Virus record (IMG/VR): IMGVR_UViG_3300027844_001828
Location: 124,001 to 188,000 of that record
DNA: 64,000 bases
Direction: 5' to 3' (one strand)
Part shown: positions 1-64,000 of the stretch, in pieces
Layout: every line of letters starts with the position of its first letter
How positions within the stretch are numbered: position 1 is the stretch's first letter
The notes under the pieces: generated by a model
What the model was told of the DNA's origin: nothing
The model's input: only the letters and a program-made list of their open reading frames with translations
The model's database searches: none
Made by a program: the position numbers and the translations under genes

Positions 1-1
1 A

Positions 2-109
2 CATCCTAACGTAGTCAAGTATGATGGCACGACTGAAAGCTATGCTATAGTAAAAAACGCCATTCAAACCGCGTATGCACGAGGCCACAAGGAACCGTTG
101 GTTTTGTAA
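2..109 (+). CDS. 3' end of a gene starting upstream of the window (product unknown)
   Basis: Open frame HPNVVKYDG...KEPLVL* from window edge to TAA at 107-109. Confidence 0.45.
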   Translation, partial: HPNVVKYDGTTESYAIVKNAIQTAYARGHKEPLVL

Positions 110-125
110 AATTCCATGGATGGAC

Positions 126-153
126 TTGAAATTCGAGTTTGATGTGATATGTT
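126..153 (+). promoter_or_regulatory. sigma70-like promoter (TTGAAA-N16-TATGTT)
   Basis: Read directly upstream of the Thg1 gene; member of the 16-bp-spacer promoter family. Confidence 0.55.
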
Positions 154-190
154 ACCCGATAATATCACTTAAATTTTATGGAGTAATGCA

Positions 191-1000
191 ATGAAAAACG
201 ATGCGGATGGAGACCGTATGAAAGGCTATGAAATGGAAGAGGCTGGGCGTAGGCTCATGCCTCTTCTTCCCGTCATGGTCAGGATTGATGGTAAGTGCTT
301 TTCCAAATTCACTAATGGTCTCAAAAGACCATATGACGTCCGAATGTCTCTCCTTATGGAATATACCATGAGGAACTTGGTTAAGGAATACAATGCGCTT
401 ATTGGGTATACCCAGTCTGACGAAATCTCACTTATCCTTTATAGTGATAATGTGAAGAGTCAGATCCCATATGATGGTAGAATCCAAAAACTCGTTGGAG
501 ATATGGCTTCATTCGCCAGTCTTACGTTTAACGAACATCTTGTCGAATACATCCCCGAAAAGACAGACAGCCGCCCCAGGTTTGATTGCAGAGTGTGGAA
601 TGTTCCTAACATGATGGAAGCAGCGAACACTATTCTTTGGCGCGAACAAGATGCGACCAAGAATAGCAAGTCAATGGCCGCGAGAGCGTATTATTCTCAC
701 AGGGACCTTGAAAACAAGAGTGGTCCTGAAATGATGGACATGCTTATAAATAAGGGTGTCAATTGGAATGATTATCCGACCTTCTTCAAAAGAGGCGTCT
801 TTGTTCGTCGCGAGATCTCTTCAACTTTGTTTACTGCTGAAGAAATTGAGGGTCTTCCTGAGAAGCATGAGGCAAGGATGAATCCGCACTTGCATATTGA
901 GAGGGCGTCTATTGAAACTCTTGACATGCCCCCGTTTTCAAAGGTCATCAATCGTGTTGGTGTTATTTTCAACGGTGAGACTCCAGATGTAGAAGGCTGA
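191..1000 (+). CDS. tRNA(His) guanylyltransferase Thg1-like protein
   Basis: RIDGKCFSKFT, YTQSDEISL, FDCRVWNVP, WREQDATKNS motifs typical of Thg1/TLP family. Confidence 0.92.
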   Translation: MKNDADGDRMKGYEMEEAGRRLMPLLPVMVRIDGKCFSKFTNGLKRPYDVRMSLLMEYTMRNLVKEYNALIGYTQSDEISLILYSDNVKSQIPYDGRIQKLVGDMASFASLTFNEHLVEYIPEKTDSRPRFDCRVWNVPNMMEAANTILWREQDATKNSKSMAARAYYSHRDLENKSGPEMMDMLINKGVNWNDYPTFFKRGVFVRREISSTLFTAEEIEGLPEKHEARMNPHLHIERASIETLDMPPFSKVINRVGVIFNGETPDVEG

Positions 1001-1003
1001 TTA

Positions 1004-1180
1004 ATGAATAAAGAAATTGAAGAAATAATAGACAGCGCGAACATAATAAGATCAAACTCTTTTATAGTCAGAGAGTATCTTGATGATGGTATTTTTATTG
1101 TATGCGCAAAGTGCGAGAAAGAATTCGCCAATGACGACGGATTAAAATGTTGTGATAAGTGTGGTCACATCAACGACTAA
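1004..1180 (+). CDS. small zinc-ribbon protein (58 aa; not in ORF track)
   Basis: ATG 1004 to TAA 1180, C-terminal CAKC...CDKC pairs; fills the gap between two genes. Confidence 0.6.
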   Translation: MNKEIEEIIDSANIIRSNSFIVREYLDDGIFIVCAKCEKEFANDDGLKCCDKCGHIND

Positions 1181-1192
1181 CGGGAGATGTAG

Positions 1193-2269
1193 ATGGGAGA
1201 CATAAAGACTTCATTATCTTACAATGATGTATTGATGGTGCCAAGGTATTCAGATATGAGCACGAGTGATGGTGATTTGTGTTATCATTATAAGAATGAC
1301 TTGTCTGGGACACCGTTAATCAATGCGCCTATGGATAGAGTGTGTTCCCCTGAATTGATCCATCATCTTTCAGAAACAAATTGGTTCACCTCAATCCACA
1401 GATTTTTTGATAGTGCGTCAAGTCAGTTTAATTTTTTTATTGATTGTAAGGTTAATAAAGACAAATCCCTTTGCTTCTTATCTGTCGGAAACATTTTTAA
1501 GTGGAAGGATTGGATAAACGAGTTGATTGTAGAGTATAAGTACAAGGCGAGTGTGAAAAGGCAATTTGGATTCTTAGTTGACATGGCGAATGGTGATACA
1601 AACGCTTGTGTTGAGACTGTCAAGTACATAAGGGAGCATTGTCCGTTTGCTATTATCATGGCTGGCAATGTTGCCACCAGAAGTGGTTATCGGCATTTGG
1701 CTGAAGCCGGGGCGAATTTTATTCGTGTTGGGATTGGGGGCGGATCGATCTGTTCAACAAGATTAAACACTGGATTTGGCGTCCCCACTTTTGAATCAGT
1801 AATGCGTTGTGCAGATGTGAAGATACCTGGAGCTTACATTGTTGCTGATGGTGGAATTGAAAACACTGGTGATATAATGAAGGTTATGGCTGCTGGTGCG
1901 GACATGGTGATGATGGGCAAGATGCTCGCTTCGACTGATATGGCACCGGGCGAAAAATATGATGAGAATTTGAATGTTACGACAAATGAGGAAGAATACA
2001 AATTTATTGAATATAGGGGGATGGCATCTAAGGGTGCTCAATCTGTATTGTCAAATAAATTAAGATCAGTAGAGGGCGTTTCCGGTGCAGTGAAGTATAC
2101 AGGGAAAACAGAAGAGGTTTGCGCACAAATTGAAGCCAACATGAGAACTGCAATGACATATTATGGTGGAGCCAAAAACTGGAATGAATTTTCTCGTAGC
2201 GCCAAGTTTATTCAATTGACAAGTCAGGGCTGGATAGAATCCGGTACAAGAGTGGAGAATCCCCAATGA
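1193..2269 (+). CDS. GMP reductase / IMP dehydrogenase family protein (no CBS domain)
   Basis: LSYNDVLMVP, VDMANG, AGNVAT, catalytic loop GIGGGSICSTR, IVADGGI, YRGMAS; flap lacks the Arg-Tyr dyad of IMPDH so GMP reductase is favoured. Confidence 0.85.
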   Translation: MGDIKTSLSYNDVLMVPRYSDMSTSDGDLCYHYKNDLSGTPLINAPMDRVCSPELIHHLSETNWFTSIHRFFDSASSQFNFFIDCKVNKDKSLCFLSVGNIFKWKDWINELIVEYKYKASVKRQFGFLVDMANGDTNACVETVKYIREHCPFAIIMAGNVATRSGYRHLAEAGANFIRVGIGGGSICSTRLNTGFGVPTFESVMRCADVKIPGAYIVADGGIENTGDIMKVMAAGADMVMMGKMLASTDMAPGEKYDENLNVTTNEEEYKFIEYRGMASKGAQSVLSNKLRSVEGVSGAVKYTGKTEEVCAQIEANMRTAMTYYGGAKNWNEFSRSAKFIQLTSQGWIESGTRVENPQ

Positions 2270-2712
2270 GAAAAATAAAGAAAGTAACGTGGGCAGAGTG
2301 TGAGCAGTGGATAAATACGGCTACTGATTACTGGAATGACGAAATCATAGTCAATGAATTGGTAATAAATAATATCTATGGGATACCAAGAGGGGGGATA
2401 ATTTTTGCCACAATGCTTTCACACCAACTTGATATACCTCTTATTGCAAACAAAGAAGACATTGGAGAGTCCACTTTGATTGTAGATGACATTGCGGACT
2501 CCGGTAGCACATTTCATGATTTCATTATACCATTGAATAGAATTCAAGGCAGACACTTCCGTTTAACATCGGCAATAGTTGTAAATCAATCATCCACTTT
2601 TTTACCTCAACAATTTTCCTTTATGAATCATTGGAATGACTGGATTGAGTTCCCTTATGAAACATCGGCGTATGATCACGTTAGCAAGGTAACGGCGACA
2701 GCCCAGGCTTAA
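2266..2712 (+). CDS. type I phosphoribosyltransferase (purine salvage-like)
   Basis: GIPRGG and PRPP-binding LIVDDIADSGST; C-terminal WIEFPYE. Confidence 0.85.
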   Translation: MRKIKKVTWAECEQWINTATDYWNDEIIVNELVINNIYGIPRGGIIFATMLSHQLDIPLIANKEDIGESTLIVDDIADSGSTFHDFIIPLNRIQGRHFRLTSAIVVNQSSTFLPQQFSFMNHWNDWIEFPYETSAYDHVSKVTATAQA

Positions 2713-2760
2713 TTTATACGACAATTGAATCAAACTGTCAGATAAACAACGAGAAAGAAC

Positions 2761-3369
2761 ATGGCCGATCTTAATAAAGTAAAACAACTCCGTCAAGAAA
2801 CTGGAGTTGGGATTGTTGCCTGCAAAGAGGCATTAGAAAAAGCTCACGACGATCTTAATGAAGCGAAGATTGTTCTTCGTAAGGGTAGTGGTGAGGTCGC
2901 TGAAAACTTATCTAACAGGAATGCAACTGAGGGTATTATTGTCACATACACTCACCACAACTCAAAGGTGGGATCAATTGTTGAAATTCACTGTGAAACG
3001 GATTTTGGCGCGGCTACGCTCAAAGACTTTGGTCATGAGGTCGCCATGCAAGTCGCCGCCTCAAACCCTGAGTTTATAAGTTTCGAAGATGTTTCAGAGG
3101 AAAGGATTGCTCAAGAAAGAGCGTATTTCATTTCTCAGTCCATAAATAGCATTTGTCCGCCAGAGCTTGAGTACGATGGTGAAAGTGACGAGATTGTTAA
3201 TAAAATGGTTGTCGGTAAGTTTAAAAAGTTCAGATTAGAACACTGTCTTCTTAATCAAAGAACAATCAAGGACTCCGGTGTTTCCGTAAGAGATCTTCTC
3301 AATGACCAAGTGCAACGGCTTGGGGAAAAGATCGAAATCGCTAAGTTTGCGAGGTTTCAGATCTCATAA
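2761..3369 (+). CDS. tsf: translation elongation factor Ts (short form)
   Basis: VKQLRQETGVGIVACKEAL, NATEG, VEIHCETDF, AMQVAA.NP, LGEKIEIAKFARFQI. Confidence 0.93.
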   Translation: MADLNKVKQLRQETGVGIVACKEALEKAHDDLNEAKIVLRKGSGEVAENLSNRNATEGIIVTYTHHNSKVGSIVEIHCETDFGAATLKDFGHEVAMQVAASNPEFISFEDVSEERIAQERAYFISQSINSICPPELEYDGESDEIVNKMVVGKFKKFRLEHCLLNQRTIKDSGVSVRDLLNDQVQRLGEKIEIAKFARFQIS

Positions 3370-3401
3370 GTAGGTAGATAATAAAATTAACGAATGAAAA
3401 G

Positions 3402-3429
3402 GGCGTCCTGGAAACGGGGCGTCATTTTT
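3402..3429 (+). terminator. intrinsic terminator after tsf
   Basis: GGCGTCCTG-GAAA-CGGGGCGTC hairpin (G-U pairs) followed by ATTTTT. Confidence 0.7.
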
Positions 3430-3490
3430 GTGTCTATATAGGGAATCGGGATATTATTGTAGAATAAAATACAAACACATTGAGGTTAAT

Positions 3491-4183
3491 ATGGACACCA
3501 TTTCAAAAAACACATCTGATTTCTCAATCTTTGAGCGCATTGCTGATATTCAAAGGGCGAAGAATCTATTGGATTTACTGCCGTCTGATGTGAAGATGAT
3601 CAAGACAGCATCCTCTGGAGAGTCAGATTCAAATGAGATTGTGAAGGCTGTTATTGAAGCTTTTTCATCCATGGGGATAAAAGCCAATGTTGATATTGGA
3701 GAATTGATGAAAAAGATATCTGGGAATCCGATAAAGAAAGAGGCTATGAAGAAAGACGATAGTGAAGTACAATCTATAAAAATAGCCTCGAAGAAGATCG
3801 AAGACTCACATTATGATATTGATATAGCCAAAGATAGAATTACACGTGATGGTAAGAAGGTCATAATGGTAAGCGCCTATCTTAAAGAAGCCTACCTTGG
3901 AAGATATTTAATAAAAAGAAATTATTACTTCCTGGACGACAATGAAGATGATGCCAATTATGTTTACAATGATCTTGTTGCCAAGTCCAATAGGACTAAA
4001 GGCAGGTATTATAAGGAGATAATAGGCGTGAAGGGTATTTTTCCTGAGGTTAAAGCCTTTTTAGATGGTGTTAAAGGCGATTTGGAGCTTGATGCTACGA
4101 GTATTGGCACCACAGTCGTTAGAGAGGACACAAGGGGCCATGAGGTCAATGGTTCTCCATATGCGGCAGCGGCTCATAAATAA
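3491..4183 (+). CDS. hypothetical protein
   Basis: Long ORF; ATG 3491 preceded by GAGG preferred over the upstream start at 3428. Confidence 0.75.
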   Translation: MDTISKNTSDFSIFERIADIQRAKNLLDLLPSDVKMIKTASSGESDSNEIVKAVIEAFSSMGIKANVDIGELMKKISGNPIKKEAMKKDDSEVQSIKIASKKIEDSHYDIDIAKDRITRDGKKVIMVSAYLKEAYLGRYLIKRNYYFLDDNEDDANYVYNDLVAKSNRTKGRYYKEIIGVKGIFPEVKAFLDGVKGDLELDATSIGTTVVREDTRGHEVNGSPYAAAAHK

Positions 4184-4195
4184 GGAGATCGCTCG

Positions 4196-4681
4196 ATGAT
4201 TTTACGATGTCTTCTTTCCCAAGGCGTTCTTGATATAAGCAGTCAGGAAACATATCAGGGGAATTTTCCAGAGACGATACCTTTCAGGATAAGTATGACT
4301 CCCGGACAAACAATTGAGGTCCAGGATGAATATAGAAACCTCGCTAACATCAAAAGCGCAATCTCCGCTGGGCTACTGGAAGTTGTCAGTTATGATAGTT
4401 CAGACGGTAGCGTCACTGTTAATGCTGAAGATGATGGACTCAGCACATTGAAATTTAATGCGGTCTCGGTTGAGTCTCCAGATGGGGTGAATAAAACTTT
4501 TACTCTTCCAGGGAGCGAAGTATACGTCACTACTCAGATCAGGCCGTTTATAAATGGTCAAGCATTGAGCCCTGACGACTTTACAGAAGACGTTGGCAGA
4601 ACGTCTATTACACTTTCAGTGGATGTTCCAGCGCCAATCTCTGGAGACAAGATTACCTTCCAATATGTGGAAGAATCTTAA
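4196..4681 (+). CDS. putative virion structural protein
   Basis: AAGGAG RBS; beta-rich C-terminal domain (FTLP..Y......FINGQ.L...DFTE); heads the structural cluster. Confidence 0.55.
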   Translation: MILRCLLSQGVLDISSQETYQGNFPETIPFRISMTPGQTIEVQDEYRNLANIKSAISAGLLEVVSYDSSDGSVTVNAEDDGLSTLKFNAVSVESPDGVNKTFTLPGSEVYVTTQIRPFINGQALSPDDFTEDVGRTSITLSVDVPAPISGDKITFQYVEES

Positions 4682-4759
4682 CGCTATAAATAAAGGTTAG
4701 TTAATCTTTGGAATTGTATATATCACCAAGGGTTTTGAACATTATAATGGAGTCTAAAG

Positions 4760-6361
4760 GTGGCTAGAACATTCCTGAGACAATCGTCACAAATAAGAAC
4801 ATCAGATACTTATGACGATACCTTAACGGTTACAGATGCAGAGTCATCTGCTATAAGCCTTGAGGGTGATCTCAATTACATAAGAAGTCAGATGCTTATT
4901 TTAAGTGGAAGGACCAATTGGTACGACGCTTTAGAAGACGGGTTTGACTTGCAATCATTGCATGATAAGGCGTTGACGTATTGGGTTGGGACAACCACAG
5001 ATATAACCGTACCGTCAAGTCAGAACTATGTAATTCTTGGAACCGGTAAGCCTTCTGACAACATCGCCATCGCCACAACAGCGTTTGGGTCCATCGTAGC
5101 CCAACTATCAGGCGCTATTGGATCTCATGCTACTGATGCCGCCGCAAATAATGGCAACCTGTGTTTGATTAGAGATTCTGCGACAAACAAGCCATTAGAA
5201 GATTCTGGAGAAAATCAAATATATGGTTTGATTCAAGTTGGCAGTGGGGCGACGGATGGAAATTCATTTTCTGATTCTGGTGATGATAGGGGTCAGATAT
5301 CATTCGTTTATATAGATCCTTCAACGGAAGTTATAACTGCGGTTGCGGTTGCGGATATTGAAAACTTAACGATTGAATATGCCTATAGAAAAAGATCTGG
5401 TTTTTATGACCTTCCAGAAATCGTTGTAGAACCATCTGTAGATTTCTTTACGGGGTCAACTGGTGGTGTCGGTGGTGTCGCAGATCACGGTGCGCTAACT
5501 GGGCTCTCAGATGATGACCATAGTATTTACCCACTTCTTGCTGGCAGGTCAGGTGGTCAAACTTTGATTGGTGGTGATGCTTCGAGTAATAATTTTACTG
5601 TTAGATCTACATCTCATGCCACAAAAGGAAATGTCATTATTGAAGGGCCGCACTTCACGGATGAAGATGACGCTACAAAGATAGTCGATTTTGAAATTTC
5701 TGGTGTGACTACAGCAACTACAAGAACATTGACAATGGCTGATAGAGATCTCGATCTATCCACTCCAGTTTTTGATCAAATGACTGTTGGTACAGCAAAC
5801 AATGTTGATATTACCACAGCGGGAATTGATTATACGGGAACGGCTCGACCTCAGAAACCTTTAAGGCTAACAGCAGCTGGAGGATGGGGGTCAGTTACAG
5901 ATGGTGCGGCGGGGCCATCGGAAATTGAATTTGTAACAAATGGGGTAAATCTATATGTTTTAGATTTTGATCAGACCACTATGGAATATGCTGAATGGAC
6001 AGTCCCGTCTCCAGAGAATTGGGATGGTGGGACAATGGTCGCTAAGTTCATTTGGCTTGCCGATACGGCTTCAACAAGTAGTGTTGCATGGCGGTTTCAG
6101 GGAAGATCATTTGGAGATGGGGAAGCAATTGATCAAGCGTGGGGGACCGTACAAATCGTTGCTGATGCGAATAATGGTCAAAACCAATGGAACACGAGTT
6201 TGGAAACTTCTGCTATTACACTCGCTGGCACACCTGAAGCTGGGGAGATCCTTCAATTTAGAGTATCAAGAGACCCTTTGCATGTCGCTGATCTCTTGGC
6301 AGCAGATGCGAGGTTGATAGCGGTTTCGATAAAATACACCGTTACTAAAGAGTATCTATAA
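4760..6361 (+). CDS. putative tail/virion structural protein
   Basis: 533 aa, GTG start, Gly/Thr/Asp-rich beta-type composition, translationally coupled to the beta-helix gene. Confidence 0.6.
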   Translation: MARTFLRQSSQIRTSDTYDDTLTVTDAESSAISLEGDLNYIRSQMLILSGRTNWYDALEDGFDLQSLHDKALTYWVGTTTDITVPSSQNYVILGTGKPSDNIAIATTAFGSIVAQLSGAIGSHATDAAANNGNLCLIRDSATNKPLEDSGENQIYGLIQVGSGATDGNSFSDSGDDRGQISFVYIDPSTEVITAVAVADIENLTIEYAYRKRSGFYDLPEIVVEPSVDFFTGSTGGVGGVADHGALTGLSDDDHSIYPLLAGRSGGQTLIGGDASSNNFTVRSTSHATKGNVIIEGPHFTDEDDATKIVDFEISGVTTATTRTLTMADRDLDLSTPVFDQMTVGTANNVDITTAGIDYTGTARPQKPLRLTAAGGWGSVTDGAAGPSEIEFVTNGVNLYVLDFDQTTMEYAEWTVPSPENWDGGTMVAKFIWLADTASTSSVAWRFQGRSFGDGEAIDQAWGTVQIVADANNGQNQWNTSLETSAITLAGTPEAGEILQFRVSRDPLHVADLLAADARLIAVSIKYTVTKEYL

Positions 6362-7413
6362 TGCCCACAATTAAAACGATAAAACCAGGTGGTGGTGGTG
6401 ATTATACTTTACTCCAAACCTGGGAAGATTTTGCTGATGGTGAGGCGACAGCAGACCAGTGGGCGGAATGCTATGATGGCGGCGATCTTGGCGAGGTTGT
6501 TATATCAGGATGGTCATCAACACCAACAGCAGTTATCTACCCAAGAATTTACACTCCATTAGCAGAGAGACATAATGCCAGAGACGATGGCACAGGAGCT
6601 TTCATATCATCCACTACAGGAAATTCAATTGTTAATTATGTTAATTATGTTCAAATAGATGGTATAAGAATGGAATCAACATCTACAGCAAACTCGATAA
6701 TTTCTATGGTCACGTCGGATGGTGTTATAGTAGAAAACAATTTGTTAATTCAGAAGTCATATGCAAATACTGCCAATGCAATTTACATTGTAGATTCTAA
6801 TCCCGTTAGCAAAACATGTGATATTCAAAACAATATAGTTTTTGGAAATGGATTATTAGCTACCGGAATCCTTATATTGGGGATTGCTACAACAAACCCC
6901 GTTGAAACCGATAGCAATATTTTCAACAATACTATAATTGATGTTACTTCTTATGGGATAACTGGAACAAAAACTGAGACTTCAGACACAGTTACATTAA
7001 ATGTCGTTCTTAGAAATAATATTTGTGGAGAAGGCGGGTTGTTAGATATAAATTGGACGAACTTTGACTCGATTGTTAGCACAAACAATATAACCTCCGA
7101 TGGGACCTCTGATGACAATGGCGGTGAAGGTAATCTTGTGAACAAGCCAGGATCAAGCCAATTAATAAATAGAAACACACATGCCAGGTTATTATCTTCT
7201 GGCGAAGCGAGGGATGGCGGTGTGGCTCTTGGCAGTTTCAGCACTGATGCTTTGGGGACAACGAGAGTGGCCGGTGGAAACGTGGGCACTCCAGTTGGTT
7301 TACTGTTGTCATTAACCTTTTCGGGAACATGGGATGCCGGATCTGTTGTGCAAGAATCATTCGTGTTACCAAGAGGTCCAGGTATCTCATCTGACCCTAT
7401 TCTAATATTTTAG
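6361..7413 (+). CDS. single-module right-handed beta-helix (pectin-lyase-like) protein, putative receptor-binding/tailspike
   Basis: N-terminal TIKPGGGGDYTLLQTWE...QWAECYDGGDLG motif, repeated IENN/IQNNI/FNNTI rungs, WDAG end; paralogous to modules of 10140..14228. Confidence 0.7.
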   Translation: MPTIKTIKPGGGGDYTLLQTWEDFADGEATADQWAECYDGGDLGEVVISGWSSTPTAVIYPRIYTPLAERHNARDDGTGAFISSTTGNSIVNYVNYVQIDGIRMESTSTANSIISMVTSDGVIVENNLLIQKSYANTANAIYIVDSNPVSKTCDIQNNIVFGNGLLATGILILGIATTNPVETDSNIFNNTIIDVTSYGITGTKTETSDTVTLNVVLRNNICGEGGLLDINWTNFDSIVSTNNITSDGTSDDNGGEGNLVNKPGSSQLINRNTHARLLSSGEARDGGVALGSFSTDALGTTRVAGGNVGTPVGLLLSLTFSGTWDAGSVVQESFVLPRGPGISSDPILIF

Positions 7414-7481
7414 GGTATCATAGTATGAAGGTTTAAGCGGCGATATTTGGGTATTAATTTAAGACCGCAGGAGGAATAAGA

Positions 7482-8369
7482 ATGTTAGAAATGGCAGTTA
7501 GTTTACAGAGATCTGGAGATCTTGGAGATATAGGGAGCAAGGGGGAAACTGATTTGAAAAAAATTGGTGATGTTCTTGTTATGAAGAAGTCTCCTGCGAT
7601 TTGGTCTGAAATGGAAAGGAAATTCTTTTTAATAACTGTATTGAATGATCCGGTTTTAGAAATGGAAATGGGGTCGAGGGAAGTTTGGTCATTGCCATTT
7701 ATTAGACAAACACATACCATAATTGATGGTGAGGAAGATTTTAAGATAGAAGCAATATCCTCTTTTAGAGTGGATATCAATCTATTTACTGGGACGACAG
7801 GTCTGGACCCGTCAATTGCTGTTGCGGAACCAACCACTCCAAGTACAGGCCCAGAGTTATTATTGACAGATCTTGTGGAGGATGATATTGATCCAAATGA
7901 TAACGCGACAATACTCTTAGACTGCACTGGTAAAAAGTCTGAATTAAGCTGCCAGCTGTTACCTTCTTTGGATGTGGTTTCCAGAGCGGTTTTTAAGAAG
8001 GGGAATAAGGTTTGGAATCATGGTCATGAAATCCCCTCTGATTATGGAGTCATTTATGATGATATTAGCTTGGATGAGTTTGGTCCTGGAATATTAGATT
8101 TTCCAGGTGCATTAGAGATTGTTCAAGCAGGCCTTGGGTGGGCAAAGGGGAAGAATGTAAAACATGTTATTTTGGGAATCGTACAAGATATTCCTGGAGT
8201 TATGACAAGTATGTTAAAGTATGGTTTGAGGCCACACAGGCCATTATTGGGAAAGACGACACAAGAGGTCCTTGATTTGGTTGATGCGAACTCAATAGAG
8301 TATGACGATATCCAAATTGACGTAGGCGGAACTATCATAAATCACAGTCTGGTCAGGAGAAACATATAA
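7482..8369 (+). CDS. hypothetical protein; N-terminal ~140 aa paralogous to 9644..10072
   Basis: Shared KKxGD, PAxW, FFLITxLxDPVLExE, GLDPS motifs; extra ~150-aa C-terminal domain. Confidence 0.75.
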   Translation: MLEMAVSLQRSGDLGDIGSKGETDLKKIGDVLVMKKSPAIWSEMERKFFLITVLNDPVLEMEMGSREVWSLPFIRQTHTIIDGEEDFKIEAISSFRVDINLFTGTTGLDPSIAVAEPTTPSTGPELLLTDLVEDDIDPNDNATILLDCTGKKSELSCQLLPSLDVVSRAVFKKGNKVWNHGHEIPSDYGVIYDDISLDEFGPGILDFPGALEIVQAGLGWAKGKNVKHVILGIVQDIPGVMTSMLKYGLRPHRPLLGKTTQEVLDLVDANSIEYDDIQIDVGGTIINHSLVRRNI

Positions 8370-9622
8370 TGGCTGATTCAAACGTAGACATAACTGCGGG
8401 GTCTGGTATAAGTATAGATACCAGGACAGAAGCATCAAACGGTAATCATAGACAAGTAGTGTGTTTGGGAGATCCATCCACAAACGCTGGCGTGTGTCCA
8501 ATTGATGCGACTAATGGCGTAGCTGTAGACGTTAAAGTATTGCCAGCGTCAACAAATACTATTGAGGTTGTCGGTGACGCTGCTGAAAATGCCGCCGCTG
8601 CTGGAAATCCACTCTTATCTGGCGGAAGGTATGATTCGAGTCCAAGAACATTGGGTGATGGCGACGTTGGAGCTATTGCACTGGATGCTGATGGTGCTAT
8701 TCATATATCTGATGGTGGAAACTCTATTACAATAGACAATTCTGACATCACAACGATTGCCGGAGCCGTTTCTGGATCAGAAATGCAAGTGGATATCGTA
8801 GCTTCTTTACCCGCCGGAACAAATGCTATTGGAAAACTTTCTGCGAACTCAGGCGTTGATATTGGTGATGTTGATATTCTTAGTGTTCCTGCACCATTAA
8901 ATGTCGTAGGCTCAGGAACGGAAGCTGCCGCCCTAAGAGTTACAATGGCATCTGACTCAACTGGAGTTTTAAGTATTGACGATAACGGAGGTTCTATTAC
9001 AATAGATGGCACCGTAACCGCAAACCTTTCAGCTACTGACAATGCGGTTCTTGATAACATTGATACTAATGTTAGCACAATAGCAGGAGCCGTTTCAGGC
9101 ACTGAAATGCAAGTCGATGTTATAACAATCCCCGGACTTTCCGGTGACGTGGCTCATGACAGTGCAGACAGTGGAAATCCACTCAAGATTGGTGGTAAAG
9201 CTAAAAATCACGATGGAACAGCGCCAGGAACGGCGGTGGCTGAAGATGATCGAGTTGATTTTATAGCTGATGTATATGGTAGACAATTTGTTGAATCCTC
9301 ACATCCTAATAATTGGAGTATTGTTGACGATCAAAGTTCTGCTCAAACAAATACCGTATTAGTAGCCGCTCCAGGAGCAGGTCTTAGTTTATACATAACA
9401 GATATAATAGTGTCTAATGATTCTACTGCTGGGACAATCAAATTAGTAGAAAATACGGGAACTCCAGTTAGTGTAACAGGAGTCGTTTACATGGCTGGAA
9501 ATGGCGGATTTGTAACCAACTTAAAAACACCGATCAAACTAACCGCAAACACTAATTTAGGGTATACATCAGTGACTGTCGTCAATCACAGCGTTACAGT
9601 CACTGGATATATAGCCCCATAA
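8369..9622 (+). CDS. putative virion structural protein with internal repeats
   Basis: Repeats IxDGGNSITID/IDDNGGSITID and TIAGAVSGxEMQVD; VGDAAENAAAAGNPL / SGDVAHDSADSGNPL; in structural cluster. Confidence 0.65.
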   Translation: MADSNVDITAGSGISIDTRTEASNGNHRQVVCLGDPSTNAGVCPIDATNGVAVDVKVLPASTNTIEVVGDAAENAAAAGNPLLSGGRYDSSPRTLGDGDVGAIALDADGAIHISDGGNSITIDNSDITTIAGAVSGSEMQVDIVASLPAGTNAIGKLSANSGVDIGDVDILSVPAPLNVVGSGTEAAALRVTMASDSTGVLSIDDNGGSITIDGTVTANLSATDNAVLDNIDTNVSTIAGAVSGTEMQVDVITIPGLSGDVAHDSADSGNPLKIGGKAKNHDGTAPGTAVAEDDRVDFIADVYGRQFVESSHPNNWSIVDDQSSAQTNTVLVAAPGAGLSLYITDIIVSNDSTAGTIKLVENTGTPVSVTGVVYMAGNGGFVTNLKTPIKLTANTNLGYTSVTVVNHSVTVTGYIAP

Positions 9623-9643
9623 ATCAAATAGGAGATAATAATC

Positions 9644-10072
9644 ATGTTAGAAATATGCGCTTCATTAAGAAGATCACAAGGCGTTGGGGCCATTGCCGCC
9701 GCCGATAAAATAGAGAAAAAAGTAGGCGATATAATAGCCGTAAAAACTCAACCGGCAGTATGGGGTAGGGATGAAAAGAGATTTTTTCTTATCACGCTTT
9801 TAGACGATCCGGTCTTAGAGGCTGAGTTGACAAAGAGTGTTGTAAGTTACCCATATTGCATTTGCACAGAAGAAGATGATGGAAATGGGATGAGTAAAAT
9901 GAAAATGATTAATAGATCAAAATATAAAATAGATCTTGACATGTTCATTGGGTCTCCAGGATTAGACCCGTCCAATATGTCAGAGCCGGTCCCGCCAACA
10001 GGTGGATCTATTAACCCAACACACCTCGTGATTGCGGATCTAATTTTAGACGAAACAGATAGAACAGCTTAA
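9644..10072 (+). CDS. hypothetical protein (paralog of N-terminus of 7482..8369), possible tail-fibre accessory factor
   Basis: AGGAGA RBS; paralogy seen by eye; directly precedes the 4-module beta-helix gene. Confidence 0.7.
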   Translation: MLEICASLRRSQGVGAIAAADKIEKKVGDIIAVKTQPAVWGRDEKRFFLITLLDDPVLEAELTKSVVSYPYCICTEEDDGNGMSKMKMINRSKYKIDLDMFIGSPGLDPSNMSEPVPPTGGSINPTHLVIADLILDETDRTA

Positions 10073-10139
10073 CAATAATCACACTGAAAATACAACATAG
10101 AGAATTGGAGACATGATTATGAGATAGTAGAGAATACTT

Positions 10140-13100
10140 ATGCCCACAATTAAAACAATCAAGCCAGGTGGTGGTGGTGATTATACCACACTCCAAACCT
10201 GGGAAAGCTGGGCTGACGGCCAGGGGTCGGCGGATCAATGGGCCGAGTGTTATGATGGTGGAGATCTTGGCGAAGTAACTGTTCAATCTTGGACAGCAAC
10301 TCCTTCGCCAACTTTATATCCAAGAATATATGTAGCCGAAGGCGAAGGCCATGATGGTACAGCCGCGAGTGGTGGTGCGTATATAAATCATGATGGCTCT
10401 CAGATGACTATGTCTGAGAATTACACTCGTGTTGAAGGCCTTAGAATAGTATCTTCAATAAATGGCCGTACCATGAGTCTTGCCGGTGACGGTGGGCAAA
10501 TTTTGGATGGCTGTTTAATAATCAATGATTATGGCTCTTCCGATTCGTGGTCTGATATTTATTGTTCTGGCGTTAGAACGATACCTGTAATCGTAAGAAA
10601 CAACATTATCTATGGTAAAGATGCCACCCGTTTTGGAATATACTTTTATTCCAATGAGGCTTCCATTGATCATTATTGCGAAATCTATAACAACACAGTA
10701 GATGGCTGTCATAATTATGGAATACAAGTAAGATCAGCTGGTGCAACAGGATGGACAGCTATTGTCGAAAACAATATCTGCACAACAAACTCTACTGACT
10801 TTAGATGGTTAGTTGGGGTTATTAATGTAACCGCGAATAATAACTGTTCTGATGATGCCACCGCTGATGATCATGGTGGAACAGGAAATATAATAAATCA
10901 GACCCCGTCTGATATCTATGTTGATGAAGCTACCGACTTCAATCTTATAGAAGGGTCTCCTTGTAGAAAAACAGGTAAAGATCTAAGCGCCGATTTCACA
11001 TTAGATGGTATTGACAACACTCATGGTGGTGTTGAGGGCACATGGGACATGGGTGCCCTTGCTAAAGACGGTAATATCAAAACCATCAAACCCGCTGGTG
11101 GCGGGGATTACACTACCCTCCAGACTTGGGAAGATTTTGCAGACGATCAGACCGATGCGGATCAATGGGCAGAGTGTTATGACGGTGGGGATCTCGGAGA
11201 GGTAGTGTTTTCCGCCTGGACCGCCACAGAAGATGATGTATTCTACCCAAGAATATATACCCCAATAGCAGAGAGGCACATTGGCCAAGACGATGGCATA
11301 GCTGGTGCTGGTACTGGTGCATATATTGACAATAGCTCGGCGACCGCCAATGCTATTGATAACGCTACCGTAAAATATCTCAGTATTGAAGGTTTGAGGA
11401 TTGAAAAATCTGGAAGCACAGGTGAAAACGTTGATGTAATATCTTTTGATGGTGGAGATACGGGTGAAGGTTGTGTTGTTGACAGCAACCTTATTCTCTG
11501 GAGAAACACTGTAAGTGGAACAGCGAGTTTGATCGCTATCTCAGCAGCAGCTGCGAGTGGTGACAAAGCGACGATTCAGAATAACATTTGTGTTTGCGAA
11601 ACGGTCACGGAGAATTGTGATTACGGAATAAACTTTAGCAATGCCAACATAGATGTTGATGTTTACAACAACACTGTTGTGAAAGCCGATCTATATGGAA
11701 TATTAATAGATCATGATAGTGGTGCAAAAACTTCTATTACAGAAAACAACGCAGTGTTTGGATCGGGAACATTGGATATTGATTGGGTCAATGGTGGGTC
11801 TGCAACCAAGACAAGCAATAACAATATCACGGGTGATGCCTCAGCAGATGACGAAAGTGGAACTGGTCATTTAATAAGCAAGACAGCTACTGATCAGTTT
11901 GTTGATTATGATGACAATTGGAACTTAAAATATACAGCTGACGCTTTTGATGCTGGTAAAACAATATCAGCATTTGATTGGGACGCTCTTCATCTTGATA
12001 GTGATGATTGGCGTCCGAGGCCATTTGGTGGGGCATGGGACATGGGAGCTATGGAAGCCTCATCTTGCTCATCCTCATCCTCATCTTCCTCTTGCTCATC
12101 CTCATGTAGCTCTTCATCTTCCTCTGGAGTTTTCACCCCAGAAATTAAAACTGTAAAGCCTGATGGCGGTGGTGATTATACCACCTTGGCGCTTTGGGAA
12201 GACTATGCAGATGGACAAGCAAGCGCCCATCAATGGGCAGAGTGTTACGATGGTGTGGCAGATTTGGGACAGGTTGCTATTTTATCCTGGACAGCGACAT
12301 CAACAGCTTCTCAATACCCAAAGATTTACACTCCATTGGCAGAGAGACATGATGGAACAATAAATAGTTCTGGAGCTTGGATCGACCTTGATGCCTATGT
12401 TGACGGCGTTGCTATTTATGAAGAGTATACGAGAGTTGAGGGGATAAGATTCCATGGCGCGATAAATTCCACTGAGGGGATTTATTCTACAGTCGGCGGA
12501 TGTAGATTTGATAGTAATCTGTTTTATAGCCCATTACAGAATTATGCCGCTGCTATATATATGAGTGGATATAATGTCACCTACGTTGGGACAACATATA
12601 TTAGAAACAATTTAATTTATTCAGAATTTAATGATGGGATTTGGATAACTTTACAATCCACATCAGGAAGCCATACTCATGAAGTTGTCATTCAAAACAA
12701 CACTATTGATGGCTCTACAAATTATGGTATTTATGTCGCGGAGATAAATAGTGGCGGAGGCCCCGAAATAACTCTTACCATTGAAAATAACATTGCCACA
12801 ACATCAGGCATTAGTGATTTTGTAACGACGATTACAACTGGAACACTCAATGCGAATAATAACCTTAGTGAAGACGCAACAGCAGATGATGATGGTGGCT
12901 CTGACCACTTAATAAGTCAGAGCACAACTGGTCTTTATAAGATATTAGGTGTAGACCATAGATTGAGACCTGGTGGGGAAATCCCGAAGTCACCATCAGT
13001 TGCCATTGATGCTGGTAAAACAATATCAGCGTTTGATCATGACGCCTTGCATTTAGCCGCAGATGATTGGAGGCCACAAGGTGCATCCTGGGACATGGGT

Positions 13101-14228
13101 GCTTTAGAAGTTGTGATAGGTTCGTCTTCATGCTCATGCTCCTCATCTTCATGTTCATGCTCATCTTGTTCTTCATCTAATAATGGAACGCCAACTATAA
13201 AGACCATAAAGCCTGATGGCGGAGGAGATTATACTACTCTGGCTCTTTGGGAAGACTATGCAGATGGACAGAGTTTTGCAGATCAATGGGCTGAGTGTTA
13301 CGATGGTGTGGCAGACTTGGGAACGGTTCTTTTATCTAGCTGGGCATCAACTCCAACGGTAGATAGATACCCAAGAATTTATACGCCATTAGCTGAAAGG
13401 CATGATGGTATACATGATGGTCCGGGAGCTTGGATTGATCATACTTCTGGCAATGCAATTAATATAAGCACTGGCCTCGATTATTTTCGAGTTGAAGGAA
13501 TTAGGATCGCAATGAATGGCGGCTCTATCGCGATCCTCATTGTGGCAGATAATGTAACTATTGACAGTTGTTTTGTTGATAGTGATGCGTCTACAGGGTA
13601 CGGATATGGAATATATTCTTACAATAGTGTTGGAACCAGGACGATAAATATTATAAATAATATATTCTTTGGCCCAAGATTTTACTATGGTTGGTACATT
13701 ATTTCTAATGCTTTTTCTGGTACAGTCACCACTAATTTAAACTGCTATAATAATACCATAGATGGCTCCAATGGATATGGCACATATCTTTATGAAAGAA
13801 GTTTTTATAGTGGGACGAGTTATCTAAATATTGAAATAGAAAACAACATCATAACCAATTCACCGACAGCCGACTTCTATCTTAATGTTACAAATGGAAC
13901 AATAAATTCAAACAACAATATCAGTGAAGATGTAACAGCAGATGATCAGGGCGGTACTGATAATCTAATCAGTCAAACACCATCTGATATATTTGTAGCC
14001 GAAGGAACTAACCATAGATTAAAAGCTGGTGGTCCAGCTATTGACGCCGGTAAGACAATAGGAACATTTGATTGGGATGCATTCCACGTCGATGCCGATG
14101 ATTACAGACCAGCCGGTGGAACTTGGGATATGGGTGCCATAGAGTCCTCATCTTCATCGTCATCCTCATCTTCAGATGCTGGCGGTGTTGTCACTGGATA
14201 TCTTAACTGCATGTCTAAAATGTGGTAG
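10140..14228 (+). CDS. large adhesin/tailspike-like protein with four tandem beta-helix modules and Ser/Cys linkers
   Basis: Four copies of KTxKPxGGGDYTTL...QWAECYDG..DLG ... WDMGA; linkers such as SSCSSSSSSSSCSSSCSSSSSS. Confidence 0.8.
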   Translation: MPTIKTIKPGGGGDYTTLQTWESWADGQGSADQWAECYDGGDLGEVTVQSWTATPSPTLYPRIYVAEGEGHDGTAASGGAYINHDGSQMTMSENYTRVEGLRIVSSINGRTMSLAGDGGQILDGCLIINDYGSSDSWSDIYCSGVRTIPVIVRNNIIYGKDATRFGIYFYSNEASIDHYCEIYNNTVDGCHNYGIQVRSAGATGWTAIVENNICTTNSTDFRWLVGVINVTANNNCSDDATADDHGGTGNIINQTPSDIYVDEATDFNLIEGSPCRKTGKDLSADFTLDGIDNTHGGVEGTWDMGALAKDGNIKTIKPAGGGDYTTLQTWEDFADDQTDADQWAECYDGGDLGEVVFSAWTATEDDVFYPRIYTPIAERHIGQDDGIAGAGTGAYIDNSSATANAIDNATVKYLSIEGLRIEKSGSTGENVDVISFDGGDTGEGCVVDSNLILWRNTVSGTASLIAISAAAASGDKATIQNNICVCETVTENCDYGINFSNANIDVDVYNNTVVKADLYGILIDHDSGAKTSITENNAVFGSGTLDIDWVNGGSATKTSNNNITGDASADDESGTGHLISKTATDQFVDYDDNWNLKYTADAFDAGKTISAFDWDALHLDSDDWRPRPFGGAWDMGAMEASSCSSSSSSSSCSSSCSSSSSSGVFTPEIKTVKPDGGGDYTTLALWEDYADGQASAHQWAECYDGVADLGQVAILSWTATSTASQYPKIYTPLAERHDGTINSSGAWIDLDAYVDGVAIYEEYTRVEGIRFHGAINSTEGIYSTVGGCRFDSNLFYSPLQNYAAAIYMSGYNVTYVGTTYIRNNLIYSEFNDGIWITLQSTSGSHTHEVVIQNNTIDGSTNYGIYVAEINSGGGPEITLTIENNIATTSGISDFVTTITTGTLNANNNLSEDATADDDGGSDHLISQSTTGLYKILGVDHRLRPGGEIPKSPSVAIDAGKTISAFDHDALHLAADDWRPQGASWDMGALEVVIGSSSCSCSSSSCSCSSCSSSNNGTPTIKTIKPDGGGDYTTLALWEDYADGQSFADQWAECYDGVADLGTVLLSSWASTPTVDRYPRIYTPLAERHDGIHDGPGAWIDHTSGNAINISTGLDYFRVEGIRIAMNGGSIAILIVADNVTIDSCFVDSDASTGYGYGIYSYNSVGTRTINIINNIFFGPRFYYGWYIISNAFSGTVTTNLNCYNNTIDGSNGYGTYLYERSFYSGTSYLNIEIENNIITNSPTADFYLNVTNGTINSNNNISEDVTADDQGGTDNLISQTPSDIFVAEGTNHRLKAGGPAIDAGKTIGTFDWDAFHVDADDYRPAGGTWDMGAIESSSSSSSSSSDAGGVVTGYLNCMSKMW

Positions 14229-14269
14229 TGGTGTGAATTAACTCACCACAAAAATATTCTCAAACCCCT

Positions 14270-14297
14270 TGAATAACGCAGATTATGTGTTATATTT
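14270..14297 (+). promoter_or_regulatory. sigma70-like promoter (TTGAAT-N16-TATATT)
   Basis: Direct reading; extended -10 TG present. Confidence 0.5.
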
Positions 14298-14312
14298 TTT
14301 GTTGTTGTCCAT

Positions 14313-14726
14313 TTGAAATGGAAGTGTAACGTTCCGAGAGAGACTTTTGAGATTCAATTCGGAGATATCAATCTTGAAGTTTTTAGAACGAATCACATCC
14401 CTGACTCATCTGTCGATTGGACAACAGCTTTCGCGATCTATGGCGTATTGATTAATGGAAGAGTTTTGCATCCAGTGGATACACAATTTAATCCTAATTT
14501 AATTAATTATTACTATAACAACTATAATATTGAACATATTTTTCACGACGTTCAATTTTTTCCAGGAGCGGTTCATGCCCCTCTTGAAGATTTGAAGACG
14601 TTGCCAGATGACATTAAAGCAAAGATGTCACTTGTTCATTATTCTGATAATTATGAGGAACAAGACATCACTGGATTTTACGGATGGACCAAGCAAGGAG
14701 TTAGCTACGTGTTTGAGAAGGATTAG
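14313..14726 (+). pseudogene. C-terminal half of an MBL-fold metallo-hydrolase (5'-truncated)
   Basis: TNHIPD, DTQF, IFHDVQ, VHAPLEDL, LVHYSD motifs; no N-terminal HxHxDH in ORF or upstream; TTG start. Confidence 0.6.
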
Positions 14727-15928
14727 CCTCTGGTTAATTCTTCCACTTCACCCTTAAGATCTTCTTTGGTAACAGACATGTCGCATGCAAGCCACATGTC
14801 AATGAAATCACTTTCGGCATAATTGTATGAGACATATCCATATCCGTCATTACCCCAACGGGAGCCCCATGAGTTCTTGAACTTGAATAGTTTCTTTTTC
14901 TCGTCGTATCCAACGACACAAACTGCATGGCCACCAATTGATTTCTCACCAGGATTCCTATCTGGGACAATTCCATCCCTGTTAGTATAGAAAATTCCAT
15001 AATAGACGCGCATTCCAATAATTACTGGTCCGCATTCTTTTAAGGCGATCTTTAAGTCATCAATATTGGCGATTCTTTCATAAGACTTGATTCTTCCCCA
15101 TCTAGCAATCAAGTGAGCCCATGACTCTGGCTCACCGACTTCAACATCGCTGTATGGCCACGCTTCTTCAGTTGGGACTCCAATCTTGCTTAATACTTTC
15201 ATAGCGACTCTAATAGACGTTCCTTCACTATTAGGCCATCTATCAATTTTCTTGCAGTTGTAATAAATCCATTGTTCAGAAAGATCGTAATGGGTTTTCT
15301 CTCTTTGATCCCTTTTACCGGCGGCGACTTCATCAACGTGCTCTTTTTGCTCTTGCCATTCTTTCATGGATGCCGCCGCGAATGCTACACAGCTACCGAG
15401 TTTTCCTTGAGACTTGACTGGTGACATTTCATTCTCGTAATCATATCCGTTAATATTTTGGCTGGTTCCGAATTCGAATACATAATCTCTATCATCCTTT
15501 TCATCAAATTGAAGGTTCAAAGGAAAGTCCATGTTTAATTCCATTGGAGCATCGGAGCTTGAATAGCTGCTGCTTGAATAGCTAACCCAACTTGAACATG
15601 AAGATGAAGAGGATGATTCGACAAATTCATCTGGTGGGTTATCAGAGTCTTCTTTATATCTTGCGATTCTCCATAATTTATCTGCTGTTATTTGGGTATC
15701 TACATAACCCATTCCGCCCTGTGCAAGAAGAGCGACAATTGCCTCTTTCCATAATTGCGCCTCAGCATTAGATATTAGTATCCCACCAATATTAAGCATT
15801 TCATAATTGAACACTATCTTACCCTCATCCTCAAGATTTTGGATCACCAGAAGGATCTCTTCGTCAGTAGCGGCCTGATCGACTGTTGTGTTCTCATCGG
15901 CTAACAAGGCCATTGTGTCAAGTATCAT
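14723..15928 (-). CDS. papain-like (C1A) cysteine peptidase with unknown N-terminal domain and Ser-rich linker
   Basis: SQGKLGSCVAFA (catalytic Cys), GGHAVCVVGYD (His), KNSWGSRWG.DGYG (Asn). Confidence 0.9.
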   Translation of the reverse strand: MILDTMALLADENTTVDQAATDEEILLVIQNLEDEGKIVFNYEMLNIGGILISNAEAQLWKEAIVALLAQGGMGYVDTQITADKLWRIARYKEDSDNPPDEFVESSSSSSCSSWVSYSSSSYSSSDAPMELNMDFPLNLQFDEKDDRDYVFEFGTSQNINGYDYENEMSPVKSQGKLGSCVAFAAASMKEWQEQKEHVDEVAAGKRDQREKTHYDLSEQWIYYNCKKIDRWPNSEGTSIRVAMKVLSKIGVPTEEAWPYSDVEVGEPESWAHLIARWGRIKSYERIANIDDLKIALKECGPVIIGMRVYYGIFYTNRDGIVPDRNPGEKSIGGHAVCVVGYDEKKKLFKFKNSWGSRWGNDGYGYVSYNYAESDFIDMWLACDMSVTKEDLKGEVEELTRG

Positions 15929-16006
15929 GATTTTACCAATTGATATATTGAAATTAATGCATATTCTTTATTTCTTGATAATTTCCGATTTATCCTATGT
16001 CAGAGG

Positions 16007-16034
16007 TTGAAAAACTCGTGGTATCATGTATATT
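16007..16034 (+). promoter_or_regulatory. sigma70-like promoter (TTGAAA-N16-TATATT)
   Basis: Direct reading, divergent from the C1A gene. Confidence 0.5.
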
Positions 16035-16082
16035 GTGGGGTATGTACTACACGACTTATAAAAACTAATTTAGGAGAGCATT

Positions 16083-16256
16083 ATGCCAGAACAAGCGGAG
16101 TTCGATTTCGGTGAGGCCAGGTATAGGATTGTTGGAGTAGTTCTAAAAAAGAACGACAAGACAATGTATGTCGAAGCCACATTGCCAGAAGATTTTGGCG
16201 GCAAGACAGTCAAGATGAAGAGGCATATCGTTAAGCATAACGTTGTCATTGTATGA
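16083..16256 (+). CDS. small hypothetical protein (57 aa; not in ORF track)
   Basis: AGGAGAG RBS, ATG 16083, TGA overlapping next ATG (ATGA). Confidence 0.6.
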   Translation: MPEQAEFDFGEARYRIVGVVLKKNDKTMYVEATLPEDFGGKTVKMKRHIVKHNVVIV

Positions 16257-16696
16257 ACTTGTATGAGATCCATGACTACTGTGAAGAGCCATGGTCAAAT
16301 AAAGTGCGTTCTTACTGGAAATTCATAAGTGGAGAAGTTTGCCATGTCCTGACCGGGAAAACATATGGTAAAATATTTCTGCTACCATTGAAGCTTGATG
16401 GTGTCACTCATCATGGGCTACTATTTGAAAGACCAATAATTTTGCCAAAAGAGAGAAATATACTTTGGCATGAAAGGGGCCATGTCGTTGTTGGAAAGCA
16501 AGTTAGCTCGACTATGGATGAGTATTTCGCCGATGAATGGGCGATCAATGAGTGTCTTGAGAGAGGTTTTAATTTGATTGCTAAAGAAATAATATTGCGC
16601 TGTAAACACTGGTTATCAGTTGATAATCTACCCGTAGAATATAAAGATTCTGGAAGAATGATCGTTAAAAAATTCTCACAATATTTGACTGTATGA
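16253..16696 (+). CDS. HExxH zincin-like metallopeptidase-domain protein
   Basis: LWHERGHV followed by EYFADEWA. Confidence 0.5.
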   Translation: MNLYEIHDYCEEPWSNKVRSYWKFISGEVCHVLTGKTYGKIFLLPLKLDGVTHHGLLFERPIILPKERNILWHERGHVVVGKQVSSTMDEYFADEWAINECLERGFNLIAKEIILRCKHWLSVDNLPVEYKDSGRMIVKKFSQYLTV

Positions 16697-16754
16697 AAAA
16701 TGCATGTATAGTATGTTGTCCAAAGAACTAAATACTTAAAACACGGTTAATACT

Positions 16755-17384
16755 ATGACCAAGAAACCTTTATCCAGCAGAAGATGTCTCGTCCTTAACG
16801 CTTCATGGTTTCCTATAGCCATCGAGCCTCTTGTGAGATCTTTTCGTAAAATCATAAATGGCCACGCCTCAATTATTTATGAAGAAGAGTATGAAGGCAG
16901 TGCCTACTACCAGAACTTTTCTTTCGACGAATGGTTGGTTAAAGGTGTGGGTCCAGACAAGCCCTTCACCAGCACCAGACACTTAGATATTGAGCTTCCA
17001 GAAATCATTCAGAAGCCATATAGCAAGTTTCACGTGCAAAAGCTTCCTTTGCGGGCGAAAAATATTTTTGCCAGAGATGGATGGAAATGTTGGTATTGTG
17101 GAGAGAGAGGTAATCTCACCATGGACCACATTTATCCTAAAAGCAAAGGCGGGAAGGGCGGATGGAAGAATCTTATCGCTGCATGTAAGCCATGCAACAA
17201 TAAGAAGGGAGATATTTTTGCCGAGGAATTCTGCAAGTCAATAGACTGCCCTGTTCCCACACCAATTAATGCGTCATCCTATCCTTGGCTCAAAGATCTT
17301 GGAAAGAGCTATCCAAAATCCTGGGACAAATGGTTGACGGATCACGGAATAGGTCTCAACACCCATAGTGGAGATAAAAAATGA
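16755..17384 (+). CDS. HNH endonuclease (McrA-like)
   Basis: IFARDGWKCWYCG, TMDHIYPKSKGG, WKNLIAACKPCNNKKG; promoter TTGACT-N16-TATAGT at 16685-16712. Confidence 0.9.
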   Translation: MTKKPLSSRRCLVLNASWFPIAIEPLVRSFRKIINGHASIIYEEEYEGSAYYQNFSFDEWLVKGVGPDKPFTSTRHLDIELPEIIQKPYSKFHVQKLPLRAKNIFARDGWKCWYCGERGNLTMDHIYPKSKGGKGGWKNLIAACKPCNNKKGDIFAEEFCKSIDCPVPTPINASSYPWLKDLGKSYPKSWDKWLTDHGIGLNTHSGDKK

Positions 17385-17890
17385 CTTGCAATGATTGTAG
17401 GAATGAAATAAACGAACACCCCTTCCATATATTGAAATGTATAGTTGGGAATCTATTGGGGGATTTATTCTTGTGTCCCGGATGTTTTTTCATAAGAACC
17501 GCCGGTGAGGCAGAAATCATTGGATCTATGGGCGATGACATCATTGTATACAATGAGGGTATGAGCGCTATCGCGAAAGAGTTTTACGAGGTGCCATGCC
17601 CGAATTGTAGCACCAGCCTTAATGATATTAACACTAACGGTCTCTTCGGGTGTGAAGAATGTTATGTTAATTTTTGTGAAATGATAAACATTGCAGAAGC
17701 GAAGGGCTGTCAAAAGATTAAAAAAGACAAGCCCAAGAACATTGATAACAATTTTGAGGGCAACAAGGATGAGGCCCGCAAAAGGGTCTTGAAACAACAG
17801 CTTAAGCAGGCTGAAGAAAAAGAAAATTATGAGAAGTGCGCCGAGATAAGAGACGAATTAGCAAAAATTGATCAAGAGGGAAAACAATGA
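17381..17890 (+). CDS. mcsA: McsA-like protein (CxxC zinc motifs + C-terminal UVR domain)
   Basis: CNDC, CPGC, CPNC, GCEECY; LKQQLKQAEEKENYEKCAEIRDEL; adjacent to McsB-like gene. Confidence 0.8.
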   Translation: MTCNDCRNEINEHPFHILKCIVGNLLGDLFLCPGCFFIRTAGEAEIIGSMGDDIIVYNEGMSAIAKEFYEVPCPNCSTSLNDINTNGLFGCEECYVNFCEMINIAEAKGCQKIKKDKPKNIDNNFEGNKDEARKRVLKQQLKQAEEKENYEKCAEIRDELAKIDQEGKQ

Positions 17891-18945
17891 TTAAGGGAAT
17901 AAATGTTGATAAGCTTTTGAAGGGCGTCCCTATATGGTTGAGAAACGACTCAACTGTCAAGGAAAAATCCATAGTTCTACATAGAAATATTAAGGGGATA
18001 AAGTTCCCTCACATGGCTAGCGAGAAAGAACTCCAATCAGTTTGCGCCATGGTCGCAAAAAGAATGATGGGATTGGAAGAGTTCAATGCTTGGGAATTTG
18101 ATTTGGTTTCGTCAATAAAGAAATTAAATCGGTATATTTTGTATGAGAACAAAGTCGCAGATGAGGCTATCATACCAGTTGGAACTGATATGAATGAGCT
18201 TCCAATGGCGCTCTTTGTTAACGAAGACGGATCTCAGTCGGTATTCGTCAACTCACAAGACCATATTGAGGTGCGAGTCAAAAGCGACAAGTTGGGACTT
18301 CAAGAGTTGTTGGCGAGAGGTCACTCAATTCTTGAGAGCTTGGGATTCGATTATGCAAAGGTCGATCCATTTGGTTATGTAACAGCAAGCCCGGCTTTGA
18401 TGACCCTTGGCATGGAAGCGCAGATATTCACGCACATTCCTGGGATAATTATATCAGAAAGGAACGAAGACTTGGAAAATTTGTTGGAAAACAATAAATT
18501 AGTCGCTTCAGGTTTTTTCGGGCACAATACTCATTTCACTTGCAACTTCTATACTTTTGCAAACCAGCATATAGCAATGAGATCAGAAGAAGAGATTGCC
18601 AATACCTTAGTAGGCGTTTCGAAAAGAATTGAGGCTCTTGAAGAAGAGTGCAGGGAGGAATATGACATCGAAGATCTTAAGGACATAGTCGCTCGATCAT
18701 GGGGAACATTGAATTATGCCAATAAGGTAGACTTAATGGAATCGATAGTCGGGCTCAGTCATTTACTTATGGGCACGGAGTTAGGTCTTTTGAAAAACGT
18801 TTCAAAAGAAAAAACAAAACAAGCCTTGTCAGATGTCTTTCATTATAAAATATTAAAGCGGCATAAATGTCCACCAGACAATGTTGATTTTATTCGAGCG
18901 AAGGGGATCAAGAAAACCTTAAATGGAAAGAGGGAAGCGAATTGA
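17887..18945 (+). CDS. mcsB: McsB-like ATP:guanido phosphotransferase fold, catalytic residues degenerate
   Basis: LHRNIKGIKFP, FVNSQDHIE, GYVTASP, THIPG, ANQ...SEEEI, RSWGTL collinear with McsB; NEED, Cys and ATP-binding Arg residues replaced. Confidence 0.8.
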   Translation: MIKGINVDKLLKGVPIWLRNDSTVKEKSIVLHRNIKGIKFPHMASEKELQSVCAMVAKRMMGLEEFNAWEFDLVSSIKKLNRYILYENKVADEAIIPVGTDMNELPMALFVNEDGSQSVFVNSQDHIEVRVKSDKLGLQELLARGHSILESLGFDYAKVDPFGYVTASPALMTLGMEAQIFTHIPGIIISERNEDLENLLENNKLVASGFFGHNTHFTCNFYTFANQHIAMRSEEEIANTLVGVSKRIEALEEECREEYDIEDLKDIVARSWGTLNYANKVDLMESIVGLSHLLMGTELGLLKNVSKEKTKQALSDVFHYKILKRHKCPPDNVDFIRAKGIKKTLNGKREAN

Positions 18946-20042
18946 GCGAGACTACGACTACCACCAGAAAGGCGAGAGCTAAAAAATCAACCGGACCTAT
19001 TGATATGAATACATCAATTGATAAGATCGTTCCATTGTTTAAGAGCAAGGAACCAAAGGCAGCTATATTTATGCATCAGACCCCAGACCCAGACGCTATT
19101 GGATCAGCAGTGGGTCTCCAATATCTCCTTAAGCATAAATACAAGGTCGAAAGCGATATATTTTATGCTGGCGAGGTTTCGCATAGACAGAATCAAACAT
19201 TGATGAATGTATTGTCATTTTCATTCTATGGACCAGATCATTATGGGAAAAATAAAAAATCATATGACGCAGGGATCTGTGTTGATTGCAACCCGTCGAA
19301 TGTATTTATTGAGGGCGTCGATGACAGCACTATTGACTTGGTCATTGATCACCACAAAATAGAAACATCAAATAACAGTGTTGTGTATGATGTTAGGAAT
19401 TGCGGATCATGTGCCACTATCATTGCTGATTTAATGAGAGAGATAGATTGTCTCCCGAAAGGCGACGAAGGAAAGACTGTAGCTACCGCTATGATCGTTG
19501 GGATGCGAACAGACACAAATGATTTATTGTCGGCAAATATGACAGACCTTGATTTCGACGCCTACAAAAACATATTAGCTCTTGCAGACGGTCAAAAGAT
19601 CACAATGATTGTGAATTACCCCAAGGCATCTTATTACTTCGAACTTCTCAGTAAGGTGATTGCAGAGAGTACAATAAAGAATACAACCTACATAGCATCT
19701 GTTGGATTGATTTCCGAGGCTAAACGCGATGTTCTTCCATCTATTGCTGACGAAATTGTCAGAATGGAAGGAATCTCAACCTCAATCATATTTGGCATAG
19801 TGAACGATAGGATATCTGTTAGTGTAAGAAGTGAAGACGTAACACTTGATGTGAACGCTTTTTGCAAGAAGATATTTGGAGATGAGTTCTCAGGTGGAAA
19901 ATATGGGTCTGGTGGAGCAAGCATTCCACTTGGATTCTTTGGAGGGATAGCTTCTGAACCGGATGCTGTAAAAGACAAGACGGTAGATGCTATCAAAACA
20001 AAATTAACACATATCATTGAGAAAGAAGTCACAAGTGAGTAA
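18942..20042 (+). CDS. DHH/DHHA1 family phosphoesterase
   Basis: HQTPDPDAIGS, ICVD, VIDHH, GSCATI, DT.D, GGK.GSGG. Confidence 0.88.
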   Translation: MSETTTTTRKARAKKSTGPIDMNTSIDKIVPLFKSKEPKAAIFMHQTPDPDAIGSAVGLQYLLKHKYKVESDIFYAGEVSHRQNQTLMNVLSFSFYGPDHYGKNKKSYDAGICVDCNPSNVFIEGVDDSTIDLVIDHHKIETSNNSVVYDVRNCGSCATIIADLMREIDCLPKGDEGKTVATAMIVGMRTDTNDLLSANMTDLDFDAYKNILALADGQKITMIVNYPKASYYFELLSKVIAESTIKNTTYIASVGLISEAKRDVLPSIADEIVRMEGISTSIIFGIVNDRISVSVRSEDVTLDVNAFCKKIFGDEFSGGKYGSGGASIPLGFFGGIASEPDAVKDKTVDAIKTKLTHIIEKEVTSE

Positions 20043-20044
20043 CA

Positions 20045-20344
20045 ATGGCGAATTATTTTAAAACGAAAAGACTAAAGAAGCATATAGCAACACTTCATAA
20101 TAAACGTATCATTCATACTGATCACCTCGGAGTTCCAGGTGTAGATGCTGATAGATTTGCTTCTTATGTAATGACTAAGATTAGACCCGATGACATCGAC
20201 GATTTGACAGACGCAACAATAGCATTTATTTCAAATGTGAGAATGAATAAATCATTTGAAGATATAAGGCATAAAGCTATTGTTGCCAAGTTGTCGGAAG
20301 TTTCAGTTGAAATAGATTTAACAACCACTACAAAAAAGGCGTAG
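20045..20344 (+). CDS. hypothetical protein
   Basis: ORF tightly packed between DHH and nrdJ. Confidence 0.65.
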   Translation: MANYFKTKRLKKHIATLHNKRIIHTDHLGVPGVDADRFASYVMTKIRPDDIDDLTDATIAFISNVRMNKSFEDIRHKAIVAKLSEVSVEIDLTTTTKKA

Positions 20345-20351
20345 AAGGATT

Positions 20352-22922
20352 ATGGAGAGACACAAGTATTCTTACGATGAAGTCATTGAAAAAAGCACAG
20401 AGTATTTTAATGGCGACGATTTGGCAGCATCAACATGGGCTAATAAATATGCCCTAAGAGATTCAGACGGGAATTATTATGAAAACACTCCAACTCAGAT
20501 GTTTTCACGCATGTCCGGTGAGTTTATTAGAATTGAGGATAAAATAAACGAAAAAGCCGTTATCAAAAAGCATGGAAAAAAGTTGTCAAAATACTATCGA
20601 GAAAGGACCAAGTTAACCGAAGAATACATTTACAACATGTTTGATGGATTCAAGTACGTTGTTCCTCAAGGGTCTATCATGTCCATGCTTGGTAATGAAT
20701 TTCAAATTGGATCATTGTCAAATTGCATCGTTATTGAAGAGTTGTTTGATAGCTATGGTGGCATTTGTTACGCAGATCAACAGTTAGTTCAATTGATGAA
20801 GAGACGTTGCGGTGTTGGTCTTGATATTAGTCCATTAAGACCAGAAGGGGAAAACGTTAATAACGCTGCTAAGACATCCACTGGTGCGATATCTTTTATG
20901 GAACGATTCAGTGAAACTACGAGAGAGGTGGCACAATCGGGTCGAAGGGGAGCACTTATGTTGTCGATGGATGGACGCCATCCAAACGTTGATAGTTTCG
21001 CGACGATCAAGAATGATGACACAAAGGTCACTGGCGCGAATATCTCAATTAAGTTGATGGACGATTTTATGAGAGCGGTAGAAAATGATGGTGAATACAA
21101 GTTGCAATGGCCAGTCGAGTCTTCAGATCCAACAGTCACAAGAACTGTAAAGGCTAAAGAACTTTGGGAGACGATTATTAGTTCCGCGCATCTTCGTGCA
21201 GAGCCGGGGTTGATCTTCTGGGATCGCCAGCATTTCTATTCCACTTCATCCTTGTATCCGCAATACAAAAACATTTCTACTAATCCATGCGCTGAAATCG
21301 CAATGGGTAATGACTCTTGTAGATTAATGGCGCTCGTACTTTTTGGATTCATTGACAATCCATTTACGAATAGAGCCAGGTTCAACTACGATAAGTTTTA
21401 TGAATACGTCTATGAATCACAAAGGTTGATGGACGACGTTGTTGAATTGGAGCTTGAACATGTAAAAAGGATCATTGAAAAGATCAAGTCAGATCCTGAG
21501 CCGGATCATATTAAGCAAGTAGAGATCGCGACTTGGGAAAGGCTTTATGAGTCAGGTAAAAACGGAAGACGCACTGGATTAGGGTTCACTGCACTTGCTG
21601 ACACGCTTGCTGCGTTGGGTATCAAGTTCGATTCGAAAAAGGCCCTCAAGGTTACTGATGAGATCATGAGGGTTAAGTTGAAAGCCGAGTGGGATTCATC
21701 AATTGATATGGCGATTGAAAGAGGTCAATTTGTTGGGTTCGATAAAGAGATTGAAGATCAGTCAGAATTCATCCACATGGTTAAAAAAGAGTTCCCTGAG
21801 ATTTATGCACGTAATATGGAATATGGAAGGCGTAATATTTCAATCAGCACATTAGCTCCCTGTGGAAGCGTGTCAATCGAAGCGCAAACTTCGTCTGGTG
21901 GGGAAGCCCTCTTCGCATTGAAGTTCGGTCGTAGAAGAAAGGTCAACCCAAATGATGAAGAGGTCAGAGTTGACTTTGTGGATGAACAGGGCGATAGCTG
22001 GATGTATTTTGAAGTTGAGCATGAAAGATTAAAGCAATGGTCTGAAGTCACCGGGAATAAGAATTATGATGAGTCACCATATTTTGGATGTACCGCTCAT
22101 GATATTGATTGGAACTACAGGGTTAAACTCCAGGGTGTGATTCAGAAGTACACAACACATTCTGTTTCATCAACAATCAACTTGCCTAATGATGTTTCAT
22201 TGGAAGAGGTGTCAGATATTTATATGGCCTCATGGAAAGAGGGATTGAAAGGAATCACTATATATAGAGATGGTTGCCGTAGTGGAGTGTTGATTTTGAG
22301 CGAGACAGACGACGATGGTAGACCTGTTAACATTGTTTCCTCTCAAGCGCCAAAGAGGCCGGAATTCTTACCATGTGATATCCATGTCACAAACATCAAA
22401 GGGGTCAAGTGGGTGTTCCTTATCGGAATGTTAAATGAAAGACCCTATGAAGTGTTTGGCGGCAAATTTGATGACATCATCATTCCTGCCAAATATATAG
22501 GGGGAAGGACTGATCCTAATGTTAAATGGAAAGCAACTGACTTGACAGCAGCTATTTTTAAAAATGATGGTCATTACGATCTTAATCTTTCAGACCCGAA
22601 AAAAGTAGTTAACGATCATTCTGAATCAACTTTGATAGAAGACATCGCGTCCCATTTCAGTGTTGATTTGGGAACTCCGACAAGATTGATTTCAATGCTC
22701 TTACGTCATGGCGTTTCAATAAATAACATTTGTGAGCAGATCAAAAAGATTCCGCAGGAAGACACAATGTTGACCTTTGAAAAAGGTGTTGGCAGAGTGT
22801 TGAAGAAGTACATCGACGATAATACAAAGGCCAAGGGGACATGTCCTGAGTGCGAACGCCATTTGATTTATGAAGGCGGTTGTGTGAAGTGTTCAAGTTG
22901 TCATTGGTCAAAATGCGAGTAG
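20352..22922 (+). CDS. nrdJ: adenosylcobalamin-dependent (class II) ribonucleotide reductase
   Basis: SLSNC, RRCGVG, GRRGALM, STNPCAE, DSCRL, GRRTGLG, TLAPCGS, SSTINLP, KGITIYRDG; C-terminal zinc ribbon CPEC...CSSC. Confidence 0.93.
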   Translation: MERHKYSYDEVIEKSTEYFNGDDLAASTWANKYALRDSDGNYYENTPTQMFSRMSGEFIRIEDKINEKAVIKKHGKKLSKYYRERTKLTEEYIYNMFDGFKYVVPQGSIMSMLGNEFQIGSLSNCIVIEELFDSYGGICYADQQLVQLMKRRCGVGLDISPLRPEGENVNNAAKTSTGAISFMERFSETTREVAQSGRRGALMLSMDGRHPNVDSFATIKNDDTKVTGANISIKLMDDFMRAVENDGEYKLQWPVESSDPTVTRTVKAKELWETIISSAHLRAEPGLIFWDRQHFYSTSSLYPQYKNISTNPCAEIAMGNDSCRLMALVLFGFIDNPFTNRARFNYDKFYEYVYESQRLMDDVVELELEHVKRIIEKIKSDPEPDHIKQVEIATWERLYESGKNGRRTGLGFTALADTLAALGIKFDSKKALKVTDEIMRVKLKAEWDSSIDMAIERGQFVGFDKEIEDQSEFIHMVKKEFPEIYARNMEYGRRNISISTLAPCGSVSIEAQTSSGGEALFALKFGRRRKVNPNDEEVRVDFVDEQGDSWMYFEVEHERLKQWSEVTGNKNYDESPYFGCTAHDIDWNYRVKLQGVIQKYTTHSVSSTINLPNDVSLEEVSDIYMASWKEGLKGITIYRDGCRSGVLILSETDDDGRPVNIVSSQAPKRPEFLPCDIHVTNIKGVKWVFLIGMLNERPYEVFGGKFDDIIIPAKYIGGRTDPNVKWKATDLTAAIFKNDGHYDLNLSDPKKVVNDHSESTLIEDIASHFSVDLGTPTRLISMLLRHGVSINNICEQIKKIPQEDTMLTFEKGVGRVLKKYIDDNTKAKGTCPECERHLIYEGGCVKCSSCHWSKCE

Positions 22923-23047
22923 TGAGGGATAAAAATGGTTGACATTACAATGCATTTAGGAATGTTGGGTTTGATCATTTTGGATGACTTTATTCGCTCG
23001 GCGACTGCCGCTATCTATGTAAGAATGAAAATATCTTCCTCGCTCTC

Positions 23048-23075
23048 TTGACACCGGCAATATCCGTGCTATAGT
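23048..23075 (+). promoter_or_regulatory. sigma70-like promoter (TTGACA-N16-TATAGT)
   Basis: Consensus -35, extended TG; upstream of 23103 ORF. Confidence 0.7.
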
Positions 23076-23102
23076 AGACGAACATAACATGAGGAAACTA
23101 CT

Positions 23103-23714
23103 ATGTACTGTTTTGATATTGGGCCGATTGGCGTGACGAAGTTCGGCGAGAGAAATTTTGATCCGAGCTTTGGGCCGACGAAGATCCTTGATTTTACCCC
23201 TCTTGAATTTTCTACTCGTGTATCTTCCATGTTGGATTCTGGCCCGTCTATACCTGTTATAGATGGCTATGCTGATTTCTGCAAGCTCATTCCGTTGCCG
23301 AATTTTACCGCTGCAAGAACTGGTTCTTTGCCAATCACGATTGAGAATTATCAATACCTTCGTTCTGGATATTCTGCAAGAACAGAGAAAGAGCTTCCGG
23401 TATTGTCACGCTGGTTTGAACTTCCCCTTGGGAAGCCAAAGGCAGAGTACTTGATGATTGTGGTCTACAATTGGGAACAACTCAAGGCAGAGCATGAGGT
23501 TGACAATGTATTTGATGTACCGTTTGAATTCGACTATAAGTGGGGGATCGTGGCGATTCTTGGGCAAATGCACCCCAATGAAGAACCCATGAAACCAATC
23601 ACGATGCTCAGGAATTCCCTTGGAAAAGAAGAGGGGGGATCAGGAGTCCCGATAGATCGAGAAAGATATGATAAGTCAGTTGAATTTTGGAAAATCAACG
23701 CTACAGTAAAATGA
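23103..23714 (+). CDS. DUF3228-like protein
   Basis: DGYADFCK, LRSGYSARTEKELPVLSRWF, EPMKPITMLRN.LG.EEGGSGVP.D motifs recalled for this family. Confidence 0.75.
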   Translation: MYCFDIGPIGVTKFGERNFDPSFGPTKILDFTPLEFSTRVSSMLDSGPSIPVIDGYADFCKLIPLPNFTAARTGSLPITIENYQYLRSGYSARTEKELPVLSRWFELPLGKPKAEYLMIVVYNWEQLKAEHEVDNVFDVPFEFDYKWGIVAILGQMHPNEEPMKPITMLRNSLGKEEGGSGVPIDRERYDKSVEFWKINATVK

Positions 23715-23866
23715 ATCGTAAACAATAAGTATAGAAAAACAATGAGAATTATCGAAACAGAAGGACTTCCAATATACTGTTGGGCAGAATCTTCTTGGTT
23801 TGTCATTGATGACAGCCAGGGATTGTATTGTACAGAATAGATTTCCTAAACCATTGGAGGAATTTG

Positions 23867-24184
23867 ATGCAACTTCTTAAGGATTATCGTGACTCAATAA
23901 GTAATCTTCAAAAGTATTTTGGATGTACGGTTTTTGACTTCTCTGACCATACTGATGACTTTTGGGTTATAAGAAATGGGAAGGTTTATTTTGACGAAGA
24001 CCCGTTTCTCGATCATGAGTGTTGCCGGTATTGTCACGAGGTATATCTTGAGTGGGATGACGATGAAATAGGAAAACATCTTGAGCTTTATACACGGGAC
24101 AATTATACGATGATTCATATTAATGATGGTTGTGGCGGTGATCACTATTCAGTGTTTGACAACAAATACAGGGTGGTATTATGA
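23867..24184 (+). CDS. hypothetical phage protein
   Basis: GGAGG RBS before ATG 23867. Confidence 0.65.
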   Translation: MQLLKDYRDSISNLQKYFGCTVFDFSDHTDDFWVIRNGKVYFDEDPFLDHECCRYCHEVYLEWDDDEIGKHLELYTRDNYTMIHINDGCGGDHYSVFDNKYRVVL

Positions 24185-24366
24185 GTGAAAAGATAGATAG
24201 CGAATCAGAATATTGGTTAAGATTTTTCAAGCCAACAATCTTCTTTTTTATAAATTTACTCTTATTTGTATTACAAGTAATTCCAGCTATAATTGGATTT
24301 TTGTCTCATGTAGTTTATCAAGGATTAAAATCTGGATGGGATATTTACGGGTCGTTATTCGAATGA
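24181..24366 (+). CDS. small membrane protein
   Basis: Hydrophobic central segment; ATGA overlaps on both sides. Confidence 0.55.
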   Translation: MSEKIDSESEYWLRFFKPTIFFFINLLLFVLQVIPAIIGFLSHVVYQGLKSGWDIYGSLFE

Positions 24367-25145
24367 AAACAATTACATTGACAATTAATCCCGAACCATA
24401 TCGGCTTTCATATTTGCAGAGTACGGTGGCCTCATTAAATGCAAATAATACAGCGGGATATAGGCTTTTAATAAACATGGAGCCCGCTGGTAATTTTTCA
24501 GCACAATCTGCACAAAGATCAATGGTTGAAATTATTGAATCGATTGAGATGCCCTATGAGCTTAAAATCAATGATGAAAAATTGGGACTCGACAAAAATC
24601 TTTTCAATTGTATATTCTGGGCATTTGAGGGTGGTAGCGAGTTTAACGTCCATATTGAAGATGATGTTACCCTTTCGCCAAACGCCTTGGACCTTGCTAA
24701 TTGGTACTATGAAACATTCAAGGATAAATCCGAAGATTATTTCTCCTACGGATTACACAGTTTTGATGGCAAGGGGGCCAATGAGTGTGAAATTATTCCA
24801 ATCGAATACTTTATGGGATGGGGATGGTGTGTGTTTAAGTGTAACTGGGAGATCGACTTCGGTCCTTACTGGTTCGACTACGATTTAGCCGCTGAAGTCC
24901 TCGGAGACACCATTAAAATGGGTGATATAGATATTAAGATGAGGCATTCCTGGGACGGATGCATCTTAGCCCATTGTAAGAAAAACAATTTAAAGCAGTT
25001 GGTTCCGAGCATATCACGTAGCAGGCATGATGGAATGTTTGGAAAACATACTGATCCGAGTCTTTTTCCAGCAGATTTCGTCGGTAAAAACATAAGCAGG
25101 AAAAGTCTTAATGAGTTGCCGTCCAACTACTTCTTAAGTGAATAA
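24363..25145 (+). CDS. GT-A fold glycosyltransferase (GT13/GnT-I-like)
   Basis: HIEDD (DxD-type), YFMGWGW, SWDG, VPSISRSRHDG. Confidence 0.6.
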   Translation: MKTITLTINPEPYRLSYLQSTVASLNANNTAGYRLLINMEPAGNFSAQSAQRSMVEIIESIEMPYELKINDEKLGLDKNLFNCIFWAFEGGSEFNVHIEDDVTLSPNALDLANWYYETFKDKSEDYFSYGLHSFDGKGANECEIIPIEYFMGWGWCVFKCNWEIDFGPYWFDYDLAAEVLGDTIKMGDIDIKMRHSWDGCILAHCKKNNLKQLVPSISRSRHDGMFGKHTDPSLFPADFVGKNISRKSLNELPSNYFLSE

Positions 25146-25221
25146 AAATAACCTTGAAAAGAGGGAAGGAAACCCCTTAATAATCAAGTAAACACATAGG
25201 GTAACTGAAAGGAAAATCAGC

Positions 25222-25710
25222 ATGGCCACAGAGATAAAATATATAGAAGGAGACGCAACGTCTCCGATAGGAGATGGACAGAAATTCATTCTCCATTGTT
25301 GCAATGATCTCGGATTGTGGGGTGCTGGATTTGTTCTTGCAATAAGTAGGAAGTGGGACAACCCAGAGGCATTTTACAGATGTTGGCATGATATAAAGGA
25401 AGAAGAGTATTCTGATTTTGAATTAGGATCATATCAAGTTGTCCCTGTTGAACCAAGCATGTATGTAGTCAATTTAATTGGCCAGCATGGAGTAGGATTA
25501 GAAAACGGTCCTCCAGTACGTTATGACGCCTTAGAAACAGGAATGAAAGGCTTATGTATGATCAAGAACACTACTCCATCAATGAGTATTCACATGCCCA
25601 GGATCGGCTGCGGTTTAGCAGGCGGGAAATGGGAACTTGTCGAAAACACTATTAAGAAAACTTTTTGTGAAGCCGAAATTCCGGTTACAGTATACGATTA
25701 TAACCCATAA
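25222..25710 (+). CDS. macrodomain ADP-ribose hydrolase (Poa1/TARG1-like)
   Basis: EGDAT, HCCNDLGLWGAGF, VVNLIGQ, HMPRIGCGLAGGKW. Confidence 0.9.
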   Translation: MATEIKYIEGDATSPIGDGQKFILHCCNDLGLWGAGFVLAISRKWDNPEAFYRCWHDIKEEEYSDFELGSYQVVPVEPSMYVVNLIGQHGVGLENGPPVRYDALETGMKGLCMIKNTTPSMSIHMPRIGCGLAGGKWELVENTIKKTFCEAEIPVTVYDYNP

Positions 25711-25733
25711 CAAAAACCATCTCAGGAGGACCC

Positions 25734-26027
25734 GTGAGAACTATTACTAACGCCAACCTAAATGAACTATCGAAAACAAGTACTATGCTTATAGAGTTTT
25801 CATCTCAAAATTGTGCCCCATGCAAAATGCAAAAAGAAATTTTAACCGGCATGGAGGGAGAACGAAGTGACGTTGTTTTCGGCAACGTAAATATCGAAGA
25901 CGAATATAGTTTGGTTGATAAATTCAAAATCAACAGTGTCCCAACAATTGTCGTCATGAAAGACGGAAAAGAATCAGACCGATTTGTTGGTCTTCATCAA
26001 GAGTCGAGCATCGCTAACGCACTCTAA
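25734..26027 (+). CDS. thioredoxin
   Basis: CAPC active site, SVPTIVVMKDG; GTG start after AGGAGG. Confidence 0.88.
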   Translation: MRTITNANLNELSKTSTMLIEFSSQNCAPCKMQKEILTGMEGERSDVVFGNVNIEDEYSLVDKFKINSVPTIVVMKDGKESDRFVGLHQESSIANAL

Positions 26028-26042
26028 CATAGGGGTTAATGT

Positions 26043-26078
26043 AAAACGGGGAGTGAACAATTATTCACTCCCCGTTTT
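26043..26078. terminator. bidirectional intrinsic terminator
   Basis: Perfect 15-bp inverted repeat AAAACGGGGAGTGAA / TTCACTCCCCGTTTT. Confidence 0.8.
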
Positions 26079-26091
26079 GTGTTTCTGACAA

Positions 26092-26835
26092 TTGAACTAC
26101 GAAAATACCATAATATGTGACGAATGTGAGAACGTTATTCCAAATCTCCCTGACGATTCAGTGGATATGATTGTAACGTCCCCGCCATACAACGTCAACC
26201 TTGGAAAGAACAAGTATAACAGTCATGAGTATGATCAATACGATGATAACAAAAAGCACGATTCATATATTACTTGGTTGTGTGGAATATTAAATTCGTT
26301 CGGGCCAAAGTTAAAAATAGGCGGCAGAGTCTGCATCAATATCAATGATGGCAAGAATGGTCGAATTCCAACATGCTCAGATTTGATACAAGGCTTGAAT
26401 TACAAACCATTTGCACACATAGTTTGGGACAAGGGACATACCAGCAACCGGACAGCTTGGGGCAGTTGGTTGTCACCATCAATGCCAAGTTTCCCAACTC
26501 CTTTTGAAAGGATACTTGTATTTTCCAAAGGTGAGTATAAGTTACAGTACAAAGGGGAAACTGACTTAGAACGAGAGGAATTCATTCAGTGGGCGAATTC
26601 TATCTGGCGCTTCAAGCCAGAGAACAGAAAGAATCATCCAGCCCCTTTCCCATTAGAGCTTCCCAAAAGATTAATCAAAATGCTTTCTTGGAAAGACGCC
26701 TTTATTGTAGATCCATTTAACGGATCTGGAACCACTACGTTAGCCTGTAAAATGTTTGGACGCAGATACTTGGGGATAGACCTTTCCGAAGAGTACTGCA
26801 CAGACGCAAGAGATAGGATAGATGAATATGATTGA
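26092..26835 (+). CDS. beta-class N4-C/N6-A DNA methyltransferase
   Basis: VTSPPY before HPAPFP and VDPFNGSGTT. Confidence 0.9.
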   Translation: MNYENTIICDECENVIPNLPDDSVDMIVTSPPYNVNLGKNKYNSHEYDQYDDNKKHDSYITWLCGILNSFGPKLKIGGRVCININDGKNGRIPTCSDLIQGLNYKPFAHIVWDKGHTSNRTAWGSWLSPSMPSFPTPFERILVFSKGEYKLQYKGETDLEREEFIQWANSIWRFKPENRKNHPAPFPLELPKRLIKMLSWKDAFIVDPFNGSGTTTLACKMFGRRYLGIDLSEEYCTDARDRIDEYD

Positions 26836-27553
26836 TTGGACACGACATGAAGAATATGAGTCCTTGGAGCGGTTAAAACGTTGGCCTAAATTGATGGATA
26901 GATTTACCAGAGTGAGGATTTATTCTGGACAATGGGGAGCATATTGGCTTGGTGAAGGCAATGGACACACTGAAAATCCAAACGAATCAAACGTTTATGA
27001 CATGAAAATCGCTTTTCCCAAGACGAATCATTGTGGCCCTGAGAAACAGATTAGATTTGTTGAAGCCAATGAAGTAATAATTGATCGACCGTTATATGTG
27101 GCGATAGATTTTGACGACACTCTCAGATTCAATAAAAAGTGGGGTGGTAAGCGGGGTGGTAAAAGAGTTGATCATATAATACGTCTTACAAGAATCTTTA
27201 AGAAGCGGGGATGGACTACAATATTGTGGACATGTCGAGGCGATAAGTGTGAAGAGAGAGCTAAGAAATGGTGCTTAAGGAATGACATCCCCATCGATAA
27301 ATACAATGAGAATGAAGAGGCGAAGAGGTTGTTTGAAGGGAAAAACGGTAGTGGATGGATCTGGTCACCAAAGATATTCGCCGATGTTTACATTGACGAT
27401 AGTGCTATAAACCCATTCTTTTTAATGGCATTGGAGACCATAGATAGCATAGACATAAGCGATGATAAGTTGGAAGAGATCGTCATGTCCTTAGAAAAGC
27501 ACTGCAAACACAAATATTTTACATTTGAGAAAAATCACAAAATAAAGGTGTGA
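26822..27553 (+). CDS. unknown N-terminal domain fused to HAD-family phosphatase
   Basis: AIDFDDTL, LWTCR, ADVYIDD in C-terminal half. Confidence 0.75.
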   Translation: MNMIDWTRHEEYESLERLKRWPKLMDRFTRVRIYSGQWGAYWLGEGNGHTENPNESNVYDMKIAFPKTNHCGPEKQIRFVEANEVIIDRPLYVAIDFDDTLRFNKKWGGKRGGKRVDHIIRLTRIFKKRGWTTILWTCRGDKCEERAKKWCLRNDIPIDKYNENEEAKRLFEGKNGSGWIWSPKIFADVYIDDSAINPFFLMALETIDSIDISDDKLEEIVMSLEKHCKHKYFTFEKNHKIKV

Positions 27554-27615
27554 CCGTTTGTAATCGGCTTTTGCTGATCTACATTAGTTGCAACCAATAA
27601 CCAGAGGCGAATATT

Positions 27616-27750
27616 ATGAGTGATCCAATTGAAGTTGTCGGTGCAGTAGCCGAAGCAGTAGTGGAAATTGATCCTGTCGAGGTTGTGGGAGCAACTGTCG
27701 AGGTCGCGGGCGAATTATTTGAGTCAGCACTTGATATTTTAGGGTTTTAG
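27616..27750 (+). CDS. small acidic peptide with internal duplication (44 aa; not in ORF track)
   Basis: GAGG RBS; MSDPIEVVGAVAEAVVEIDPVEVVGATVEVAGELFESALDILGF. Confidence 0.5.
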   Translation: MSDPIEVVGAVAEAVVEIDPVEVVGATVEVAGELFESALDILGF

Positions 27751-27830
27751 AATATCTCTTCAACACAGCTTGAAAACCAGGTTTGGCGAGCTATATTCTA
27801 ACCTTAACCAAACAACAGGAGAGCATCAAA

Positions 27831-29780
27831 ATGAGTCTTACCCCCACACAATTGACTGAAGCGAGTGAACTTATTACAAAACTTAGGTTGTGGAAAAACG
27901 CCTATTACATTGATAACAAGCCAGTTGTGTCAGATCAGGTATATGATGGCGGCGAAATGCGCCTCAAGCAGTTGATTCCTGATCACCCGTTCTTCGATGA
28001 GGTTGGATCGACAGTAGATGGGTTCAAGCCTATCGACTATGTTGCCGCAGGCGGTGAAAAGATGCTCAGTCTTGAAAAAGCCTATACAGAGCCGGAAGTG
28101 ACAAAATTCGCCGGGAAGGACGCATGGGTTCCAATGGTCAAGCTTGACGGAACTTCGCTCCGAGCAATCTACAGCGGCGGTAAGATCGAACTTGCCCACA
28201 CAAGAGGTAATGGAACTGTTGGTGATGACGTTACCAACAACTTCTACTTTGTGAAAGGATCGACTCCCAAGAAATACAAATGGGACACCTTTGAAGTCAA
28301 AGGCGAAGTTTGCATGACCTTTGATGATTTCGATGCGGTTAACATCGAAAGAGAAAGGGATGGGGAAGAAGTCTTCAAAAACCCCCGGAATGCCGCCAGT
28401 GGGTCTCTTAAGCAATTGGACATGTTCGAGACCGCAAAAAGAAAATTGCAGTTCGTCGCCTACGCAATAAAAGTAGAGGGGCACAGTTTCAAGTCGAAGA
28501 CTGAAATGCTTGATTCCTTGGAAGAAATGGGCTTCGTCACGGCAAGACTCAAGATTAAATTCAATACGATTGCTGATGTCATTGATAAAGTGACGAAGAT
28601 GCGTGAAAAAATTCCGATTCCGATTGATGGTATCGTCTTCGCTCTTGATGCCGTATCAGTGAGAGAAAAGAAAGGCTATACTGGTCATCACCCGAAATAC
28701 GAAATGGCTTACAAGTTCGCATCCGAAAGCGGGATCACCAAGTTGCTCGATTACGAATGGAACGTCACGAGAACTCGTCGTATTGTTCCCGTTGGTCTCA
28801 TTGAAGACATCGAACTCTCAGGGGCTGTTTGCTCAAGAGTCACGCTTCATAATGCGAAATGGGTCCATGACAAACATATTGCTATTGGCGAAGAGATTGT
28901 TATTGAAAGAAGCGGCGATGTCATTCCTCACTTTGTCAAAACTGTGAGAGCTACAAAAGACATTCCCTGGTCCTCGAAAGACAATCTTCCGACCAAATGC
29001 CCTGCCTGTAGAACCACACTTGTCAGAGTAGGCAATGTTGACCTCGGATGTCCTAACGAACATTGCTCTGGTGCTGCTTACGAGGCGATTATGCACTATG
29101 TAGGCAAGCCAGTTGTTAATATCAAGGCGGTAGGTGACAAATTGATCGCCCAACTCATCAAAGCGAATCTTATTGAAGACCCCGCAGACCTCTTCACATT
29201 AACCAAGAGTGACCTTATGACCCTTGATCGAATGGGTGATAAGAAGGCTGAAAAGACACTCGAAGCGATTAATAAGGCAAGGACTCAAGACGTGCAAACA
29301 TTTCTCAGGTCACTTGGTGTTGAATTACTTGGAAAGGATGTGTCTGAAAAGATCGCAGACTTCGTTGATCTTGATACATTAACTGTGACACGTGATTTGA
29401 CGCATATTGATGGAATAGCTGAAACGACAGCAACAGCGGTGACAGAAGGTCTTGACAAATCCAGACCACTTGCAGATAAGTTGCGTCAATATGTCAAGAT
29501 CACAACTGGTAAAGCTGTTGCACTTGGTAATTCCCTCGAAGGAAGCGCATTTTGTGTCAGCGGGAGCGTCGAATTTGATCTCGACGGTGAAAATTATTCA
29601 GAACGTAGTCAAATTCAGAACTTGATCAAGTCATACGGTGGTAAGGTCTCCAGTTCTGTATCTGGCAGAACGAGTTACCTCGTTGCTGGCCCAGGGTCTG
29701 GAAGCAAGTCAACAAAAGCAGATGACCTCGGTGTTACAATCATCGATGGTAATAAATTGGCAGAATTGATTGAAAATTGA
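27831..29780 (+). CDS. ligA: NAD+-dependent DNA ligase
   Basis: KLDG adenylation motif, TRGNG..GDDVT, FKNPRNAASGSLKQ, IDGIV, Zn finger, HhH, BRCT; promoter TTGAAA-N16-TATATT at 27770-27797. Confidence 0.95.
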   Translation: MSLTPTQLTEASELITKLRLWKNAYYIDNKPVVSDQVYDGGEMRLKQLIPDHPFFDEVGSTVDGFKPIDYVAAGGEKMLSLEKAYTEPEVTKFAGKDAWVPMVKLDGTSLRAIYSGGKIELAHTRGNGTVGDDVTNNFYFVKGSTPKKYKWDTFEVKGEVCMTFDDFDAVNIERERDGEEVFKNPRNAASGSLKQLDMFETAKRKLQFVAYAIKVEGHSFKSKTEMLDSLEEMGFVTARLKIKFNTIADVIDKVTKMREKIPIPIDGIVFALDAVSVREKKGYTGHHPKYEMAYKFASESGITKLLDYEWNVTRTRRIVPVGLIEDIELSGAVCSRVTLHNAKWVHDKHIAIGEEIVIERSGDVIPHFVKTVRATKDIPWSSKDNLPTKCPACRTTLVRVGNVDLGCPNEHCSGAAYEAIMHYVGKPVVNIKAVGDKLIAQLIKANLIEDPADLFTLTKSDLMTLDRMGDKKAEKTLEAINKARTQDVQTFLRSLGVELLGKDVSEKIADFVDLDTLTVTRDLTHIDGIAETTATAVTEGLDKSRPLADKLRQYVKITTGKAVALGNSLEGSAFCVSGSVEFDLDGENYSERSQIQNLIKSYGGKVSSSVSGRTSYLVAGPGSGSKSTKADDLGVTIIDGNKLAELIEN

Positions 29781-30081
29781 TATTTGACAAGGTGAATTGA
29801 AACAGGTCAGGGAATAATAATTCTTGATAATGACCTCTTGCCGAGAGTTGAAAATGAGTGAATAGATTAGACGAGTTATTGAAGAAATGATCGCTTTTTC
29901 AGAGAGGTTCAGAGAACTTCCTGCTGAATTAGAAAACTTGTTAAACAAGGTGAGACATGGCGGAGTTGTCAGATAGGCAAAAGGAAATATACGAGTTTGC
30001 TATCGAAGATGGCTATACCCAAGACGTTGTATGCATTGTCGAAAATACATTGAATCTTTGGGCAAAAGCTGAATTGTAAGG

Positions 30082-31251
30082 ATGGAAATTGACATGATAA
30101 AATCAATGTTAGATTCAGATTTATACAAGTTTTCAATGCAAGCAGCAGTTCTTCACAATTTCCCCGGAGTAATTGTTGAATACCGTTTCAAATGCAGAAG
30201 TGTATGGGCGGATCTCGCCCAGCATAGGGATGAAATCGAGAGACAAATAGGTTTCCTTGGCAACCTTTACCTCACTCCCGACGAAGAGAAACAGGTTCGC
30301 GAGAAAATACCTTTCCTCAAGCCAGACTATGTTGATTTCCTTTCTGAATTCAGATTCAACCCTGATTTCGTGAAAGTTGAAACGATTTCTGATACTGAGA
30401 TTGATATTATTGTTCGCGGCCCATGGCTCCAAACAATTCCTTTCGAGGTCCCAATCCTTTCTATTGTTGAAGCAGTAGCATGCAAAGACTTAATGACTGA
30501 TGAAGCCTTGAGCATTGGCAGAAGAAACTTGGCTGACAAGATTGAAATCATCAAGGCCGTTGGTCCAGAATTCAAATTAGCAGATTTCGGGACTCGTCGC
30601 AGAGCGAGTTTCGAGCAGCAACGTTATGTTGTAGAGACACTTACGAATGAAGTTCCAAACAACTTTGTTGGGACAAGCAATGTCTCCCTCGCTTTAGATA
30701 ACAATATTAAACCAATCGGAACGATGGCGCATGAGTGGATTCAAGCAATGCAAGGTCTCACTTGGTTGCTCAATAGCCAGAAAATGGCTTTAGATATATG
30801 GATGAAAGAATATCGTGGTCAGCTTGGTATTGCTTTGTCCGACTGTCTTGGATACGCCGCTTTCCTTAGAGACTTCGATTTCCTCTTTTCGAAGAGCTAT
30901 GACGGCTGTCGCCATGACTCTGGCGATCCGTTTGAATGGGGTGAGAAGTTGATTAGACACTATGAATCAATGAGCATCGATCCGAAAACAAAGACAGCAG
31001 TATTCAGCGATGGTCTCGACATGATATTGGCCGTGAGGTTGTTTGAAAGGTTCCATGGGAGAATCAAAGTCTCTTTCGGCATTGGCACCCACTTGACCAA
31101 CGACCTTGGATTTGATCCTGTTCAGATCGTTTTGAAGATGGTCGAGTGTAATGGTCAACCGGTAGCAAAGATAAGCGACTCGTCTGGCAAGGGTATGTGT
31201 AATAACGCCGTATATCTTACCCATCTTAAAAACATGTTTGAGGTGGATTGA
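30082..31251 (+). CDS. pncB: nicotinate phosphoribosyltransferase
   Basis: LDSDLYKFSM, ADFGTRRR, GTSN, GTMAHEW, RHDSGDP, FSDGL, FGIGT, KISDS.GK. Confidence 0.93.
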   Translation: MEIDMIKSMLDSDLYKFSMQAAVLHNFPGVIVEYRFKCRSVWADLAQHRDEIERQIGFLGNLYLTPDEEKQVREKIPFLKPDYVDFLSEFRFNPDFVKVETISDTEIDIIVRGPWLQTIPFEVPILSIVEAVACKDLMTDEALSIGRRNLADKIEIIKAVGPEFKLADFGTRRRASFEQQRYVVETLTNEVPNNFVGTSNVSLALDNNIKPIGTMAHEWIQAMQGLTWLLNSQKMALDIWMKEYRGQLGIALSDCLGYAAFLRDFDFLFSKSYDGCRHDSGDPFEWGEKLIRHYESMSIDPKTKTAVFSDGLDMILAVRLFERFHGRIKVSFGIGTHLTNDLGFDPVQIVLKMVECNGQPVAKISDSSGKGMCNNAVYLTHLKNMFEVD

Positions 31252-31655
31252 TGGGTGAGATTATCTGTTTGGTAATATTCGCATTGGTGTGGGCTCATGA
31301 GCACTTCGCACCAGTAGTCAGAACTGTGGGCAAGGGTAAGATGTTTGAGACCCTTCAGGAATGGGCAGATTGGGCCTCACAGCAGAGGTTCCCTGCTCTA
31401 TGGGCTGAATGTTATGCAGGCTCTGATCTTGGATATCTTGATATCTTGACTCACGACTGCCATTGGAAATCCAAACCAAGTAAGCGTAGGTACGTGAGAA
31501 TATATGCCGTAAGAACACTTCTAGACATTTTGGGCCTTGATGCTTTTGAGCAACGATTTCTTGATAATAATGAAGATATAGCATGGGAGGAACCTGAAGA
31601 TAATGATGTACTCTATATACTGAGCCATTCATTCCTGTTAGCGGGAGTCGGATAG
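31248..31655 (+). CDS. hypothetical protein carrying a diverged copy of the beta-helix-module N-terminal cap
   Basis: N-terminal hydrophobic segment then FETLQEWADWA...LWAECYAGSDLG...YVRIYA. Confidence 0.6.
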   Translation: MMGEIICLVIFALVWAHEHFAPVVRTVGKGKMFETLQEWADWASQQRFPALWAECYAGSDLGYLDILTHDCHWKSKPSKRRYVRIYAVRTLLDILGLDAFEQRFLDNNEDIAWEEPEDNDVLYILSHSFLLAGVG

Positions 31656-31675
31656 TCGCTGTTATATCCGTTAAA

Positions 31676-31876
31676 TTGTCGGTGGTAGATCTTCCTGATA
31701 ATGTTATTTATACATTCTATGATAGGTCTGAATATGGCGAGGGGAAGTTCGGTATTCTTAATTACAAAGACCTTTTATTGATGAATAATATTCAAGTCGT
31801 TTCTGGAGAATTGGAAGCTGAATCAGTTGATAAATTGTTAGACGGAGTCATAGAAGAAGTTCCTATTGATTTCTGA
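31676..31876 (+). CDS. small hypothetical protein
   Basis: ORF track; TTG start; in + strand gene run. Confidence 0.4.
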   Translation: MSVVDLPDNVIYTFYDRSEYGEGKFGILNYKDLLLMNNIQVVSGELEAESVDKLLDGVIEEVPIDF

Positions 31877-31880
31877 ACAA

Positions 31881-32066
31881 ATGACAACCCGTCGAGGGAG
31901 AATTGAAACCCAGGCAGAAATGTGGGTTCCAATGATCAGGAAGCTAAACTTTGGAGAGACATATAAGGAAGCTCAATTGCGGGAGTATTTCGCATTCATT
32001 GGAAAGACTCATGGGGAAAATGTGTGTGAGGATATGAAAAAGATCTATAGAGAGTCAGAGAGCTAA
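31881..32066 (+). CDS. small hypothetical protein
   Basis: ATG 31881; convergent overlap with the next - strand gene. Confidence 0.5.
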   Translation: MTTRRGRIETQAEMWVPMIRKLNFGETYKEAQLREYFAFIGKTHGENVCEDMKKIYRESES

Positions 32067-32557
32067 GCCTTTATTTTGGCAATTATATCACTTGTCCCAG
32101 TGCCTTCAATATGTTTAAGCAATTCAATCTTGATTCCAAGGCCCTCAATAAACGTCCTTTCGGTCTGATTTATTGTATCCATAGTATAATCTCCGCCTTT
32201 CACATAGACCTCCGGTCTAATCTTATCAATATATGGTGTGAAGTCATCAGTATCAAATATGAATACATAGCCTACACACTCAAGAGAGGCCAACATGTAT
32301 GCACGTTCGTTTTCGCTGATAATAGGTCTGGAATCGCCCTTAAGTCGCTTAATATTGCTATCTGAGTCAATTCCGACAACAAGTAGGCTTGCAAGTTTAG
32401 AAGCTTCTTGTAAATATTTTACATGGCCACAGTGTAATAGATCAAAACATCCATTCGTGGTCACGATGGTAAAATCTTGAAGCCCCCGTCTCATAGCCTC
32501 TATTTTCCAAAAGCCTTTTTCAGTGATTATCTTTTCGGAGGGGTCTTTCATTAACAA
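32063..32557 (-). CDS. RfaE/HldE domain II-like nucleotidylyltransferase (heptose-1-phosphate adenylyltransferase family)
   Basis: TTNGCFDLLHCGHVKYL, VGIDSD.NIKRLKGDSRPI, YVKGGDY. Confidence 0.88.
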   Translation of the reverse strand: MLMKDPSEKIITEKGFWKIEAMRRGLQDFTIVTTNGCFDLLHCGHVKYLQEASKLASLLVVGIDSDSNIKRLKGDSRPIISENERAYMLASLECVGYVFIFDTDDFTPYIDKIRPEVYVKGGDYTMDTINQTERTFIEGLGIKIELLKHIEGTGTSDIIAKIKA

Positions 32558-32560
32558 TCC

Positions 32561-33577
32561 TTATGATTCGGCTTTGACCTTTGCCGCATTATACAATCCT
32601 CTGGAAACAGAATATAATGGGTCTCTCGCTAATTCAATAGAGGCAACTGGAATCGGGAATTCTTCTTCGATCTTTACCTTCATCACATCGATGAAACCAC
32701 CAACCATTGAAGTCCCACCGGCCACAACAATCTTAATAGGATCTGATATATTGGGGAGGCTTTTTGGATCGGTTGAAGAATACAACTCATTGAATTTGTC
32801 AACAATGTATTCAATCAATGATTCATAATAGATGGCAATAGCGTTCTCGACATTGTCCTTTCTATTCATAAGATCCATCCCAGCTTCTTTTCGATGCTGA
32901 ATGACGTTCATTGTTTCATTACATGCTATAGCCGCATTCTTATCAATGTAATCACCAGAACGGGCGATTGAGAAACTGAATATAGGCATGCCTAAGAAGG
33001 CGTAGCAGACATTTACCATTCCGGCACCGCATGATATTCCAATACCTGAAAAGCCTTCATCTTCCAATTCTGAATAAACAATAGCGAGGCCCTCATTCAT
33101 TTTGTAAGTATTCTTGTATCCAACGTTACTTAAGACGTTCTTTACAGTGCTTGCATGATATGTGACATCAAAATCAGCGTCGATTGGATCGGCTGGGATT
33201 GAATAGTAAACGATATCGTCTTCATTCTCAGGTTCTCCAAGGACACCCTTAATCAATTGAGAAACCATGACAGTGCTTTCGGGCTCAGCGGGATTGAGGA
33301 CACCATTTGACATCGGTCGCAAACATTCTTTATGGAATAGGTTCGCAAATTTGAAAGCGTCATCGCCAAGGATGTAAATGGTTTCGCCAATCTTGACGAA
33401 ATTAGCGCCAGATTTAATAAGCATGGATTCACCGAAATTCATTGCTGAACCGGCCATGAAGTTGCCTGGATCGATCTTGAAGAATACGTCTTTTACTTTA
33501 TGGTATTCAAACTGATCATCTTTCTTTTCTGAAGCAACAATATTACCTGTTCCAACATCTAAACCTACAAATCTCAT
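32561..33577 (-). CDS. actin-like (ASKHA) ATPase
   Basis: Phosphate-1 GLDVGTG, connect NEGLA, phosphate-2 ISCGAGMVN, adenosine VVAGGTS. Confidence 0.8.
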   Translation of the reverse strand: MRFVGLDVGTGNIVASEKKDDQFEYHKVKDVFFKIDPGNFMAGSAMNFGESMLIKSGANFVKIGETIYILGDDAFKFANLFHKECLRPMSNGVLNPAEPESTVMVSQLIKGVLGEPENEDDIVYYSIPADPIDADFDVTYHASTVKNVLSNVGYKNTYKMNEGLAIVYSELEDEGFSGIGISCGAGMVNVCYAFLGMPIFSFSIARSGDYIDKNAAIACNETMNVIQHRKEAGMDLMNRKDNVENAIAIYYESLIEYIVDKFNELYSSTDPKSLPNISDPIKIVVAGGTSMVGGFIDVMKVKIEEEFPIPVASIELARDPLYSVSRGLYNAAKVKAES

Positions 33578-33578
33578 A

Positions 33579-33884
33579 TTACTCTCCTTTTATTTGTCCA
33601 ATTCTTTTTCCGTCAAAAGAACTTGTTACTTGAAATTGTCCAATTTCCATCGGCATGTCTTCAACAACCTTTTTTCTTTTTTTCTTTTTCGAACTTGGGA
33701 TGTCGTCAAGGCTGACTTTCTCTTCTTCAGGGATAGCCCTGTTGTCAGTATTGTTCATTTTCTTTGGAAATTTATAATCAATAAACCGAATTCCAGCGTA
33801 AACTAATACAATAGTCACTGCCAAAGGAATGGCAAGGACCAATAATAATAGACCAAATAGTAAAATGTTTCCAGCGGTAAACAA
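33579..33884 (-). CDS. membrane-anchored hypothetical protein
   Basis: N-terminal TM helix, poly-Lys patch; co-oriented upstream of the actin-like gene. Confidence 0.65.
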   Translation of the reverse strand: MFTAGNILLFGLLLLVLAIPLAVTIVLVYAGIRFIDYKFPKKMNNTDNRAIPEEEKVSLDDIPSSKKKKRKKVVEDMPMEIGQFQVTSSFDGKRIGQIKGE

Positions 33885-33969
33885 TTATGACTCCAGTTTA
33901 TCTATATAATTACTTTTTTATATTAATTTAGTCCTGCTTTATATTGTACATCAAAAATTGAAAATGGGC

Positions 33970-33997
33970 TTGAATTATGGAGAAATAACGGTATAAT
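33970..33997 (+). promoter_or_regulatory. sigma70-like promoter (TTGAAT-N16-TATAAT)
   Basis: Consensus -10; divergent intergenic region. Confidence 0.65.
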
Positions 33998-34069
33998 ATA
34001 ACATGTTCAGACTCTCATTTTGGTAGAGGGTCATTATTTGTATTATTAAGAATAACGGAGAACAAGCAA

Positions 34070-34429
34070 ATGACAAATAGTATTTGTTGTGAAGAGATGA
34101 GCGAGCTTTTGAAAGGACTAACCAACGCAGAGAGGAAAGGCGTCAAGGCTCTCTTAACAGATGGTGGGTCAATTGATGAGATGGTTATTGAGGGTGATGG
34201 TTTCATTCCCAATGTCATTTTCAGATTTTGCCCTTTCTGCGGACACGAAGTGAGTGAGAAAGCAGACGTTACTAAATCCAGTCTCCAATTGGATTTGGAA
34301 AAGATCGTTGGCGAATCAATCGACGAATCAACCCCCGATTTCAAACGTGCGGCTCTTGCAGAAGACAAGGTTAGTCGTATTGGCTCCCTCATTAGTAGGG
34401 CAGCGGCAAAAGGGGCTTTCAAGAAATAG
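34070..34429 (+). CDS. hypothetical protein (CPFCG motif)
   Basis: GGAG RBS; ORF track. Confidence 0.65.
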   Translation: MTNSICCEEMSELLKGLTNAERKGVKALLTDGGSIDEMVIEGDGFIPNVIFRFCPFCGHEVSEKADVTKSSLQLDLEKIVGESIDESTPDFKRAALAEDKVSRIGSLISRAAAKGAFKK

Positions 34430-34443
34430 AGGAACAAAACACA

Positions 34444-34587
34444 ATGGCAAAGAGTAGATTACAGTATAAATTACGCTATTACTTTAGAAATTTTATGCAT
34501 CTCGTTGGGGTTTGCCCAGAATGTAGATCGAGAGTTAATTATGCACGGGGCGGATATACTGTGTGCCCATCATGTGGAGCAAGATAA
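34444..34587 (+). CDS. small zinc-ribbon protein (47 aa; not in ORF track)
   Basis: GAGG RBS; CPEC...CPSC; TAA immediately before the next ATG. Confidence 0.6.
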   Translation: MAKSRLQYKLRYYFRNFMHLVGVCPECRSRVNYARGGYTVCPSCGAR

Positions 34588-34588
34588 T

Positions 34589-34861
34589 ATGATACAATTT
34601 CTATCAATAAATTTAATGGGATGGAAGGACATTATTCCCTTAAGAGACGTTTCTTTTAGGGTGCTAAGATATAAAAAAACTTCAATAATGAAAGTTTTTG
34701 TTGGAAATCATTTGGGACCAGAAAAAAGGTTCATCACACTAAAGTTTGACACGAAAAGCGGCGCAGATGAATCCATGGATCAAATAGGTGGAGCCATAAA
34801 TCAGAATAAAGTTTTTGTGGAAGTGTCTGGCACTTATGAACTATGCTACGGAGCCAAATGA
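34589..34861 (+). CDS. hypothetical protein
   Basis: ATG 34589 preferred over the TTG at 34505, which overlaps the zinc-ribbon ORF. Confidence 0.55.
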   Translation: MIQFLSINLMGWKDIIPLRDVSFRVLRYKKTSIMKVFVGNHLGPEKRFITLKFDTKSGADESMDQIGGAINQNKVFVEVSGTYELCYGAK

Positions 34862-35244
34862 AGAATCGAGTTCTCCCAAGCGAAGAGTGCAAAGATGGGT
34901 ATTTGTATCAAATCATTGCCAGGAACGCATACGCTGGCGTTTGGGTCGCTGAGAAAAGGCTATTTATAATAAGGCGAGTCAAGTCCAAAAGCGTATACTT
35001 GTGTCAAGAATTGCATTGGGACTCTCATGATCGTCATGGGACGGCTCAACCAATTAGAGAGATTTGCAAAGCCCCAGACCTCGAAGGTCAAGAATTGATT
35101 GACTTTTTGAAAGAGACAGAAGATGATATTTGGGAAAATCACGATGCTCCATTCTGGACCCATGAAGGCACTGACGAATCCAGAGAGAAATGGGGATATA
35201 CTGTACAAAACTGGGAAAAACAGTTTGACAAACGCGATAGATAG
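34858..35244 (+). CDS. hypothetical phage protein
   Basis: ATGA overlap with the upstream gene. Confidence 0.65.
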   Translation: MKNRVLPSEECKDGYLYQIIARNAYAGVWVAEKRLFIIRRVKSKSVYLCQELHWDSHDRHGTAQPIREICKAPDLEGQELIDFLKETEDDIWENHDAPFWTHEGTDESREKWGYTVQNWEKQFDKRDR

Positions 35245-35291
35245 TCTATGTTGTTAGAATAGTCAAAAACACCGAACCCAAGATAAGTACT

Positions 35292-37226
35292 ATGACAATA
35301 CGTGGATACCACAAGATCGCTATTGCTGTACCCAAGCTCACCCTTGCAGATCCAGCCGCAAACGCTGAAGAAATTTGTAAGCAGATATCCTCTGTGCAAA
35401 ACACAGGTGTTTCAGTGATGCTTTTCCCGGAACTCTGTGTGACTGGATACTCATGTGGAGACCTCTTCCAGAGTAGAGCCTTGATAGAGGCCGGGTATGC
35501 TGCTTTAGGTAAAATCGCTGAAATGACAAAATGGGTTGACGGTTTACAAAGCGTCCCCACGGTGATTGTCGGCGCTCCCATTATAGCGTATGGAAAGTTG
35601 TATAACTGTGCTATAGTAATCTCTGATGGCAAAGTTTCTGGAATAGTACCAAAGAGTTACCTCCCCAACTACAAAGAGTTTTATGAGAAGAGATGGTTTG
35701 CTTCTGGAAAGGGGGTCAAAAACGACTCTTTGTCAGGGATTAATGATAGTCAAATAAGTTTCGGCACCGATTTGATTTTTAATTGCCGCAATGACGATCC
35801 ATTCCCCTTTGCTGTTGAAGTGTGCGAAGACTTGTGGGCTGTAAACCCTCCCAGCAATGATTACGCACTTGCCGGTGCCGAAGCTATTTTTAACTTGTCA
35901 GCGAGTAATGAACTTGTTGGTAAAGCATCTTTTAGAAAAGATCTTGTGGTTGCACATAGCGCCAAATTAATGTCTGCATATTTTTATGCCTCATCTGGAA
36001 TTTACGAGTCTGTTTCAGACGTGGTATTCGGTGGACATATGATGGCCGCAGTAAACGGGCACTTGATTAAAGAGAACGATAGGTTCAATCGTGAATCAGA
36101 AGTGATGACTGTTGCCGTTGATTTTGAAGCTATAGAACAACAACGTCGTTCCGAATCAATCTTTAGAGATTATGACACCATTGAAATGAGAGGTCAGGAT
36201 GTCAATCTTTACCGAACTGCCAATGCTGACTATTCAGATCTTGTCATTGATCCACATCCATTTGTCCCGTCTAATGAAAGTGTCATGAATGAGCGGTGTC
36301 AAGAGATTTTCACGATTCAATCAACAGCACTCGCCAATCGACTTCAACATGTCGGTGAAAATACGAAAGCGGTTATTGGCGTATCGGGAGGACTTGATTC
36401 AACACTTGCACTTCTTGTTGTTGAAAAAGCATTCAAACTCTTGGATAAAGATCTTGAAGATATCATTGCAGTAACAATGCCTGGACCCGGAACGTCAGAT
36501 AGAACCTTTAAAAATGCAAACGAGTTGTGTTTTGAAATGGGCATGGGATTAAAGGAAATAAGAATTAAAGAGGCTTGTGAACAACACTTAAAAGACATTG
36601 GACATGAATCGACAAGTGATGTGACATACGAAAACGTTCAAGCCCGTGAGCGCACACAAGTATTAATGGACCTTGCCAACAAACATGACGGTATCGTCAT
36701 TGGAACAGGTGATCTTTCAGAGATCGCACTTGGCTGGTGTACATATAATGGGGATCACATATCAATGTATGCTGTTAATTGCAGTGTTCCTAAGACCTTG
36801 GTGAAGCACTTGGTTTCATGGGTGGCTGATAGTGGTAATGTTACCACCAGAACAGGGGAAATTTTGCATGATATTGTTGATACGCCAATCTCTCCAGAAT
36901 TACTTGCGCCAAAAGATGGTGAGATCTCTCAAAAGACAGAAGATATCATCGGACCATATGAGCTTCATGATTTTTTCCTTTACTATACAATAAAGTTTGG
37001 GTTTACACCTGATAAGATTATCACTCTTGCCAAACTCGCATTCACAGAATATGAAGAGGCGGAGATTAAAACTTGTATGGAGACTTTTATCAAGAGATTT
37101 TTTGGGAATCAATTCAAACGCAATTGCATACCTGACGGGCCAAAGGTCGGTAGTATCTCATTGTCGCCTCGTGGAGACTGGAGAATGCCAGTTGAGGCCA
37201 GTTCAGCGGCCTGGATGAAAAGTTGA
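35292..37226 (+). CDS. nadE: glutamine-dependent NAD+ synthetase
   Basis: Nitrilase triad FPELC / PKSYLPNYKEFYE / VCEDLW; synthetase GVSGGLDST, ENVQARERT, GDLSEIALGW, FKRNCIPDGPKVG; promoter TTGACA-N16-TATGTT at 35225-35252. Confidence 0.96.
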   Translation: MTIRGYHKIAIAVPKLTLADPAANAEEICKQISSVQNTGVSVMLFPELCVTGYSCGDLFQSRALIEAGYAALGKIAEMTKWVDGLQSVPTVIVGAPIIAYGKLYNCAIVISDGKVSGIVPKSYLPNYKEFYEKRWFASGKGVKNDSLSGINDSQISFGTDLIFNCRNDDPFPFAVEVCEDLWAVNPPSNDYALAGAEAIFNLSASNELVGKASFRKDLVVAHSAKLMSAYFYASSGIYESVSDVVFGGHMMAAVNGHLIKENDRFNRESEVMTVAVDFEAIEQQRRSESIFRDYDTIEMRGQDVNLYRTANADYSDLVIDPHPFVPSNESVMNERCQEIFTIQSTALANRLQHVGENTKAVIGVSGGLDSTLALLVVEKAFKLLDKDLEDIIAVTMPGPGTSDRTFKNANELCFEMGMGLKEIRIKEACEQHLKDIGHESTSDVTYENVQARERTQVLMDLANKHDGIVIGTGDLSEIALGWCTYNGDHISMYAVNCSVPKTLVKHLVSWVADSGNVTTRTGEILHDIVDTPISPELLAPKDGEISQKTEDIIGPYELHDFFLYYTIKFGFTPDKIITLAKLAFTEYEEAEIKTCMETFIKRFFGNQFKRNCIPDGPKVGSISLSPRGDWRMPVEASSAAWMKS

Positions 37227-37243
37227 AAATGTCCCATATGGGC

Positions 37244-37271
37244 TTGACAAAGATCGATTTGGAACTATAGT
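37244..37271 (+). promoter_or_regulatory. sigma70-like promoter (TTGACA-N16-TATAGT)
   Basis: Direct reading upstream of clpP. Confidence 0.7.
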
Positions 37272-37394
37272 ATGCATGTTTGAGAGTAATAGAAACGATA
37301 AACAATCTTGAAGAATAGATTTCCGATCTTAATAAAAGAAACACATATCTTGCGGATTCTTTTTAAAAATCAGTAAAAATAAACGGAGGTAAAA

Positions 37395-37949
37395 ATGAGT
37401 GAGGAATCAGCGAAAATATTGACCCTAGAGGATTATCATTATCATCTATTCAACAAGGAATTCAATCGCGAAAGTACTGGTGAGGCGATGTCATTTATTA
37501 TTACCAGGAATTTGATGAAAGAAAAGAAGCCTGAAGTTTTGAAAATGGTTATCACTTCTCCAGGCGGAGATGTCAGTTCTGCTTTTGCTCTAATTGATAC
37601 AATGAAGGGATCAAAAATACCCATATACACTTATGGATTGGGAGTCGTCGCTAGTTGTGGCGTGTTAACGTTTATTGCCGGAGAAAAAGGGCATCGATAC
37701 ATTACAAAGAACACACAGATACTTTCTCATCAATATCAATGGGGAAGCTATGACAAATATCATGAGTTAATGTCAATCGTGGGTGAATTCAAAAATATCC
37801 ACAAAAGGTTCATTCGACATTACAAGAAATGCACTGGCTTATCGAAAAAGGAGATTAAGAAGTATCTTCTTCCCGCTAAGGACGTTTGGTTGACAGCACA
37901 AGACGCTGTTGATCTCGGCATGGCAGATGAAATCGTTGATTTTTATTAA
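37395..37949 (+). CDS. clpP: ATP-dependent Clp protease proteolytic subunit
   Basis: ITSPGG, VASCG (Ser), LSHQ (His), KDVWLTAQDAVDLGMAD (Asp). Confidence 0.92.
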   Translation: MSEESAKILTLEDYHYHLFNKEFNRESTGEAMSFIITRNLMKEKKPEVLKMVITSPGGDVSSAFALIDTMKGSKIPIYTYGLGVVASCGVLTFIAGEKGHRYITKNTQILSHQYQWGSYDKYHELMSIVGEFKNIHKRFIRHYKKCTGLSKKEIKKYLLPAKDVWLTAQDAVDLGMADEIVDFY

Positions 37950-37962
37950 GGGTAGGTGAATC

Positions 37963-38466
37963 ATGGAAAAAGAAGAATTTAATAAATTTTCCGAAGGGGC
38001 AGAAAAATTACAGGAATCAACTGATTATGATGATAGGGGCGGCTCACTTAAGAAGACTCTTTATCAGAAAAACGGAGAAAAGTTTTTAACTTGGGACTCT
38101 GATGGTGAGATTATTTTGTTTGAAGATGTAAATGTTAGACAACAAATGCAGGTTTTTGACGATCAATTTCGTCCAATAGCTACATTCAAAACAGGGCTCT
38201 GTGACGGAGATAAGTTTTACGCAACAATCGATTATGAAGAGGGCCTTGTCGTTTGGGGAGTCGGTTGGACTAAAAATGGCTCGTTGGTAGAGGCTATTAA
38301 ATCGTTTAGGAACACTTCAGGGTATGTAGGCTTGGTCGATGTGAATTTCGAAACTATACCATGCAGCAAGGAAGCTTACGATAAGATAGTGACTAATGGC
38401 GGTGACACAGATGTCACTAAGTATTTAATAGTCGAGGATGGTATACTTGGAGTTGTACAGACATGA
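37963..38466 (+). CDS. hypothetical protein
   Basis: AGGTG RBS; ORF track. Confidence 0.7.
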   Translation: MEKEEFNKFSEGAEKLQESTDYDDRGGSLKKTLYQKNGEKFLTWDSDGEIILFEDVNVRQQMQVFDDQFRPIATFKTGLCDGDKFYATIDYEEGLVVWGVGWTKNGSLVEAIKSFRNTSGYVGLVDVNFETIPCSKEAYDKIVTNGGDTDVTKYLIVEDGILGVVQT

Positions 38467-38551
38467 TTTACAAAGTCAGAGGGCTTAAGATGAAATACGG
38501 ATACGATGAAAAAGATCAAGTTGAAGATGAAGAAGTCACTTTCACAATCAA

Positions 38552-38785
38552 ATGTACAATGAGAAAGCGTTGGGGAATATTTCTAATCCATATGAAGGAG
38601 ATAGTTTAAGCGCTTTAGAATGTTTTAACTTAGCTGTTGAGGCTGGCGGAGTCTATCATGCTGAGAACTTCAGTGTTAAAGTTTATGAATTTTTAGATGT
38701 AGATCCCAAGTTCATAGATTTTGTAAAGAGAGAGATTGTTGATTATGATCATTCTAAACATAGTAATTTTTACATAGTGGATTAA
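38552..38785 (+). CDS. hypothetical protein
   Basis: ORF track; start uncertain (overlaps a short ORF from 38490). Confidence 0.4.
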   Translation: MYNEKALGNISNPYEGDSLSALECFNLAVEAGGVYHAENFSVKVYEFLDVDPKFIDFVKREIVDYDHSKHSNFYIVD

Positions 38786-38801
38786 AAACAAAGAGTTAGC
38801 G

Positions 38802-39119
38802 ATGAATATAACAGTCACAAAAGCAGCCAAAGATAAGATCTTGACATATATCCAAGATGGAAGTAAAGTTCTGAGAATAACTGTAGTTCCAGGCGGATGT
38901 GCTGGACACACTTTTGGAGCAGACTTGAGTTCAGCGAGCATAGATGACGAGGTTATTTATGAAGCCGGAGCAATAAAGATCGTCTCAGACCAAAAAAGCA
39001 TGTTGTTCTTCGACGAATTGTCGATAGACTATTCCCAAGACTTGATCCAATCTGGATTCAAGATCACAAGTTCTGGAGCATCAGGCTCTTGCGGATGTGG
39101 AGCAAGTTTTTCTGTGTAA
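38802..39119 (+). CDS. HesB/IscA family Fe-S cluster assembly accessory protein
   Basis: GGCAG and C-terminal SCGCGASF. Confidence 0.9.
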   Translation: MNITVTKAAKDKILTYIQDGSKVLRITVVPGGCAGHTFGADLSSASIDDEVIYEAGAIKIVSDQKSMLFFDELSIDYSQDLIQSGFKITSSGASGSCGCGASFSV

Positions 39120-39173
39120 CGACTTGCTATCCCCGAATGATGAACTATGTTATGAGTCTAAGAGGAACTAACT

Positions 39174-39557
39174 ATGTACAAAATCAAAATAACCTATGAT
39201 ACCGGAGACTCGTTCAACCATTATACTGATCAGGTTGAATATCTTGACATCACCTTCAAGGATCTCGAAAAAGCCAAATAGGCTATTTTCGAGATTGAAG
39301 AACATTACACTTTCTATATAACCTATAAGGAAGAGACAAATGTTGGCAAGAAGGAAAAGTCAAAGGCGTTACGTGATGCTGAGAAGAAGCATTGGCATAA
39401 CAGGGAGTATACATTATTTACTATTCATCTTGAAAACGATGATGGAGAAAGAGTTGACGAACATGTTTTCTGGTGCGGATATTTTGAAACACTTGGTGGC
39501 GCAGAAATTGAAGCGGAACCTGAAAGTGGAATGTCATTTAAGCCAAATAGATATTAG
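39174..39557 (+). pseudogene. 127-codon phage hypothetical gene interrupted by in-frame TAG at 39279-39281
   Basis: Frame open before and after the stop (…KDLEKAK*AIFEIEEHY…FWCGYFETL…); own promoter (39124-39151) and GAGG RBS. Confidence 0.65.
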
Positions 39558-39575
39558 CAAAGGAAATAAAAAATT

Positions 39576-40613
39576 GTGAAAAGAATGATAAAATTCACAG
39601 GCATTGGCGCGTTTAGAAACGTCATTAAAGCTGTTTGCCATCGTTCCGCCTATATTGGTATGGACGATCAAGGCGAGCCTATTTATGACGGGACCAGACC
39701 AAAGCCAACGATCACATTCAATGGTGCTGTTAAGCTTCATGGAACTAACGCTGGTGTTTCTTATGAGCATGCGACCGGAGAATTTTGGGCGCAATCAAGG
39801 AAAAATACCATCACTCCAGAGAAAGACAATGCGGGCTTTTCCTTCTTTGTCGAATCTCACAAGGATGTCTTTCTTGAAATGTTCAAGAGCCTCCCATGTG
39901 ACGGAATAACAACCATTTATGGAGAGTGGTGCGGCAAGGGTGTTCAAAGCACGGTTGCCATTACTGAACTTGATAAATTCTTCGTGATCATTGGTGTTAA
40001 AGAGAGTCCTCTTGAGCCAAGCGAAGATGAAGTTGCGATCTGGCTCCCTGATGATAAAACACAGCCGTTGTCTTCAAATGATGATAGGGTCTTCAACATT
40101 CTTGACTTTCCTACGTTCTCAATTGATATAGATTTCAAGAACCCTGAACTCTCAACGAACAGGATGGTTGAAATCACAGCAGCTGTCGAGGCAGAGTGTC
40201 CAGTTGCTAAGCAGCTTGGTGTTTCTGGAATTGGAGAAGGTGTTGTTTGGAAGTCTGACGTTAATGGAGAGAGATATATCTTCAAGGTTAAAGGCGACGA
40301 ACACGCTGGCAAGTCCAAGGTCAAGACGCTTAAGCCTGTTGACAATGAAAGGCTTCAAAGGATTAACGACATTGCTGAGCAAGTAACTCCAGTGTGGAGA
40401 CTCGAACAGGCTATTCAAGAGACCTTTGACACCAATAATGGTGGCGATATCGACAGAAAAGGTCTTGGAGATTTCCTCAGATGGGTTGTCAAAGACGTGC
40501 TCAAAGAAGAGATCGATGTTATTAGCGATGCTGGTTTCGAACCAAAAGACGTTAATAAGAAGATTTCTGAAGTTTGTAGAACTTGGTTCTTCGAAAGGGA
40601 AAGCCAGGTTTAA
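39576..40613 (+). CDS. RNA ligase, Rnl2 family
   Basis: Motif I VKLHGTN, IYGEWCG, IGEGVVW, FKVKG; GTG start. Confidence 0.88.
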   Translation: MKRMIKFTGIGAFRNVIKAVCHRSAYIGMDDQGEPIYDGTRPKPTITFNGAVKLHGTNAGVSYEHATGEFWAQSRKNTITPEKDNAGFSFFVESHKDVFLEMFKSLPCDGITTIYGEWCGKGVQSTVAITELDKFFVIIGVKESPLEPSEDEVAIWLPDDKTQPLSSNDDRVFNILDFPTFSIDIDFKNPELSTNRMVEITAAVEAECPVAKQLGVSGIGEGVVWKSDVNGERYIFKVKGDEHAGKSKVKTLKPVDNERLQRINDIAEQVTPVWRLEQAIQETFDTNNGGDIDRKGLGDFLRWVVKDVLKEEIDVISDAGFEPKDVNKKISEVCRTWFFERESQV

Positions 40614-40624
40614 CAATCATAGCC

Positions 40625-40700
40625 GGGGGACATCCGTCCCCCGATGCCTTAACTACCCCCCCCCATCGCACAGTTGGATGGGGTGTTGGTTATTTTATTT
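40625..40700 (+). terminator. two GC hairpins after the RNA ligase gene; probable terminator
   Basis: GGGGGAC-ATCC-GTCCCCC and CCCCATC...GATGGGG followed by T-rich tract. Confidence 0.45.
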
Positions 40701-41033
40701 TACAACTGTACTTAAAAGTAAGAAGGGAATTAATAACGATTTCAAAGTTGATAAGTTTGCCATAAACCTTATTGGCCATGGGTCAATAGTCGCTGGCAAT
40801 TCAGTTGATGATTTGAAAGGGATTGAATTTGTTCGTAGACCATCACCAGAATTGTTGGATAATTAAGCATGTTTTATGCAGCCTGGATGAAAAGTTTAAG
40901 ATGGTATAATAATATTGATGTTTCCCATTTCAATAATAATATTTGGGATAACAGAAACCTTTAACCAATGGAATCATTTCGGGTTAGCACTTATTGCAAT
41001 CGGATTTATTTTCATGAAAATACTGAGTGGATC

Positions 41034-41444
41034 ATGAAGGAAATTATAAAGTCAAAAGTTACGGGACATGATATGACTTCCGTTCATCTTGAAGGAAGAA
41101 AGATTAGTATCGATGTCAAGATCGTATCATTGGTCAAATTGATCGATGGATTAGAAGGTGCGGAGGTAACATCCTCGTGTCACGGTGATGCAGAGAGATC
41201 GCCATACATAAATTGGGTGTTGTATGACGAAGATGAGAACTCACAAGTAGACGACCTTATTGCTGTAATACATGGGTTCAAGCATGAGGTAGATGTTGAA
41301 TTTAACATGAGTATCATGCTCAAAGAGGGACACAGCGACATGTTGTTCACATTGACTTTTTTCGGCGGACAACCTCAAATGTTGCAGTTTTCTAGGTATG
41401 CTAAGAAAAAACTCAAAAAGAGGGTTGATATTCCGAAAAGGTGA
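41034..41444 (+). CDS. hypothetical protein
   Basis: ORF track (internal ATG 41034 likely start); TSSCHG motif. Confidence 0.6.
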   Translation: MKEIIKSKVTGHDMTSVHLEGRKISIDVKIVSLVKLIDGLEGAEVTSSCHGDAERSPYINWVLYDEDENSQVDDLIAVIHGFKHEVDVEFNMSIMLKEGHSDMLFTLTFFGGQPQMLQFSRYAKKKLKKRVDIPKR

Positions 41445-41538
41445 ACTATGATAAGGTGTGTTTGAAACCATTACAATTAAATAGTAAACTACTTATTAAT
41501 AATTTCAATCTTTATTCTCACATGCGGCTGTAAGAGCT

Positions 41539-41808
41539 TTGAGCCTGTTCAACAGGTGTGGGATATACTTACAGAGTCTGAGAAGTGATGGTTATGAGTG
41601 TGACATTATGGTTGTCAACTCATACTCTCCTAAACATTTGGTGATTGACAATTACAGAGTCCTTCATACTGTTGTACGAGTAGTAGTTGATGGTCAATAC
41701 CGTTACATTGACCCCGCAAATTTCAAGTGGTCGGAAAACTTAAATGAATCCGCCGCATTTGTCAGAGTCGTTTCCGAAGAAGACCTATTAAGAAAAAATT
41801 TTCAATAA
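41539..41808 (+). CDS. hypothetical protein, start uncertain (possibly frameshifted)
   Basis: ORF track, TTG start; a lipoprotein-like LTCGC segment lies in another frame just upstream. Confidence 0.4.
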   Translation: MSLFNRCGIYLQSLRSDGYECDIMVVNSYSPKHLVIDNYRVLHTVVRVVVDGQYRYIDPANFKWSENLNESAAFVRVVSEEDLLRKNFQ

Positions 41809-41813
41809 TTTTA

Positions 41814-41977
41814 AACAAGGCCGGTTGGCTTAGAAGCAGCCATCCCTTAATGAGTGACAAGTGAGATGTTAAGGCTGACTAAGACGTATTCGTGAAAGGC
41901 CGATGCTCACGTTGGAGAAAGTTGATTGCGCAGTCAACCAGTATCTTGAAGTCTTTGGCGTAACAGCACACCTTGTT
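41814..41977 (+). ncRNA. candidate structured RNA mimicking 23S rRNA H43-H44 (uL11/thiostrepton-binding GTPase-associated centre) with a 102-nt insert
   Basis: GGTTGGCTTAGAAGCAGCCATC (41823-41844) and GCGTAACAGCACA (41958-41970) match 23S 1058-1079 and 1091-1103; closed by perfect 7-bp helix AACAAGG/CCTTGTT; intergenic. Confidence 0.75.
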
Positions 41978-42003
41978 CCTTTTAATCTTAACAGAGAAGA
42001 GCG

Positions 42004-42306
42004 ATGAATAACGAATATAAGAAAAAAGATTTTGAACACATGGCCAACAAACGGCGCAATGCCTTGAGTGTTATTGCAGACAAACTCGGCAAAGAACATA
42101 CCATTACCAAAATGATGGGTGGTATGGCTTGGGGGCGAAATAATCCAGAGCCACATCCTGGATATGGGGCAAAGGACGCCATAAGAGGAATGGGGTATCT
42201 TGATGGTTCATTTCATATCTTGAATATTTGGGCGCGTGACAATGATCGCACGGCACAAAAAATCATGCTCGCTATTTACCCTATGAAATGGGAGTCTGCG
42301 AAATGA
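42004..42306 (+). CDS. hypothetical protein
   Basis: ORF track; chain of ATGA-overlapping genes. Confidence 0.65.
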   Translation: MNNEYKKKDFEHMANKRRNALSVIADKLGKEHTITKMMGGMAWGRNNPEPHPGYGAKDAIRGMGYLDGSFHILNIWARDNDRTAQKIMLAIYPMKWESAK

Positions 42307-42698
42307 GCGTCAAAGATTTAGTATATCACAAATTTAATAAGCGGTTCCCAAAAAAATTGTTAGAAGTTAAGTATGTGGACCTCACTCTTACAAAATCTTT
42401 TGGAAGAGGCAACGCAAGACATACCGACTCGCGCAGGAGTGGGACTTGGAAAGAAACACATGGTTGGAAATATAGGTTACCATACAATGTAGAGTCAGTT
42501 TCGGAGAAGTGGTATATCAAAAGATATATTTCCAGGAAGGTTCTTGGATTTGAATTCGTTTACAAGGAAGCGGTTGCCGAAGTCCATTTTGAAGAAATAA
42601 ACAATCACGCTTGTTTTGGTGATACTTGGCCGCAAAGAGTTTGGGACGTTTGGGAAAAACATAATTTGGTAAATCAACCAACTGGAGATACTAAATGA
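42303..42698 (+). CDS. hypothetical protein
   Basis: ATG 42303 overlapping the upstream stop. Confidence 0.65.
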   Translation: MSVKDLVYHKFNKRFPKKLLEVKYVDLTLTKSFGRGNARHTDSRRSGTWKETHGWKYRLPYNVESVSEKWYIKRYISRKVLGFEFVYKEAVAEVHFEEINNHACFGDTWPQRVWDVWEKHNLVNQPTGDTK

Positions 42699-43054
42699 AA
42701 AATCTTGATAAAATATTCTCGGAGGAAGATATCACTCTTCTCATTGAATATGCAGATGGGAGAAAGCATGATAATTTTGAATACGAAATAGAGACTTTTG
42801 ATCATGAAAATATAGGTAGGACTATGCTTCACATGAAAAACGGTCTTTGTGAACAGAGGCTTATCGCTCGTTTTCACTATCCTAAAAACGAGGGTTCTGA
42901 TGATGGTTATGGGTATCCAGAAATGATGTTGGTAATAGGTAATGATGGCGATGTTTCCTTTCAAAATTTGGGGAACTGTCGTTTCCGTCTCCACGAACCT
43001 CTCAAGGCTTATGAATTGATGTTGAGACGATTAAGACCAGAACTTTTTGAATAG
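42695..43054 (+). CDS. hypothetical protein
   Basis: ATGA overlap; ends just before the ncRNA promoter. Confidence 0.65.
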   Translation: MKNLDKIFSEEDITLLIEYADGRKHDNFEYEIETFDHENIGRTMLHMKNGLCEQRLIARFHYPKNEGSDDGYGYPEMMLVIGNDGDVSFQNLGNCRFRLHEPLKAYELMLRRLRPELFE

Positions 43055-43057
43055 GAC

Positions 43058-43086
43058 TTGACACAGGGTAAAGACTGTGTTATGTT
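43058..43086 (+). promoter_or_regulatory. promoter of ROOL-like RNA (TTGACA-N17-TATGTT, extended TG)
   Basis: Consensus -35; no downstream ORF, so it drives an RNA. Confidence 0.75.
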
Positions 43087-43091
43087 GTATC

Positions 43092-43722
43092 ATGTTAGAG
43101 ACAATTGAATATCGAAAGTTTGATGGCGTGGAGACAGGATTATGGGTAACCGTAGAATTGATGTTAACGTAGCGCCAGCAGTGGAGTGGAGACGTACCAC
43201 TATGGAGTGGAATTCATAGAAGCTGTGAGGGACACATAATAAGACTTTTAAAGAGGCTTGAGGATTAGGGCGTAACCCACTCAAGTAACTATGTAGCCCT
43301 CTCGTTTTGCCGGTCAGAAGCGATAGTGTAGACCGGTGAAAGCTGGCATTTATGCCTAAATAAATAGGGAGACCGTCTACCCGAATAAAGTCGGCACTCA
43401 GTTCCCCAGAGTTAATGGGGACGGGATTTTGGAAGCCTCCCCAGATTGGCTCTACGTTTTGCATTGTTCGGAAATTCAATGTCGTAGCTGCGCACTACGT
43501 TAGGTGGCTCCAATGCGCAATTTTTATTTTGATGCTGTGAACGTAATTAATGCGAACAAGGGAGTTGGTGTCAGGGAGCGAGGGTAACGGAATGAGTACC
43601 GGTGAACCTAGCGGATGGGGATACTTGATCAGCATCTTTGATTAACCGGATGGCGCTATCCTTAAAGTGTCGGAAAACACTATCCTTAAGTGTGGGCAGA
43701 ATATTCTTTAGGCCCTAAACTA
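43092..43722 (+). ncRNA. large structured ncRNA, ROOL-like (~630 nt)
   Basis: No coding frame; many hairpins (TTGAG..GGG-CGTAA-CCC..CTCAA, CCGGTC..GACCGG, CCCCA..TGGGG, CGTAG..CTACG, GTGT-CGGAAA-ACAC); 5' ACAATTGAATA...ATGGCGTGGAGACAGGATTATG and 3' AAAGTGTCGGAAA resemble ROOL segments as I recall them; identity needs a covariance-model search. Confidence 0.65.
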
Positions 43723-43954
43723 AAAGATTATCGACATCGGATACAGATGGGGCCTGGGGCGGCATTGAGGCTTCCTTGATAATACATATATCAAGTAAAT
43801 AAAATGTGTCGTCATGGCGTATCGCGTTAGGATAGTTTCCATACGCCTTAATTTTAGGATCTAAAGCGCCAGCAAATGTCCACCTCCATACGGGGGGTGG
43901 ACAGCGCTGGTGAGGAAATTTTGTGAAAGTTTTGAAATTTTTTCTCAAAGCGGC

Positions 43955-43982
43955 TTGCAAAACGGAAAAGTCACGGTATAAT
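43955..43982 (+). promoter_or_regulatory. promoter of GOLLD-like RNA (TTGCAA-N16-TATAAT)
   Basis: Consensus -10; followed by ~950 nt non-coding DNA and a terminator. Confidence 0.75.
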
Positions 43983-43989
43983 AAGAAGC

Positions 43990-44930
43990 ATGTTGGAAGT
44001 GGTTAACGCCGCATCTAACAGAAAGTAAAAACTGAATATTTAATTTAAGGGCAGTATGATGTCCTCCTGTTCCCTTCGGGTAACAGGTTAAGATAAGCCA
44101 TGGAAACATGGTGAAATGGGGGACCCGCTACGGGCCTCGCCAAACTCTTCGGAGAGTGGTCAGTTATGCAAACCAAGCTTCTGTGAATTTCCCTCTTGGG
44201 GAGTTATACTTGAAGGTGGAGATTAAATGAATGTGGTGGCCAACGGTGGCTATGTTCTACTAACGTTAGCGACGAGAACTTATCTTATGCCAAACATCGA
44301 AAGTTAAGAAGCAAAGGGTAGTTGTGTTGTCTGAGTTTGCAGACAAAGGCTTCACAGCAGATTGTTGGGTAACAGGAAACCATTTAACAATGGGGGACCT
44401 GAAGTCCTGTAAATCCGTCTGGTAGCCCGCAAGGCCAAAGATATGAGGTGTGTGGCATTCTACTTCTCAAAAGGAAGCGGAACCATCGAGAGCGCACATC
44501 TTGGTAGATTTATCTGTAGCTCAATAGCAGAGCTATTCCCTCATACGGAATCGGTTTTGGTGCAACTCCAAACGGATATTTTTTAACGAAAATAAAAAAA
44601 CGCAAAGACGCTCTCGGTAGTAGGTGAAAATGGCCTAATTCCAAATCCTTCGGGTAATTTGGAGACGTGAAGCTCGCAAGGCAGATCGTTTTAGGACAAG
44701 TTAAAATTTAGTGGATTAGCGTTCACGAACTGTTCATAAGGCAGGAATGGAAACGAGTTCTGATTAGCTTACTATGACGGCGCAGTCGCAGGCGCTTAAT
44801 AAAATTGCGGTCATGATCGATGTCTGGTGTCCAGCTTGCTGGCCCAGAAGGAAATTAGGGCAAGGCACGTCGCAAGCGTACTGTAATCCTGAAGAGTCGA
44901 TTATTGAAGGTGTATTTCTCAACCTTTTAA
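43990..44930 (+). ncRNA. large structured ncRNA, GOLLD-like (~940 nt)
   Basis: Bracketed by promoter and terminator; UUCG and GNRA hairpins (CCTGTT-CCC-TTCG-GGT-AACAGG, CCATG-GAAA-CATGG, CTC-TTCG-GAG, GCCC-GCAA-GGC, ATCC-TTCG-GGT); motifs GGGTAGTTGTGTTG, GTGTGTGGCATT..CTCAAAAGG, CGCAAAGAC, TTAGTGGAT, CGCAAG as recalled for GOLLD. Confidence 0.75.
44510..44580 (+). tRNA. tRNA-Met(CAT)-like element embedded in the GOLLD-like RNA
   Basis: Acceptor TTATCTG/CGGATAT (1-72 mismatch), D arm GCTC-AATAGCA-GAGC, anticodon arm ATTCC-CTCATAC-GGAAT, T arm TTTGG-TGCAACT-CCAAA; no encoded CCA; atypical T loop. Confidence 0.7.
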
Positions 44931-44935
44931 TTTTT

Positions 44936-44970
44936 TGTCAGGTGACTTCGGTCGTCTGGCATTTTTTTTT
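44936..44970 (+). terminator. intrinsic terminator of GOLLD-like RNA
   Basis: TGTCAGGTGAC-TTCG-GTCGTCTGGCA followed by T9. Confidence 0.88.
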
Positions 44971-45079
44971 GCCTATATAACATAAGGAATATGAATAATG
45001 GAGGATACAGTAAAATAATTTTTCGATGAGTTTATTAAAAAGTTCGATCTAAAAGAGTTGATCATTGATACGTTCTATC

Positions 45080-45745
45080 TTAATCGTTCCAATAATCTTT
45101 CTCGTCATCGTCGTTATCCTCAAAGGCGTGAGGGCTTACTTCCCCATCCCATTCATAATCGATATTGAAATCTTCTTGAAGCATTTCAAAGTTGTTCAAA
45201 TCATTATCTATAAGTGAATGTCCTTGACCGTGTCCAAAGACAACCTCTTGGACTCTACCTTTTGGCATTTCAACGCCAAAATATTCAATGCCATTTGGAA
45301 TTACTCCATAAACTGGTTGGTCATTTGTTAAGTGTGAGGGAGTTATATCTATAACCTTTCCATTTAATGAATTCCACCCGTGATTCCTGAAAAATGTTCC
45401 GGCATATCCTTCAACATATTTGAAGTCATTGTCATGTAACATTAATAATTGAGAAGAGTAGAAACACTCTTTGACTTCCCCGCGTTTAAAAATACTATAA
45501 AGGCTTTCAATTTTTTCCTGTTCTTCAGGGGTCAATTCAGCAGACTCATACAGTTTGCCATGGGTCAAATAGAAATATGGCATCGTAGGATAATGAAAAT
45601 CGCTTGTTTGAGAATTCATTCCTACTTGCATAATGTGTTGCATAGCCAGAGCAGTCATAATCTGGCTGTGTGAAAACTGATTTTTCCAGGCCAATAATTC
45701 AGGCGTTATGTTCTCGATCCAATTTGATTTTTTGTACCAATTCAT
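45080..45745 (-). CDS. hypothetical protein with MNWYKKS N-terminus
   Basis: GGAG RBS before ATG 45745; GYA...HGWNS..G..ID segment. Confidence 0.7.
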   Translation of the reverse strand: MNWYKKSNWIENITPELLAWKNQFSHSQIMTALAMQHIMQVGMNSQTSDFHYPTMPYFYLTHGKLYESAELTPEEQEKIESLYSIFKRGEVKECFYSSQLLMLHDNDFKYVEGYAGTFFRNHGWNSLNGKVIDITPSHLTNDQPVYGVIPNGIEYFGVEMPKGRVQEVVFGHGQGHSLIDNDLNNFEMLQEDFNIDYEWDGEVSPHAFEDNDDDEKDYWND

Positions 45746-45858
45746 AGGGTCTCCAATTCCACTTATTATTCTTAACATACACAGAAAAACCCTTCCGGCA
45801 AAGCTTACTATATGGTCATGTGGCAGTATAGTATTACATGTAACAGGAGTAATGTCTT

Positions 45859-46218
45859 ATGGGAATTGAATATAAGAGGTATTTACTCTTTGACCATCGT
45901 GCTGTAAAGTACTTAAACGAAATACTTTCTAAAACAGAGGCTAATATCGTAATAAGTTCGTCTTGGAGAAAAATCCATACTTTAGATGAAATTAGAGAGC
46001 AATTTAAGTCTCAGGGTATAATTGATGTCGATAGAGTCGTCAGTATGACAGGTGGGTCAAAAGACGGGATAAGAGGCGGAGAGATTCAAACCTGGATTGA
46101 CAATAACCCATGTGGTAATTTTGTAATAATAGATGATGACTCAGACATGATTCATCTCATGGACCATCTCGTTTTAACAAGAAACGCGACCGGCTTATCT
46201 TATCGAAACAAACTTTAA
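45859..46218 (+). pseudogene. HAD-domain (RNA-repair 'Swiss army knife'-like) protein lacking N-terminal DxD motif
   Basis: IVISSSWR, RGGEIQTWI, FVIIDDDSDM present; motif I absent. Confidence 0.5.
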
Positions 46219-46247
46219 ATTATAAGAAGATTGAAAAGGAGTTAAAA

Positions 46248-46502
46248 ATGGCGGCGACTAAAGAAAATATCAAGAAATGGATCGTCGATTCAAGCGACAG
46301 AAAAATGGATTATATGATCGTCGTTTGTGATCAATATGATTACGAAAATTTCCCAGTTTTTGTAACTTCTGAAAATCTTCACAAAGAAGCTAAAAGATAT
46401 GGGAGAGATATGCATAAGGTCATGGAGATCTATGATTTGAATGGCGACATTGAGGCCCAATTAGATATGCATAGAGCTTTTCCGCCAGGATTCCCACTTT
46501 AG
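46248..46502 (+). CDS. hypothetical phage protein
   Basis: AAGGAG RBS; YMIVVCDQYDYENFPVFV. Confidence 0.7.
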   Translation: MAATKENIKKWIVDSSDRKMDYMIVVCDQYDYENFPVFVTSENLHKEAKRYGRDMHKVMEIYDLNGDIEAQLDMHRAFPPGFPL

Positions 46503-46782
46503 CTTCCCGAACACATAGTATTAAGGAGAATAGTATGCTTACGGGATGCCGTGTATATGTTGGAAATAAATATGACGAAGGCTGCTGTGACTTTTGCTCA
46601 GATATCGATTCCAGCGGACGTTGACGATTGGATTGACTCTTTGTTGGAGGAAGCCTTGTCGGATAAAGATTTGTTGCCACAGGCCGCAATCGATCAGAAA
46701 AAGCACGATGCGAAGCAATTTCGTTAATTAAAATAACGTTGTATAATAGACAGTCAGACAACAGAAAAGTTTGCAACATCGC

Positions 46783-46810
46783 TTGCATTGTTCCGAACCG
46801 ATGCTATAGT
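46783..46810 (+). promoter_or_regulatory. sigma70-like promoter (TTGCAT-N16-TATAGT)
   Basis: Direct reading; upstream of a ~210-nt leader. Confidence 0.6.
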
Positions 46811-46824
46811 ATAGATGTTTGGTG

Positions 46825-46946
46825 TTAAGAAAGGCTATGATGGTTCTTCCTTCTAAAAAGATAATGGATAAACCAGAGTCATCAATTACCTTCTTTTTTT
46901 ACATTTCAATTTTGGAGGGCATGAAAATTTTCTCTTCCTTCTAAAA
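46825..46946 (+). repeat. leader with two exact 14-nt repeats TCTTCCTTCTAAAA
   Basis: Copies at 46845-46858 and 46933-46946, each preceded by a complementary purine tract. Confidence 0.75.
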
Positions 46947-47027
46947 CTTCATTTAATAAGAAAACTTAGAGATTTCACTTCCCTCCGATTTATTTCATAG
47001 ACAAACAAAGCAACATAAGGATACACT

Positions 47028-49082
47028 ATGAAGCACTTCATTTTTTTGAGAAACAGTCTTGTACAATTCCCGGCCCAAGCCAAGGATGACCAAGCGTCAA
47101 GAAATATCGTCGGAACGATTTGTTCCAATTTGCTTTATTATGGGTATATATTCTCAACAGAAGCCTTGCGTGAATTCAACAAGTTAAGCGATGAAAACGT
47201 CATTGCGTGGTGGGAGACCGTCGAGCCTGCATTTAAGGAAATCACTGGTGAGTCCAAGAATATGGGTGATCATGTTGTCTATAAGAACTTTCCAAAGGAA
47301 GTACTTGATAAGTCATTGGCCGAGTATTGGATTTGCCAAATCTTTATGTACCTTGGCGTTCCAAATGAATTTTTCACGACCGAAGAGGTCGAAAGAGACC
47401 AGATGTTTGAAAGTATTTCTCTTAAGACACTTCAAGTCGCAAGAGCAAATAAGGAGCAGGACATCTGTCATGAGCTTTGTTTGACTCCGGCCAGATGGAC
47501 TGATGAGCAATCAATGTTTGTTGAACATCTTATTATCAATGAGAAGTGCTATTTTAATTTGTCAAAAATCCCCTTCAAGGAAAACATGATCCAAGTCGCA
47601 GTCTTGGCCATGAATAATGGTTTGGCGGCGAGTGTCAATTCAGCCACGGATGTGTTGCGCCTTGCAATTGGATTGTCCGATGGTGACATAACCATGCGAA
47701 CCAACACGCCATTTAGAAACTTTACGCGGAAGGAAAGACGTTTCTTGCTCACCTTGATTGAAAATCAGAATGATTGTGAGGAAGACATCGCTATGGACAA
47801 GAATCGTTGGAAGAAGCTTTTAAACAGATTGCATCCAGGCGATTATAAGAATGCTTTCCCGAATGTGGTGAAGGCAAATAACAACTTGTACAACAACAAC
47901 GTTGTCAGCTTCAATTCAAAGCTTGAGAAATATCTTGAGACTGAAGACGCATACGCTCTCGTTCTTCTTAAGAGCAGACCCGGTGTCTTTGCAAGAAGAT
48001 TGTCTCACGCTATTTCAATATTTGGAAGCGCGGCCATCGACGCTTTCGCAGAAATTTGTCCAAAGCTCACGGTTATTAAACTCCTTAAGGTGAAGAAGTT
48101 CTTTTCAACCTTGAAGGAAAGAAATCATCTTGTTTATCCGCCGAAGAGTAATTGGGCCAAGTTGCAGATCGTTGAAAACTCAAAGGCGATACGTCACAAT
48201 CCACAGGTCATAACTCTTATTGGGAAGATCGACGATGCTCTTAATGAGAAGATGAGTGGAATTTCTGTCAATCTTGATTCCAGAACGAGTCTCGTTAAAA
48301 TCCAGGGCAACGACTCTGAATTAACGAACTATGGTCGTGGAACCGTGTTCCCGATTCCAGAGAATATTAATTTCATCAGAAGCGCAAGCTATTGGGAATT
48401 ACCTGACACTTTTAACAATTGGTACGACAATGGTTGGAACTTCTTTAACAAGGATTGGAAGGAAAAGGGCGCGTGTTGCTGGGCGAATATGACTTTCGCC
48501 AGAAAGGGATGCGCATTCTCTGGCGATCCAACCAACTCAAAGACTGCTGACGGAAAGGCGTGTCAAATGATCGACTTGTACATTGACAAGTTGTTAGCTT
48601 TTGGAGTACGTTATGCTGTTTGGAATGTCTTGTGCTATTCTCATAAGAAGTTCAGCGAGGCCACTGAGGTCTTTGGTGCGCTTCAATGGGGTGAGGCTCC
48701 GCAAAAGGGTAAGCTCTTCGAGCCAAGCCGTTGCCAACTCTCATTTCCAATTACTGGTGAATGCTATACCAAGTATATCGCATACATTGACTTGGAGAAG
48801 CGTGAACTTGTCTACATGGACGCTAACTTCAAGGCTGACGTTTCTTCCGCAAAGGAAAATGGTCGTATGCTTTCAGAAGTAATGCCAGCCTACATTGAAT
48901 ACTTGAATTCGTTGCCGAGCGTGTTCGATCTCTTCTCACATGCGAAGCAGGACGTGAATGGGACCGCTGTAGCCTATGACGATAGCAATATCGATATCAA
49001 GGGCACAAGTGCCTATGTATTCAATCCGACAAATGAGAACAACTCGTTCGAGCAGCTTGAAGTCGCCAAATTTTTATCTTAA
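47028..49082 (+). CDS. large hypothetical protein with C-terminal TerD-like region
   Basis: RPGVFARRL, GRGT.FP, FSGD.T, MIDL.IDKL, VRYAVWNV..YS..KF features of Ter-associated stress proteins. Confidence 0.6.
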   Translation: MKHFIFLRNSLVQFPAQAKDDQASRNIVGTICSNLLYYGYIFSTEALREFNKLSDENVIAWWETVEPAFKEITGESKNMGDHVVYKNFPKEVLDKSLAEYWICQIFMYLGVPNEFFTTEEVERDQMFESISLKTLQVARANKEQDICHELCLTPARWTDEQSMFVEHLIINEKCYFNLSKIPFKENMIQVAVLAMNNGLAASVNSATDVLRLAIGLSDGDITMRTNTPFRNFTRKERRFLLTLIENQNDCEEDIAMDKNRWKKLLNRLHPGDYKNAFPNVVKANNNLYNNNVVSFNSKLEKYLETEDAYALVLLKSRPGVFARRLSHAISIFGSAAIDAFAEICPKLTVIKLLKVKKFFSTLKERNHLVYPPKSNWAKLQIVENSKAIRHNPQVITLIGKIDDALNEKMSGISVNLDSRTSLVKIQGNDSELTNYGRGTVFPIPENINFIRSASYWELPDTFNNWYDNGWNFFNKDWKEKGACCWANMTFARKGCAFSGDPTNSKTADGKACQMIDLYIDKLLAFGVRYAVWNVLCYSHKKFSEATEVFGALQWGEAPQKGKLFEPSRCQLSFPITGECYTKYIAYIDLEKRELVYMDANFKADVSSAKENGRMLSEVMPAYIEYLNSLPSVFDLFSHAKQDVNGTAVAYDDSNIDIKGTSAYVFNPTNENNSFEQLEVAKFLS

Positions 49083-49152
49083 TTGGTTATCTGATAACCA
49101 CTTGAAATTTTCTGAAACCATGTTATGATAATAAGGTAACAGGAGGATCAGG

Positions 49153-49494
49153 ATGGGTAAAGGTAAAAAAGAAATCAGGTGATTATTCCGGTCTTCGGTA
49201 TTTAAGCGTGACGACTATACATGTGTATGTTGCAAGGTCATTGGGGATGTAGACGCACATCATATTATAGATCGGAATCACTTTCCTGACGGCGGTTATG
49301 TCATAGACAACGGGATTACCCCATGTCCAGATTGTCACATCTTGGCAGAAGTTTATCACGATGGCGATGGCAGGGAGTATTCAGAAGGGAAGCACCCTCT
49401 CGACTTGTTAAAGGCAATAGGGTCTTCATTTATAGACAACCCACCGTGTTCATGTAACAACTGTGTTGTTTGTGATCACTTTATAAGAAAGTGA
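49153..49494 (+). pseudogene. HNH endonuclease gene with in-frame TGA at codon 10 (not in ORF track)
   Basis: AGGAGG RBS; MGKGKKEIR*LFRSSVFKRDDYTCVCC..DAHHII..NGITPCPDCH; TGA at 49180-49182. Confidence 0.7.
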
Positions 49495-49501
49495 GGCTTA
49501 C

Positions 49502-51475
49502 ATGAAAAAAATTAATCGTGACGAGTTGATCGGTAAGATTAAGGAAAGAGAGTCGAAGCTTGAAAACGCTTCGATTGAACTCAAAAAACATTTCGTTGGT
49601 CTTAATCCAACAATCGATGAAATAATCGATTCAATAAGAGTCTGGTACATTATGCCAGAAATTATCACACATCCGGTAATCGTAAATCTTTGGGGAATGA
49701 CTGGAGTTGGGAAAACCGATTTGATTCGTCGCCTTGTACAGCTTCTTGATCTTAGTGATCGTTTTCTTGAAATGCCAATGGACATTGAAGACACAAGTAA
49801 CTTCCACTGGCACAGTTCAATTCAAGGTGTTCTTGGATGTAGCAGTCTTGAGCCCGAAACTCCAGGCGTTGTTCTCTTTGACGAATTCCAACGTTATCGC
49901 ACCATTGACGAGCATGGCCATGAGCGTACCGATCTTAAGAGGTTTCAAGATATTTGGACCCTTCTTAGCGATGGAAAGTTTTCAAACTCCGGCAAGGGTA
50001 AGAATGAGATCCTTGAGATGTTAATGGACACTCTTTATTATGAAGAGAGAAGTGGAGACGACGACGCCGATGTAGAGCCCCCTATTGAACATGGTAATTT
50101 GACAACTAAGAGTAAGAACAAGAAAAATAAGGAAGTCAGCACTAAGAAGCGCTTTAGCTTCAGTTTCTATTCTGCCAAATCATTAAAGAAGACTCTCAGA
50201 ATCCCTGACACCATTGAAACCATAATGAAATGGACCGCCGAAACCAAAAAGAAGAAAATCATGGAGGCAATGGAAAGAGATGATATCCTTCATGGTGAAA
50301 GCTATTCCCAACTTTTGATTTTCATTTGTGGTAATCTTGATTCTGCATTCTGGATGGCCTCCCGCGCTGAAGATGCAGATACCGATGCAGATATCTTGCA
50401 CAAGCGAAGTCTTGATATTAACACAATAGATATCCGCACTTCATTGAAAACGAGATTCAGGTATGAACAGATTGCCCGACTTGGCAATACTCATATCATT
50501 TATCCGTGCTTGTCTTCAAAATCTTACCGGGAACTTATTTCTAGAAAGATCATAGACGCAACCAATAGTTTTAAGGCAAGCACCGACATTGACATCAAAG
50601 TTGATCGTTCGGTAAACAATGTGATATACAGAAATGGGGTGTTCCCCGCTCAAGGTGTAAGGCCAGTATTTAGTACGATCAACAGTTTGTTTACAACTTC
50701 AATGCCACCATTTATCATGGCGGCGCTCTTAGAAGACTGTAATCAAATTGACGTATCCTTCAAAGACAACAAAATGGTTTGTAAAATACGCGATCAAAAT
50801 CTCAGTAAGAAGGTGACCTGTAGTATTGACAATATTAAGGGCAAGACTTCTGAGGAACAAAAGCATCTCGTGGCGTTGCACGAAGCTTCACATGCTGTTG
50901 TTTATATGTTGAAGTTTGGCGTTGCGCCATGTCAGATTAAAAGTAATATATCAATGTTCTCTGGCGGCTTTGTAATGCCACACTCTATGTTAGAGTCAAA
51001 GAATATCTTGATAAGCTTGATTCAGGTTTATCTTGCTGGCCGTCTCGGTGAAATCGCATTTTTTGGTGACGGGATGACCTCGTCAGGGTGCGCTTCCGAT
51101 CTTATGGAAGCAACTAAGTTGGCCAGTAAAATGCTCCGTCGTTACGGCATGGGTGATAGCTTGTCAGTTGTTGTGACATCTAACTTTGAAGATGCCAGTC
51201 TTCTTAATCTTGATGTTGACGGAACAAACAAAGATATTGATTTGATACTTGACAATCGAGCCAAGGAAACGTCTATTATCATTAACGAAAATTTATCCTT
51301 CATTGGCGCAATCGCTGATGAATTGATGAGAAAGAATGGTGAGATGACAGATAAAGAGGTCGCTAAAATAGCCGAAGAGTTTTGTGAAAATAAAATTGAG
51401 TGTCTCCCAGCTGATCATAAAATCACTGAGAGTTATGTTGATAAGTATAATGAGAGGCGAACGGATGAAAATTAA
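49502..51475 (+). CDS. AAA+ ATPase fused to C-terminal M41 (FtsH-type) metallopeptidase; no TM segment
   Basis: Walker A GMTGVGKT, Walker B VLFDEFQ, ALHEASHA, LAGRLGE, SDLMEAT. Confidence 0.85.
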   Translation: MKKINRDELIGKIKERESKLENASIELKKHFVGLNPTIDEIIDSIRVWYIMPEIITHPVIVNLWGMTGVGKTDLIRRLVQLLDLSDRFLEMPMDIEDTSNFHWHSSIQGVLGCSSLEPETPGVVLFDEFQRYRTIDEHGHERTDLKRFQDIWTLLSDGKFSNSGKGKNEILEMLMDTLYYEERSGDDDADVEPPIEHGNLTTKSKNKKNKEVSTKKRFSFSFYSAKSLKKTLRIPDTIETIMKWTAETKKKKIMEAMERDDILHGESYSQLLIFICGNLDSAFWMASRAEDADTDADILHKRSLDINTIDIRTSLKTRFRYEQIARLGNTHIIYPCLSSKSYRELISRKIIDATNSFKASTDIDIKVDRSVNNVIYRNGVFPAQGVRPVFSTINSLFTTSMPPFIMAALLEDCNQIDVSFKDNKMVCKIRDQNLSKKVTCSIDNIKGKTSEEQKHLVALHEASHAVVYMLKFGVAPCQIKSNISMFSGGFVMPHSMLESKNILISLIQVYLAGRLGEIAFFGDGMTSSGCASDLMEATKLASKMLRRYGMGDSLSVVVTSNFEDASLLNLDVDGTNKDIDLILDNRAKETSIIINENLSFIGAIADELMRKNGEMTDKEVAKIAEEFCENKIECLPADHKITESYVDKYNERRTDEN

Positions 51476-51635
51476 AGAACTCCAAGAATTAGTCAATGGT
51501 AGATTCATTGACGCCTTTGGCAGAACACCACTTCGGCAGCGACAGGAAGATATTTTGGGCGAGGCGATTGAACTCAAAAACGCAACAGATATTACGAATC
51601 TCAGAGAAGAGACGGGGGATTTGCTTCAACAATGA
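51465..51635 (+). CDS. MazG-like helical fragment, apparently the frameshifted N-terminus of the NadD gene
   Basis: EDILGEAIEL...NLREETGDLL; continuation (AST)MMLCSESGWSVEEL lies in another frame. Confidence 0.55.
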   Translation: MKIKELQELVNGRFIDAFGRTPLRQRQEDILGEAIELKNATDITNLREETGDLLQQ

Positions 51636-52342
51636 TGTTGTGTAGTGAGTCTGGCTGGTCAGTAGAAGAGCTTGTGCAGTCAACTCTTAATAAGACAGAG
51701 AGAAGAAAGGAGCAATACCACACGTTGGGGAGAAAGACAAAGGTCGCTCTTCTTGGTGGGGCTTTTAATCCGCCTACGATTGGCCACTTAAGGCTTGCAC
51801 AGTTCATTCTCGATACAAGTAAGAACTTCGATGAGGTTTGGTTTGTACCGTGTTATCAGCACATGTATAACAAAGAACTCGTTACACCAGAGCATAGATT
51901 GGCTATGTGTAACTTGTTATGCGCTAACGATTGCAGAATAAAGACATTTGATTATGAGATCAAAAATCAATTACGTGGTGAGACTTACCATTTTGTAAAG
52001 AGATTGCTTGATGAAGACTTTGCAAAAGACCAATATGATTTTAGTATGATAATTGGGTTGGACAATGCTAACACATTTGATAAGTGGGTGAACTACGAAG
52101 ATCTTGAGAAGATGATGCGCTTTGTCGTGGTGTCTCGACAAGGGACCGAAAGAGATGAGTCTGTAGACTGGTACTTAAAGCCACCACACATTTATCTTTA
52201 CAGTGGTGGTGATGTCCCAGAGATATCTTCAACGGAAATCAGAAGGTGTATCGTCGAAGACGACACATCACAAGCCGCTTACGTTAAAGAGTTCATGGAT
52301 GATGGGGTATGGAAATACCTTTGTGATAACGAACTTTATTGA
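51632..52342 (+). CDS. nadD: nicotinate-nucleotide adenylyltransferase
   Basis: LLGGAFNPPTIGH, HRLAM, IIGLDNANTFDKW, EISSTEIR. Confidence 0.88.
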   Translation: MMLCSESGWSVEELVQSTLNKTERRKEQYHTLGRKTKVALLGGAFNPPTIGHLRLAQFILDTSKNFDEVWFVPCYQHMYNKELVTPEHRLAMCNLLCANDCRIKTFDYEIKNQLRGETYHFVKRLLDEDFAKDQYDFSMIIGLDNANTFDKWVNYEDLEKMMRFVVVSRQGTERDESVDWYLKPPHIYLYSGGDVPEISSTEIRRCIVEDDTSQAAYVKEFMDDGVWKYLCDNELY

Positions 52343-52354
52343 ATTAAGGCATAG

Positions 52355-52387
52355 AAAAGGGGCGGCAATTACTTGCCGCCCCTTTTT
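52355..52387. terminator. bidirectional intrinsic terminator between convergent genes
   Basis: AAAAGGGGCGGCAA-TTAC-TTGCCGCCCCTTTT perfect inverted repeat. Confidence 0.88.
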
Positions 52388-52406
52388 ATTTAAGCTTGTC
52401 TTAAGA

Positions 52407-52754
52407 TTAGCTTGAGCTTGAGCTTGAACTTGAAGCAATGCTCTCTGGCAATTCAACGTCCAGGTTGGTCTTAAGTCTGAAACGATAATCAATTTCGGCG
52501 ATCATCGAATCACTAATTGTTGAATACTGCCCATTGTCCATAATCCCTTCAAGGAAAAACTTAAGACTTTGGAATCCCGCATCGACAACAGCTGTGCCGC
52601 CAACGTCAAGGTATTCATATGATGTTTGCAATTTTCCAGCGGTCACGAGGGAAGTCAAAAAAGTCACAATTTCATCGACAGTTGGACTGCTGTTGAAACT
52701 ATTGTCATTGTCATGATCAGCCATCGCTGCTAATGTGTTGTATATTAGGCTCAT
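52407..52754 (-). CDS. stand-alone homolog of the C1A peptidase N-terminal domain with poly-Ser tail
   Basis: Collinear with aa 1-100 of 14723..15928 (T.A..AD, T.dEI, GK....YE.L.vGG). Confidence 0.7.
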   Translation of the reverse strand: MSLIYNTLAAMADHDNDNSFNSSPTVDEIVTFLTSLVTAGKLQTSYEYLDVGGTAVVDAGFQSLKFFLEGIMDNGQYSTISDSMIAEIDYRFRLKTNLDVELPESIASSSSSSSS

Positions 52755-52920
52755 TCTTTAGTCTCCTTTTTAAATTAAGGCTATATAACCGTCCAATGTA
52801 TGAAATCGGTCTTCATAAAATGAATATACTCGATCAAAGTGCCTGTACCCTTTAATTAGACAAGTTTTTTCATGGTATTATAAAGGTATTGTTAAAAAGA
52901 AATTAGAAATAAATTTTATT

Positions 52921-53439
52921 ATGGAAGAACCTGAAGTACAAACCAATAAAAAGAAGTATAAAATAGTCATCTGGATAATCACAACTGTGATGCTTCCAGT
53001 CATCGGCTATCTCGCTATATTCCTTATCCAATCAACCCTTCAATTGTCTAAAGATATGTCAGCTGTTCAAACAGAGATCACTACTCTGAAAGAAGATAGC
53101 GATTCAGACAAGGCTATGTGGGCGACACTGTCCGAGCATAGAAAGAGCCTCGCGGCCATGGAAACCAAATTGGCGGTGATGAAAAGTCTTACTAAGAACA
53201 TCGATTCAAACAGAAATATCAATGTCACCATTAGTGGATTGAAGGGAAATGATTTCACCGCTTTCCCATTAGTCACACCTGATAATGCATTAATGCCTTC
53301 ACCAGAAGCGCAAGGCCCAATAGGAGACGAGTTTCCAGAAGGGCTTATTGAAAAGCTTGAAGATTTTAATATGATTCAGCAAGAATCAGAAATTGACTTT
53401 AGGCAAAGAACTATGATGGAATACGAGCAGAAAAATTAG
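52921..53439 (+). CDS. single-TM coiled-coil protein
   Basis: TM aa ~15-38 followed by heptad-rich region. Confidence 0.7.
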   Translation: MEEPEVQTNKKKYKIVIWIITTVMLPVIGYLAIFLIQSTLQLSKDMSAVQTEITTLKEDSDSDKAMWATLSEHRKSLAAMETKLAVMKSLTKNIDSNRNINVTISGLKGNDFTAFPLVTPDNALMPSPEAQGPIGDEFPEGLIEKLEDFNMIQQESEIDFRQRTMMEYEQKN

Positions 53440-53805
53440 CTATTTCAGCATCTTATGGAATGTTTCGCCATAAGTTTTCTTTGCGTAGTCAAGATAAGGC
53501 GTGATTTCATTCACTCCAACCACTTTAAGGGGCCTTCTGAATTGTTTTATCTTTGATTGGCTCTTCTTATCAAGCTTGCCCTTAATCTCTATATACTCGC
53601 CGTCTATGATGAAATCAGGGTAGTATTTACGCTTCTTACCATAGTACTTATAAACAAAGCCACGATTATTGCGCTTTATGTCGGTCCCATGATCAAGATG
53701 ATATAAGAGAAAGGCCAATTCCCAGGAGCTATCACACCAGATACGTTTATAGTATCCGCAATGCCCCCAACTCCACTTCTTTTGTCTTTTCCTATCGAAC
53801 TTCAA
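53440..53805 (-). CDS. PD-(D/E)xK (TnsA-like) endonuclease
   Basis: SSWELAF, YYPDFII, IEIKG. Confidence 0.7.
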   Translation of the reverse strand: MKFDRKRQKKWSWGHCGYYKRIWCDSSWELAFLLYHLDHGTDIKRNNRGFVYKYYGKKRKYYPDFIIDGEYIEIKGKLDKKSQSKIKQFRRPLKVVGVNEITPYLDYAKKTYGETFHKMLK

Positions 53806-53809
53806 GGGA

Positions 53810-55471
53810 TTAACCGCTTGAACTGCTTGAGCAACTACTTGAACTGCTTGAGCAACTACTTGAACTTGAACTACTGTTACATGCCGCCGCAGTTATAGTA
53901 CAGCCACCACCATATCCATTATAGGCACCAGTGGCTGGAGAGGTTCCAGAATCGAACACGTAGCAACGTGGATTATCTCCTCCGTATGAGTTTTCATTAG
54001 CAAGAATCCATAATCCACCATCATAGTCACTGTAGAACAGTCTAAATAATTCATTGTTGTCTCTATGGGTATAAATCCAACGACTTCCACCTGTTACAAA
54101 TGACAACGTTGATGTTTGCCAGTATCCTTTACCACCAGTTGCACAGTAGATTCCAGAATATTCATCTGCGGTTCCAGTGACCTTATATGCTTGTTCGATA
54201 ATTGAATCGGCAGAACTCGAACTGCATGAGCAGCTTGAGCTACTTGACGGTGAAGGGTCAAGGGACATGCTACTACTACTACTGCTTAAGCTACTTGAGC
54301 TACTTGAGCTACCACATGCTGCTGTAATTAATGTGAGGTCATCATTTCCCCAAACTCCAATTGGAGGCGAGTCGGCACTAAAAGGGATCGATACGGCTTT
54401 GTTAAAACCATTATATGTACTTGGAGCAAGAACCCATCTTCCCACTTCTCTTTCTTCATAAAATAAGATCTTGGTGGCATCGGCGGCGTTTTCATAAACG
54501 AACTTGCTTCCGCCAGCAACAAATGCACCATCTAAGAAATAGGCGACATGATCAGGGCAGTAGACGCCATTGTATCCAGAGGTTTCAAATCCGGTTATCT
54601 TATATGATTGGGCTCCAAACGGATCGACGCTGGAACTACTTGAGCTACTAACCCAACTTGAACATGAGCTTGAACTACATGAGTTTGAACTTGATGAAAC
54701 CCAACTTGAACAAGATGAGCTTGAGGAACTTGAGGAAGATGATGAGCAACTACATGAGCAACTGCTTGATGAACTTGAGGATGAGCTACCACATGTTGCC
54801 GTTGCAATTACTGCGCTCCCGTCCCATGATCCAGTGGGTGGAGTCGTTCCATTGTCTTGTATTAAATCTATTTCGTTTTGGCCGTCATATAAATCTTCAT
54901 TTGCCAATATCCACCATCCACCAGCATAATTGTTGTAAAACAAGAACAAATCATTAGTTGGATCTTGATATCTCAATCTGCTTCCACCAGATACCCATGA
55001 ACCGTGATCATAATAACCAGAGTCAAAGGCGCAATAAACACCGTTCTGAGCTTGGGTTAAACCACCAACACTAAATGCTGATACAGCAAGATTGTCGAGG
55101 GAGCTTGAAGAGCTTGAGCAGCTACATGATGAGGAAGAACTTTGGGAAACTGAGGAACATGAGCTACTTGAGCTTGAACAATCGACATTTTGTGTTATGG
55201 TAAGACCACCGTCACCCCAGACACCGGGTGGCGGCACTAAGGCGGAATGCTTCAGATTAGTGTATTGATTGAAGCCGTTGTAACTTTGAGCTATGGTCCA
55301 TCTATTAATAGTACCGTAAATCTCATAAAAAATCTGCTTGGTGGCGTCATCTCTATTGTTATAGATTTGTCTTGTCCCACCGCCAACGAAGGCTCCGCTT
55401 TCATAGTACCCTAAAGAGTCTTCACAATAGACACCATCAAAACCAGTTGAATTGCTAATTCGTATAGCCAT
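53810..55471 (-). CDS. four-repeat extracellular/virion-like protein with Ser/Cys linkers
   Basis: Four ~95-aa units GxYC...GY....FV.GG.R..Y...LFY....G.W.LA...P..G.W...IT...C separated by S/C runs. Confidence 0.8.
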   Translation of the reverse strand: MAIRISNSTGFDGVYCEDSLGYYESGAFVGGGTRQIYNNRDDATKQIFYEIYGTINRWTIAQSYNGFNQYTNLKHSALVPPPGVWGDGGLTITQNVDCSSSSSSCSSVSQSSSSSCSCSSSSSSLDNLAVSAFSVGGLTQAQNGVYCAFDSGYYDHGSWVSGGSRLRYQDPTNDLFLFYNNYAGGWWILANEDLYDGQNEIDLIQDNGTTPPTGSWDGSAVIATATCGSSSSSSSSSCSCSCSSSSSSSSSSSCSSWVSSSSNSCSSSSCSSWVSSSSSSSVDPFGAQSYKITGFETSGYNGVYCPDHVAYFLDGAFVAGGSKFVYENAADATKILFYEEREVGRWVLAPSTYNGFNKAVSIPFSADSPPIGVWGNDDLTLITAACGSSSSSSSLSSSSSSMSLDPSPSSSSSCSCSSSSADSIIEQAYKVTGTADEYSGIYCATGGKGYWQTSTLSFVTGGSRWIYTHRDNNELFRLFYSDYDGGLWILANENSYGGDNPRCYVFDSGTSPATGAYNGYGGGCTITAAACNSSSSSSSCSSSSSSCSSSSSG

Positions 55472-55565
55472 GTAAAAAATTTCCTCCGCTTGGGCTCAAG
55501 CCATTCTAAAAAGTTATAGTGTCTTAGTATTTCGCTATATTTCTGCTTGTTCCCTTCCTGAGAGC

Positions 55566-55594
55566 TTGACAGACACCACAAGTGGTGCTATATT
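55566..55594 (+). promoter_or_regulatory. sigma70-like promoter (TTGACA-N17-TATATT) with palindromic spacer
   Basis: Spacer contains CACCAC-AA-GTGGTG. Confidence 0.6.
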
Positions 55595-55641
55595 CCTCTA
55601 ATTTGTAACAATATTACGACACGACCGCTTAAGGACATATT

Positions 55642-56202
55642 ATGAAAATAAGAAAAGCCGTATATGCTGGCAGCTTCGATCCTGTGACCAATGGGTATCT
55701 TGATATCATCAAGAGAGCGTCCAAAATTTTTGATGAGGTTATCGTTGCAATTGGTATGAATCCTGGTAAAACACCAATGTTTTCTGCTGATGAAAGATAT
55801 AAATTTGTACATGAAGCCACGTCAGCGAAGAAATTTGGATCGTTGTTGAGCGTGACATATTCGAGGAAGGATTCTAAAAAGATAGAAAAATTTATTCTTT
55901 CGACTGAGGCCGGGGTAGATTACAGTTGCTTGACAGAAAGACGCCTTCATGGTCTTGACTATTCAATAATTGCAGCCCCAAGGAATATTTACGAGAAGTA
56001 CGCCAAGGCAATCGCCAGTGAATACATTGTTCATGGTGGTTGCACAATAAATGAATACGTGAATGGTAGACATAAGTTTTTGAAGAGCACAATAGAGTCG
56101 GATGTTTTCTTGACTGACGAATTTGCACCATCAGAAGCAATGGCTCAGGAAAACATGGAATGGGAAATTGAAAATCTTTATAAAATAGCGGGGTCAGAAT
56201 AA
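55642..56202 (+). CDS. chimeric ORF: CoaD (PPAT) N-terminus with HxGH motif altered, unrelated C-terminus
   Basis: [41 protein letters not shown]; similarity ends near aa 60. Confidence 0.65.
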
Positions 56203-56504
56203 TGGAATTCCCAACAGATCCAGGGAAATCAAGAATAGAAGACACAATAGGGAAGTCTTCAATAGAAAAAAAAGAAGTCGTATCATATGTTGATACTGAA
56301 CATAGTGGGCTCCCTCCTGAACATCGTCCACATCCATTGGATAGAGTCCTTGTAGATTCTTTCTCTTCGATTAGTGACTCAGAGATTAATGAATTGACTT
56401 TTTACGTTCCCATCACGGTATCATTTAAGGACGCTGCCGAAATGGCTGAAAAGATAAAATCAATTAGAACATTGTTCCCTAATTCAACCTTGGAGAAAAG
56501 ATGA
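56202..56504 (+). CDS. hypothetical protein
   Basis: TAATG coupling. Confidence 0.55.
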   Translation: MEFPTDPGKSRIEDTIGKSSIEKKEVVSYVDTEHSGLPPEHRPHPLDRVLVDSFSSISDSEINELTFYVPITVSFKDAAEMAEKIKSIRTLFPNSTLEKR

Positions 56505-56779
56505 AAACATTAGACCTCAAAAAAGTAGCTGAAAAGATCGTTAATTCAGGAGGCTCTCGTAAAATGCTCATGTCATCTAAAGATTTTTGTGAGGTGTCGA
56601 AGAATAGGGATGAGCGGTTTTGGGCTGTCCATTCTTCCTTTTGGGAAGGCGGTGAGAAGTTTGTCATGGTTTGCCCATATATTATGTTGAAAATTTTGAG
56701 CCCTCGCCCCAGACGTGTCGTAAACATGGACCCTTTCCAAGTTATAGTGAAATATTTGTCGCAAACCCCTTGGAATTAA
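56501..56779 (+). CDS. hypothetical protein
   Basis: ATGA overlap, GGAG RBS. Confidence 0.6.
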   Translation: MKTLDLKKVAEKIVNSGGSRKMLMSSKDFCEVSKNRDERFWAVHSSFWEGGEKFVMVCPYIMLKILSPRPRRVVNMDPFQVIVKYLSQTPWN

Positions 56780-56851
56780 CTTTTGCTGAGATATAGTGAT
56801 CACGTTGATATTTAATCCAAACAATTTCTAACTCAGATCGGAGAATATAAC

Positions 56852-58294
56852 ATGGGCCTCAAAGCACACAAGTTTGGCACACATCCGTTTGACACAACCT
56901 ACGATGTGATTGATTCCGCCACACTCCAATGCACTGACCTCAAGAAAGGGTCTAACAAGTTCTATCAGATGGAGTTACACAAAAACGCCTCTGGTTATTG
57001 GAGGATCTTCACAGCTAACGGGCGCACAGGCTCATACTCTACCCAATTGGAGCGTATGCCTGAAGACGAGACGGCAGGACGCGCAGAGTACGCAAAGATT
57101 TTCCGCACCAAGACCACCCGCAAGAGTCAGCCTTATACTAAGGTTGATGTTGTGAATTCCAACCTTGGAACAGATGCTGGGAACCAAGTTGTTCAATCAG
57201 ACGACTTCGATCAGAAGAACATCACCGTTGCCGACACAGGCAAAAAGAATAAATCAAAGAAGGTTATTCCAATCAAGATTTCTCAGTTGGTTTCCAGGCT
57301 CTACAGTGAAGCCGGTAACGCTTGTAAAAGCCAGCTTCATGGAAGTGTTCAAGCGAGTGAAGAGAACCCTCTTGGGACTCTTACAAAAACTCAGATTGAA
57401 GATGGTAGAGCCATTCTTCAAGAGGCGAATGCCATCTTGGTCGCTGACGCCACTCGTATTGACTCAATTGAATCTGAGGTTATCGCTATAACTGACAAGT
57501 TCTACAGCACTATTCCACAGGAAATTGCTCTTCGCCCGAAAACTAAAGCCGGAGAAGATGCCCGTGATGATTGGATGCGTGGAATTGCCCTCAACAATGC
57601 TACAATCCTTGATGATAAGTTTGATCTTCTCGACCTTCTTGGTGATGTGAAGGGAATGATGGGCGGTTTCGCCACGACAGATGAAGAAAAACGTTTGAAA
57701 GAGGCGAACTGTGAGTTTTCTGAAGTGGACAGTGCCACTTTCAAACAGGTCTGCGATCTTATTGTCAATACTCAGTCGAAGCACCACAATTGGAAGTTGA
57801 ATCCAAGGCGAATTTTTTCAATGAAAAGCAAATCTCAATCAAGTCATAAAAAAACAATGGGGGAAACCGGGAATTGTCAAGAACTTTTCCATGGATCTGG
57901 ATCTCAAAATATTTTGGGAATATGTAAACGAGGAATTTTAATACGTCCTCCTGGGGTCTATATTACTGGCGCGTTATTGGGAAACGGGGCTTATTTCGCT
58001 AATAATAGTACAAAATCAAGTCAATATTCTACTGGCAGATTTGGTGGATCTGGATCTTCCAATGGAAATACTTCATTTATGTTTGTTGCCAACGTGGCTC
58101 TTGGGAAAGTGAAAAAATTAAGCAAGGGTAGCAGTTCTATTGTCAAAGCACCGAATGGTTTTGATTCTGTTATGGGGGCTGCTAATTATACAGATTGTGG
58201 ATGGAGTAAACTCCTTCATGATGAATTTGTAGTTTATGATGTTAAACAGCATACTCTTGACTACTTGATTGAATTTGAACAATCTTATAGATAG
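56852..58294 (+). CDS. WGR-domain poly(ADP-ribose) polymerase (WGR + helical + catalytic)
   Basis: NKFYQMEL..NGRTG (WGR); LGTLTKTQIEDG..IL, FYSTIPQ (helical); LFHGS, LGNGAYFA, STKSSQYS, MFVANVALG, HDEFVVY (H-Y-E triad). Confidence 0.9.
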   Translation: MGLKAHKFGTHPFDTTYDVIDSATLQCTDLKKGSNKFYQMELHKNASGYWRIFTANGRTGSYSTQLERMPEDETAGRAEYAKIFRTKTTRKSQPYTKVDVVNSNLGTDAGNQVVQSDDFDQKNITVADTGKKNKSKKVIPIKISQLVSRLYSEAGNACKSQLHGSVQASEENPLGTLTKTQIEDGRAILQEANAILVADATRIDSIESEVIAITDKFYSTIPQEIALRPKTKAGEDARDDWMRGIALNNATILDDKFDLLDLLGDVKGMMGGFATTDEEKRLKEANCEFSEVDSATFKQVCDLIVNTQSKHHNWKLNPRRIFSMKSKSQSSHKKTMGETGNCQELFHGSGSQNILGICKRGILIRPPGVYITGALLGNGAYFANNSTKSSQYSTGRFGGSGSSNGNTSFMFVANVALGKVKKLSKGSSSIVKAPNGFDSVMGAANYTDCGWSKLLHDEFVVYDVKQHTLDYLIEFEQSYR

Positions 58295-58385
58295 AGAGGG
58301 ATTTAACTTTAAGGGTATACTATTGACGAGAGAGAGATTTCTGGTCCAGAAGTAGAGAAGAAAAAAAATATTTTTAATCCAGAGC

Positions 58386-59033
58386 TTGAATCACCGAGAT
58401 GAGGGGGTTATATTGAAAACAGTAAGAACAACAGTGGATGGAAAGACTGAGTTTGAGATGATCGAGGAAGGTGCGGTTGTGGCGGCTTGCAAATACACTC
58501 AGGGAAACGCATCGTTCATACCAACCATTTCAAATCTTAAGGTGAAGCTAAGTGAGAGAAAGAAAGGGTACGCTCGAAAACTAATGATGAAGATCATGGA
58601 AGGGTTTGGCCCTCCGATCCAACTACAGGCGATACCATTTAGAGATTTGGGAGAGAAACAAGATCCTATCACAGTTGAAGATCTAAGAAAATTTTATGAG
58701 TCATTGGGTTTTGAAGGATTGCCAGGAACAAAGTTTATGCTCTGGTATTTGAAAGACAATGATGAGAACATAGCCACGAAGCAATTCTCTTTGTATCTAT
58801 GGGAAGCGAGACTAACGAACATCGAAGGTATCTTTGGTACAGGAAAAACTGAAAAGGAATCAATTGGAGATCTTGTTTCAAGGTATCCAGTAATTTTCGG
58901 AGTCAAGAACATTGGAAAATCAGAAGACAACGATGCTTGGGCAACTGGAGATCTTGCTTCAAGGTATCCAACAATTTTCGGAGTTAAGAACATCGGAAAA
59001 TCAGAAGACAAAGAAGTGGCGGCAACTCATTAG
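58386..59033 (+). CDS. GNAT-like N-terminal domain plus duplicated C-terminal 27-aa repeat
   Basis: ERKKGYARKLM, LRKFYESLGF; repeat GDLxSRYPxIFGVKNIGKSED x2. Confidence 0.6.
   Translation: MNHRDEGVILKTVRTTVDGKTEFEMIEEGAVVAACKYTQGNASFIPTISNLKVKLSERKKGYARKLMMKIMEGFGPPIQLQAIPFRDLGEKQDPITVEDLRKFYESLGFEGLPGTKFMLWYLKDNDENIATKQFSLYLWEARLTNIEGIFGTGKTEKESIGDLVSRYPVIFGVKNIGKSEDNDAWATGDLASRYPTIFGVKNIGKSEDKEVAATH
58866..59010 (+). repeat. 81-bp-period tandem duplication
   Basis: GGAGATCTTG.TTCAAGGTATCCA..AATTTTCGGAGT.AAGAACAT.GGAAAATCAGAAGACA at 58866 and 58947. Confidence 0.9.
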
Positions 59034-59232
59034 AGTGTTAAGTGTTGAGGGAGAACTTGTTAATATTGTCATCCCTGGATTTAGTGCCACAGAAGTGATC
59101 ACCATTACAACTGATAACATTCCATCCGAAGTTTTATCAATTTTTGAACCAGACACAAGGGTTTATGCAAGAGTTAATATTGGGGTGGAAGATTCCCAAC
59201 ACCTTGATTTTTCAGATTGGAGTACATCATGA
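58912..59232 (+). CDS. hypothetical phage protein (true start uncertain, overlaps upstream gene)
   Basis: WRQLIRVLSV...IPG...IP...RVNIG...LDFSDW looks like a folded small domain. Confidence 0.45.
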   Translation: MENQKTTMLGQLEILLQGIQQFSELRTSENQKTKKWRQLIRVLSVEGELVNIVIPGFSATEVITITTDNIPSEVLSIFEPDTRVYARVNIGVEDSQHLDFSDWSTS

Positions 59233-59393
59233 GATATAGAATAACACTCTCAAACTCCACCGTCCCCTTGATTGCCAGAAAACATTTTTCAACCAGATGC
59301 CATGTTTGCAATAGTTTGTTTACCAGACATGGTTGTTCAAATTGTCCGCCAAGTCCAAGATATAACACCAAACAAAAAACAGGAGAGAGCAAG

Positions 59394-60041
59394 ATGCAAA
59401 AGACATTGACAGTAGCAGTGAGTGACGAAATCCACAATGGATTTGTAGCCAACGGCTGTGAATTCAGCGCCCATGACATCACCGTTGCCATTCGTAAAAA
59501 GATCAACGCGGGCGATTTGGAGATTCACGGTCTTCCGTTTCAAGATGTTGACGGGACTCCGAATACGCAGCGTATCGAACATGACGCTGTACGAACTGAA
59601 GTTCATGGTGTCTGTGGTGTTGATAACATCACCGGATATGCTCGCAAGTGGAACAGAACTGTCGGCTATTTTAGCTGGACCTTAGATGCTGCCACCGATG
59701 ACGATGACGATGACTTCGTAAACATTGCAACCAAGGATGGCACTTCCGTTATCTGGAATTCGCAAACACCAGCGCCCGCCCTCCCGCCAAAGACGCCGAC
59801 GATCAAGGCCAATGCGGCGGCAAATCCGAATGATCATATCGTCATCGGAAAGATCCTAAACTATGTCAATGGCAGAGTTAACGATGGTGTCAACCCCACG
59901 TTGAAGGCAACACAGAGTTGCATCAAGCGTAACCCTCTTACGGTCAGACAAATCTCTGATATCGTACAGAACAATGGTTACAAGATCAGCAATGATGGAG
60001 GAAAGGCGTACTGTTATTCCGAAATCACACCCTCAAGCTAA
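59394..60041 (+). CDS. hypothetical protein
   Basis: AGGAGAG RBS before ATG 59394. Confidence 0.7.
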   Translation: MQKTLTVAVSDEIHNGFVANGCEFSAHDITVAIRKKINAGDLEIHGLPFQDVDGTPNTQRIEHDAVRTEVHGVCGVDNITGYARKWNRTVGYFSWTLDAATDDDDDDFVNIATKDGTSVIWNSQTPAPALPPKTPTIKANAAANPNDHIVIGKILNYVNGRVNDGVNPTLKATQSCIKRNPLTVRQISDIVQNNGYKISNDGGKAYCYSEITPSS

Positions 60042-60062
60042 TTCGCGGGGTCATGGTATAAT

Positions 60063-60096
60063 AAGATGAGGGCTGCGAAAGCGGTCCTCATCTTTT
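60063..60096 (+). terminator. intrinsic terminator
   Basis: AAGATGAGGGCTGC-GAAA-GCGGTCCTCATCTT followed by TT. Confidence 0.8.
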
Positions 60097-60132
60097 GGTT
60101 ATAACTAAACTATTGCTAATATAGGTAAATAT

Positions 60133-60432
60133 ATGGATCAGTATAGAAATCAGGTAGACCGCTTCCTCATGGCATTTAATTCAATGAGTGCCCTGGTGAA
60201 GATTCATATGATAATGTTCGATGTATCAACTAAAACATTATCATTCTCTGTCTCATTAGAGATTTATGACAAGTATCTCAATGATGATAAGTATGGTAGC
60301 ATGAACAATTTCGTTCATTTGTCTCAGGCTTTTTTCGACCAAATACACGTGATTTCGAATTCATACTTCGGTGAATCTGTTGATTGGGACGAGGTCAATC
60401 AAATAGGAATGGTAAAAGTAGCTATAAAATGA
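60133..60432 (+). CDS. hypothetical protein
   Basis: ORF track. Confidence 0.55.
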   Translation: MDQYRNQVDRFLMAFNSMSALVKIHMIMFDVSTKTLSFSVSLEIYDKYLNDDKYGSMNNFVHLSQAFFDQIHVISNSYFGESVDWDEVNQIGMVKVAIK

Positions 60433-60503
60433 TGCAGGGGTTTTAGATTCAATTAATGAATAAATATCTTGTGGTTTAATTTTTATACTAGGGTCATTAA
60501 ATA

Positions 60504-62111
60504 ATGAAAATAAAAACAGTAAGAGTCGCTCAAGATGCCAATACTCAAATTAGACAAGATGCAGAAATTGCATTGGCAAACATAATTCAGTATCTTAGCA
60601 ATCAAAATGTTGATAAGGCAGTGGTTGATAATTTTTATGATGAGCTTGTCGGTGAGATCTCAAACATTGAGCTTGAAGGCAGAGAAGAAGAGATCGCAAG
60701 TATTTACATAGCGAACACTGTCTTGGCCGACCTTGTTAAAAACATTAAGATTTTAGATGCGGACAAAGATAGAGGTGCCTCCGCCGAGGATGTTGGATAT
60801 TTAATAGAGCAGACTTATGGGGCTGGTATTATTGATGCGATCAATGCAAATCCAGACAAGTTGACCCCAGCAGAGATGGATGAGAATATATCAATCGCCA
60901 CAGGCGGTCTGGATTTCACTCAGAAGTTTTTCAATCTCATTCCACATATAAGAGATTCGGCCACCACAGTGGCCGCTTACGATTTCAAGAGTGTGTTCGT
61001 GGCGTATGCCACAGAAGTAGATCTTCAAGACGGAGATAGTGAAGAACTAAAGAATATTCAATCCGTTTACCTCGCAATGTTATTGAAAGGGCATTTCAAT
61101 GCAGATGATCTAAACGCATCATTCATTAAATTAAAAGAAGTCGTGTCATCAAACAGGGCGAATCAGAGTCTTGAGCAAATCTGGTCCAGATATAATGATG
61201 CCGAAGATAAAGAAATTCCATTAAGAGATGCGATGGCGGCAATCAATGAGGCTACAACTTCACTTGAGAAATCGGTTTTTGGAACGGAAACATTTAAGGG
61301 TGAAGAAATTTCAGAACCAATGACCTTCTCTGACGAACCAATGTTCTTCTCTGACGAGCCAACGGTTGAAGAGCAATCTTCTGCGCTCGTCCCAACACCA
61401 GGGAATAAACAAGAAGAACCAGCGGCACAAGCGCCTGCGCAAGAAACGCCGCCGCCGAGTATGGACCCGTCGCCGCCGAAACCGACGCCGCCGAGTATGG
61501 ACCCACCGCCGCCGAGTATGGACCCGCCTATTCCACCTGACGTGAAAGAAGAGGAAAAGCCAGAACCACTTCCGGGCGAAACACAATCTCAGTACAATGA
61601 AAGAGCAAAGAGAATTGAAATAGCCGATGACGCCGAAGAAGAAGCGGCGATGGGTGTTATTTACAAAACGTTGAAAAGTCTTAAGATGGCGGACATGAGA
61701 ATTCGTGCCGCTTGGGAACGTTATAGATCCGGGGGAGAGTTTAACGACTTGAAGCAGGAGGTTGAAAAATATTTCTATGTAGAGTTGACGAATGTCGGCT
61801 CTGGTATTAAAGGAAAGATGAATGAAGGAGATCAGGCGGCGAAAGCGAAGGATGACCTTGGCTCTGCCGCTAACCAGAATACTCAGAATATGAATGAACA
61901 GGATATTAATGCTGACTTCAGTGCTTTCGGCTACGACACCGGATACATGGACCCAAATCAAACGTGGACAAGCGTGACTCTTAATAGGCTACCCAAAACT
62001 GCGAACTCAGGATTGGAGTTAAGACTAAGAATGGAAGACCCATTACCACCTGTCTATAGGGGGCTGATACCTTCACAGTCATCAGATTCTTTCTCTTTGA
62101 TAAGAAAATAG
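60504..62111 (+). CDS. large acidic helical protein with Pro-rich (PPSMDP)x3 hinge
   Basis: 535-aa ORF; repeats EPMxFSDEP and PPSMDP. Confidence 0.75.
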   Translation: MKIKTVRVAQDANTQIRQDAEIALANIIQYLSNQNVDKAVVDNFYDELVGEISNIELEGREEEIASIYIANTVLADLVKNIKILDADKDRGASAEDVGYLIEQTYGAGIIDAINANPDKLTPAEMDENISIATGGLDFTQKFFNLIPHIRDSATTVAAYDFKSVFVAYATEVDLQDGDSEELKNIQSVYLAMLLKGHFNADDLNASFIKLKEVVSSNRANQSLEQIWSRYNDAEDKEIPLRDAMAAINEATTSLEKSVFGTETFKGEEISEPMTFSDEPMFFSDEPTVEEQSSALVPTPGNKQEEPAAQAPAQETPPPSMDPSPPKPTPPSMDPPPPSMDPPIPPDVKEEEKPEPLPGETQSQYNERAKRIEIADDAEEEAAMGVIYKTLKSLKMADMRIRAAWERYRSGGEFNDLKQEVEKYFYVELTNVGSGIKGKMNEGDQAAKAKDDLGSAANQNTQNMNEQDINADFSAFGYDTGYMDPNQTWTSVTLNRLPKTANSGLELRLRMEDPLPPVYRGLIPSQSSDSFSLIRK

Positions 62112-62195
62112 GTCAAACAGGTTTGTAAAGCCGCATTGTTGGGTTATGGTATTGGATGCTGAGCAAATCAGCTTCAACCAAAACAGAATATAACA

Positions 62196-62468
62196 ATGAG
62201 GTGTCTGATGACCACGAACAAGCAGATCGAAGAACTTCGCGAAGAGAACCGTGCCCTCAAGGCCAATCTCGCCAGAGCCAAGGGTTTGTTTCGTTCTCTT
62301 GAGTCAATGTTGGACATCAACGCCTCAATTCTCAAGGGCGACACCACGGGGTGTCACGACGCTTGGCGTTATACGGAAAAGGCAACATTTAACCTTCGCT
62401 CATTCTTTGACAGAGTTTATGGGGTAAAAGAACTCGTGGAGAAGAGCCGTGCAGAAAACCATTCATGA
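62196..62468 (+). CDS. small coiled-coil protein
   Basis: ELREENRALKANL; promoter TTGTAA-N16-TATGGT at 62123-62150. Confidence 0.6.
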   Translation: MRCLMTTNKQIEELREENRALKANLARAKGLFRSLESMLDINASILKGDTTGCHDAWRYTEKATFNLRSFFDRVYGVKELVEKSRAENHS

Positions 62469-63021
62469 TACGATAGAGTTCAAACCGGAATTGGTGTTTT
62501 TATCTTCGAAATACGGTAAGAAAGGGGGCATCTTCTCTCTTACCAACATTCCGATTGGAGAATCTATAACGATTGGGCGAAGCCCTAATTGTGACGTTTC
62601 GCGTCCGACAAGTAGTGCCTTAAGTAAAATACACTACAAAATCGTTAGGGTGGAGACCAAAAGGTTTGTTCTTGAAGACTGTGATAGCACGAATGGAACA
62701 TTCATCAATGGTTTGCAAGCTCATGAATCAAATATTGATGCCGGTGACATTATAGGCTCCGGTGATATTGAGATCTTGTTTAATGATGGCAATCCTCTCA
62801 ACACAAAGAACAAGGCAGTAATTGATTGGACTACAGAAAGTTTCAATGCCGAAGACATGGACAGCTTGAACCCATTCAACAATGGTGATTCAGCAATCGA
62901 TAAAATTAAAAAGAAAAAGACTGACTTAACGGTTAAGGTGATTTTATTTACCTTAGTCATCATCGCTTGCTTGGTCGGCGGATCATTGCTCGCATTATTA
63001 ATCGGATTGGGGATACTCTAA
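62449..63021 (+). CDS. FHA-domain protein with C-terminal TM anchor
   Basis: TIGRSPNCD, LSKIH, LEDCDSTNGTFING, GDII..G; C-terminal hydrophobic helix. Confidence 0.88.
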   Translation: MQKTIHDTIEFKPELVFLSSKYGKKGGIFSLTNIPIGESITIGRSPNCDVSRPTSSALSKIHYKIVRVETKRFVLEDCDSTNGTFINGLQAHESNIDAGDIIGSGDIEILFNDGNPLNTKNKAVIDWTTESFNAEDMDSLNPFNNGDSAIDKIKKKKTDLTVKVILFTLVIIACLVGGSLLALLIGLGIL

Positions 63022-63546
63022 ATGGAATATAAATACAAGGCAATGGATGGGCAAGGCAAAGAGTGTAAAGGAACTGTTGCTGCCAAGAGCGAGAATGAGG
63101 CCTGTTCTCTTATCAAAGAAATGGGTCAGTTCCCAATAAGTATTACCCCTGTTGGAGCCGAAAATGGTGAGAAAGAACATAGTAAGGCTCGTAAAGGTTT
63201 CGCTCTCATTATGGACAACCTCAAAGAGGCGGTTGAGACCTGGGATGGGCCAAACAAAGATGAGCCCGAATTGTCCGATTTAGAACGGGAGACCTCAAAC
63301 GCTCTTAAACTCTCAGGGTTCGGCAAACACATAGTTGATTTTGTTTGCAAGTGCGTCAAAGACCGCAAGAATCCAAAGGAAGTTTTGCTTCACATGTATA
63401 CAGCAGAACAAGAACTCCCCATTCAATTGTTGTTCGCATGGATCGAGAATCCCACCGATGAAAATGTGAAAAAACTTGGAAAGAGATTGAATATTGACAT
63501 AGACAAGACTATCTTGAACATGGAGCAAGAAAATGCAAAGGAATGA
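63022..63546 (+). CDS. protein with PilC/GspF-like N-terminal ~45 aa fused to unrelated domain
   Basis: YKYKAMDGQGKECKGTVAAKSENEACSLIKEMGQFPISI pattern; no T2SSF TM domains. Confidence 0.6.
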   Translation: MEYKYKAMDGQGKECKGTVAAKSENEACSLIKEMGQFPISITPVGAENGEKEHSKARKGFALIMDNLKEAVETWDGPNKDEPELSDLERETSNALKLSGFGKHIVDFVCKCVKDRKNPKEVLLHMYTAEQELPIQLLFAWIENPTDENVKKLGKRLNIDIDKTILNMEQENAKE

Positions 63547-63722
63547 CACGCGAGTAATTGAACCATTCGGTTTTATGGGATTCTTTTTCTTGTTATGTTT
63601 GGAGGGGAGGCAGGTTCCCCAAGAAACAACAGACCTAAGATGAATCCGTGGTTCATTGTGTCAGTAATTTTTGCGGAGGCAATCTTAATTATAATAGTTT
63701 AACATAAACATCGAGAATTAAA

Positions 63723-63992
63723 ATGAAAAAACCTGTGCTAAAAAGATTTACATTTATTGAAATCCTTGTGGTTGCAGCTATAGTTTTTATCATAGGACCA
63801 ATGATTTTTTCTGGTGTTTATCAGAAAACTGTTTATGATAAACACAAGGCTATTAAATCTCTTTATATATTCACAATGTCAAAAGAACAGTTTTATGAGT
63901 TCTACAATGTTGACAATGATGTTATGAAAGCCGAGTTGAATGCATTATCCGAAAATAAATTGCACCCAAGGGACTCTTTACACTTTAAATAG
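63723..63992 (+). CDS. prepilin-type N-terminal cleavage/methylation-like small protein
   Basis: KKPVLKR-FTFIEILVVAAIVFII; Arg instead of Gly at -1. Confidence 0.65.
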   Translation: MKKPVLKRFTFIEILVVAAIVFIIGPMIFSGVYQKTVYDKHKAIKSLYIFTMSKEQFYEFYNVDNDVMKAELNALSENKLHPRDSLHFK

Positions 63993-64000
63993 TGGTTTCC

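What the first reader, a model, noticed from the sequence alone, without database searches (positions are those of the whole stretch)
14723..52754. Unrecognised ~100-aa domain present both alone and fused to a papain-like protease
Seen: 14723..15928 aa 1-100 (ILDTMALLADE…TDEEILLVIQNLEDEGKIVFNYEMLNIGG…AQLWKEAI…QG) aligns with 52407..52754 (IYNTLAAMADH…TVDEIVTFLTSLVTAGKLQTSYEYLDVGG…FQSLKFFL…NG). Both are on the - strand and both are followed by poly-Ser. I recognise no family. Inference: a targeting/virion-docking domain or a propeptide, with the free copy acting as a trans inhibitor or competitor of the protease.
Basis: partly seen in the sequence, partly recalled or inferred. Interest (0 to 1): 0.6.

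Follow-up and report, generated by a model that had tools for sequence, protein, structure and literature searches.

The report
New modular N-terminal adaptor domain, jumbo phages
Two genes of a 236-kb marine phage share a previously undescribed ~90-residue N-terminal domain that related uncultured phages carry either alone or joined by serine-rich linkers to many different passenger domains, so it looks like a common docking handle and not a protease propeptide or inhibitor.

Summary
The first ~100 residues of the 401-aa papain-family protease (14723-15928, -) and the 115-aa protein (52407-52754, -) are homologous (BLASTP E 7e-8). Profiles built without them find only these two ORFs in the 235,624-bp phage genome (E 2.5e-16 and 1.8e-25).

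The domain matches no family in Pfam or PHROGs, no PDB sequence, and no fold in PDB, BFVD or the ESM Atlas. I found about 30 relatives, all in uncultured large-phage contigs. The domain always sits at the N-terminus. It occurs free (77-106 aa) or fused, mostly through poly-Ser linkers, to Peptidase_C1, FG-GAP or RCC1 propellers, Laminin_G_3 lectins, a Cys-rich module or unknown modules. One 332-kb contig has four tandem fusions plus a free copy.

The partner is unknown. My best guess is a virion site that displays adhesin-like passengers.

A serious rival comes from one clade. In 7 of 9 contig types there, the free copy lies directly upstream of a membrane-tethered cell-wall hydrolase. That suggests a lysis-linked role.

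I rate it a new domain family of a familiar architectural kind, of moderate interest.

The parts
14723..15928 (-). Gene for P0001 (401 aa): N-terminal adaptor domain, Ser-rich linker, papain-family (C1) peptidase
   Evidence: ORF list and translation; Pfam PF00112 7.8e-23; phrog_16701 1.2e-30
15629..15928 (-). Adaptor domain, copy 1 (P0001 aa 1-100). The conserved core is aa 1-~85, and the extreme N-terminal helix is the best conserved part.
   Evidence: BLASTP E 7e-8 to P0002; leave-out profile E 2.5e-16; 29-sequence alignment A3 with M1, I2, T5, L6, A7, A10, D11 (near-)invariant; AF2 model pLDDT 75
15554..15619 (-). Ser/Cys-rich flexible linker (P0001 aa 104-125)
   Evidence: Translation; coordinates and mixed Ser codons
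14819..15433 (-). Peptidase_C1 catalytic domain (P0001 aa 166-370) with Gln174, Cys180, His334, Asn352
   Evidence: Pfam match range; motif positions; 48-51% identical homologues in other phage contigs
52407..52754 (-). Gene for P0002 (115 aa): free-standing adaptor domain ending in eight Ser
   Evidence: ORF list and translation; good Shine-Dalgarno (AAGGAG) upstream of the ATG
52437..52754 (-). Adaptor domain, copy 2 (P0002 aa 1-106)
   Evidence: BLASTP; leave-out profile E 1.8e-25; 57% identical free-standing relative P0003
52410..52433 (-). C-terminal poly-Ser stub (P0002 aa 108-115): a linker with no passenger behind it
   Evidence: Translation; codons TCA/AGT/AGC alternating; only 64 nt to the convergent neighbour, so no passenger remnant
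53810..55471 (-). Candidate partner only (a lead, not shown): 553-aa protein made of four ~100-aa 'module X' repeats, each with two invariant Cys, separated by Ser/Cys linkers
   Evidence: Translation and module alignment. Its only homologue found (L024 2173-3177, two modules) also lies within ~1 kb of a free adaptor-domain gene in a distant phage contig. No Pfam or PHROG match.

Best explanation
The shared region is a new, phage-specific N-terminal adaptor domain of about 85-100 residues. It is acidic, and the predicted order of elements is helix, helix, beta-hairpin, helix, helix.

It acts as a common docking handle. Through its highly conserved N-terminal helix (consensus M-I-F-D-T-L-A-A-M-A-D) and the core behind it, it binds one shared partner. 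A flexible Ser-rich linker holds out an interchangeable passenger: a papain-family peptidase in this phage, and FG-GAP or RCC1 propellers, Laminin-G lectins, a Cys-rich module or unknown modules in relatives.

The most likely partner is a site on the virion surface. The family would then be a plug-and-play display system for adhesin-like and enzymatic modules. The free copy (P0002, handle plus linker stub) would be a passenger-less version that occupies the same site.

Shown: the homology, N-terminal position, modular fusions, paralogue arrays, restriction to phage contigs, and lack of any known family or fold.

Inferred: that the domain binds a partner, and that the partner is on the virion.
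For: (1) Architecture. An unbiased profile search of 1.84 billion proteins found 13 true relatives, all matching from residue 1-2 of the protein. Their lengths are 47-545 aa. The fused ones carry FG-GAP_2 (3.5e-83), RCC1 (3.2e-26; RCC1-like domain 4.3e-44), Peptidase_C1 (1.1e-15) or an unknown domain, three of the four behind long poly-Ser tracts.

(2) A DNA-pattern scan of metagenome contigs plus an HMM screen added 20 members. Four tandem paralogues sit on one locus (L120) and a free copy (L125) lies on the same 331,749-bp contig. L109 holds two more. Their passengers include Laminin_G_3 (5e-16, 1.6e-11, 3.6e-6).

(3) In the tree, nearly identical handles carry different passengers, and fusions occur in both major clades. 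Passengers are therefore swapped at the linker.

(4) Conservation is concentrated in the first ~24 residues, as expected for a contact surface.

(5) Passengers are of the adhesion or lectin type. The Iyer et al. jumbo-phage survey assigns such domains to tail fibres and other virion components (PMC7824862, read). Polyserine linkers are known from secreted multidomain enzymes of marine bacteria (titles, plus my own knowledge). None of the proteins has a signal peptide by eye, so riding on the virion is the simplest route outside the cell.

(6) In another phage lineage, the 48%-identical C1 peptidase is encoded inside the head module, in the order portal, acidic protein, C1, head maturation protease, major head protein. 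This shows that the peptidase passenger is virion-linked elsewhere.

(7) The family is absent from 185,579 species' genomes by the pattern-plus-HMM screen.
Against: - No partner has been identified, and there are no virion data.
- Genes carrying the domain are not found in recognisable structural modules. Their neighbours are nucleotide-metabolism, repair and NAD genes.
- In clade B the free copy is tied by synteny to a membrane-tethered cell-wall hydrolase, which points to lysis and not display.
- The structure model is only moderate (pLDDT 75, pTM 0.54) and matches nothing.
- The head and tail genes of this phage could not be recognised, so no co-location test was possible.
- The metagenome scan required the consensus N-terminal peptide behind an ATG, so for those 20 members the N-terminal position is partly by construction.
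Confidence: 0.42

Rival explanations
1. Lysis-linked module. The free domain is a cytoplasmic partner or regulator (antiholin-like, tether or chaperone) of a membrane-tethered, SAR-type cell-wall hydrolase. Fused versions bring other envelope-attacking or envelope-binding modules, such as the C1 peptidase here, to the same place.
For: - In 7 of 9 distinct clade-B contig types the free copy is followed on the same strand, at a gap of 6-409 nt, by a protein with three parts: a conserved cytoplasmic N-terminal W-Y/F motif, a weakly hydrophobic Gly/Ala/Ser-rich membrane segment, and a catalytic domain.
- That catalytic domain differs between contigs: Phage_lysozyme 3.9e-8, 3.6e-8 and 6e-3; Hydrolase_2 1.1e-18; or unknown. 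The pairing is kept although the enzyme is swapped.
- The window's own genome shows no Phage_lysozyme, SLT or Amidase_2 and has the domain fused to a peptidase.
- P0002 is divergently adjacent to a 172-aa protein with an N-terminal membrane segment and a coiled coil.
Against: - The whole neighbourhood (radical-SAM, RecJ-like, DnaJ) is syntenic, so adjacency may be inherited gene order and not coupling.
- Two contig types lack the pairing.
- Neither copy in the window is next to a hydrolase.
- Propeller and lectin passengers have no obvious role in lysis.
- No holin or spanin was identified, and no embedded lipoprotein ORF lies in the neighbour.
Confidence: 0.2
2. Head-internal targeting domain. 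The domain directs passengers into the prohead, like the T4 capsid targeting sequence, so that they are packaged and ejected into the host.
For: - The extreme N-terminus is the most conserved part and is predicted helical.
- The homologous C1 peptidase of another lineage is encoded between the portal and the head maturation protease.
Against: - Those head-module homologues do not carry this domain.
- The domain is 85-100 aa, far longer than a 10-20-aa targeting peptide.
- Lectin, propeller and Cys-rich passengers with long flexible linkers look extracellular.
- No gp21-type protease was found in the own genome, and no conserved cleavage motif was established.
Confidence: 0.12
3. Self-association module. 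The domain makes homo- or hetero-oligomers among paralogues and so builds multivalent lectin or enzyme assemblies, without a separate partner.
For: - Several paralogues occur per genome, together with a free copy.
- The monomer model has only moderate confidence, as expected if folding needs a partner.
Against: There is no positive evidence. This reading does not explain why single-copy free forms are the commonest state.
Confidence: 0.1
4. One reading: a propeptide of the papain-like protease, with the free copy acting as a trans inhibitor or competitor of the protease.
For: C1A proteases normally have N-terminal inhibitory propeptides (established knowledge). Both forms, fused and free, occur in one genome.
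Against: - The same domain is fused to non-protease passengers in most cases.
- A flexible poly-Ser linker intervenes.
- C1 homologues at 48-51% identity have another N-terminus.
- There is no I29 match.
- Most free copies were found on contigs showing no C1 fusion.
Confidence: 0.03

Closest known systems
N-terminal anchor domains of phage tailspikes and receptor-binding proteins (P22 gp9 head-binding domain; multi-spike anchor-branch systems of CBA120, G7C and PhiK64-1 type phages). From my own knowledge, not tested here.
   Same: A conserved ~100-residue N-terminal handle with interchangeable C-terminal working parts. Tandem arrays of paralogues share the handle.
   Different: No sequence or fold similarity was found. 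The passengers here are small, probably monomeric propellers, lectins and a peptidase on poly-Ser tethers, not trimeric beta-helix spikes. Free handle-only genes are common, and the genes lie outside recognisable tail modules.
Capsid decoration proteins with an anchor plus a displayed domain (T5 pb10, T4 Hoc). From my own knowledge.
   Same: A small capsid-binding domain joined to an outward-facing adhesion domain. A passenger-less small protein would resemble Soc- or gpD-type decoration.
   Different: There is no homology, and binding to a capsid is not shown. One phage would carry several different passengers on the same handle, which is not known for pb10 or Hoc.
Dockerin-cohesin assemblies and polyserine-linked secreted enzymes of marine Gammaproteobacteria (polyserine linkers: PMC2386152, PMC2699552, listed).
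   Same: A plug-in handle on many different catalytic or binding modules, long flexible Ser-rich linkers, and a marine setting.
   Different: The handle is N-terminal and is not a dockerin (no Pfam match). No cohesin-like partner has been shown. The repeat protein at 53810-55471 is only a lead.
T4 capsid targeting sequence of internal proteins. From my own knowledge.
   Same: A conserved extreme N-terminus shared by otherwise unrelated proteins of one phage.
   Different: The T4 sequence is 10-20 residues long and is cleaved by gp21. Here there is a folded ~90-residue domain, and no gp21-type protease was found.
I29 inhibitor propeptide of papain-family (C1A) proteases.
   Same: It lies N-terminal to a C1 catalytic domain.
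   Different: There is no PF08246 match at E<=1. The domain is separated by a poly-Ser linker, is fused to non-proteases elsewhere, and is absent from the nearest C1 homologues.
Two-gene endolysin PlyC (small PlyCB subunit gene upstream of the catalytic PlyCA gene). From my own knowledge.
   Same: In clade B a small soluble protein gene sits directly upstream of a cell-wall hydrolase gene.
   Different: There is no homology. The hydrolases here are membrane-tethered, and the small protein's domain is also fused to lectins and propellers.

Membership tests
Peptidase_C1 (papain family), for the C-terminal part of P0001 | Profile match above the curated cut-off | tested here: met
   PF00112 82.1 bits against a cut-off of 20.7, E 7.8e-23, aa 166-370; phrog_16701 1.2e-30
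Peptidase_C1 (papain family), for the C-terminal part of P0001 | Catalytic Cys and His, the Asn, and the oxyanion Gln six residues before the Cys | tested here: met
   Gln174, Cys180 (G-S-C motif), His334 (G-G-H), Asn352 (K-N-S-W-G). All are conserved in homologues.
I29 propeptide of C1A proteases, for the N-terminal domain | Match to the Inhibitor_I29 profile, directly preceding the catalytic domain | tested here: not met
   No such family at E<=1 in the Pfam scan of P0001 or P0002. A 22-residue Ser-rich linker and ~40 further residues lie between.
Any described protein family or solved fold, for the N-terminal domain | Significant sequence-profile or structural match | tested here: not met
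   Pfam and PHROGs: none for the two proteins. PHROGs on all 29 members: best E 0.013, one member each. PDB sequence profiles: best E 0.22 and 1.5. Foldseek: PDB best E 0.63, BFVD 0.25. VIA-align: best Z 5.2, below the stated noise of 7-8. Atlas: TM <=0.40.
Dockerin (cellulosome) | Duplicated Ca-binding segment matching the dockerin profile | tested here: not met
   No dockerin family in the Pfam scan at E<=1
Double-glycine (bacteriocin/NHLP-type) leader peptide | E-L-x-x-I-x-G-G spacing ending the leader, with G-G conserved as the cleavage site | tested here: not met
   The local motif is E-x-L-x-V/I-G-G, which has different spacing. The G-G is not conserved in clade B and lies at the turn of the predicted hairpin. 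The passengers are large folded domains.
T4-type capsid targeting sequence | Short N-terminal peptide removed by a gp21-type prohead protease encoded by the same phage | tested here: not met
   The domain is ~90 aa. PF03420 and phrog_207 were not found in the own genome, but for both searches nothing rang in the control genomes either, so absence is weak. Cleavage is not testable here.
Phage receptor-binding-protein N-terminal anchors / capsid decoration anchors | Presence in the virion and binding to a defined tail or capsid site | not testable with these tools
   The phage is uncultured and there are no particle proteomics. The structural genes of the own genome were not recognisable.

The most novel reading that the evidence does not exclude
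The phage builds a cohesin-dockerin-like assembly. In this reading the adaptor domain docks onto the four Cys-bearing 'module X' repeats of the 553-aa protein encoded ~1 kb from the free copy (53810-55471). That would give a scaffold, virion-borne or released at lysis, that carries exchangeable peptidase, lectin and propeller passengers. The only support is that the sole homologue of the repeat protein also lies beside a free adaptor gene in a distant phage contig.
Probability: 0.07. Interest if true: 0.85.

Novelty: new variant of a known kind. Interest (0 to 1): 0.5.

Why it matters
If the domain is a universal docking handle, it defines a natural plug-and-play system. With it, large marine phages could hang different adhesins and enzymes on one site and exchange them at Ser-rich joints. 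That would give a direct route to the unknown partner, whether a virion site, a scaffold or a lysis protein. It would also supply a ready-made display tag for phage engineering.

If the lysis-linked rival is right instead, the domain marks a new class of partner for membrane-tethered endolysins.

Either way, a widespread family is now delimited well enough to be cloned and tested. The phage occurs in at least 11 seawater runs with half or more of the sampled words (9 of them flagged as possible sources of the assembly), and relatives occur in lake, sediment and brine contigs.

Tried and rejected
- Word-index protein search with P0002, with P0001 aa 1-130, and with the 14-sequence alignment. 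It returned only the two proteins themselves or members already known.
- IMG/VR scans with P0002, alignment A2 and the DNA pattern. They found only the same phage or a chance hit.
- tblastn against GenBank phages with three family members: no match.
- First AF2 model from two sequences: pLDDT 50, unusable.
- Complex prediction of the P0001 N-domain with P0002: no verdict (score 0.01, controls not run). This is not evidence either way.
- Winged-helix idea, from the helix-hairpin pattern: no fold match.
- RiPP or leader-peptide idea, prompted by a conserved leader, Ser/Cys-rich tracts, and nearby radical-SAM and subtilase genes. I rejected it for four reasons. The passengers are large folded domains. 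The free clade-B copies have no Cys/Ser core. The radical-SAM gene is a small Fer4_12 type. The poly-Ser/Cys tracts also link modules in proteins without the domain.
- The multi-stretch hits P0007, P0009, P0012, P0013 and P0017 of the big search. The four I scanned are repeat proteins (LRR, Ig-like, C10, eCIS), P0007 was not examined, and I treated all five as spurious.
- Shared promoter motif upstream of the two genes: none seen by eye.
- Looking for head, tail or endolysin genes in the own genome by family: none found, so the co-location tests failed.
- Homology between the unknown passengers of P0005 and L120: not significant.
- Module X in IMG/VR: no relatives.
- Whole-record search of the 332-kb contig: the record is not held.
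- Contexts of P0003, P0005, P0006 and P0018: the contigs are too short.
- Reads. A metatranscriptome run holds a 153-nt contig inside P0001 at 100% identity. This does not prove transcription.

Procedural points:
- No other genetic code was used.
- Read laying was given 1,601 letters.
- Pattern-scan loci from primate and human gut metagenomes were only screened with the family profile. They gave no hit and were not used further.

Full report
**1. What is in the window**

The window is bases 124001-188000 of a 235,624-bp IMG/VR virus record, estimated 93% complete. It has about 40% G+C and is mostly transcribed on the + strand.

Two - strand genes were flagged. P0001 (14723-15928, 401 aa) has three parts: an N-terminal region of ~100 aa, a Ser-rich tract at aa 104-125 with Cys, Trp, Val and Tyr interspersed, and a papain-family peptidase domain. 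The peptidase matches Pfam PF00112 (E 7.8e-23, aa 166-370) and phrog_16701 (1.2e-30). Gln174, Cys180, His334 and Asn352 are in place. P0002 (52407-52754, 115 aa) consists of the same kind of N-terminal region followed by eight Ser and the stop codon.

**2. Is the similarity real?**

Yes. BLASTP gives E 7e-8 with 25/98 identities. A profile of 27 relatives built without the two proteins picks out exactly these two among 2,498 six-frame ORFs of the genome (E 1.8e-25 and 2.5e-16), with nothing else at E<=10. A profile of the other clade alone still finds both.

The genome has only these two copies. The Ser tracts use mixed codons, so they are selected as protein and are not slippage repeats.

**3. 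Relatives**

Word-index searches found nothing beyond the proteins themselves. I therefore used the exhaustive profile search, run on the alignment of the two copies. It gave 13 true relatives, each matching from residue 1-2 of the protein.

- Seven full-length free proteins of 82-106 aa.
- A free copy of 94 aa that, like P0002, ends in a poly-Ser stub.
- A 47-aa fragment.
- Four fusions: FG-GAP_2 propeller (3.5e-83), RCC1 propeller, Peptidase_C1 (1.1e-15), and an unknown domain. Three of the four lie behind long poly-Ser tracts.

Five multi-stretch hits did not look like family members. The four I scanned are repeat proteins, and I set all five aside.

I then ran a DNA-pattern scan of metagenome contigs for the consensus N-terminal peptide and screened the hits with the family profile. 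This added 20 members.

- Locus L120 carries four tandem paralogues. Their passengers are a Cys-rich module, Laminin_G_3 and two unknown modules. A Peptidase_S8 gene precedes the array.
- A free copy (L125) lies on the same 331,749-bp contig.
- L109 has two more fusions, and L096 and L132 have one each. Laminin_G_3 scores 5e-16 and 1.6e-11.

The same pattern scan over one genome for each of 185,579 prokaryote species gave 98 loci, none of them a family member. GenBank phages have no match. On present evidence the family is therefore confined to uncultured large phages. This phage itself is marine.

One caveat applies. The pattern scan required the peptide directly behind an ATG, so only the 13 unbiased hits prove the N-terminal position.

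**4. Shape of the family**

The 29-sequence alignment shows that conservation is concentrated in the first ~24 residues. T5 is invariant, and M1, I2, L6, A7, A10 and D11 are nearly so.

The tree has two well-supported clades (100/99 each). Both window copies fall in clade A but are not sisters. P0002 groups with the free P0003. P0001 groups with the FG-GAP fusion and the other C1 fusion. Fusions occur in both clades, and nearly identical handles in L120 and L109 carry different passengers. Passengers are therefore exchanged at the linker.

**5. Fold**

With 29 sequences, AlphaFold2 gives pLDDT 75.2 and pTM 0.54. The elements are helix 2-12, helix 22-34, hairpin 42-47/50-55, helix 56-68 and helix 73-93. 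Nothing similar was found:

- Foldseek against PDB, best E 0.63.
- Foldseek against BFVD, best E 0.25.
- VIA-align, best Z 5.2, under the stated noise level.
- ESM Atlas, TM <=0.40.
- PDB sequence profiles, E >=0.22.
- PHROGs on all 29 members, none.

I cannot say the fold is new, only that no known one was recognised.

**6. Context**

In the window neither gene lies in a recognisable structural or lysis module.

- P0001 follows, convergently, a 1,362-aa protein of four beta-helix modules joined by Ser/Cys linkers, and an Apyc1-like fragment. An HNH endonuclease, an ATP:guanido phosphotransferase, a DHH protein and ribonucleotide reductase lie on the other side.
- P0002 lies between a cytidylyltransferase-like gene and a divergent 172-aa membrane and coiled-coil protein.
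- About 1 kb away on the same strand is a 553-aa protein (P0023). It is made of four ~100-aa repeats with two invariant Cys each, again joined by Ser/Cys linkers.
- The only homologue of that repeat protein in any sequence I held (L024, two repeats) also lies ~0.65 kb from a free adaptor-domain gene in a clade-B contig. This is two observations, so it is only a lead.

In clade B the free gene shows a striking synteny. In 7 of 9 distinct contig types it is followed on the same strand by a protein with three parts: a conserved N-terminal W-Y/F motif, a weakly hydrophobic Gly/Ala/Ser-rich membrane segment, and a catalytic domain. The catalytic domain varies between Phage_lysozyme, SleB-type Hydrolase_2 and unknown.

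These proteins look like signal-anchor-release type endolysins. That classification is my inference from the composition of the membrane segment. The surrounding genes (radical-SAM, RecJ-like, DnaJ) are syntenic too, so adjacency alone does not prove coupling.

The nearest homologues of the C1 peptidase (48-51% identity, IMG/VR contigs of 113-277 kb) have a different ~75-aa N-terminus. In the locus I annotated (L007) the gene sits inside the head module, in the order portal, acidic protein, C1 peptidase, head maturation protease, major head protein; L014 shows the same immediate neighbours. The window's genome has no homologue of those head genes.

**7. Interpretation**

The domain is attached to at least six unrelated passenger types, is separated from them by a flexible linker, and also occurs free. 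It is therefore a handle and not part of any one enzyme. This disposes of the propeptide/trans-inhibitor idea, and there is also no I29 signal.

What the handle binds is not shown. I favour a virion site for two reasons.

- The passengers are adhesion-type modules (propellers, concanavalin-fold lectins, Cys-rich modules). The jumbo-phage survey PMC7824862 places such modules on fibres and other virion components.
- Polyserine linkers are a hallmark of extracellular multidomain proteins of marine bacteria (papers listed, plus my own knowledge), yet these phage proteins have no signal peptide by eye.

Tandem arrays of paralogues that share an N-terminal handle are also the signature of multi-receptor-binding-protein phages (my own knowledge).

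The main rival is a lysis-linked role, suggested by the clade-B synteny and by the absence of a recognisable endolysin in this genome. Head-internal targeting and pure self-association are weaker rivals. The one complex prediction I ran (P0001 handle with P0002) gave no verdict and counts for nothing.

**8. Novelty and verdict**

The domain family is undescribed in the libraries searched and is now delimited at about 35 members. The architectural principle, a conserved N-terminal handle with swappable C-terminal modules, is familiar from phage receptor-binding and decoration proteins. I therefore rate it a new variant of a known kind, of moderate interest (0.5).

Noticed in passing
window 10140-14228 (+); also G000:C1:108462-109928 (L250): A 1,362-aa protein built of four ~330-aa right-handed beta-helix modules (Pfam Beta_helix 2.2e-10), each opening with a T/A-I-K-T-I-K/M-P motif and separated by Ser/Cys tracts. 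A fifth copy of the module follows a different 160-aa N-terminus in a 488-aa protein elsewhere in the genome. Two further Ser/Cys-linked proteins of 1,184 and 564 aa exist. None has a PHROG match.
   Followed up: partly
window 53810-55471 (-) and L024 2173-3177 (-): 'Module X': a ~100-aa repeat with two invariant Cys, present four times here and twice in L024. It has no Pfam or PHROG match. In both cases it lies within ~1 kb of a free adaptor-domain gene.
   Followed up: partly
window 27783-29780, 30082-31251, 35292-37226, 51632-52342, 55642-56202, 56852-58294 (all +): A rich set of NAD-related genes: NAD-dependent DNA ligase, nicotinamide phosphoribosyltransferase, NAD synthetase, two cytidylyltransferase-like (NMNAT-like) genes, and a full PARP (WGR, regulatory and catalytic domains).
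   Followed up: no
window 14313-14726 (+): A 137-aa ORF with a TTG start that matches only positions 148-227 of the 250-position anti-Pycsar Apyc1 profile (35 bits, below the cut-off of 50). It may be a fragment or a divergent metallo-beta-lactamase-fold protein. It is convergent with the protease gene.
   Followed up: no
window 17887-18945 and 18942-20042 (+): An ATP:guanido phosphotransferase (arginine-kinase-like) catalytic domain (3.7e-20), directly followed by a DHH/DHHA1 phosphoesterase.
   Followed up: no
window 49502-51475 (+): An FtsH-like protein: an AAA-type ATPase region plus a Peptidase_M41 domain (3.1e-17).
   Followed up: no
window 191-1000 (+) and 44510-44580 (+): A tRNA-His guanylyltransferase homologue (phrog_4717, 3e-76) and a tRNA-Met (CAT) gene.
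   Followed up: no
window 52921-53439 (+): A 172-aa protein with an N-terminal membrane segment and a long coiled-coil-like region, divergent from P0002. Its topology resembles an inner-membrane spanin. I saw no embedded or adjacent lipoprotein ORF, and it has no family match.
   Followed up: partly
L007 48-6746 (IMG/VR contig of 141,943 bp; likewise L008, L009, L014): In another large-phage lineage, a papain-family peptidase 48% identical to P0001's is encoded inside the head module, between an acidic scaffold-like protein and the head maturation protease.
   Followed up: partly
L042 2722-3480, L044 382-1194, L051 2684-3448, L066 5939-6817, L091 3766-4425 (-), L019 2386-3201: Membrane-tethered cell-wall hydrolases share a conserved N-terminal W-Y/F motif and a Gly/Ala/Ser-rich membrane segment, but their catalytic domains are swapped (GH24 lysozyme, SleB-type Hydrolase_2, unknown).
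   Followed up: partly
L120 1775-2674 (+) and L109 11693-12592 (-): A Peptidase_S8 subtilase gene (1.6e-49), with no obvious signal peptide, directly precedes the tandem array of adaptor-domain fusions.
   Followed up: no
whole genome G000: No match to T4-type or the tested head families (PF03420, PF07068, phrog_20655, phrog_207, phrog_213) or to Phage_lysozyme, SLT or Amidase_2. The structural and lysis genes of this phage are too divergent to name with these libraries.
   Followed up: partly
window 47028-49082 (+): A 684-aa protein with a very strong full-length match to phrog_33734 (2.2e-157), a family of unknown function.
   Followed up: no

What the first reader, a model, noticed from the sequence alone, without database searches (positions are those of the whole stretch)
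17381..18945. McsA paired with a catalytically dead McsB: candidate pseudokinase decoy of the host ClpCP/arginine-phosphorylation system
Seen against canonical McsB (established motifs): SSRIRLARN becomes EKSIVLHRN, NEEDHIR becomes NSQDHIE, SCPTN becomes ASPAL, LRASV becomes MEAQI, and VRGIYGEG becomes ASGFFGHN. Both catalytic Glu, the Cys and most ATP-binding Arg are lost, yet the ORF is full length with the C-terminal domain (RSWGTL) and an intact McsA partner. Inference: maintained as a non-catalytic dominant-negative or ClpC adaptor that shields phage proteins from pArg tagging or redirects degradation. The phage also encodes its own ClpP (37395-37949).
Basis: partly seen in the sequence, partly recalled or inferred. 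Interest (0 to 1): 0.75.

Follow-up and report, generated by a model that had tools for sequence, protein, structure and literature searches.

The report
Phage McsA plus kinase-dead McsB pair
An uncultivated marine jumbo phage carries a coupled gene pair copied from the bacterial McsA/McsB "mark proteins for destruction" kinase. The kinase half has lost every catalytic residue yet is conserved under strong selection in related phages, so it most likely works as a non-enzymatic binding module, probably in protein quality control.

Summary
Window 17381-17890 encodes a McsA homologue and 17887-18945 a full-length McsB homologue, with overlapping stop and start codons. In the McsB homologue the ATP-binding arginines, the NEEDH glutamates, the catalytic Cys, the TN of CPTN and the GEG glutamate are all replaced.

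It is not a decaying gene. At least 13 phage-type homologues (20-85% pairwise identity, median 33%) are all intact, all dead at the same sites and all preceded by a McsA-like gene. For the closest relative pairs dN/dS is about 0.06-0.09.

The pArg receptor pocket, the autophosphorylation arginines and the McsA activation loop are also gone, so every known phospho-arginine function has been lost.

The 235.6-kb marine phage also encodes:
- a ClpC-like unfoldase with no M-domain but a retained LGF loop (outside the window);
- a ClpP-family peptidase;
- an FtsH-like protease.

It has no CtsR and no YwlE-family (LMWPc) phosphatase. The host is unknown.

The best reading is a pArg-independent scaffold or adaptor for Clp-type proteolysis. 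This role is inferred, not shown.

Dead McsB orthologues also occur in bacterial ctsR-mcsA-mcsB-clpC operons (Dialister). I found no report of phage McsA/McsB or of McsB pseudokinases in the papers searched.

The parts
17381..17890 (+). McsA-like gene (169 aa), translationally coupled to the next gene
   Evidence: NCBIfam McsA NF053706 E 1.1e-9. PDB McsA 8wtb_B E 5.6e-7. Homologues lie upstream of every phage-type dead McsB whose upstream DNA is visible.
17387..17485 (+). McsA-like first zinc finger (C3, C6 ... C32, C35)
   Evidence: C32 and C35 are invariant and C3 and C6 nearly invariant in alignment A2.
17597..17662 (+). McsA-like second zinc finger Z2 (C73, C76, C91, C94; GxFGCxxCY core), the McsB-binding element in B. 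subtilis
   Evidence: All four Cys are invariant in A2. They align to C81/C84/C99/C102 of 8wtb_B. The role of Z2 is described in PMC11046695.
17756..17884 (+). McsA-like C-terminal UVR-type coiled coil (ENYEKCAEIRDEL)
   Evidence: Pfam UVR E 0.033 in this protein, stronger in homologues. The motif is conserved in A2. Model pLDDT is 85-93 here.
17887..18945 (+). Catalytically dead McsB homologue (352 aa): phosphotransferase-fold domain about aa 1-255, dimerisation domain about aa 256-346
   Evidence: Sequence and family matches. AlphaFold model pLDDT 95, TM 0.86 to McsB structures over the full length.
17962..17988 (+). EKSIVLHRN, degenerate form of SSRIRLARN (both ATP-site Arg replaced by S28 and V30; R33 and N34 kept)
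18250..18270 (+). NSQDHIE, degenerate form of NEEDHIR (E->S, E->Q, R->E)
   Evidence: NEEDH is described as the catalytic motif in PMC11046695.
18385..18426 (+). ASPAL ... MEAQI, degenerate forms of SCPTN and LRASV (catalytic Cys->Ser, TN->AL, Arg->Glu). The phage clade has the new conserved motif xPA[IL]M.
18505..18528 (+). ASGFFGHN, degenerate form of VRGxYGEG (Arg->Ser, Glu->His)
18694..18711 (+). RSWGTL, retained motif at the start of the C-terminal dimerisation domain
   Evidence: R270 and G273 are nearly invariant across dead and active homologues.
16755..17384 (+). HNH endonuclease, overlaps the McsA-like start by 4 nt. Context gene; the same position is occupied in relatives L006 and L013.
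   Evidence: Pfam HNH E 2.4e-12. Synteny.
18942..20042 (+). DHH/DHHA1 phosphoesterase, overlaps the McsB-like stop by 4 nt. Context gene; relatives have an AAA_28 P-loop gene in this position.
   Evidence: Pfam DHH E 1.3e-16. Relatives.
20352..22922 (+). Ribonucleotide reductase, the conserved downstream neighbour of the pair in related phage contigs
   Evidence: tblastn to B12-dependent RNRs of phages at 43-45% identity. RNR lies downstream in L006, L008, L013 and L027.
37395..37949 (+). ClpP-family serine peptidase (184 aa), a candidate proteolytic partner. The link to the pair is inferred only.
   Evidence: Pfam CLP_protease E 2.2e-29. Ser/His/Asp positions are kept in the alignment to ClpP 7eko_A. 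It is the only ClpP-family gene in the phage genome. NCBIfam also gives weaker hits to head-maturation proteases.

Best explanation
The locus encodes a phage version of the McsA-McsB module that has become a pseudoenzyme.

Shown:
- The two genes are translationally coupled.
- The McsB homologue keeps the complete McsB fold, including the dimerisation domain.
- It lacks all residues needed to bind ATP and transfer phosphate.
- It also lacks the phospho-arginine receptor pocket and the autophosphorylation arginines.
- The McsA homologue keeps both zinc fingers and the coiled coil but lacks the kinase-activating L3 loop.
- The pair is conserved as a unit under strong purifying selection in a clade of related uncultivated phages.

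Inferred:
- The two proteins form a McsA*-McsB* complex, like the canonical rod-shaped heterotetramer.
- That complex acts purely by binding, as a phospho-arginine-independent scaffold, adaptor or regulator in protein quality control.
- Its most likely partner is Clp-type proteolysis: either the phage's own ClpC-like unfoldase (no M-domain, second pArg site lost, ClpP-docking LGF loop kept) with the ClpP-family peptidase, or the host ClpC.

The confidence given is for the whole statement. For 'selected, non-catalytic McsA/McsB-derived pair' alone I would give about 0.9. For the Clp-linked adaptor or regulator role I would give about 0.4.
For: - Homology and fold.
- Loss of catalytic residues. 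It is shared by P0001-P0009, P0018 and L024-L027. The scaffold residues R33, N34, N122, D125, H126, P169, G209, G212 and R337 stay (near-)invariant.
- Relaxed active site. Former catalytic positions have ordinary variability inside the clade (mean entropy 1.85 against a protein-wide median of 1.91). In active McsBs the same positions carry the canonical residue in 110-136 of 141 sequences.
- Monophyly. The nine clade members and P0018 form a supported group of ten (local support 98; FastTree, no bootstrap).
- Pairing. A McsA-like gene lies upstream in 13 of 13 phage-type loci where upstream DNA is visible, usually overlapping the McsB-like gene.
- Selection. McsB* L024-L025 gives dN 0.091, dS 1.03, ratio 0.09. 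L008-L026 gives about 0.06. McsA* L024-L025 gives about 0.08.
- pArg features lost. S285->L/F, R337->V/I, and R190/R194->E/D. Their roles are described in PMC8370763 and bioRxiv 10.1101/2025.11.26.690658.
- McsA* changes. It lacks the L3 loop and R115.
- Phage proteolysis genes. A ClpC-like unfoldase at G000:C1:47334-49535 is 44% identical to a Dialister ClpC over aa 90-417. Its M-domain is deleted, GTEH is replaced by DACH, and LGF is kept. A ClpP-family peptidase and an FtsH-like protease lie in the window.
- Dead McsB orthologues sit in bacterial ctsR-mcsA-mcsB-clpC operons, so a kinase-independent role linked to ClpC is plausible in cells too.
Against: - No direct evidence links the pair to any Clp component.
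- The ClpC-like gene is about 92 kb away from the pair, and the ClpP-like gene about 18 kb away.
- Co-occurrence of the pair with ClpC-like or ClpP-like genes could not be tested in relatives because their contigs are short.
- In B. subtilis, McsB's adaptor function and CtsR capture depend on phospho-arginine, which this pair cannot make.
- The phage unfoldase has no M-domain, which is the region adaptors use on ClpC (my own knowledge, not tested here). Pfam found no Clp_N in it.
- The conserved neighbours are nucleotide-metabolism genes (RNR, AAA_28 or DHH), not proteostasis genes.
- dN/dS comes from relatives, not from the window gene itself. That gene has no close relative, and its population is nearly clonal.
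- The ClpP-like gene could be a head-maturation protease.
Confidence: 0.45

Rival explanations
1. Decoy or dominant negative of the host arginine-phosphorylation system. McsB* would heterodimerise with host McsB or titrate host McsA. McsA* would occupy host McsB without activating it. Either way pArg tagging of phage proteins, or pArg-dependent activation of ClpC, would be blocked.
For: - The dimerisation domain and the McsA-binding Z2 finger are retained, while the activating L3 loop is missing.
- Dimerisation is needed for full kinase activity (PMC8370763), and Z2-L3 is essential for activation (PMC11046695).
- McsB homologues occur in marine-relevant phyla such as Planctomycetota and Verrucomicrobiota, so a host with the system is possible.
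- There is precedent for a phage protein that modulates ClpCP: SPO1 Gp53 (PMC6873191).
Against: - The host is unknown.
- McsB* is only 22-30% identical to active McsBs, so mixed dimers are not assured.
- The two phage proteins are co-inherited and translationally coupled, which suggests they bind each other rather than host partners.
- No relative of the phage-type protein carrying its motif was found in 185,579 reference genomes, which would have indicated a recent host origin.
Confidence: 0.2
2. Capture of a host regulator. The McsA*-McsB* complex would bind the host heat-shock repressor CtsR, or another DNA-binding protein, without phosphorylating it. That would switch host class III stress genes on or off for the phage's benefit.
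For: - Canonical McsAB removes CtsR from its operator as a stoichiometric complex (bioRxiv 10.1101/2025.11.26.690658).
- McsA promotes stoichiometric substrate binding (PMC11046695).
- The phage has no CtsR of its own.
Against: - In the canonical complex CtsR is held through pArg115 of McsA and pArg194 of McsB. Both positions are absent here.
- The host is unknown, and CtsR was found in only 2 of the 14 control genomes searched, Bacillus subtilis and Lactococcus lactis.
Confidence: 0.1
3. A repurposed binding module unrelated to proteolysis. One example would be a regulator or assembly factor for the neighbouring nucleotide-metabolism genes (RNR, AAA_28 kinase-like or DHH phosphoesterase). Another would be a sensor of a guanidino or nucleotide ligand in the remodelled pocket.
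For: - The order HNH / McsA* / McsB* / AAA_28 or DHH / small ORF / RNR is conserved in the window and in L006, L008, L013 and L027.
- New clade-specific constraints exist in the old pocket: S/T28, A170, I/L171 and the xPA[IL]M motif.
Against: - Gene order in phage early regions is often kept without any functional link.
- Most former active-site positions are variable, which argues against a new defined ligand site.
- No known precedent exists.
Confidence: 0.15
4. A decaying relic of a captured host operon with no function.
For: Every catalytic residue is gone. Scores fall far below the NCBIfam equivalog cut-offs.
Against: - All 13 phage-type ORFs are intact at 340-359 aa, although pairwise identity goes down to 20%.
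- dN/dS is 0.06-0.09.
- Scaffold residues are invariant.
- The model is confident.
- The same sequence is found essentially unchanged in many marine samples from 2017-2024.
Confidence: 0.02
5. Still an enzyme, with a different catalytic solution or a different phosphoryl or nucleotidyl chemistry.
For: N122, D125 and H126 of the NEEDH region and the glycine-rich loop are retained.
Against: - All ATP-phosphate-binding arginines are lost; two sites are mostly acidic or Gln.
- The replaced positions differ from phage to phage.
Confidence: 0.05

Closest known systems
McsB protein-arginine kinase (B. subtilis, G. stearothermophilus, S. aureus; PDB 6fh1, 6tv6, 8gqd, 8wtb)
   Same: - Same two-domain fold: phosphagen-kinase-type domain plus C-terminal dimerisation domain, TM 0.85-0.86 over the full length.
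- Same gene partner (mcsA) immediately upstream.
- Scaffold motifs are kept: RN, N..DH, FGYLT, H.P, G..G, RSxGxL.
   Different: - All ATP-binding Arg, both NEEDH Glu, Cys167, TN of CPTN and Glu212 are replaced.
- The pArg receptor residues and the R190/R194 sites are lost.
- It scores 141.9 bits against a cut-off of 385.
- It is encoded by a phage, with no ctsR and no adjacent clpC.
McsA, activator of McsB (PDB 8wtb_B; PMC11046695)
   Same: Two CxxC...CxxC zinc fingers, the GxFGCxxCY core of Z2 that contacts McsB, and the C-terminal UVR-like coiled coil.
   Different: - It lacks the L3 'HxGxxxHxGKxP' loop that is conserved in the three bacterial McsA sequences compared; Z2-L3 is reported as essential for kinase activation.
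- It lacks R115.
- The linker is shorter.
- It scores 38 bits against a cut-off of 210.
Kinase-dead McsB orthologues in bacterial ctsR-mcsA-mcsB-clpC operons (Dialister sp. UMGS766, D. succinatiphilus YIT 11850, and metagenomic loci L016 and L038), seen here
   Same: They have lost most of the same catalytic residues (a few positions are retained in individual loci), and most have a McsA-type gene upstream.
   Different: - They are cellular and sit in the canonical operon next to ctsR and a full ClpC.
- They lie outside the supported phage clade in the tree or by best match.
- Their McsA, where checked (L016 and L015), keeps the L3 loop.
- I found no paper on McsB pseudokinases.
SPO1 Gp53, phage-encoded adaptor-like modulator of B. 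subtilis ClpCP (PMC6873191)
   Same: A phage protein proposed to act on Clp-dependent proteolysis by binding rather than by catalysis.
   Different: Not identified here as a homologue of the McsA/McsB pair; I know of no homology. It is experimentally shown to bind ClpC, whereas nothing has been tested for the pair described here.
ClpP, ClpS, ClpA and ClpX genes of jumbo phages (survey PMC7824862)
   Same: Jumbo phages are known to carry pieces of the Clp system. Klebsiella RaK2-type phages encode a ClpA-like ATPase 33% identical to this phage's unfoldase.
   Different: That survey does not mention McsA or McsB (0 occurrences). The BFVD library of viral protein structures has no McsB-like fold at E <= 0.001.

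Membership tests
McsB protein-arginine kinase | Phosphagen-kinase-type phosphotransferase domain (PF00217) | tested here: met
   Pfam E 3.7e-20. Foldseek gives McsB chains as the top 12 hits.
McsB protein-arginine kinase | C-terminal helical dimerisation domain (McsB_C) | tested here: met
   The model aligns over about 350 residues to 6tv6/6fh3 at TM 0.86. PF27454 is precomputed for P0001.
McsB protein-arginine kinase | Catalytic and ATP-binding residues (R29, R31, E120/E121, R125, C167, T169/N170, R176, R207, E212 in B. subtilis numbering) | tested here: not met
   All are replaced, by S28, V30, S123/Q124, E128, S168, A170/L171, E177, S208 and H213.
McsB protein-arginine kinase | Phospho-arginine receptor pocket (S285, R337, D338, R341) and autophosphorylated R190/R194 | tested here: not met
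   S285->L, R337->V, R190->E and R194->D. Only D338 and R341 are kept. Their roles are from PMC8370763.
McsB protein-arginine kinase | Score above the curated equivalog cut-off | tested here: not met
   141.9 bits against 385 (NF002194), and 131.4 against 500 (NF053707).
McsB protein-arginine kinase | Arginine kinase activity | not testable with these tools
   Predicted absent from the sequence. A biochemical assay is needed.
McsB protein-arginine kinase | Operon context ctsR-mcsA-mcsB-clpC | tested here: not met
   mcsA-like is adjacent. No CtsR is present in the phage genome. The ClpC-like gene lies about 92 kb away.
McsA (McsB activator) | Two zinc-coordinating CxxC...CxxC motifs and a UVR-like coiled coil | tested here: met
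   C3/C6/C32/C35 and C73/C76/C91/C94 are conserved, and the ENYExxAxxRDE motif is conserved.
McsA (McsB activator) | L3 activation loop after Z2, and R115 | tested here: not met
   The loop motif is present in bacterial McsAs (L020, L016, L015) and absent in all phage-type sequences. R115 falls in a gap.
McsA (McsB activator) | Physical binding to the McsB partner | not testable with these tools
   Inferred from gene coupling and co-conservation only. No complex prediction tool was available.
Pseudoenzyme (pseudokinase of the phosphagen-kinase fold) | Enzyme fold retained, catalytic residues lost, sequence under purifying selection | tested here: met
   Fold. Loss of residues. dN/dS 0.06-0.09 in the closest clade pairs, with all 13 ORFs intact. 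Selection was measured in relatives, not in the window copy itself.
ClpC/Clp adaptor or regulator (MecA, McsB, Gp53 type) | Binds a Clp unfoldase and changes its ATPase or degradation activity | not testable with these tools
   Only circumstantial: the phage encodes a ClpC-like unfoldase and a ClpP-like peptidase.

The most novel reading that the evidence does not exclude
A phage-borne degradation system that does not use phospho-arginine. A pseudokinase McsB*/McsA* complex would serve as the substrate receptor for a phage-encoded, M-domain-less ClpC-like unfoldase and ClpP. The virus could then choose which host or viral proteins are destroyed without any kinase step. The independently kinase-dead McsBs in Dialister ctsR-mcsA-mcsB-clpC operons would then point to an unrecognised kinase-independent function of the McsAB scaffold in bacteria as well.
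Probability: 0.25. Interest if true: 0.8.

Novelty: new variant of a known kind. Interest (0 to 1): 0.65.

Why it matters
McsB is the founding protein-arginine kinase, and its known roles (degradation tagging, CtsR removal, ClpC activation) are all described as phosphorylation-dependent. A McsA/McsB pair that has shed every phospho-arginine feature yet is kept under strong selection implies the scaffold has a binding function of its own.

Such pairs occur in a lineage of marine and other environmental phages, and dead McsBs also occur independently in bacterial ctsR operons.

For phage biology this would add a new element to the set of proteostasis genes carried by jumbo phages (ClpP, ClpS, ClpA, ClpX). 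It may be a new way of taking over host protein turnover.

It is directly testable with recombinant proteins, and Dialister succinatiphilus YIT 11850 is a named strain that carries a cellular counterpart.

Tried and rejected
- Population-level selection test. I laid contigs of four marine runs on window 16253-20344. The population is almost clonal, with one difference (17716 G>T). The low word shares reflected low coverage, not divergence, so no pN/pS could be computed.
- Word-index protein search and both IMG/VR scans found only identical copies of the gene. The exhaustive HMMER search was needed to find relatives.
- GenBank phages. There is no DNA match. tblastn gave only about 25%-identity hits on short records named after Listeria or Staphylococcus phages, or on faecal contigs; these look like host-derived mcsB.
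- A scan of GTDB reference genomes with the phage-clade motif found no relative.
- Host inference failed. The RNR is nearest to crAss-like and huge phages at 43-45%. The DnaE-type polymerase is only 33-35% identical to many unrelated phages. The Atlas only shows that McsB occurs in Chlamydiota, Planctomycetota, Verrucomicrobiota, Spirochaetota and Bacillota.
- The AlphaFold model of McsA* (12-sequence alignment) had pLDDT 67 and pTM 0.30. That is too poor for a fold search, so none was run.
- Co-occurrence of the pair with ClpC-like or ClpP-like genes in relatives could not be tested.
- The neutral-pseudogene and alternative-enzyme readings were considered and rejected.
- Searches of the phage genome for CtsR, a YwlE-type phosphatase, Clp_N, and S77 or S78 prohead proteases found nothing. 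The S77 control also found nothing anywhere, so that negative carries no weight.
Full report
**What is there.** The window is bases 124001-188000 of a 235,624-bp IMG/VR virus record that CheckV rates 93% complete, so this is a jumbo phage. The same sequence is present, essentially unchanged, in many marine and seawater metagenomes from 2017 to 2024. At the finding's coordinates two ORFs lie on the + strand: 17381-17890 (169 aa) and 17887-18945 (352 aa). They belong to a tightly packed block:
- HNH endonuclease, 16755-17384
- the first ORF
- the second ORF
- DHH/DHHA1 phosphoesterase, 18942-20042
- a small ORF
- ribonucleotide reductase, 20352-22922

ATGA stop/start overlaps occur at three consecutive junctions.

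**Checking the observation.**
- The 352-aa protein matches the phosphagen-kinase catalytic domain (Pfam PF00217, E 3.7e-20).
- It also matches NCBI's protein-arginine-kinase models (E 2.6e-41), but at 141.9 bits against a cut-off of 385, and solved McsB structures (6fh1, E 7.9e-22).
- An AlphaFold model built on a 112-sequence alignment is very confident (pLDDT 95, pTM 0.92). It superposes on McsB over its full length, C-terminal dimerisation domain included (TM 0.85-0.86).
- In B. subtilis numbering the changes are: R29 and R31 to S and V, E120/E121 to S/Q, R125 to E, C167 to S, T169/N170 to A/L, R176 to E, R207 to S, and E212 to H.
- C167 and the NEEDH motif are the catalytic elements named in PMC11046695. 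The roles of the arginines and of the second glutamate come from established knowledge of phosphagen kinases, not from a paper read here.
- The 169-aa protein matches McsA (NCBIfam E 1.1e-9; PDB 8wtb_B E 5.6e-7). It has both CxxC...CxxC zinc fingers and the UVR-like coiled coil.

**Is it a relic or a maintained gene?**
- The word-index search and the IMG/VR scans found only identical copies.
- The exhaustive HMMER search found nine proteins at E <= 1e-30 (the query's own P0001 plus eight relatives, P0002-P0009, 26-36% identity). A clear gap separates them from ordinary McsBs at about E 1e-27.
- The nine clade members, plus P0018 as sister, form a supported clade.
- A metagenome scan added four more members, L024-L027.
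- Every member lacks the same catalytic residues. The scaffold residues R33, N34, N122, D125, H126, P169, G209, G212 and R337 stay (near-)invariant.
- Inside the clade the former catalytic positions are as variable as an average position (mean entropy 1.85 against a median of 1.91). The same positions carry the canonical residue in 110-136 of 141 other homologues. That is the pattern expected when catalysis has been abandoned but the fold is still needed.
- A few replaced positions have acquired new constraints: S/T28, A170, I/L171 and the motif xPA[IL]M.
- All 13 ORFs with DNA in hand are intact at 340-359 aa, despite a median pairwise identity of 33%.
- For the two closest pairs, dN/dS is 0.09 (L024-L025: dN 0.091, dS 1.03) and about 0.06 (L008-L026, where dS is near saturation). 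For the McsA-like gene it is about 0.08.

The caveat is that selection was measured in relatives, because the window's own gene has no close relative and its population is nearly clonal.

**The partner and the context travel with it.**
- In all 13 phage-type loci where upstream DNA is visible, a McsA-like gene of 165-188 aa (one cut by a contig end) precedes the dead McsB, usually overlapping it.
- All four Z2 cysteines, two Z1 cysteines and the coiled-coil motif are invariant; the other two Z1 cysteines are nearly so.
- The loop after Z2 has the form 'HxGxxxHxGKxP' in the three bacterial McsA sequences compared. PMC11046695 reports it as part of the Z2-L3 element essential for kinase activation. 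It is absent from every phage-type McsA.
- The order HNH / McsA* / McsB* / AAA_28 (DHH in the window) / small ORF / RNR recurs in L006, L008, L013 and L027. It sits alongside inteins, RtcB, a DNA methylase and a DnaJ-domain protein. These contigs therefore come from one phage lineage.
- No relative carrying the phage-clade motif was found in 185,579 reference genomes.
- The BFVD library of viral protein structures has no comparable fold.
- A survey of jumbo-phage genes lists ClpP, ClpS, ClpA and ClpX but not McsA or McsB.

**More than catalysis has been lost.** Canonical McsB binds phospho-arginine in a receptor pocket (S285, R337, D338, R341). It oligomerises and captures CtsR through pArg190/194 of McsB and pArg115 of McsA (PMC8370763; bioRxiv 10.1101/2025.11.26.690658).
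- In the window protein S285 is L (F in most of the clade) and R337 is V.
- R190 and R194 are E and D.
- McsA R115 falls in a gap.

The pair has thus lost the means of writing phospho-arginine, the known receptor pocket for reading it, and the known sites that carry it. This weakens any model in which it acts through pArg, whether as a pArg sink, a CtsR trap of the canonical kind, or a pArg-dependent ClpC activator.

**The phage has its own proteolysis genes.**
- Outside the window, at G000:C1:47334-49535, lies a 733-aa Hsp100 unfoldase (TIGR ClpA model E 6.3e-144).
- Against the ClpC of a Dialister ctsR operon it is 44% identical over residues 90-417.
- The roughly 60-residue M-domain is missing.
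- The second Clp_N repeat reads VDACH where ClpC has VGTEH. The glutamate there is E106, the main pArg-binding determinant (PMC12583610).
- The LGF tripeptide aligns with the LGF of ClpC. From general knowledge of Clp ATPases I read this as the ClpP-docking loop.
- The D2 Walker B DE is replaced by KK.
- Inside the window are a ClpP-family peptidase (37395-37949) with Ser/His/Asp in place and an FtsH-like AAA+/M41 protein (49502-51475) with HEASH.
- The ClpP-like gene is the only one of its family in the genome. It also gives weaker hits to head-maturation proteases, so its role is not settled.
- The genome has no CtsR and no YwlE-type phosphatase.

**Dead McsBs also exist in cells.** Among the other homologues several lack the catalytic residues and lie on bacterial contigs.
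- P0032 sits between a McsA-like gene and clpC.
- L035, identical to a contig of uncultured Dialister sp. UMGS766, and L038 lie in operons with ctsR upstream and clpC downstream; a UVR-type McsA gene was confirmed in L035, while in L038 the intervening ORF gave only a weak OapC match.
- The orthologue in Dialister succinatiphilus YIT 11850 is also dead.
- Where checked (L016 and L015), their McsA keeps the L3 loop.
- They lie outside the supported phage clade (P0032, P0033 in the tree) or have their best match among active McsBs (L035, L038).

This suggests, though it does not prove, that the McsA-McsB scaffold has a kinase-independent function connected with ClpC and CtsR.

**Most likely mechanism.**
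- Shown: a conserved, selected, non-catalytic McsB homologue, genetically coupled to a McsA homologue that keeps its McsB-binding zinc finger.
- Inferred: the two form a complex that works by binding alone. Its most likely field of action is Clp-type proteolysis, either as a phospho-arginine-independent substrate receptor or regulator for the phage's own ClpC-like/ClpP-like pair, or as a modulator of host ClpC.
- I give about 0.9 to the pseudoenzyme-pair statement, about 0.4 to the Clp-linked role, and 0.45 to the combined statement.
- The decoy or dominant-negative reading (0.2) is not excluded. It depends on a host that has McsB, and that is unknown. It also has to explain why the two phage proteins are co-inherited as a unit.
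- Other rivals are capture of CtsR (0.1), a role tied to the conserved nucleotide-metabolism neighbours (0.15), a new enzymatic chemistry (0.05) and neutral decay (0.02).

**Comparison with what is known.** By fold and ancestry the two proteins belong to the McsB and McsA families. As a functional kinase-activator pair they fail the defining tests: catalytic residues, pArg pocket, L3 loop, curated score cut-offs and operon context.
- The closest functional precedent in phages is SPO1 Gp53, an adaptor-like modulator of ClpCP that I have no evidence is related (PMC6873191).
- The closest genomic precedents are the Clp genes of jumbo phages (PMC7824862).
- None of the literature searches returned a report of phage-encoded McsA/McsB or of McsB pseudokinases. 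A missing report is not proof of novelty.
- I rate this a new variant of a known kind.

**Verdict.** Interest is 0.65. The finding is a clean, evolutionarily supported pseudoenzyme case in a system where all known functions are thought to need phosphorylation, it has a cellular parallel, and it is directly testable with recombinant proteins. The role is unproven and the host is unknown.

Noticed in passing
outside the window: G000:C1:47334-49535 (L019:49-2250): The phage encodes a 733-aa ClpC/ClpA-like Hsp100 unfoldase. It has no M-domain. Its D2 Walker B is degenerate (DE->KK) and its D2 Walker A is unusual (GPPGIGKKS). The LGF loop is retained. The second Clp_N repeat reads DACH instead of GTEH.
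   Followed up: partly
window 49502-51475 (+): FtsH-like protein: an AAA+ region with Walker A GMTGVGKT plus a peptidase M41 domain with an intact HEASH motif. All scores are far below the FtsH cut-offs.
   Followed up: partly
L035/L040 (uncultured Dialister sp. UMGS766), L041 (Dialister succinatiphilus YIT 11850), L016, L038, L015: Bacterial McsB orthologues lacking the catalytic residues sit in canonical operons with ctsR and/or clpC (L015 instead lies next to an S41 tail-specific protease). Kinase-dead McsB therefore seems to have arisen repeatedly in cells.
   Followed up: partly
window 30082-31251 (+) and 35292-37226 (+): A nicotinate phosphoribosyltransferase and a glutamine-dependent NAD synthase. 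Together they form a phage-encoded NAD+ salvage set like those reported for jumbo phages (PMC11662467 appeared in the literature search).
   Followed up: no
window 32561-33577 (-): A strong match to the Volactin family of actin homologues (PF25216, E 1.9e-74), on the minority strand.
   Followed up: no
window 14723-15928 (-): A papain-family C1 cysteine peptidase (E 7.8e-23) with a serine-rich linker. It lies on the opposite strand, just upstream of the block that holds the pair.
   Followed up: no
window 19509-19544 (inside the DHH gene): About 36 bases reach 50-60x summed contig depth in three of the four marine runs. The flanks are unrelated and there are 5 mismatches. This is a short segment shared with other, more abundant organisms.
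   Followed up: no
window 17716: G>T in one 2024 marine run was the only difference seen across 4.1 kb in four runs. It falls at the third position of codon 112 of the McsA-like gene. The population is nearly clonal across years.
   Followed up: partly
L027:11080-12447 (-); RNR genes in L006, L008, L013, L027: In a relative, a TnpB/IS605-type gene sits directly after the dead McsB. The relatives' RNR genes carry inteins and homing endonucleases, whereas the window's RNR (20352-22922, 856 aa) carries none.
   Followed up: no
window 23103-23714, 26092-26835, 39576-40613, 27783-29780, 44510-44580: Other accessory genes: DUF3228 (E 7e-60), an N6/N4 DNA methylase, an RNA ligase, an NAD-dependent DNA ligase with BRCT, and a tRNA-Met.
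   Followed up: no

What the first reader, a model, noticed from the sequence alone, without database searches (positions are those of the whole stretch)
30082..52342. Complete phage-encoded Preiss-Handler NAD+ pathway (PncB + NadD + Gln-dependent NadE)
Seen: pncB (30082-31251), nadE (35292-37226) and nadD (51632-52342), all with intact catalytic motifs. Established: together they convert nicotinate to NaMN, NaAD and NAD+. The described phage NAD-reconstitution pathways that counter NAD-depleting defences use amidated routes (Adps/Namat; Nampt/Nmnat). This is the deamidated route. Inference: a distinct anti-defence NAD-rebuilding strategy that needs a nicotinamidase (PncA, host-encoded or outside this window), or a supply line for the phage's NAD consumers (LigA, PARP).
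Basis: partly seen in the sequence, partly recalled or inferred. Interest (0 to 1): 0.72.

Follow-up and report, generated by a model that had tools for sequence, protein, structure and literature searches.

The report
Phage nicotinate-to-NAD pathway genes
A very large marine phage carries the three enzymes that turn nicotinic acid into NAD+; this gene set is already reported from other giant phages, but here the genes are scattered, the nicotinamidase that many related phages carry was not found, and one gene is the surviving half of a broken fusion gene.

Summary
pncB (30082-31251), glutamine-dependent nadE (35292-37226) and nadD (51632-52342) are real ORFs with strong family matches and intact catalytic residues. 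The contig is viral: tail genes lie just upstream, and replication genes match phage families.

The novelty claim does not hold. Li et al. 2024 (PMC11662467) described "NAD-jumbo phages" with complete Preiss-Handler sets plus LigA and PARP, and proposed a role against NAD depletion. In my own sample of 30 IMG/VR records, 15 carry all three genes, mostly as tight clusters.

New details found here:
- Seven of those 15 also carry a PncA-like gene beside pncB, including all four that are at least 80% complete. This phage has none in about 281 kb read, but its genome is not closed.
- nadD is the downstream piece of a frameshift-split MazG-NadD fusion that is intact in relatives. The split is identical in every assembly checked.
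- The genes sit in three separate putative transcription units on different mosaic modules. An integrase-bearing variant is joined to a Lentisphaeria chromosome 95 nt upstream of nadE.

The anti-defence role remains untested. An NAD supply module is the better-supported reading. Verdict: a new member of a known kind, of moderate interest.

The parts
27783..29780 (+). NAD+-dependent DNA ligase LigA, an NAD consumer. It is probably the first gene of the unit that contains pncB. Other assemblies call a 649-aa product that starts about 48 nt further in.
   Evidence: NF005932 495 bits (cut-off 369), with adenylation, OB and BRCT domains. sigma70-like site at 27770-27797 and no terminator-like site before pncB. 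Gene call.
30082..31251 (+). pncB, nicotinate phosphoribosyltransferase (nicotinate + PRPP -> NaMN). The alternative start is M5 at 30094.
   Evidence: TIGR01514 447 bits, 1YIR E 3e-112, His217 in GTMAHEW. It is the only PF04095 gene in the record.
31248..31655 (+). 134-aa ORF overlapping the pncB stop codon by 4 nt. Function unknown.
   Evidence: No Pfam or NCBIfam hit. Poor model and no relatives in the ESM Atlas.
35196..35197 (.). Recombination junction 95 nt upstream of nadE. In an integrase-bearing variant the phage sequence ends here and continues into an 80-aa ORF, a tyrosine integrase, tRNA-Met, rpsO and a Lentisphaeria-like chromosome.
   Evidence: Five contigs from different samples and assemblers, plus one RNA-run contig, share the exact breakpoint.
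35225..35252 (+). sigma70-like promoter candidate (TTGACA-16-TATGTT) 40 nt upstream of nadE. Consensus match only.
35292..37226 (+). nadE, glutamine-dependent NAD+ synthetase (NaAD + ATP + Gln -> NAD+).
   Evidence: NF002730 837 bits, 3DLA E 2e-129, Glu47/Lys121/Cys178, SGGLDS at 365-370.
51465..51635 (+). 56-aa ORF encoding the detached N-terminal half of a MazG-like four-helix domain. It keeps the ExxE and EExxD acidic motifs. Its stop codon overlaps the nadD start codon (ATGA).
   Evidence: tblastn of fused relatives hits this frame for their residues 1-58. Family invariants are retained. The sequence is identical in L033 and L034.
51621..51635 (+). Frameshift site that splits the ancestral MazG-NadD reading frame, between '...GDLL' and 'AST..LC.ESGW'.
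   Evidence: All six IMG/VR relatives examined are open through this point.
51632..52342 (+). nadD, NaMN adenylyltransferase domain (NaMN + ATP -> NaAD). Residues 1-31 are the leftover second half of the MazG-like domain.
52361..52387 (+). Terminator-like hairpin plus T-run just after nadD. Consensus match only.
56852..58294 (+). PARP-like protein (WGR, PARP regulatory and PARP catalytic domains) with the H-Y-E triad kept. A candidate NAD consumer.

Best explanation
This is a phage-borne Preiss-Handler NAD+ synthesis set of the 'NAD-jumbo phage' kind. PncB makes NaMN from nicotinate and host PRPP. NadD adenylates NaMN to NaAD. Glutamine-dependent NadE amidates NaAD to NAD+. Its most likely role is to keep NAD+ available during infection for the phage's own NAD-using enzymes: LigA in the same putative transcription unit as pncB, an apparently active PARP, an AlaDh/PNT-type enzyme and an NAD-dependent epimerase. 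Any buffering against NAD-depleting defences would be a possible by-product.

Because no nicotinamidase was found, the phage must draw nicotinate from the host's PncA or from the environment.

Shown: gene identity, catalytic residues, fold, viral context, and recurrence in other phages. Inferred: that the enzymes are active, that nadD is still translated (by re-initiation at the ATGA overlap), the operon structure, and the physiological purpose.
For: - Family scores, motifs and fold for all three enzymes.
- Viral context: a tail tube/minor tail gene 8 kb upstream of the record's left end, DnaE-type polymerase at phrog_405 881 bits, and phage-only PHROGs.
- LigA is followed by pncB with a promoter-like site before LigA and no terminator between them.
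- The PARP keeps its H-Y-E triad.
- Further NAD(H) enzymes are present.
- All three genes co-occur in 15 of 30 IMG/VR records, mostly clustered within 3-9 kb. LigA lies within 4 kb of the cluster or of nadD in G009 and G024, and a PARP lies 1.2 kb from pncB in G002.
- The same picture was published for gut jumbo phages (PMC11662467).
- Jumbo phage PA5oct induces the host pncA-pncB1-nadE operon, which shows a demand for this route during jumbo-phage infection (PMC7318152).
- The phage recurs nearly unchanged in at least 12 seawater metagenomes from 2017-2024.
Against: - No enzyme was assayed.
- nadD is split from its MazG-like half and scores just under the TIGR00482 cut-off.
- No PncA, PRPP synthetase or PnuC was found, so the pathway depends on host supply.
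- Metatranscriptome contigs covered 31650-35196 but not pncB or nadE. Those are low-depth contigs and cannot show absence.
- The three genes share no upstream motif and lie on different mosaic modules, so co-regulation is not shown.
- The host's own NAD pathways could not be examined.
Confidence: 0.5

Rival explanations
1. Dedicated counter-defence. The set exists chiefly to rebuild NAD+ after NADase-type defences (Thoeris, DSR, SIR2-HerA and similar) cleave it. It would work in series with a nicotinamidase (the host's here, phage-encoded elsewhere) that turns the released nicotinamide into nicotinate.
For: - Phage NAD+ reconstitution is a proven counter-defence for NARP1, NARP2 and NARP3.
- In other phages a PncA-like gene sits beside pncB or inside the cluster. 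This holds for 7 of the 15 records with all three genes, including all four that are at least 80% complete. The G026 copy is a clear nicotinamidase, matching 1ILW at E 3.5e-39. That layout fits recycling of nicotinamide, which is the product of NADases.
- Li et al. and the phage X1 authors propose this role.
Against: - This phage lacks PncA in about 281 kb read, so it cannot use nicotinamide on its own.
- The route costs PRPP, up to three ATP and a glutamine per NAD+. It does not reuse ADP-ribose.
- No experiment on the deamidated route exists. The NARP paper does not mention it.
- pncB is linked to LigA, not to known anti-defence genes.
Confidence: 0.25
2. Partly decayed or incomplete pathway. 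The frameshift has crippled the MazG-NadD gene, so only PncB and NadE matter (boosting the first and last steps) and the host's own NadD supplies the middle step. Alternatively, the genes are unrelated cargo on separate mosaic modules that merely add up to a pathway on paper.
For: - A fixed frameshift lies inside the fusion gene.
- The candidate host lineage has its own nadD next to rsfS.
- pncB lies in a 58-kb block that is absent from close relatives, while nadE and nadD lie beyond a recombination junction.
- The three genes have different nearest relatives.
- They sit in three separate putative transcription units.
Against: - The 236-codon nadD ORF has no further lesions. It keeps every family-invariant residue on both pieces and models at pLDDT 93.
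- The ATGA stop/start overlap is a standard arrangement for translational coupling (established knowledge).
- Co-occurrence of the trio in many phages argues that the combination is selected.
Confidence: 0.15
3. The contig is cellular or chimeric, so these are ordinary bacterial housekeeping genes.
For: - An integrase-bearing variant of the same sequence is joined to a bacterial chromosome.
- No T4-type terminase domain was found in the record.
- CheckV's 93% completeness is wrong, because the genome continues at both ends.
Against: - Tail genes, phage-type replication genes and phage-only PHROG families are present.
- Of 295 ORFs, 246 are on one strand.
- Apart from one tRNA there are no cellular housekeeping genes, and the bacterial flank begins only beyond the integrase and tRNA-Met.
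- The PncB and NadD relatives peak at 55% and 68% identity, so these are not copies of a host gene.
- Integration of a relative makes it a temperate phage lineage, not a cell.
Confidence: 0.03

Closest known systems
'NAD-jumbo phages' with the Preiss-Handler set, e.g. Kuafu_71 and Kuafu_19 (Li et al. 2024, Microbiome; PMC11662467)
   Same: A phage genome over 200 kb encoding pncB, nadD and nadE, often with NAD-dependent LigA and PARP. A supply role and a possible role against NAD depletion have been proposed. The paper reports such phages from seawater as well.
   Different: - The described examples are gut phages with predicted Bacteroidota hosts and clustered genes.
- This one is marine, with a candidate Lentisphaeria host.
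- Here the genes are 4 kb and 14 kb apart, in separate units.
- nadD is a split MazG-NadD fusion, a feature the paper does not mention.
Bacterial Preiss-Handler salvage (PncA-PncB-NadD-NadE), e.g. the P. aeruginosa pncA-pncB1-nadE operon
   Same: Same enzyme families and the same chemistry. PncB is 47% identical to gammaproteobacterial PncBs, and its closest solved structure is P. aeruginosa PncB 1YIR (E 3e-112). NadE is of the long M. tuberculosis type.
   Different: No PncA here. The genes are diverged: at most 55% identity to any cellular PncB. NadD belongs to a clade found mostly on phage-sized contigs that carries an N-terminal MazG-like domain.
NARP2 (Nampt + Nmnat), NARP1 (Adps + Namat) and NARP3 (PnuC + NadR) phage NAD+ reconstitution pathways
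   Same: Phage-encoded routes that end in NAD+. PncB shares the type II phosphoribosyltransferase fold family (PF04095) with Nampt and Namat.
   Different: This route is deamidated, passing through NaMN and NaAD, and needs NadE. It starts from nicotinate, not from nicotinamide, ADP-ribose or nicotinamide riboside. No Adps-like, Nampt-like, PnuC or NadR gene is present. There is no experimental anti-defence evidence for it.
Four-gene PncA-PncB-NadD-NadE cassettes in other IMG/VR phages (e.g. G009, G026, G028, G029; complete 469.6-kb G025)
   Same: The same three enzymes. Several share the MazG-NadD type (G022-G025, G029), and some also have LigA nearby.
   Different: Those carry a nicotinamidase-like gene next to pncB and usually keep the genes within 3-9 kb of each other. 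This phage has neither feature.
Xanthomonas phage X1 (PMC13384950)
   Same: A cultured phage annotated with pncB, nadD and nadE. Its authors suggest a role against NAD+ depletion.
   Different: X1 also carries nadM and NAMPT, which are amidated-route genes. Only the annotation was reported. I did not compare sequences.

Membership tests
PncB (nicotinate phosphoribosyltransferase, TIGR01514 / NF003704) | Whole-protein score above the curated cut-off | tested here: met
   446.9 bits against 269.55, and 495.5 against 379.
PncB (nicotinate phosphoribosyltransferase, TIGR01514 / NF003704) | Autophosphorylated His in the GT(M/Q)AHEW motif, and full-length alignment to a solved PncB | tested here: met
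   His217. 1YIR residues 12-399 align to query 5-388 at E 3e-112.
PncB (nicotinate phosphoribosyltransferase, TIGR01514 / NF003704) | Nicotinate (not nicotinamide) as substrate | not testable with these tools
   Only inferred from the equivalog models. The NAMPT-type PHROG scores far lower, at 64.6 bits.
Glutamine-dependent NAD+ synthetase (NF002730) | Score above the cut-off, with both the nitrilase-like and the synthetase domain | tested here: met
   837 bits against 473. CN_hydrolase at 15-286 and NAD_synthase at 347-577.
Glutamine-dependent NAD+ synthetase (NF002730) | Glu-Lys-Cys glutaminase triad and SGGxDS ATP-binding loop | tested here: met
   Glu47, Lys121, Cys178 and S365-GGLDS, aligned to the M. 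tuberculosis enzyme. The 6OFC chain has Ala in place of the triad Cys at the aligned position.
NadD (NaMN adenylyltransferase, TIGR00482) | Score above the curated cut-off | tested here: not met
   112.1 bits against 112.45, missed by 0.35 bit. Relatives in other phages score from 81 to 136 bits.
NadD (NaMN adenylyltransferase, TIGR00482) | (H/T)xGH and ISSTxxR nucleotidyltransferase motifs, and the NadD fold | tested here: met
   T49-I-G-H52 and I198-SSTEIR. Model pLDDT is 93, and the top 50 PDB matches are all NadD, with target TM-score 0.85.
NadD (NaMN adenylyltransferase, TIGR00482) | Preference for NaMN over NMN | not testable with these tools
   Inferred only from family membership and from the presence of NadE.
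MazG-NadD fusion family found here (no published name) | One ORF of about 290-310 aa with an N-terminal MazG-like four-helix domain (ExxE...EExxD) followed by NadD | tested here: not met
   The relatives are single ORFs, with Pfam MazG at 24 bits against a cut-off of 22. In this phage the frame is broken into a 56-aa ORF plus the 236-aa nadD. All invariant residues are kept on the two pieces.
'NAD-jumbo phage' (Li et al. 2024) | Phage genome over 200 kb that encodes every step of one salvage or Preiss-Handler route | tested here: met
   The record is 235.6 kb and the genome is at least 281 kb. pncB, nadD and nadE are present, with the caveat that nadD is split.
NARP1 | Adps (PRPP-synthetase-like) plus Namat (Nampt-like) | tested here: not met
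   No PF13793 match. The only PF04095 gene is the PncB-type one.
NARP2 | Nampt plus an NMN adenylyltransferase (NadM or NadR type) | tested here: not met
   No second PF04095 gene. The other two PF01467 genes are RfaE-domain-II-like and PPAT-like, not NMNAT.
NARP3 | PnuC transporter plus NadR | tested here: not met
   No PF04973 match in the record.
Anti-defence system (functional class) | Restores phage growth on hosts with NAD-depleting defences | not testable with these tools

The most novel reading that the evidence does not exclude
The deamidated route is a fourth, so far untested, phage NAD+ reconstitution pathway. Its full form would be a four-gene PncA-PncB-(MazG-)NadD-NadE cassette that recycles the nicotinamide released by NADase defences. 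The MazG-NadD fusion, found mostly on phage-sized contigs, would be a phage-specific adaptation of its middle step. This marine phage would then be a PncA-less, split-fusion derivative that leans on its Lentisphaeria host's nicotinamidase.
Probability: 0.25. Interest if true: 0.7.

Novelty: new member of a known kind. Interest (0 to 1): 0.38.

Why it matters
NAD+ depletion is a widespread bacterial defence, and three phage pathways that rebuild NAD+ are experimentally proven. The deamidated route has been seen only in sequence surveys. If it worked as a counter-defence it would add a route that depends on a nicotinamidase, which would make host pncA status a determinant of phage success.

Three things here give concrete handles for that test:
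- The contrast between phages that carry PncA next to pncB and this phage, where none was found.
- An apparently undescribed MazG-NadD fusion family.
- A candidate host (marine Lentisphaeria) for an otherwise uncultured jumbo phage.

As it stands, the finding mainly extends a published pattern to a marine phage.

Tried and rejected
- Searching for pncA by walking the genome: I used other assemblies to read 26 kb beyond the right end of the record and 19 kb beyond the left. No isochorismatase gene appeared and the ends did not meet. Long contigs suggest about 100 kb or more is still unread.
- Exact-pattern scans of IMG/VR for the unseen part found nothing.
- Whole-record search of ENA contigs is not possible.
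- Host NAD pathways: the Lentisphaeria flank protein has no close match among 80 GTDB loci or among 400 sampled Verrucomicrobiota genomes, so host pncA could not be checked.
- In-situ expression: the metatranscriptome contigs did not cover pncB or nadE. This is uninformative rather than negative.
- Shared promoter motif upstream of the three genes: none was found beyond the ribosome-binding site.
- NAD+ riboswitch: none.
- Re-association of the two pieces of the split MazG-like domain: complex prediction returned 'no answer', with score 0.00. I do not use it as evidence.
- The ORF coupled to pncB (31248-31655) as a hidden nicotinamidase or accessory protein: no family match, a poor model and no relatives.
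- The second and third nucleotidyltransferase genes as NMNATs: rejected. One is RfaE-domain-II-like and the other PPAT-like.
- The weak Macro-domain hit at 25222-25710 (15.7 bits) was not reproduced by hmmscan.
- T4-type terminase domains were not found in the record. Viral identity rests on tail and replication genes instead.
- Fold search of the fused relative was dominated by the NadD domain, so it did not test the MazG-like domain. Sequence hits of that domain to PDB MazG proteins are only weak, at E 0.03-0.04.
Full report
OBSERVATION.

- pncB passes two curated NCBIfam cut-offs: TIGR01514 at 446.9 against 269.55, and NF003704 at 495.5 against 379. It aligns end to end with P. aeruginosa PncB 1YIR at E 3e-112 and keeps the phospho-histidine motif, with His217.
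- nadE is a long, glutamine-dependent NAD+ synthetase. NF002730 scores 837 bits against 473. It has a nitrilase-like domain and a synthetase domain, and matches M. tuberculosis NadE at E 2e-129. Glu47, Lys121, Cys178 and the SGGLDS loop are all present.
- nadD has the nucleotidyltransferase motifs T49-I-G-H52 and ISSTEIR. Its model has pLDDT 93, and the 50 best PDB matches are all NaMN adenylyltransferases. It misses the TIGR00482 cut-off by 0.35 bit.
- LigA lies 301 nt upstream of pncB. A WGR/PARP_reg/PARP protein with an intact H-Y-E triad lies at 56852-58294.

WHAT GENOME THIS IS.

The window is bases 124001-188000 of a 235,624-bp IMG/VR record with 41% GC.

The record is viral:
- 246 of 295 ORFs are on one strand.
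- It has a DnaE-type polymerase (phrog_405, 881 bits), DnaB, helicases, SbcCD, PhoH and RNR, plus phage-only families such as phrog_33734 (527 bits) and phrog_13226.
- In other assemblies a tail-tube/minor-tail gene (PF18906, phrog_290) sits 8 kb upstream of the record's left end.

CheckV's '93% complete' is wrong. The sequence continues at least 26 kb to the right and at least 19 kb to the left without closing, and the contigs involved are long enough to imply roughly 100 kb more.

The phage is marine. At least 12 seawater metagenomes from 2017-2024 hold the pncB-nadE stretch almost word for word.

OTHER NAD GENES.

In the record there is no PncA/isochorismatase, no second PF04095 gene (so no Nampt or Namat), no PRPP-synthetase-like Adps, no PnuC and no Nudix. 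tblastn with four phage PncA-like proteins against the record plus the 26-kb right-hand extension gave nothing better than E 0.3. The gene tables of both extensions list no isochorismatase domain.

Two further cytidylyltransferase-fold genes in the window are not NMNATs. One is RfaE-domain-II-like. The other is PPAT-like, with TNGY in place of TNGH.

Additional NAD(H)-binding enzymes are an AlaDh/PNT protein near the record's right end and an NAD-dependent epimerase/dehydratase in the right extension.

PRIOR ART.

- Li et al. 2024 (PMC11662467) reported that 174 of 668 gut jumbo phages encode a complete salvage or Preiss-Handler route. They named a pncB-nadD-nadE cluster (Kuafu_71), noted LigA in 90 of the 174 and PARP, found such phages in seawater too, and proposed a role against NAD+ depletion that still needs experiments.
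- A cultured Xanthomonas phage is annotated with pncB, nadD and nadE, with the same suggestion.
- NARP3 is PnuC plus NadR, not this route.
- The NARP1/2 paper does not mention the deamidated route.
- PA5oct infection induces the host pncA-pncB1-nadE operon.

What remains open is the experimental test.

MY OWN SURVEY.

Starting from IMG/VR relatives of each gene, I searched 30 whole records. Fifteen hold all three genes, usually within 3-9 kb of each other.

A PncA-like gene scores over the Pfam cut-off in 14 of the 30 records, typically next to pncB. Seven of those 14 are among the 15 with all three genes, including all four that are at least 80% complete: G010, G024, G025 (a complete 469.6-kb genome with terminal repeats) and G029. 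The G026 copy is a clear nicotinamidase, matching 1ILW at E 3.5e-39. Three others are assigned only by family and position.

LigA is present in 4 of the 30 records and PARP in 1.

Caveats: the sample is conditioned on holding at least one of the genes, many records are fragments, and several are flagged as proviruses.

ORIGIN OF THE GENES.

PncB has no close donor. Its best hits plateau at 51-55% identity, some on Mb-size contigs, while the best viral relatives reach 50%.

NadD's nearest relatives are 54-68% identical. At E <= 1e-20 there are 896 such proteins. The top hits are proteins of about 290-310 aa that carry a MazG domain in front of NadD, on contigs up to 467 kb. Pfam confirms MazG on three of them, at 24 bits against a cut-off of 22. 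The model of one shows a four-helix bundle followed by the Rossmann domain, at pLDDT 93. E37, E40, E52, E53 and D56 are invariant in the family. I found no paper describing this fusion.

THE SPLIT nadD.

In this phage the fusion is broken. Residues 1-58 of the relatives match a 56-aa ORF (51465-51635) in another frame. That ORF ends '...EETGDLLQQ*', and nadD begins at an ATG overlapping its stop codon.

Six IMG/VR relatives are open through this point. The break is identical in two IMG/VR assemblies, and the 236-aa product is recorded on 12 contigs. No near-identical unbroken version exists in the protein database, where the next hit is 64% identical.

Both pieces keep all family-invariant residues. 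A prediction of whether the pieces re-associate gave no answer.

I infer that NadD is probably still made, by translational coupling, but this is not shown.

ARCHITECTURE.

Consensus scans suggest three transcription units:
- LigA, a 40-aa ORF, pncB and a 134-aa ORF.
- nadE behind its own TTGACA-16-TATGTT site.
- An FtsH-like gene and the MazG-fragment/nadD pair, followed by a terminator-like hairpin.

These are pattern matches only. No common upstream motif and no NAD+ riboswitch were found.

MOSAICISM AND HOST.

Five contigs from different samples and assemblers, and one RNA-run contig, break from the phage sequence at exactly window 35196, which is 95 nt before nadE. They continue into an 80-aa ORF, a 576-aa tyrosine integrase, tRNA-Met, rpsO and ordinary bacterial genes.

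One flank protein is 95% identical to a protein of an NCBI 'Lentisphaeria bacterium' MAG. A sister strain shows the same chromosome region, including the host's own nadD next to rsfS, with a different phage-like element at the same site.

In one such contig the phage side is colinear with this record, including pncB and LigA, at 99.9% identity. In two others the sequence jumps from G000 158452 to G000 100110, skipping a 58-kb block that contains RNR, LigA and pncB. No flanking repeat marks that jump.

The integrase is absent from the record.

So a close, integrase-bearing variant integrates at a tRNA-Met gene of a marine Lentisphaeria, which is a candidate host. pncB on one side, and nadE and nadD on the other, lie on different exchangeable modules. 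How the integrase-less form in the window relates to the integrated form is unexplained.

EXPRESSION.

Contigs from two seawater metatranscriptomes cover 31650-35196 and stop at the junction. They do not cover pncB or nadE. They probably derive from the integrase-bearing variant. They neither support nor exclude expression of the NAD genes.

VERDICT.

The genes and the pathway are real, and they belong to a phage. The best-supported reading is an NAD+ supply module of the published 'NAD-jumbo phage' kind, feeding LigA, PARP and other NAD users (confidence 0.5). A dedicated counter-defence role is possible but untested, and it is weakened here by the missing nicotinamidase (0.25). A partly decayed pathway is the third option (0.15).

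Novelty: a new member of a known kind. The MazG-NadD fusion and its split, the contrast in PncA content, and the integration junction are the new observations.

Noticed in passing
window 35196/35197; loci L061=L077, L078, L079, L080, L081: There is an exact, recurrent breakpoint 95 nt upstream of nadE. An integrase-bearing variant of this phage is joined there to an 80-aa ORF, a 576-aa DUF6538/tyrosine integrase, tRNA-Met(CAT), rpsO and a bacterial chromosome whose ADH is 95% identical to a 'Lentisphaeria bacterium' MAG protein. The same junction appears in an RNA-run contig. This suggests a temperate jumbo-phage lineage and a candidate host.
   Followed up: partly
G000 100111-158451 (window 1-34451 is its right part); L078, L081: Two integrated relatives join G000 158452 directly to G000 100110 with no flanking repeat. 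They therefore lack a 58-kb block that holds RNR, the DNA methylase, LigA, pncB and the actin-like gene. The pncB block behaves as an exchangeable module.
   Followed up: partly
window 51465-52342; proteins P0242-P0360; loci L035-L039, L043: There is a large family (896 proteins at E <= 1e-20) of NadD relatives whose top members carry an N-terminal MazG-like pyrophosphohydrolase domain (invariant ExxE...EExxD). They lie mostly on phage-sized contigs, and I found no description in the searchable literature. What the MazG domain does next to NadD is unknown.
   Followed up: partly
window 44445-44925 (+): Full-length match to GOLLD RNA (RF02032): 148.1 bits against a gathering score of 150, E 1e-39, model positions 1-416 of 416. 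The phage's only tRNA (tRNA-Met, 44510-44580) is embedded in it.
   Followed up: no
window 32561-33577 (-) and 32063-32557 (-): An actin-like protein of the volactin family (PF25216, 251 bits), a family named after an archaeal actin, lies next to a stand-alone RfaE-domain-II-like adenylyltransferase (TIGR02199, 159 bits). Both are on the minority strand, between pncB and nadE. This stretch is the part covered by the metatranscriptome contigs.
   Followed up: no
window 55642-56202 (+): A PPAT (CoaD)-like nucleotidyltransferase whose catalytic TNGH motif reads TNGY. It sits behind the best sigma70-like promoter match in the region (11 of 12, at 55566-55594) and just upstream of the PARP gene.
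   Followed up: partly
G000 whole record; L065, L069, L072, L074, L167: The IMG/VR record is rated 93% complete by CheckV, yet it is a fragment. Other assemblies extend it by at least 26 kb on the right (small ORFs and an NAD-dependent epimerase) and at least 19 kb on the left (a 1607-aa ORF, tail genes, glycosyltransferases and a weak Nudix-like protein) without closing the genome.
   Followed up: yes
G000 231114-232202 (L054:3114-4202); L072:12294-13349: Two further NAD(H)-dependent enzymes belong to the same phage: an alanine dehydrogenase/PNT-type protein (PF01262, 252 bits) and an NAD-dependent epimerase/dehydratase (PF01370, 181 bits).
   Followed up: no
window 47028-49082, 49502-51475, 37395-37949; G000 47334-49535: A set of proteolysis-related genes: an FtsH-like protein with an M41 peptidase domain, a ClpP-like protease, a phrog_4871 'ATP-dependent protease' (474 bits), and a 684-aa protein of phrog_33734 that resembles the MXAN_6230/SCO0854 RING-domain family.
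   Followed up: no
G012 45193-45777 and G013 81583-82167 (IMG/VR records behind L021 and L022): The NadD match in these two related records contains two in-frame TAG codons, a possible sign of stop-codon recoding in those phages.
   Followed up: no
G010 71565-72231 (IMG/VR record behind L017): pncB in this 201-kb phage record is matched in two separate frames (132-aa and 513-aa open frames). It may therefore be frameshifted, although a PncA-like gene lies immediately beside it.
   Followed up: no
L162 17676-21047: In a sister Lentisphaeria strain the same rpsO site is followed by a different phage-like element (an 854-aa ORF and a Peptidase_S74/Gly_rich tail-fibre-type protein). This suggests an integration hot spot.
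   Followed up: no
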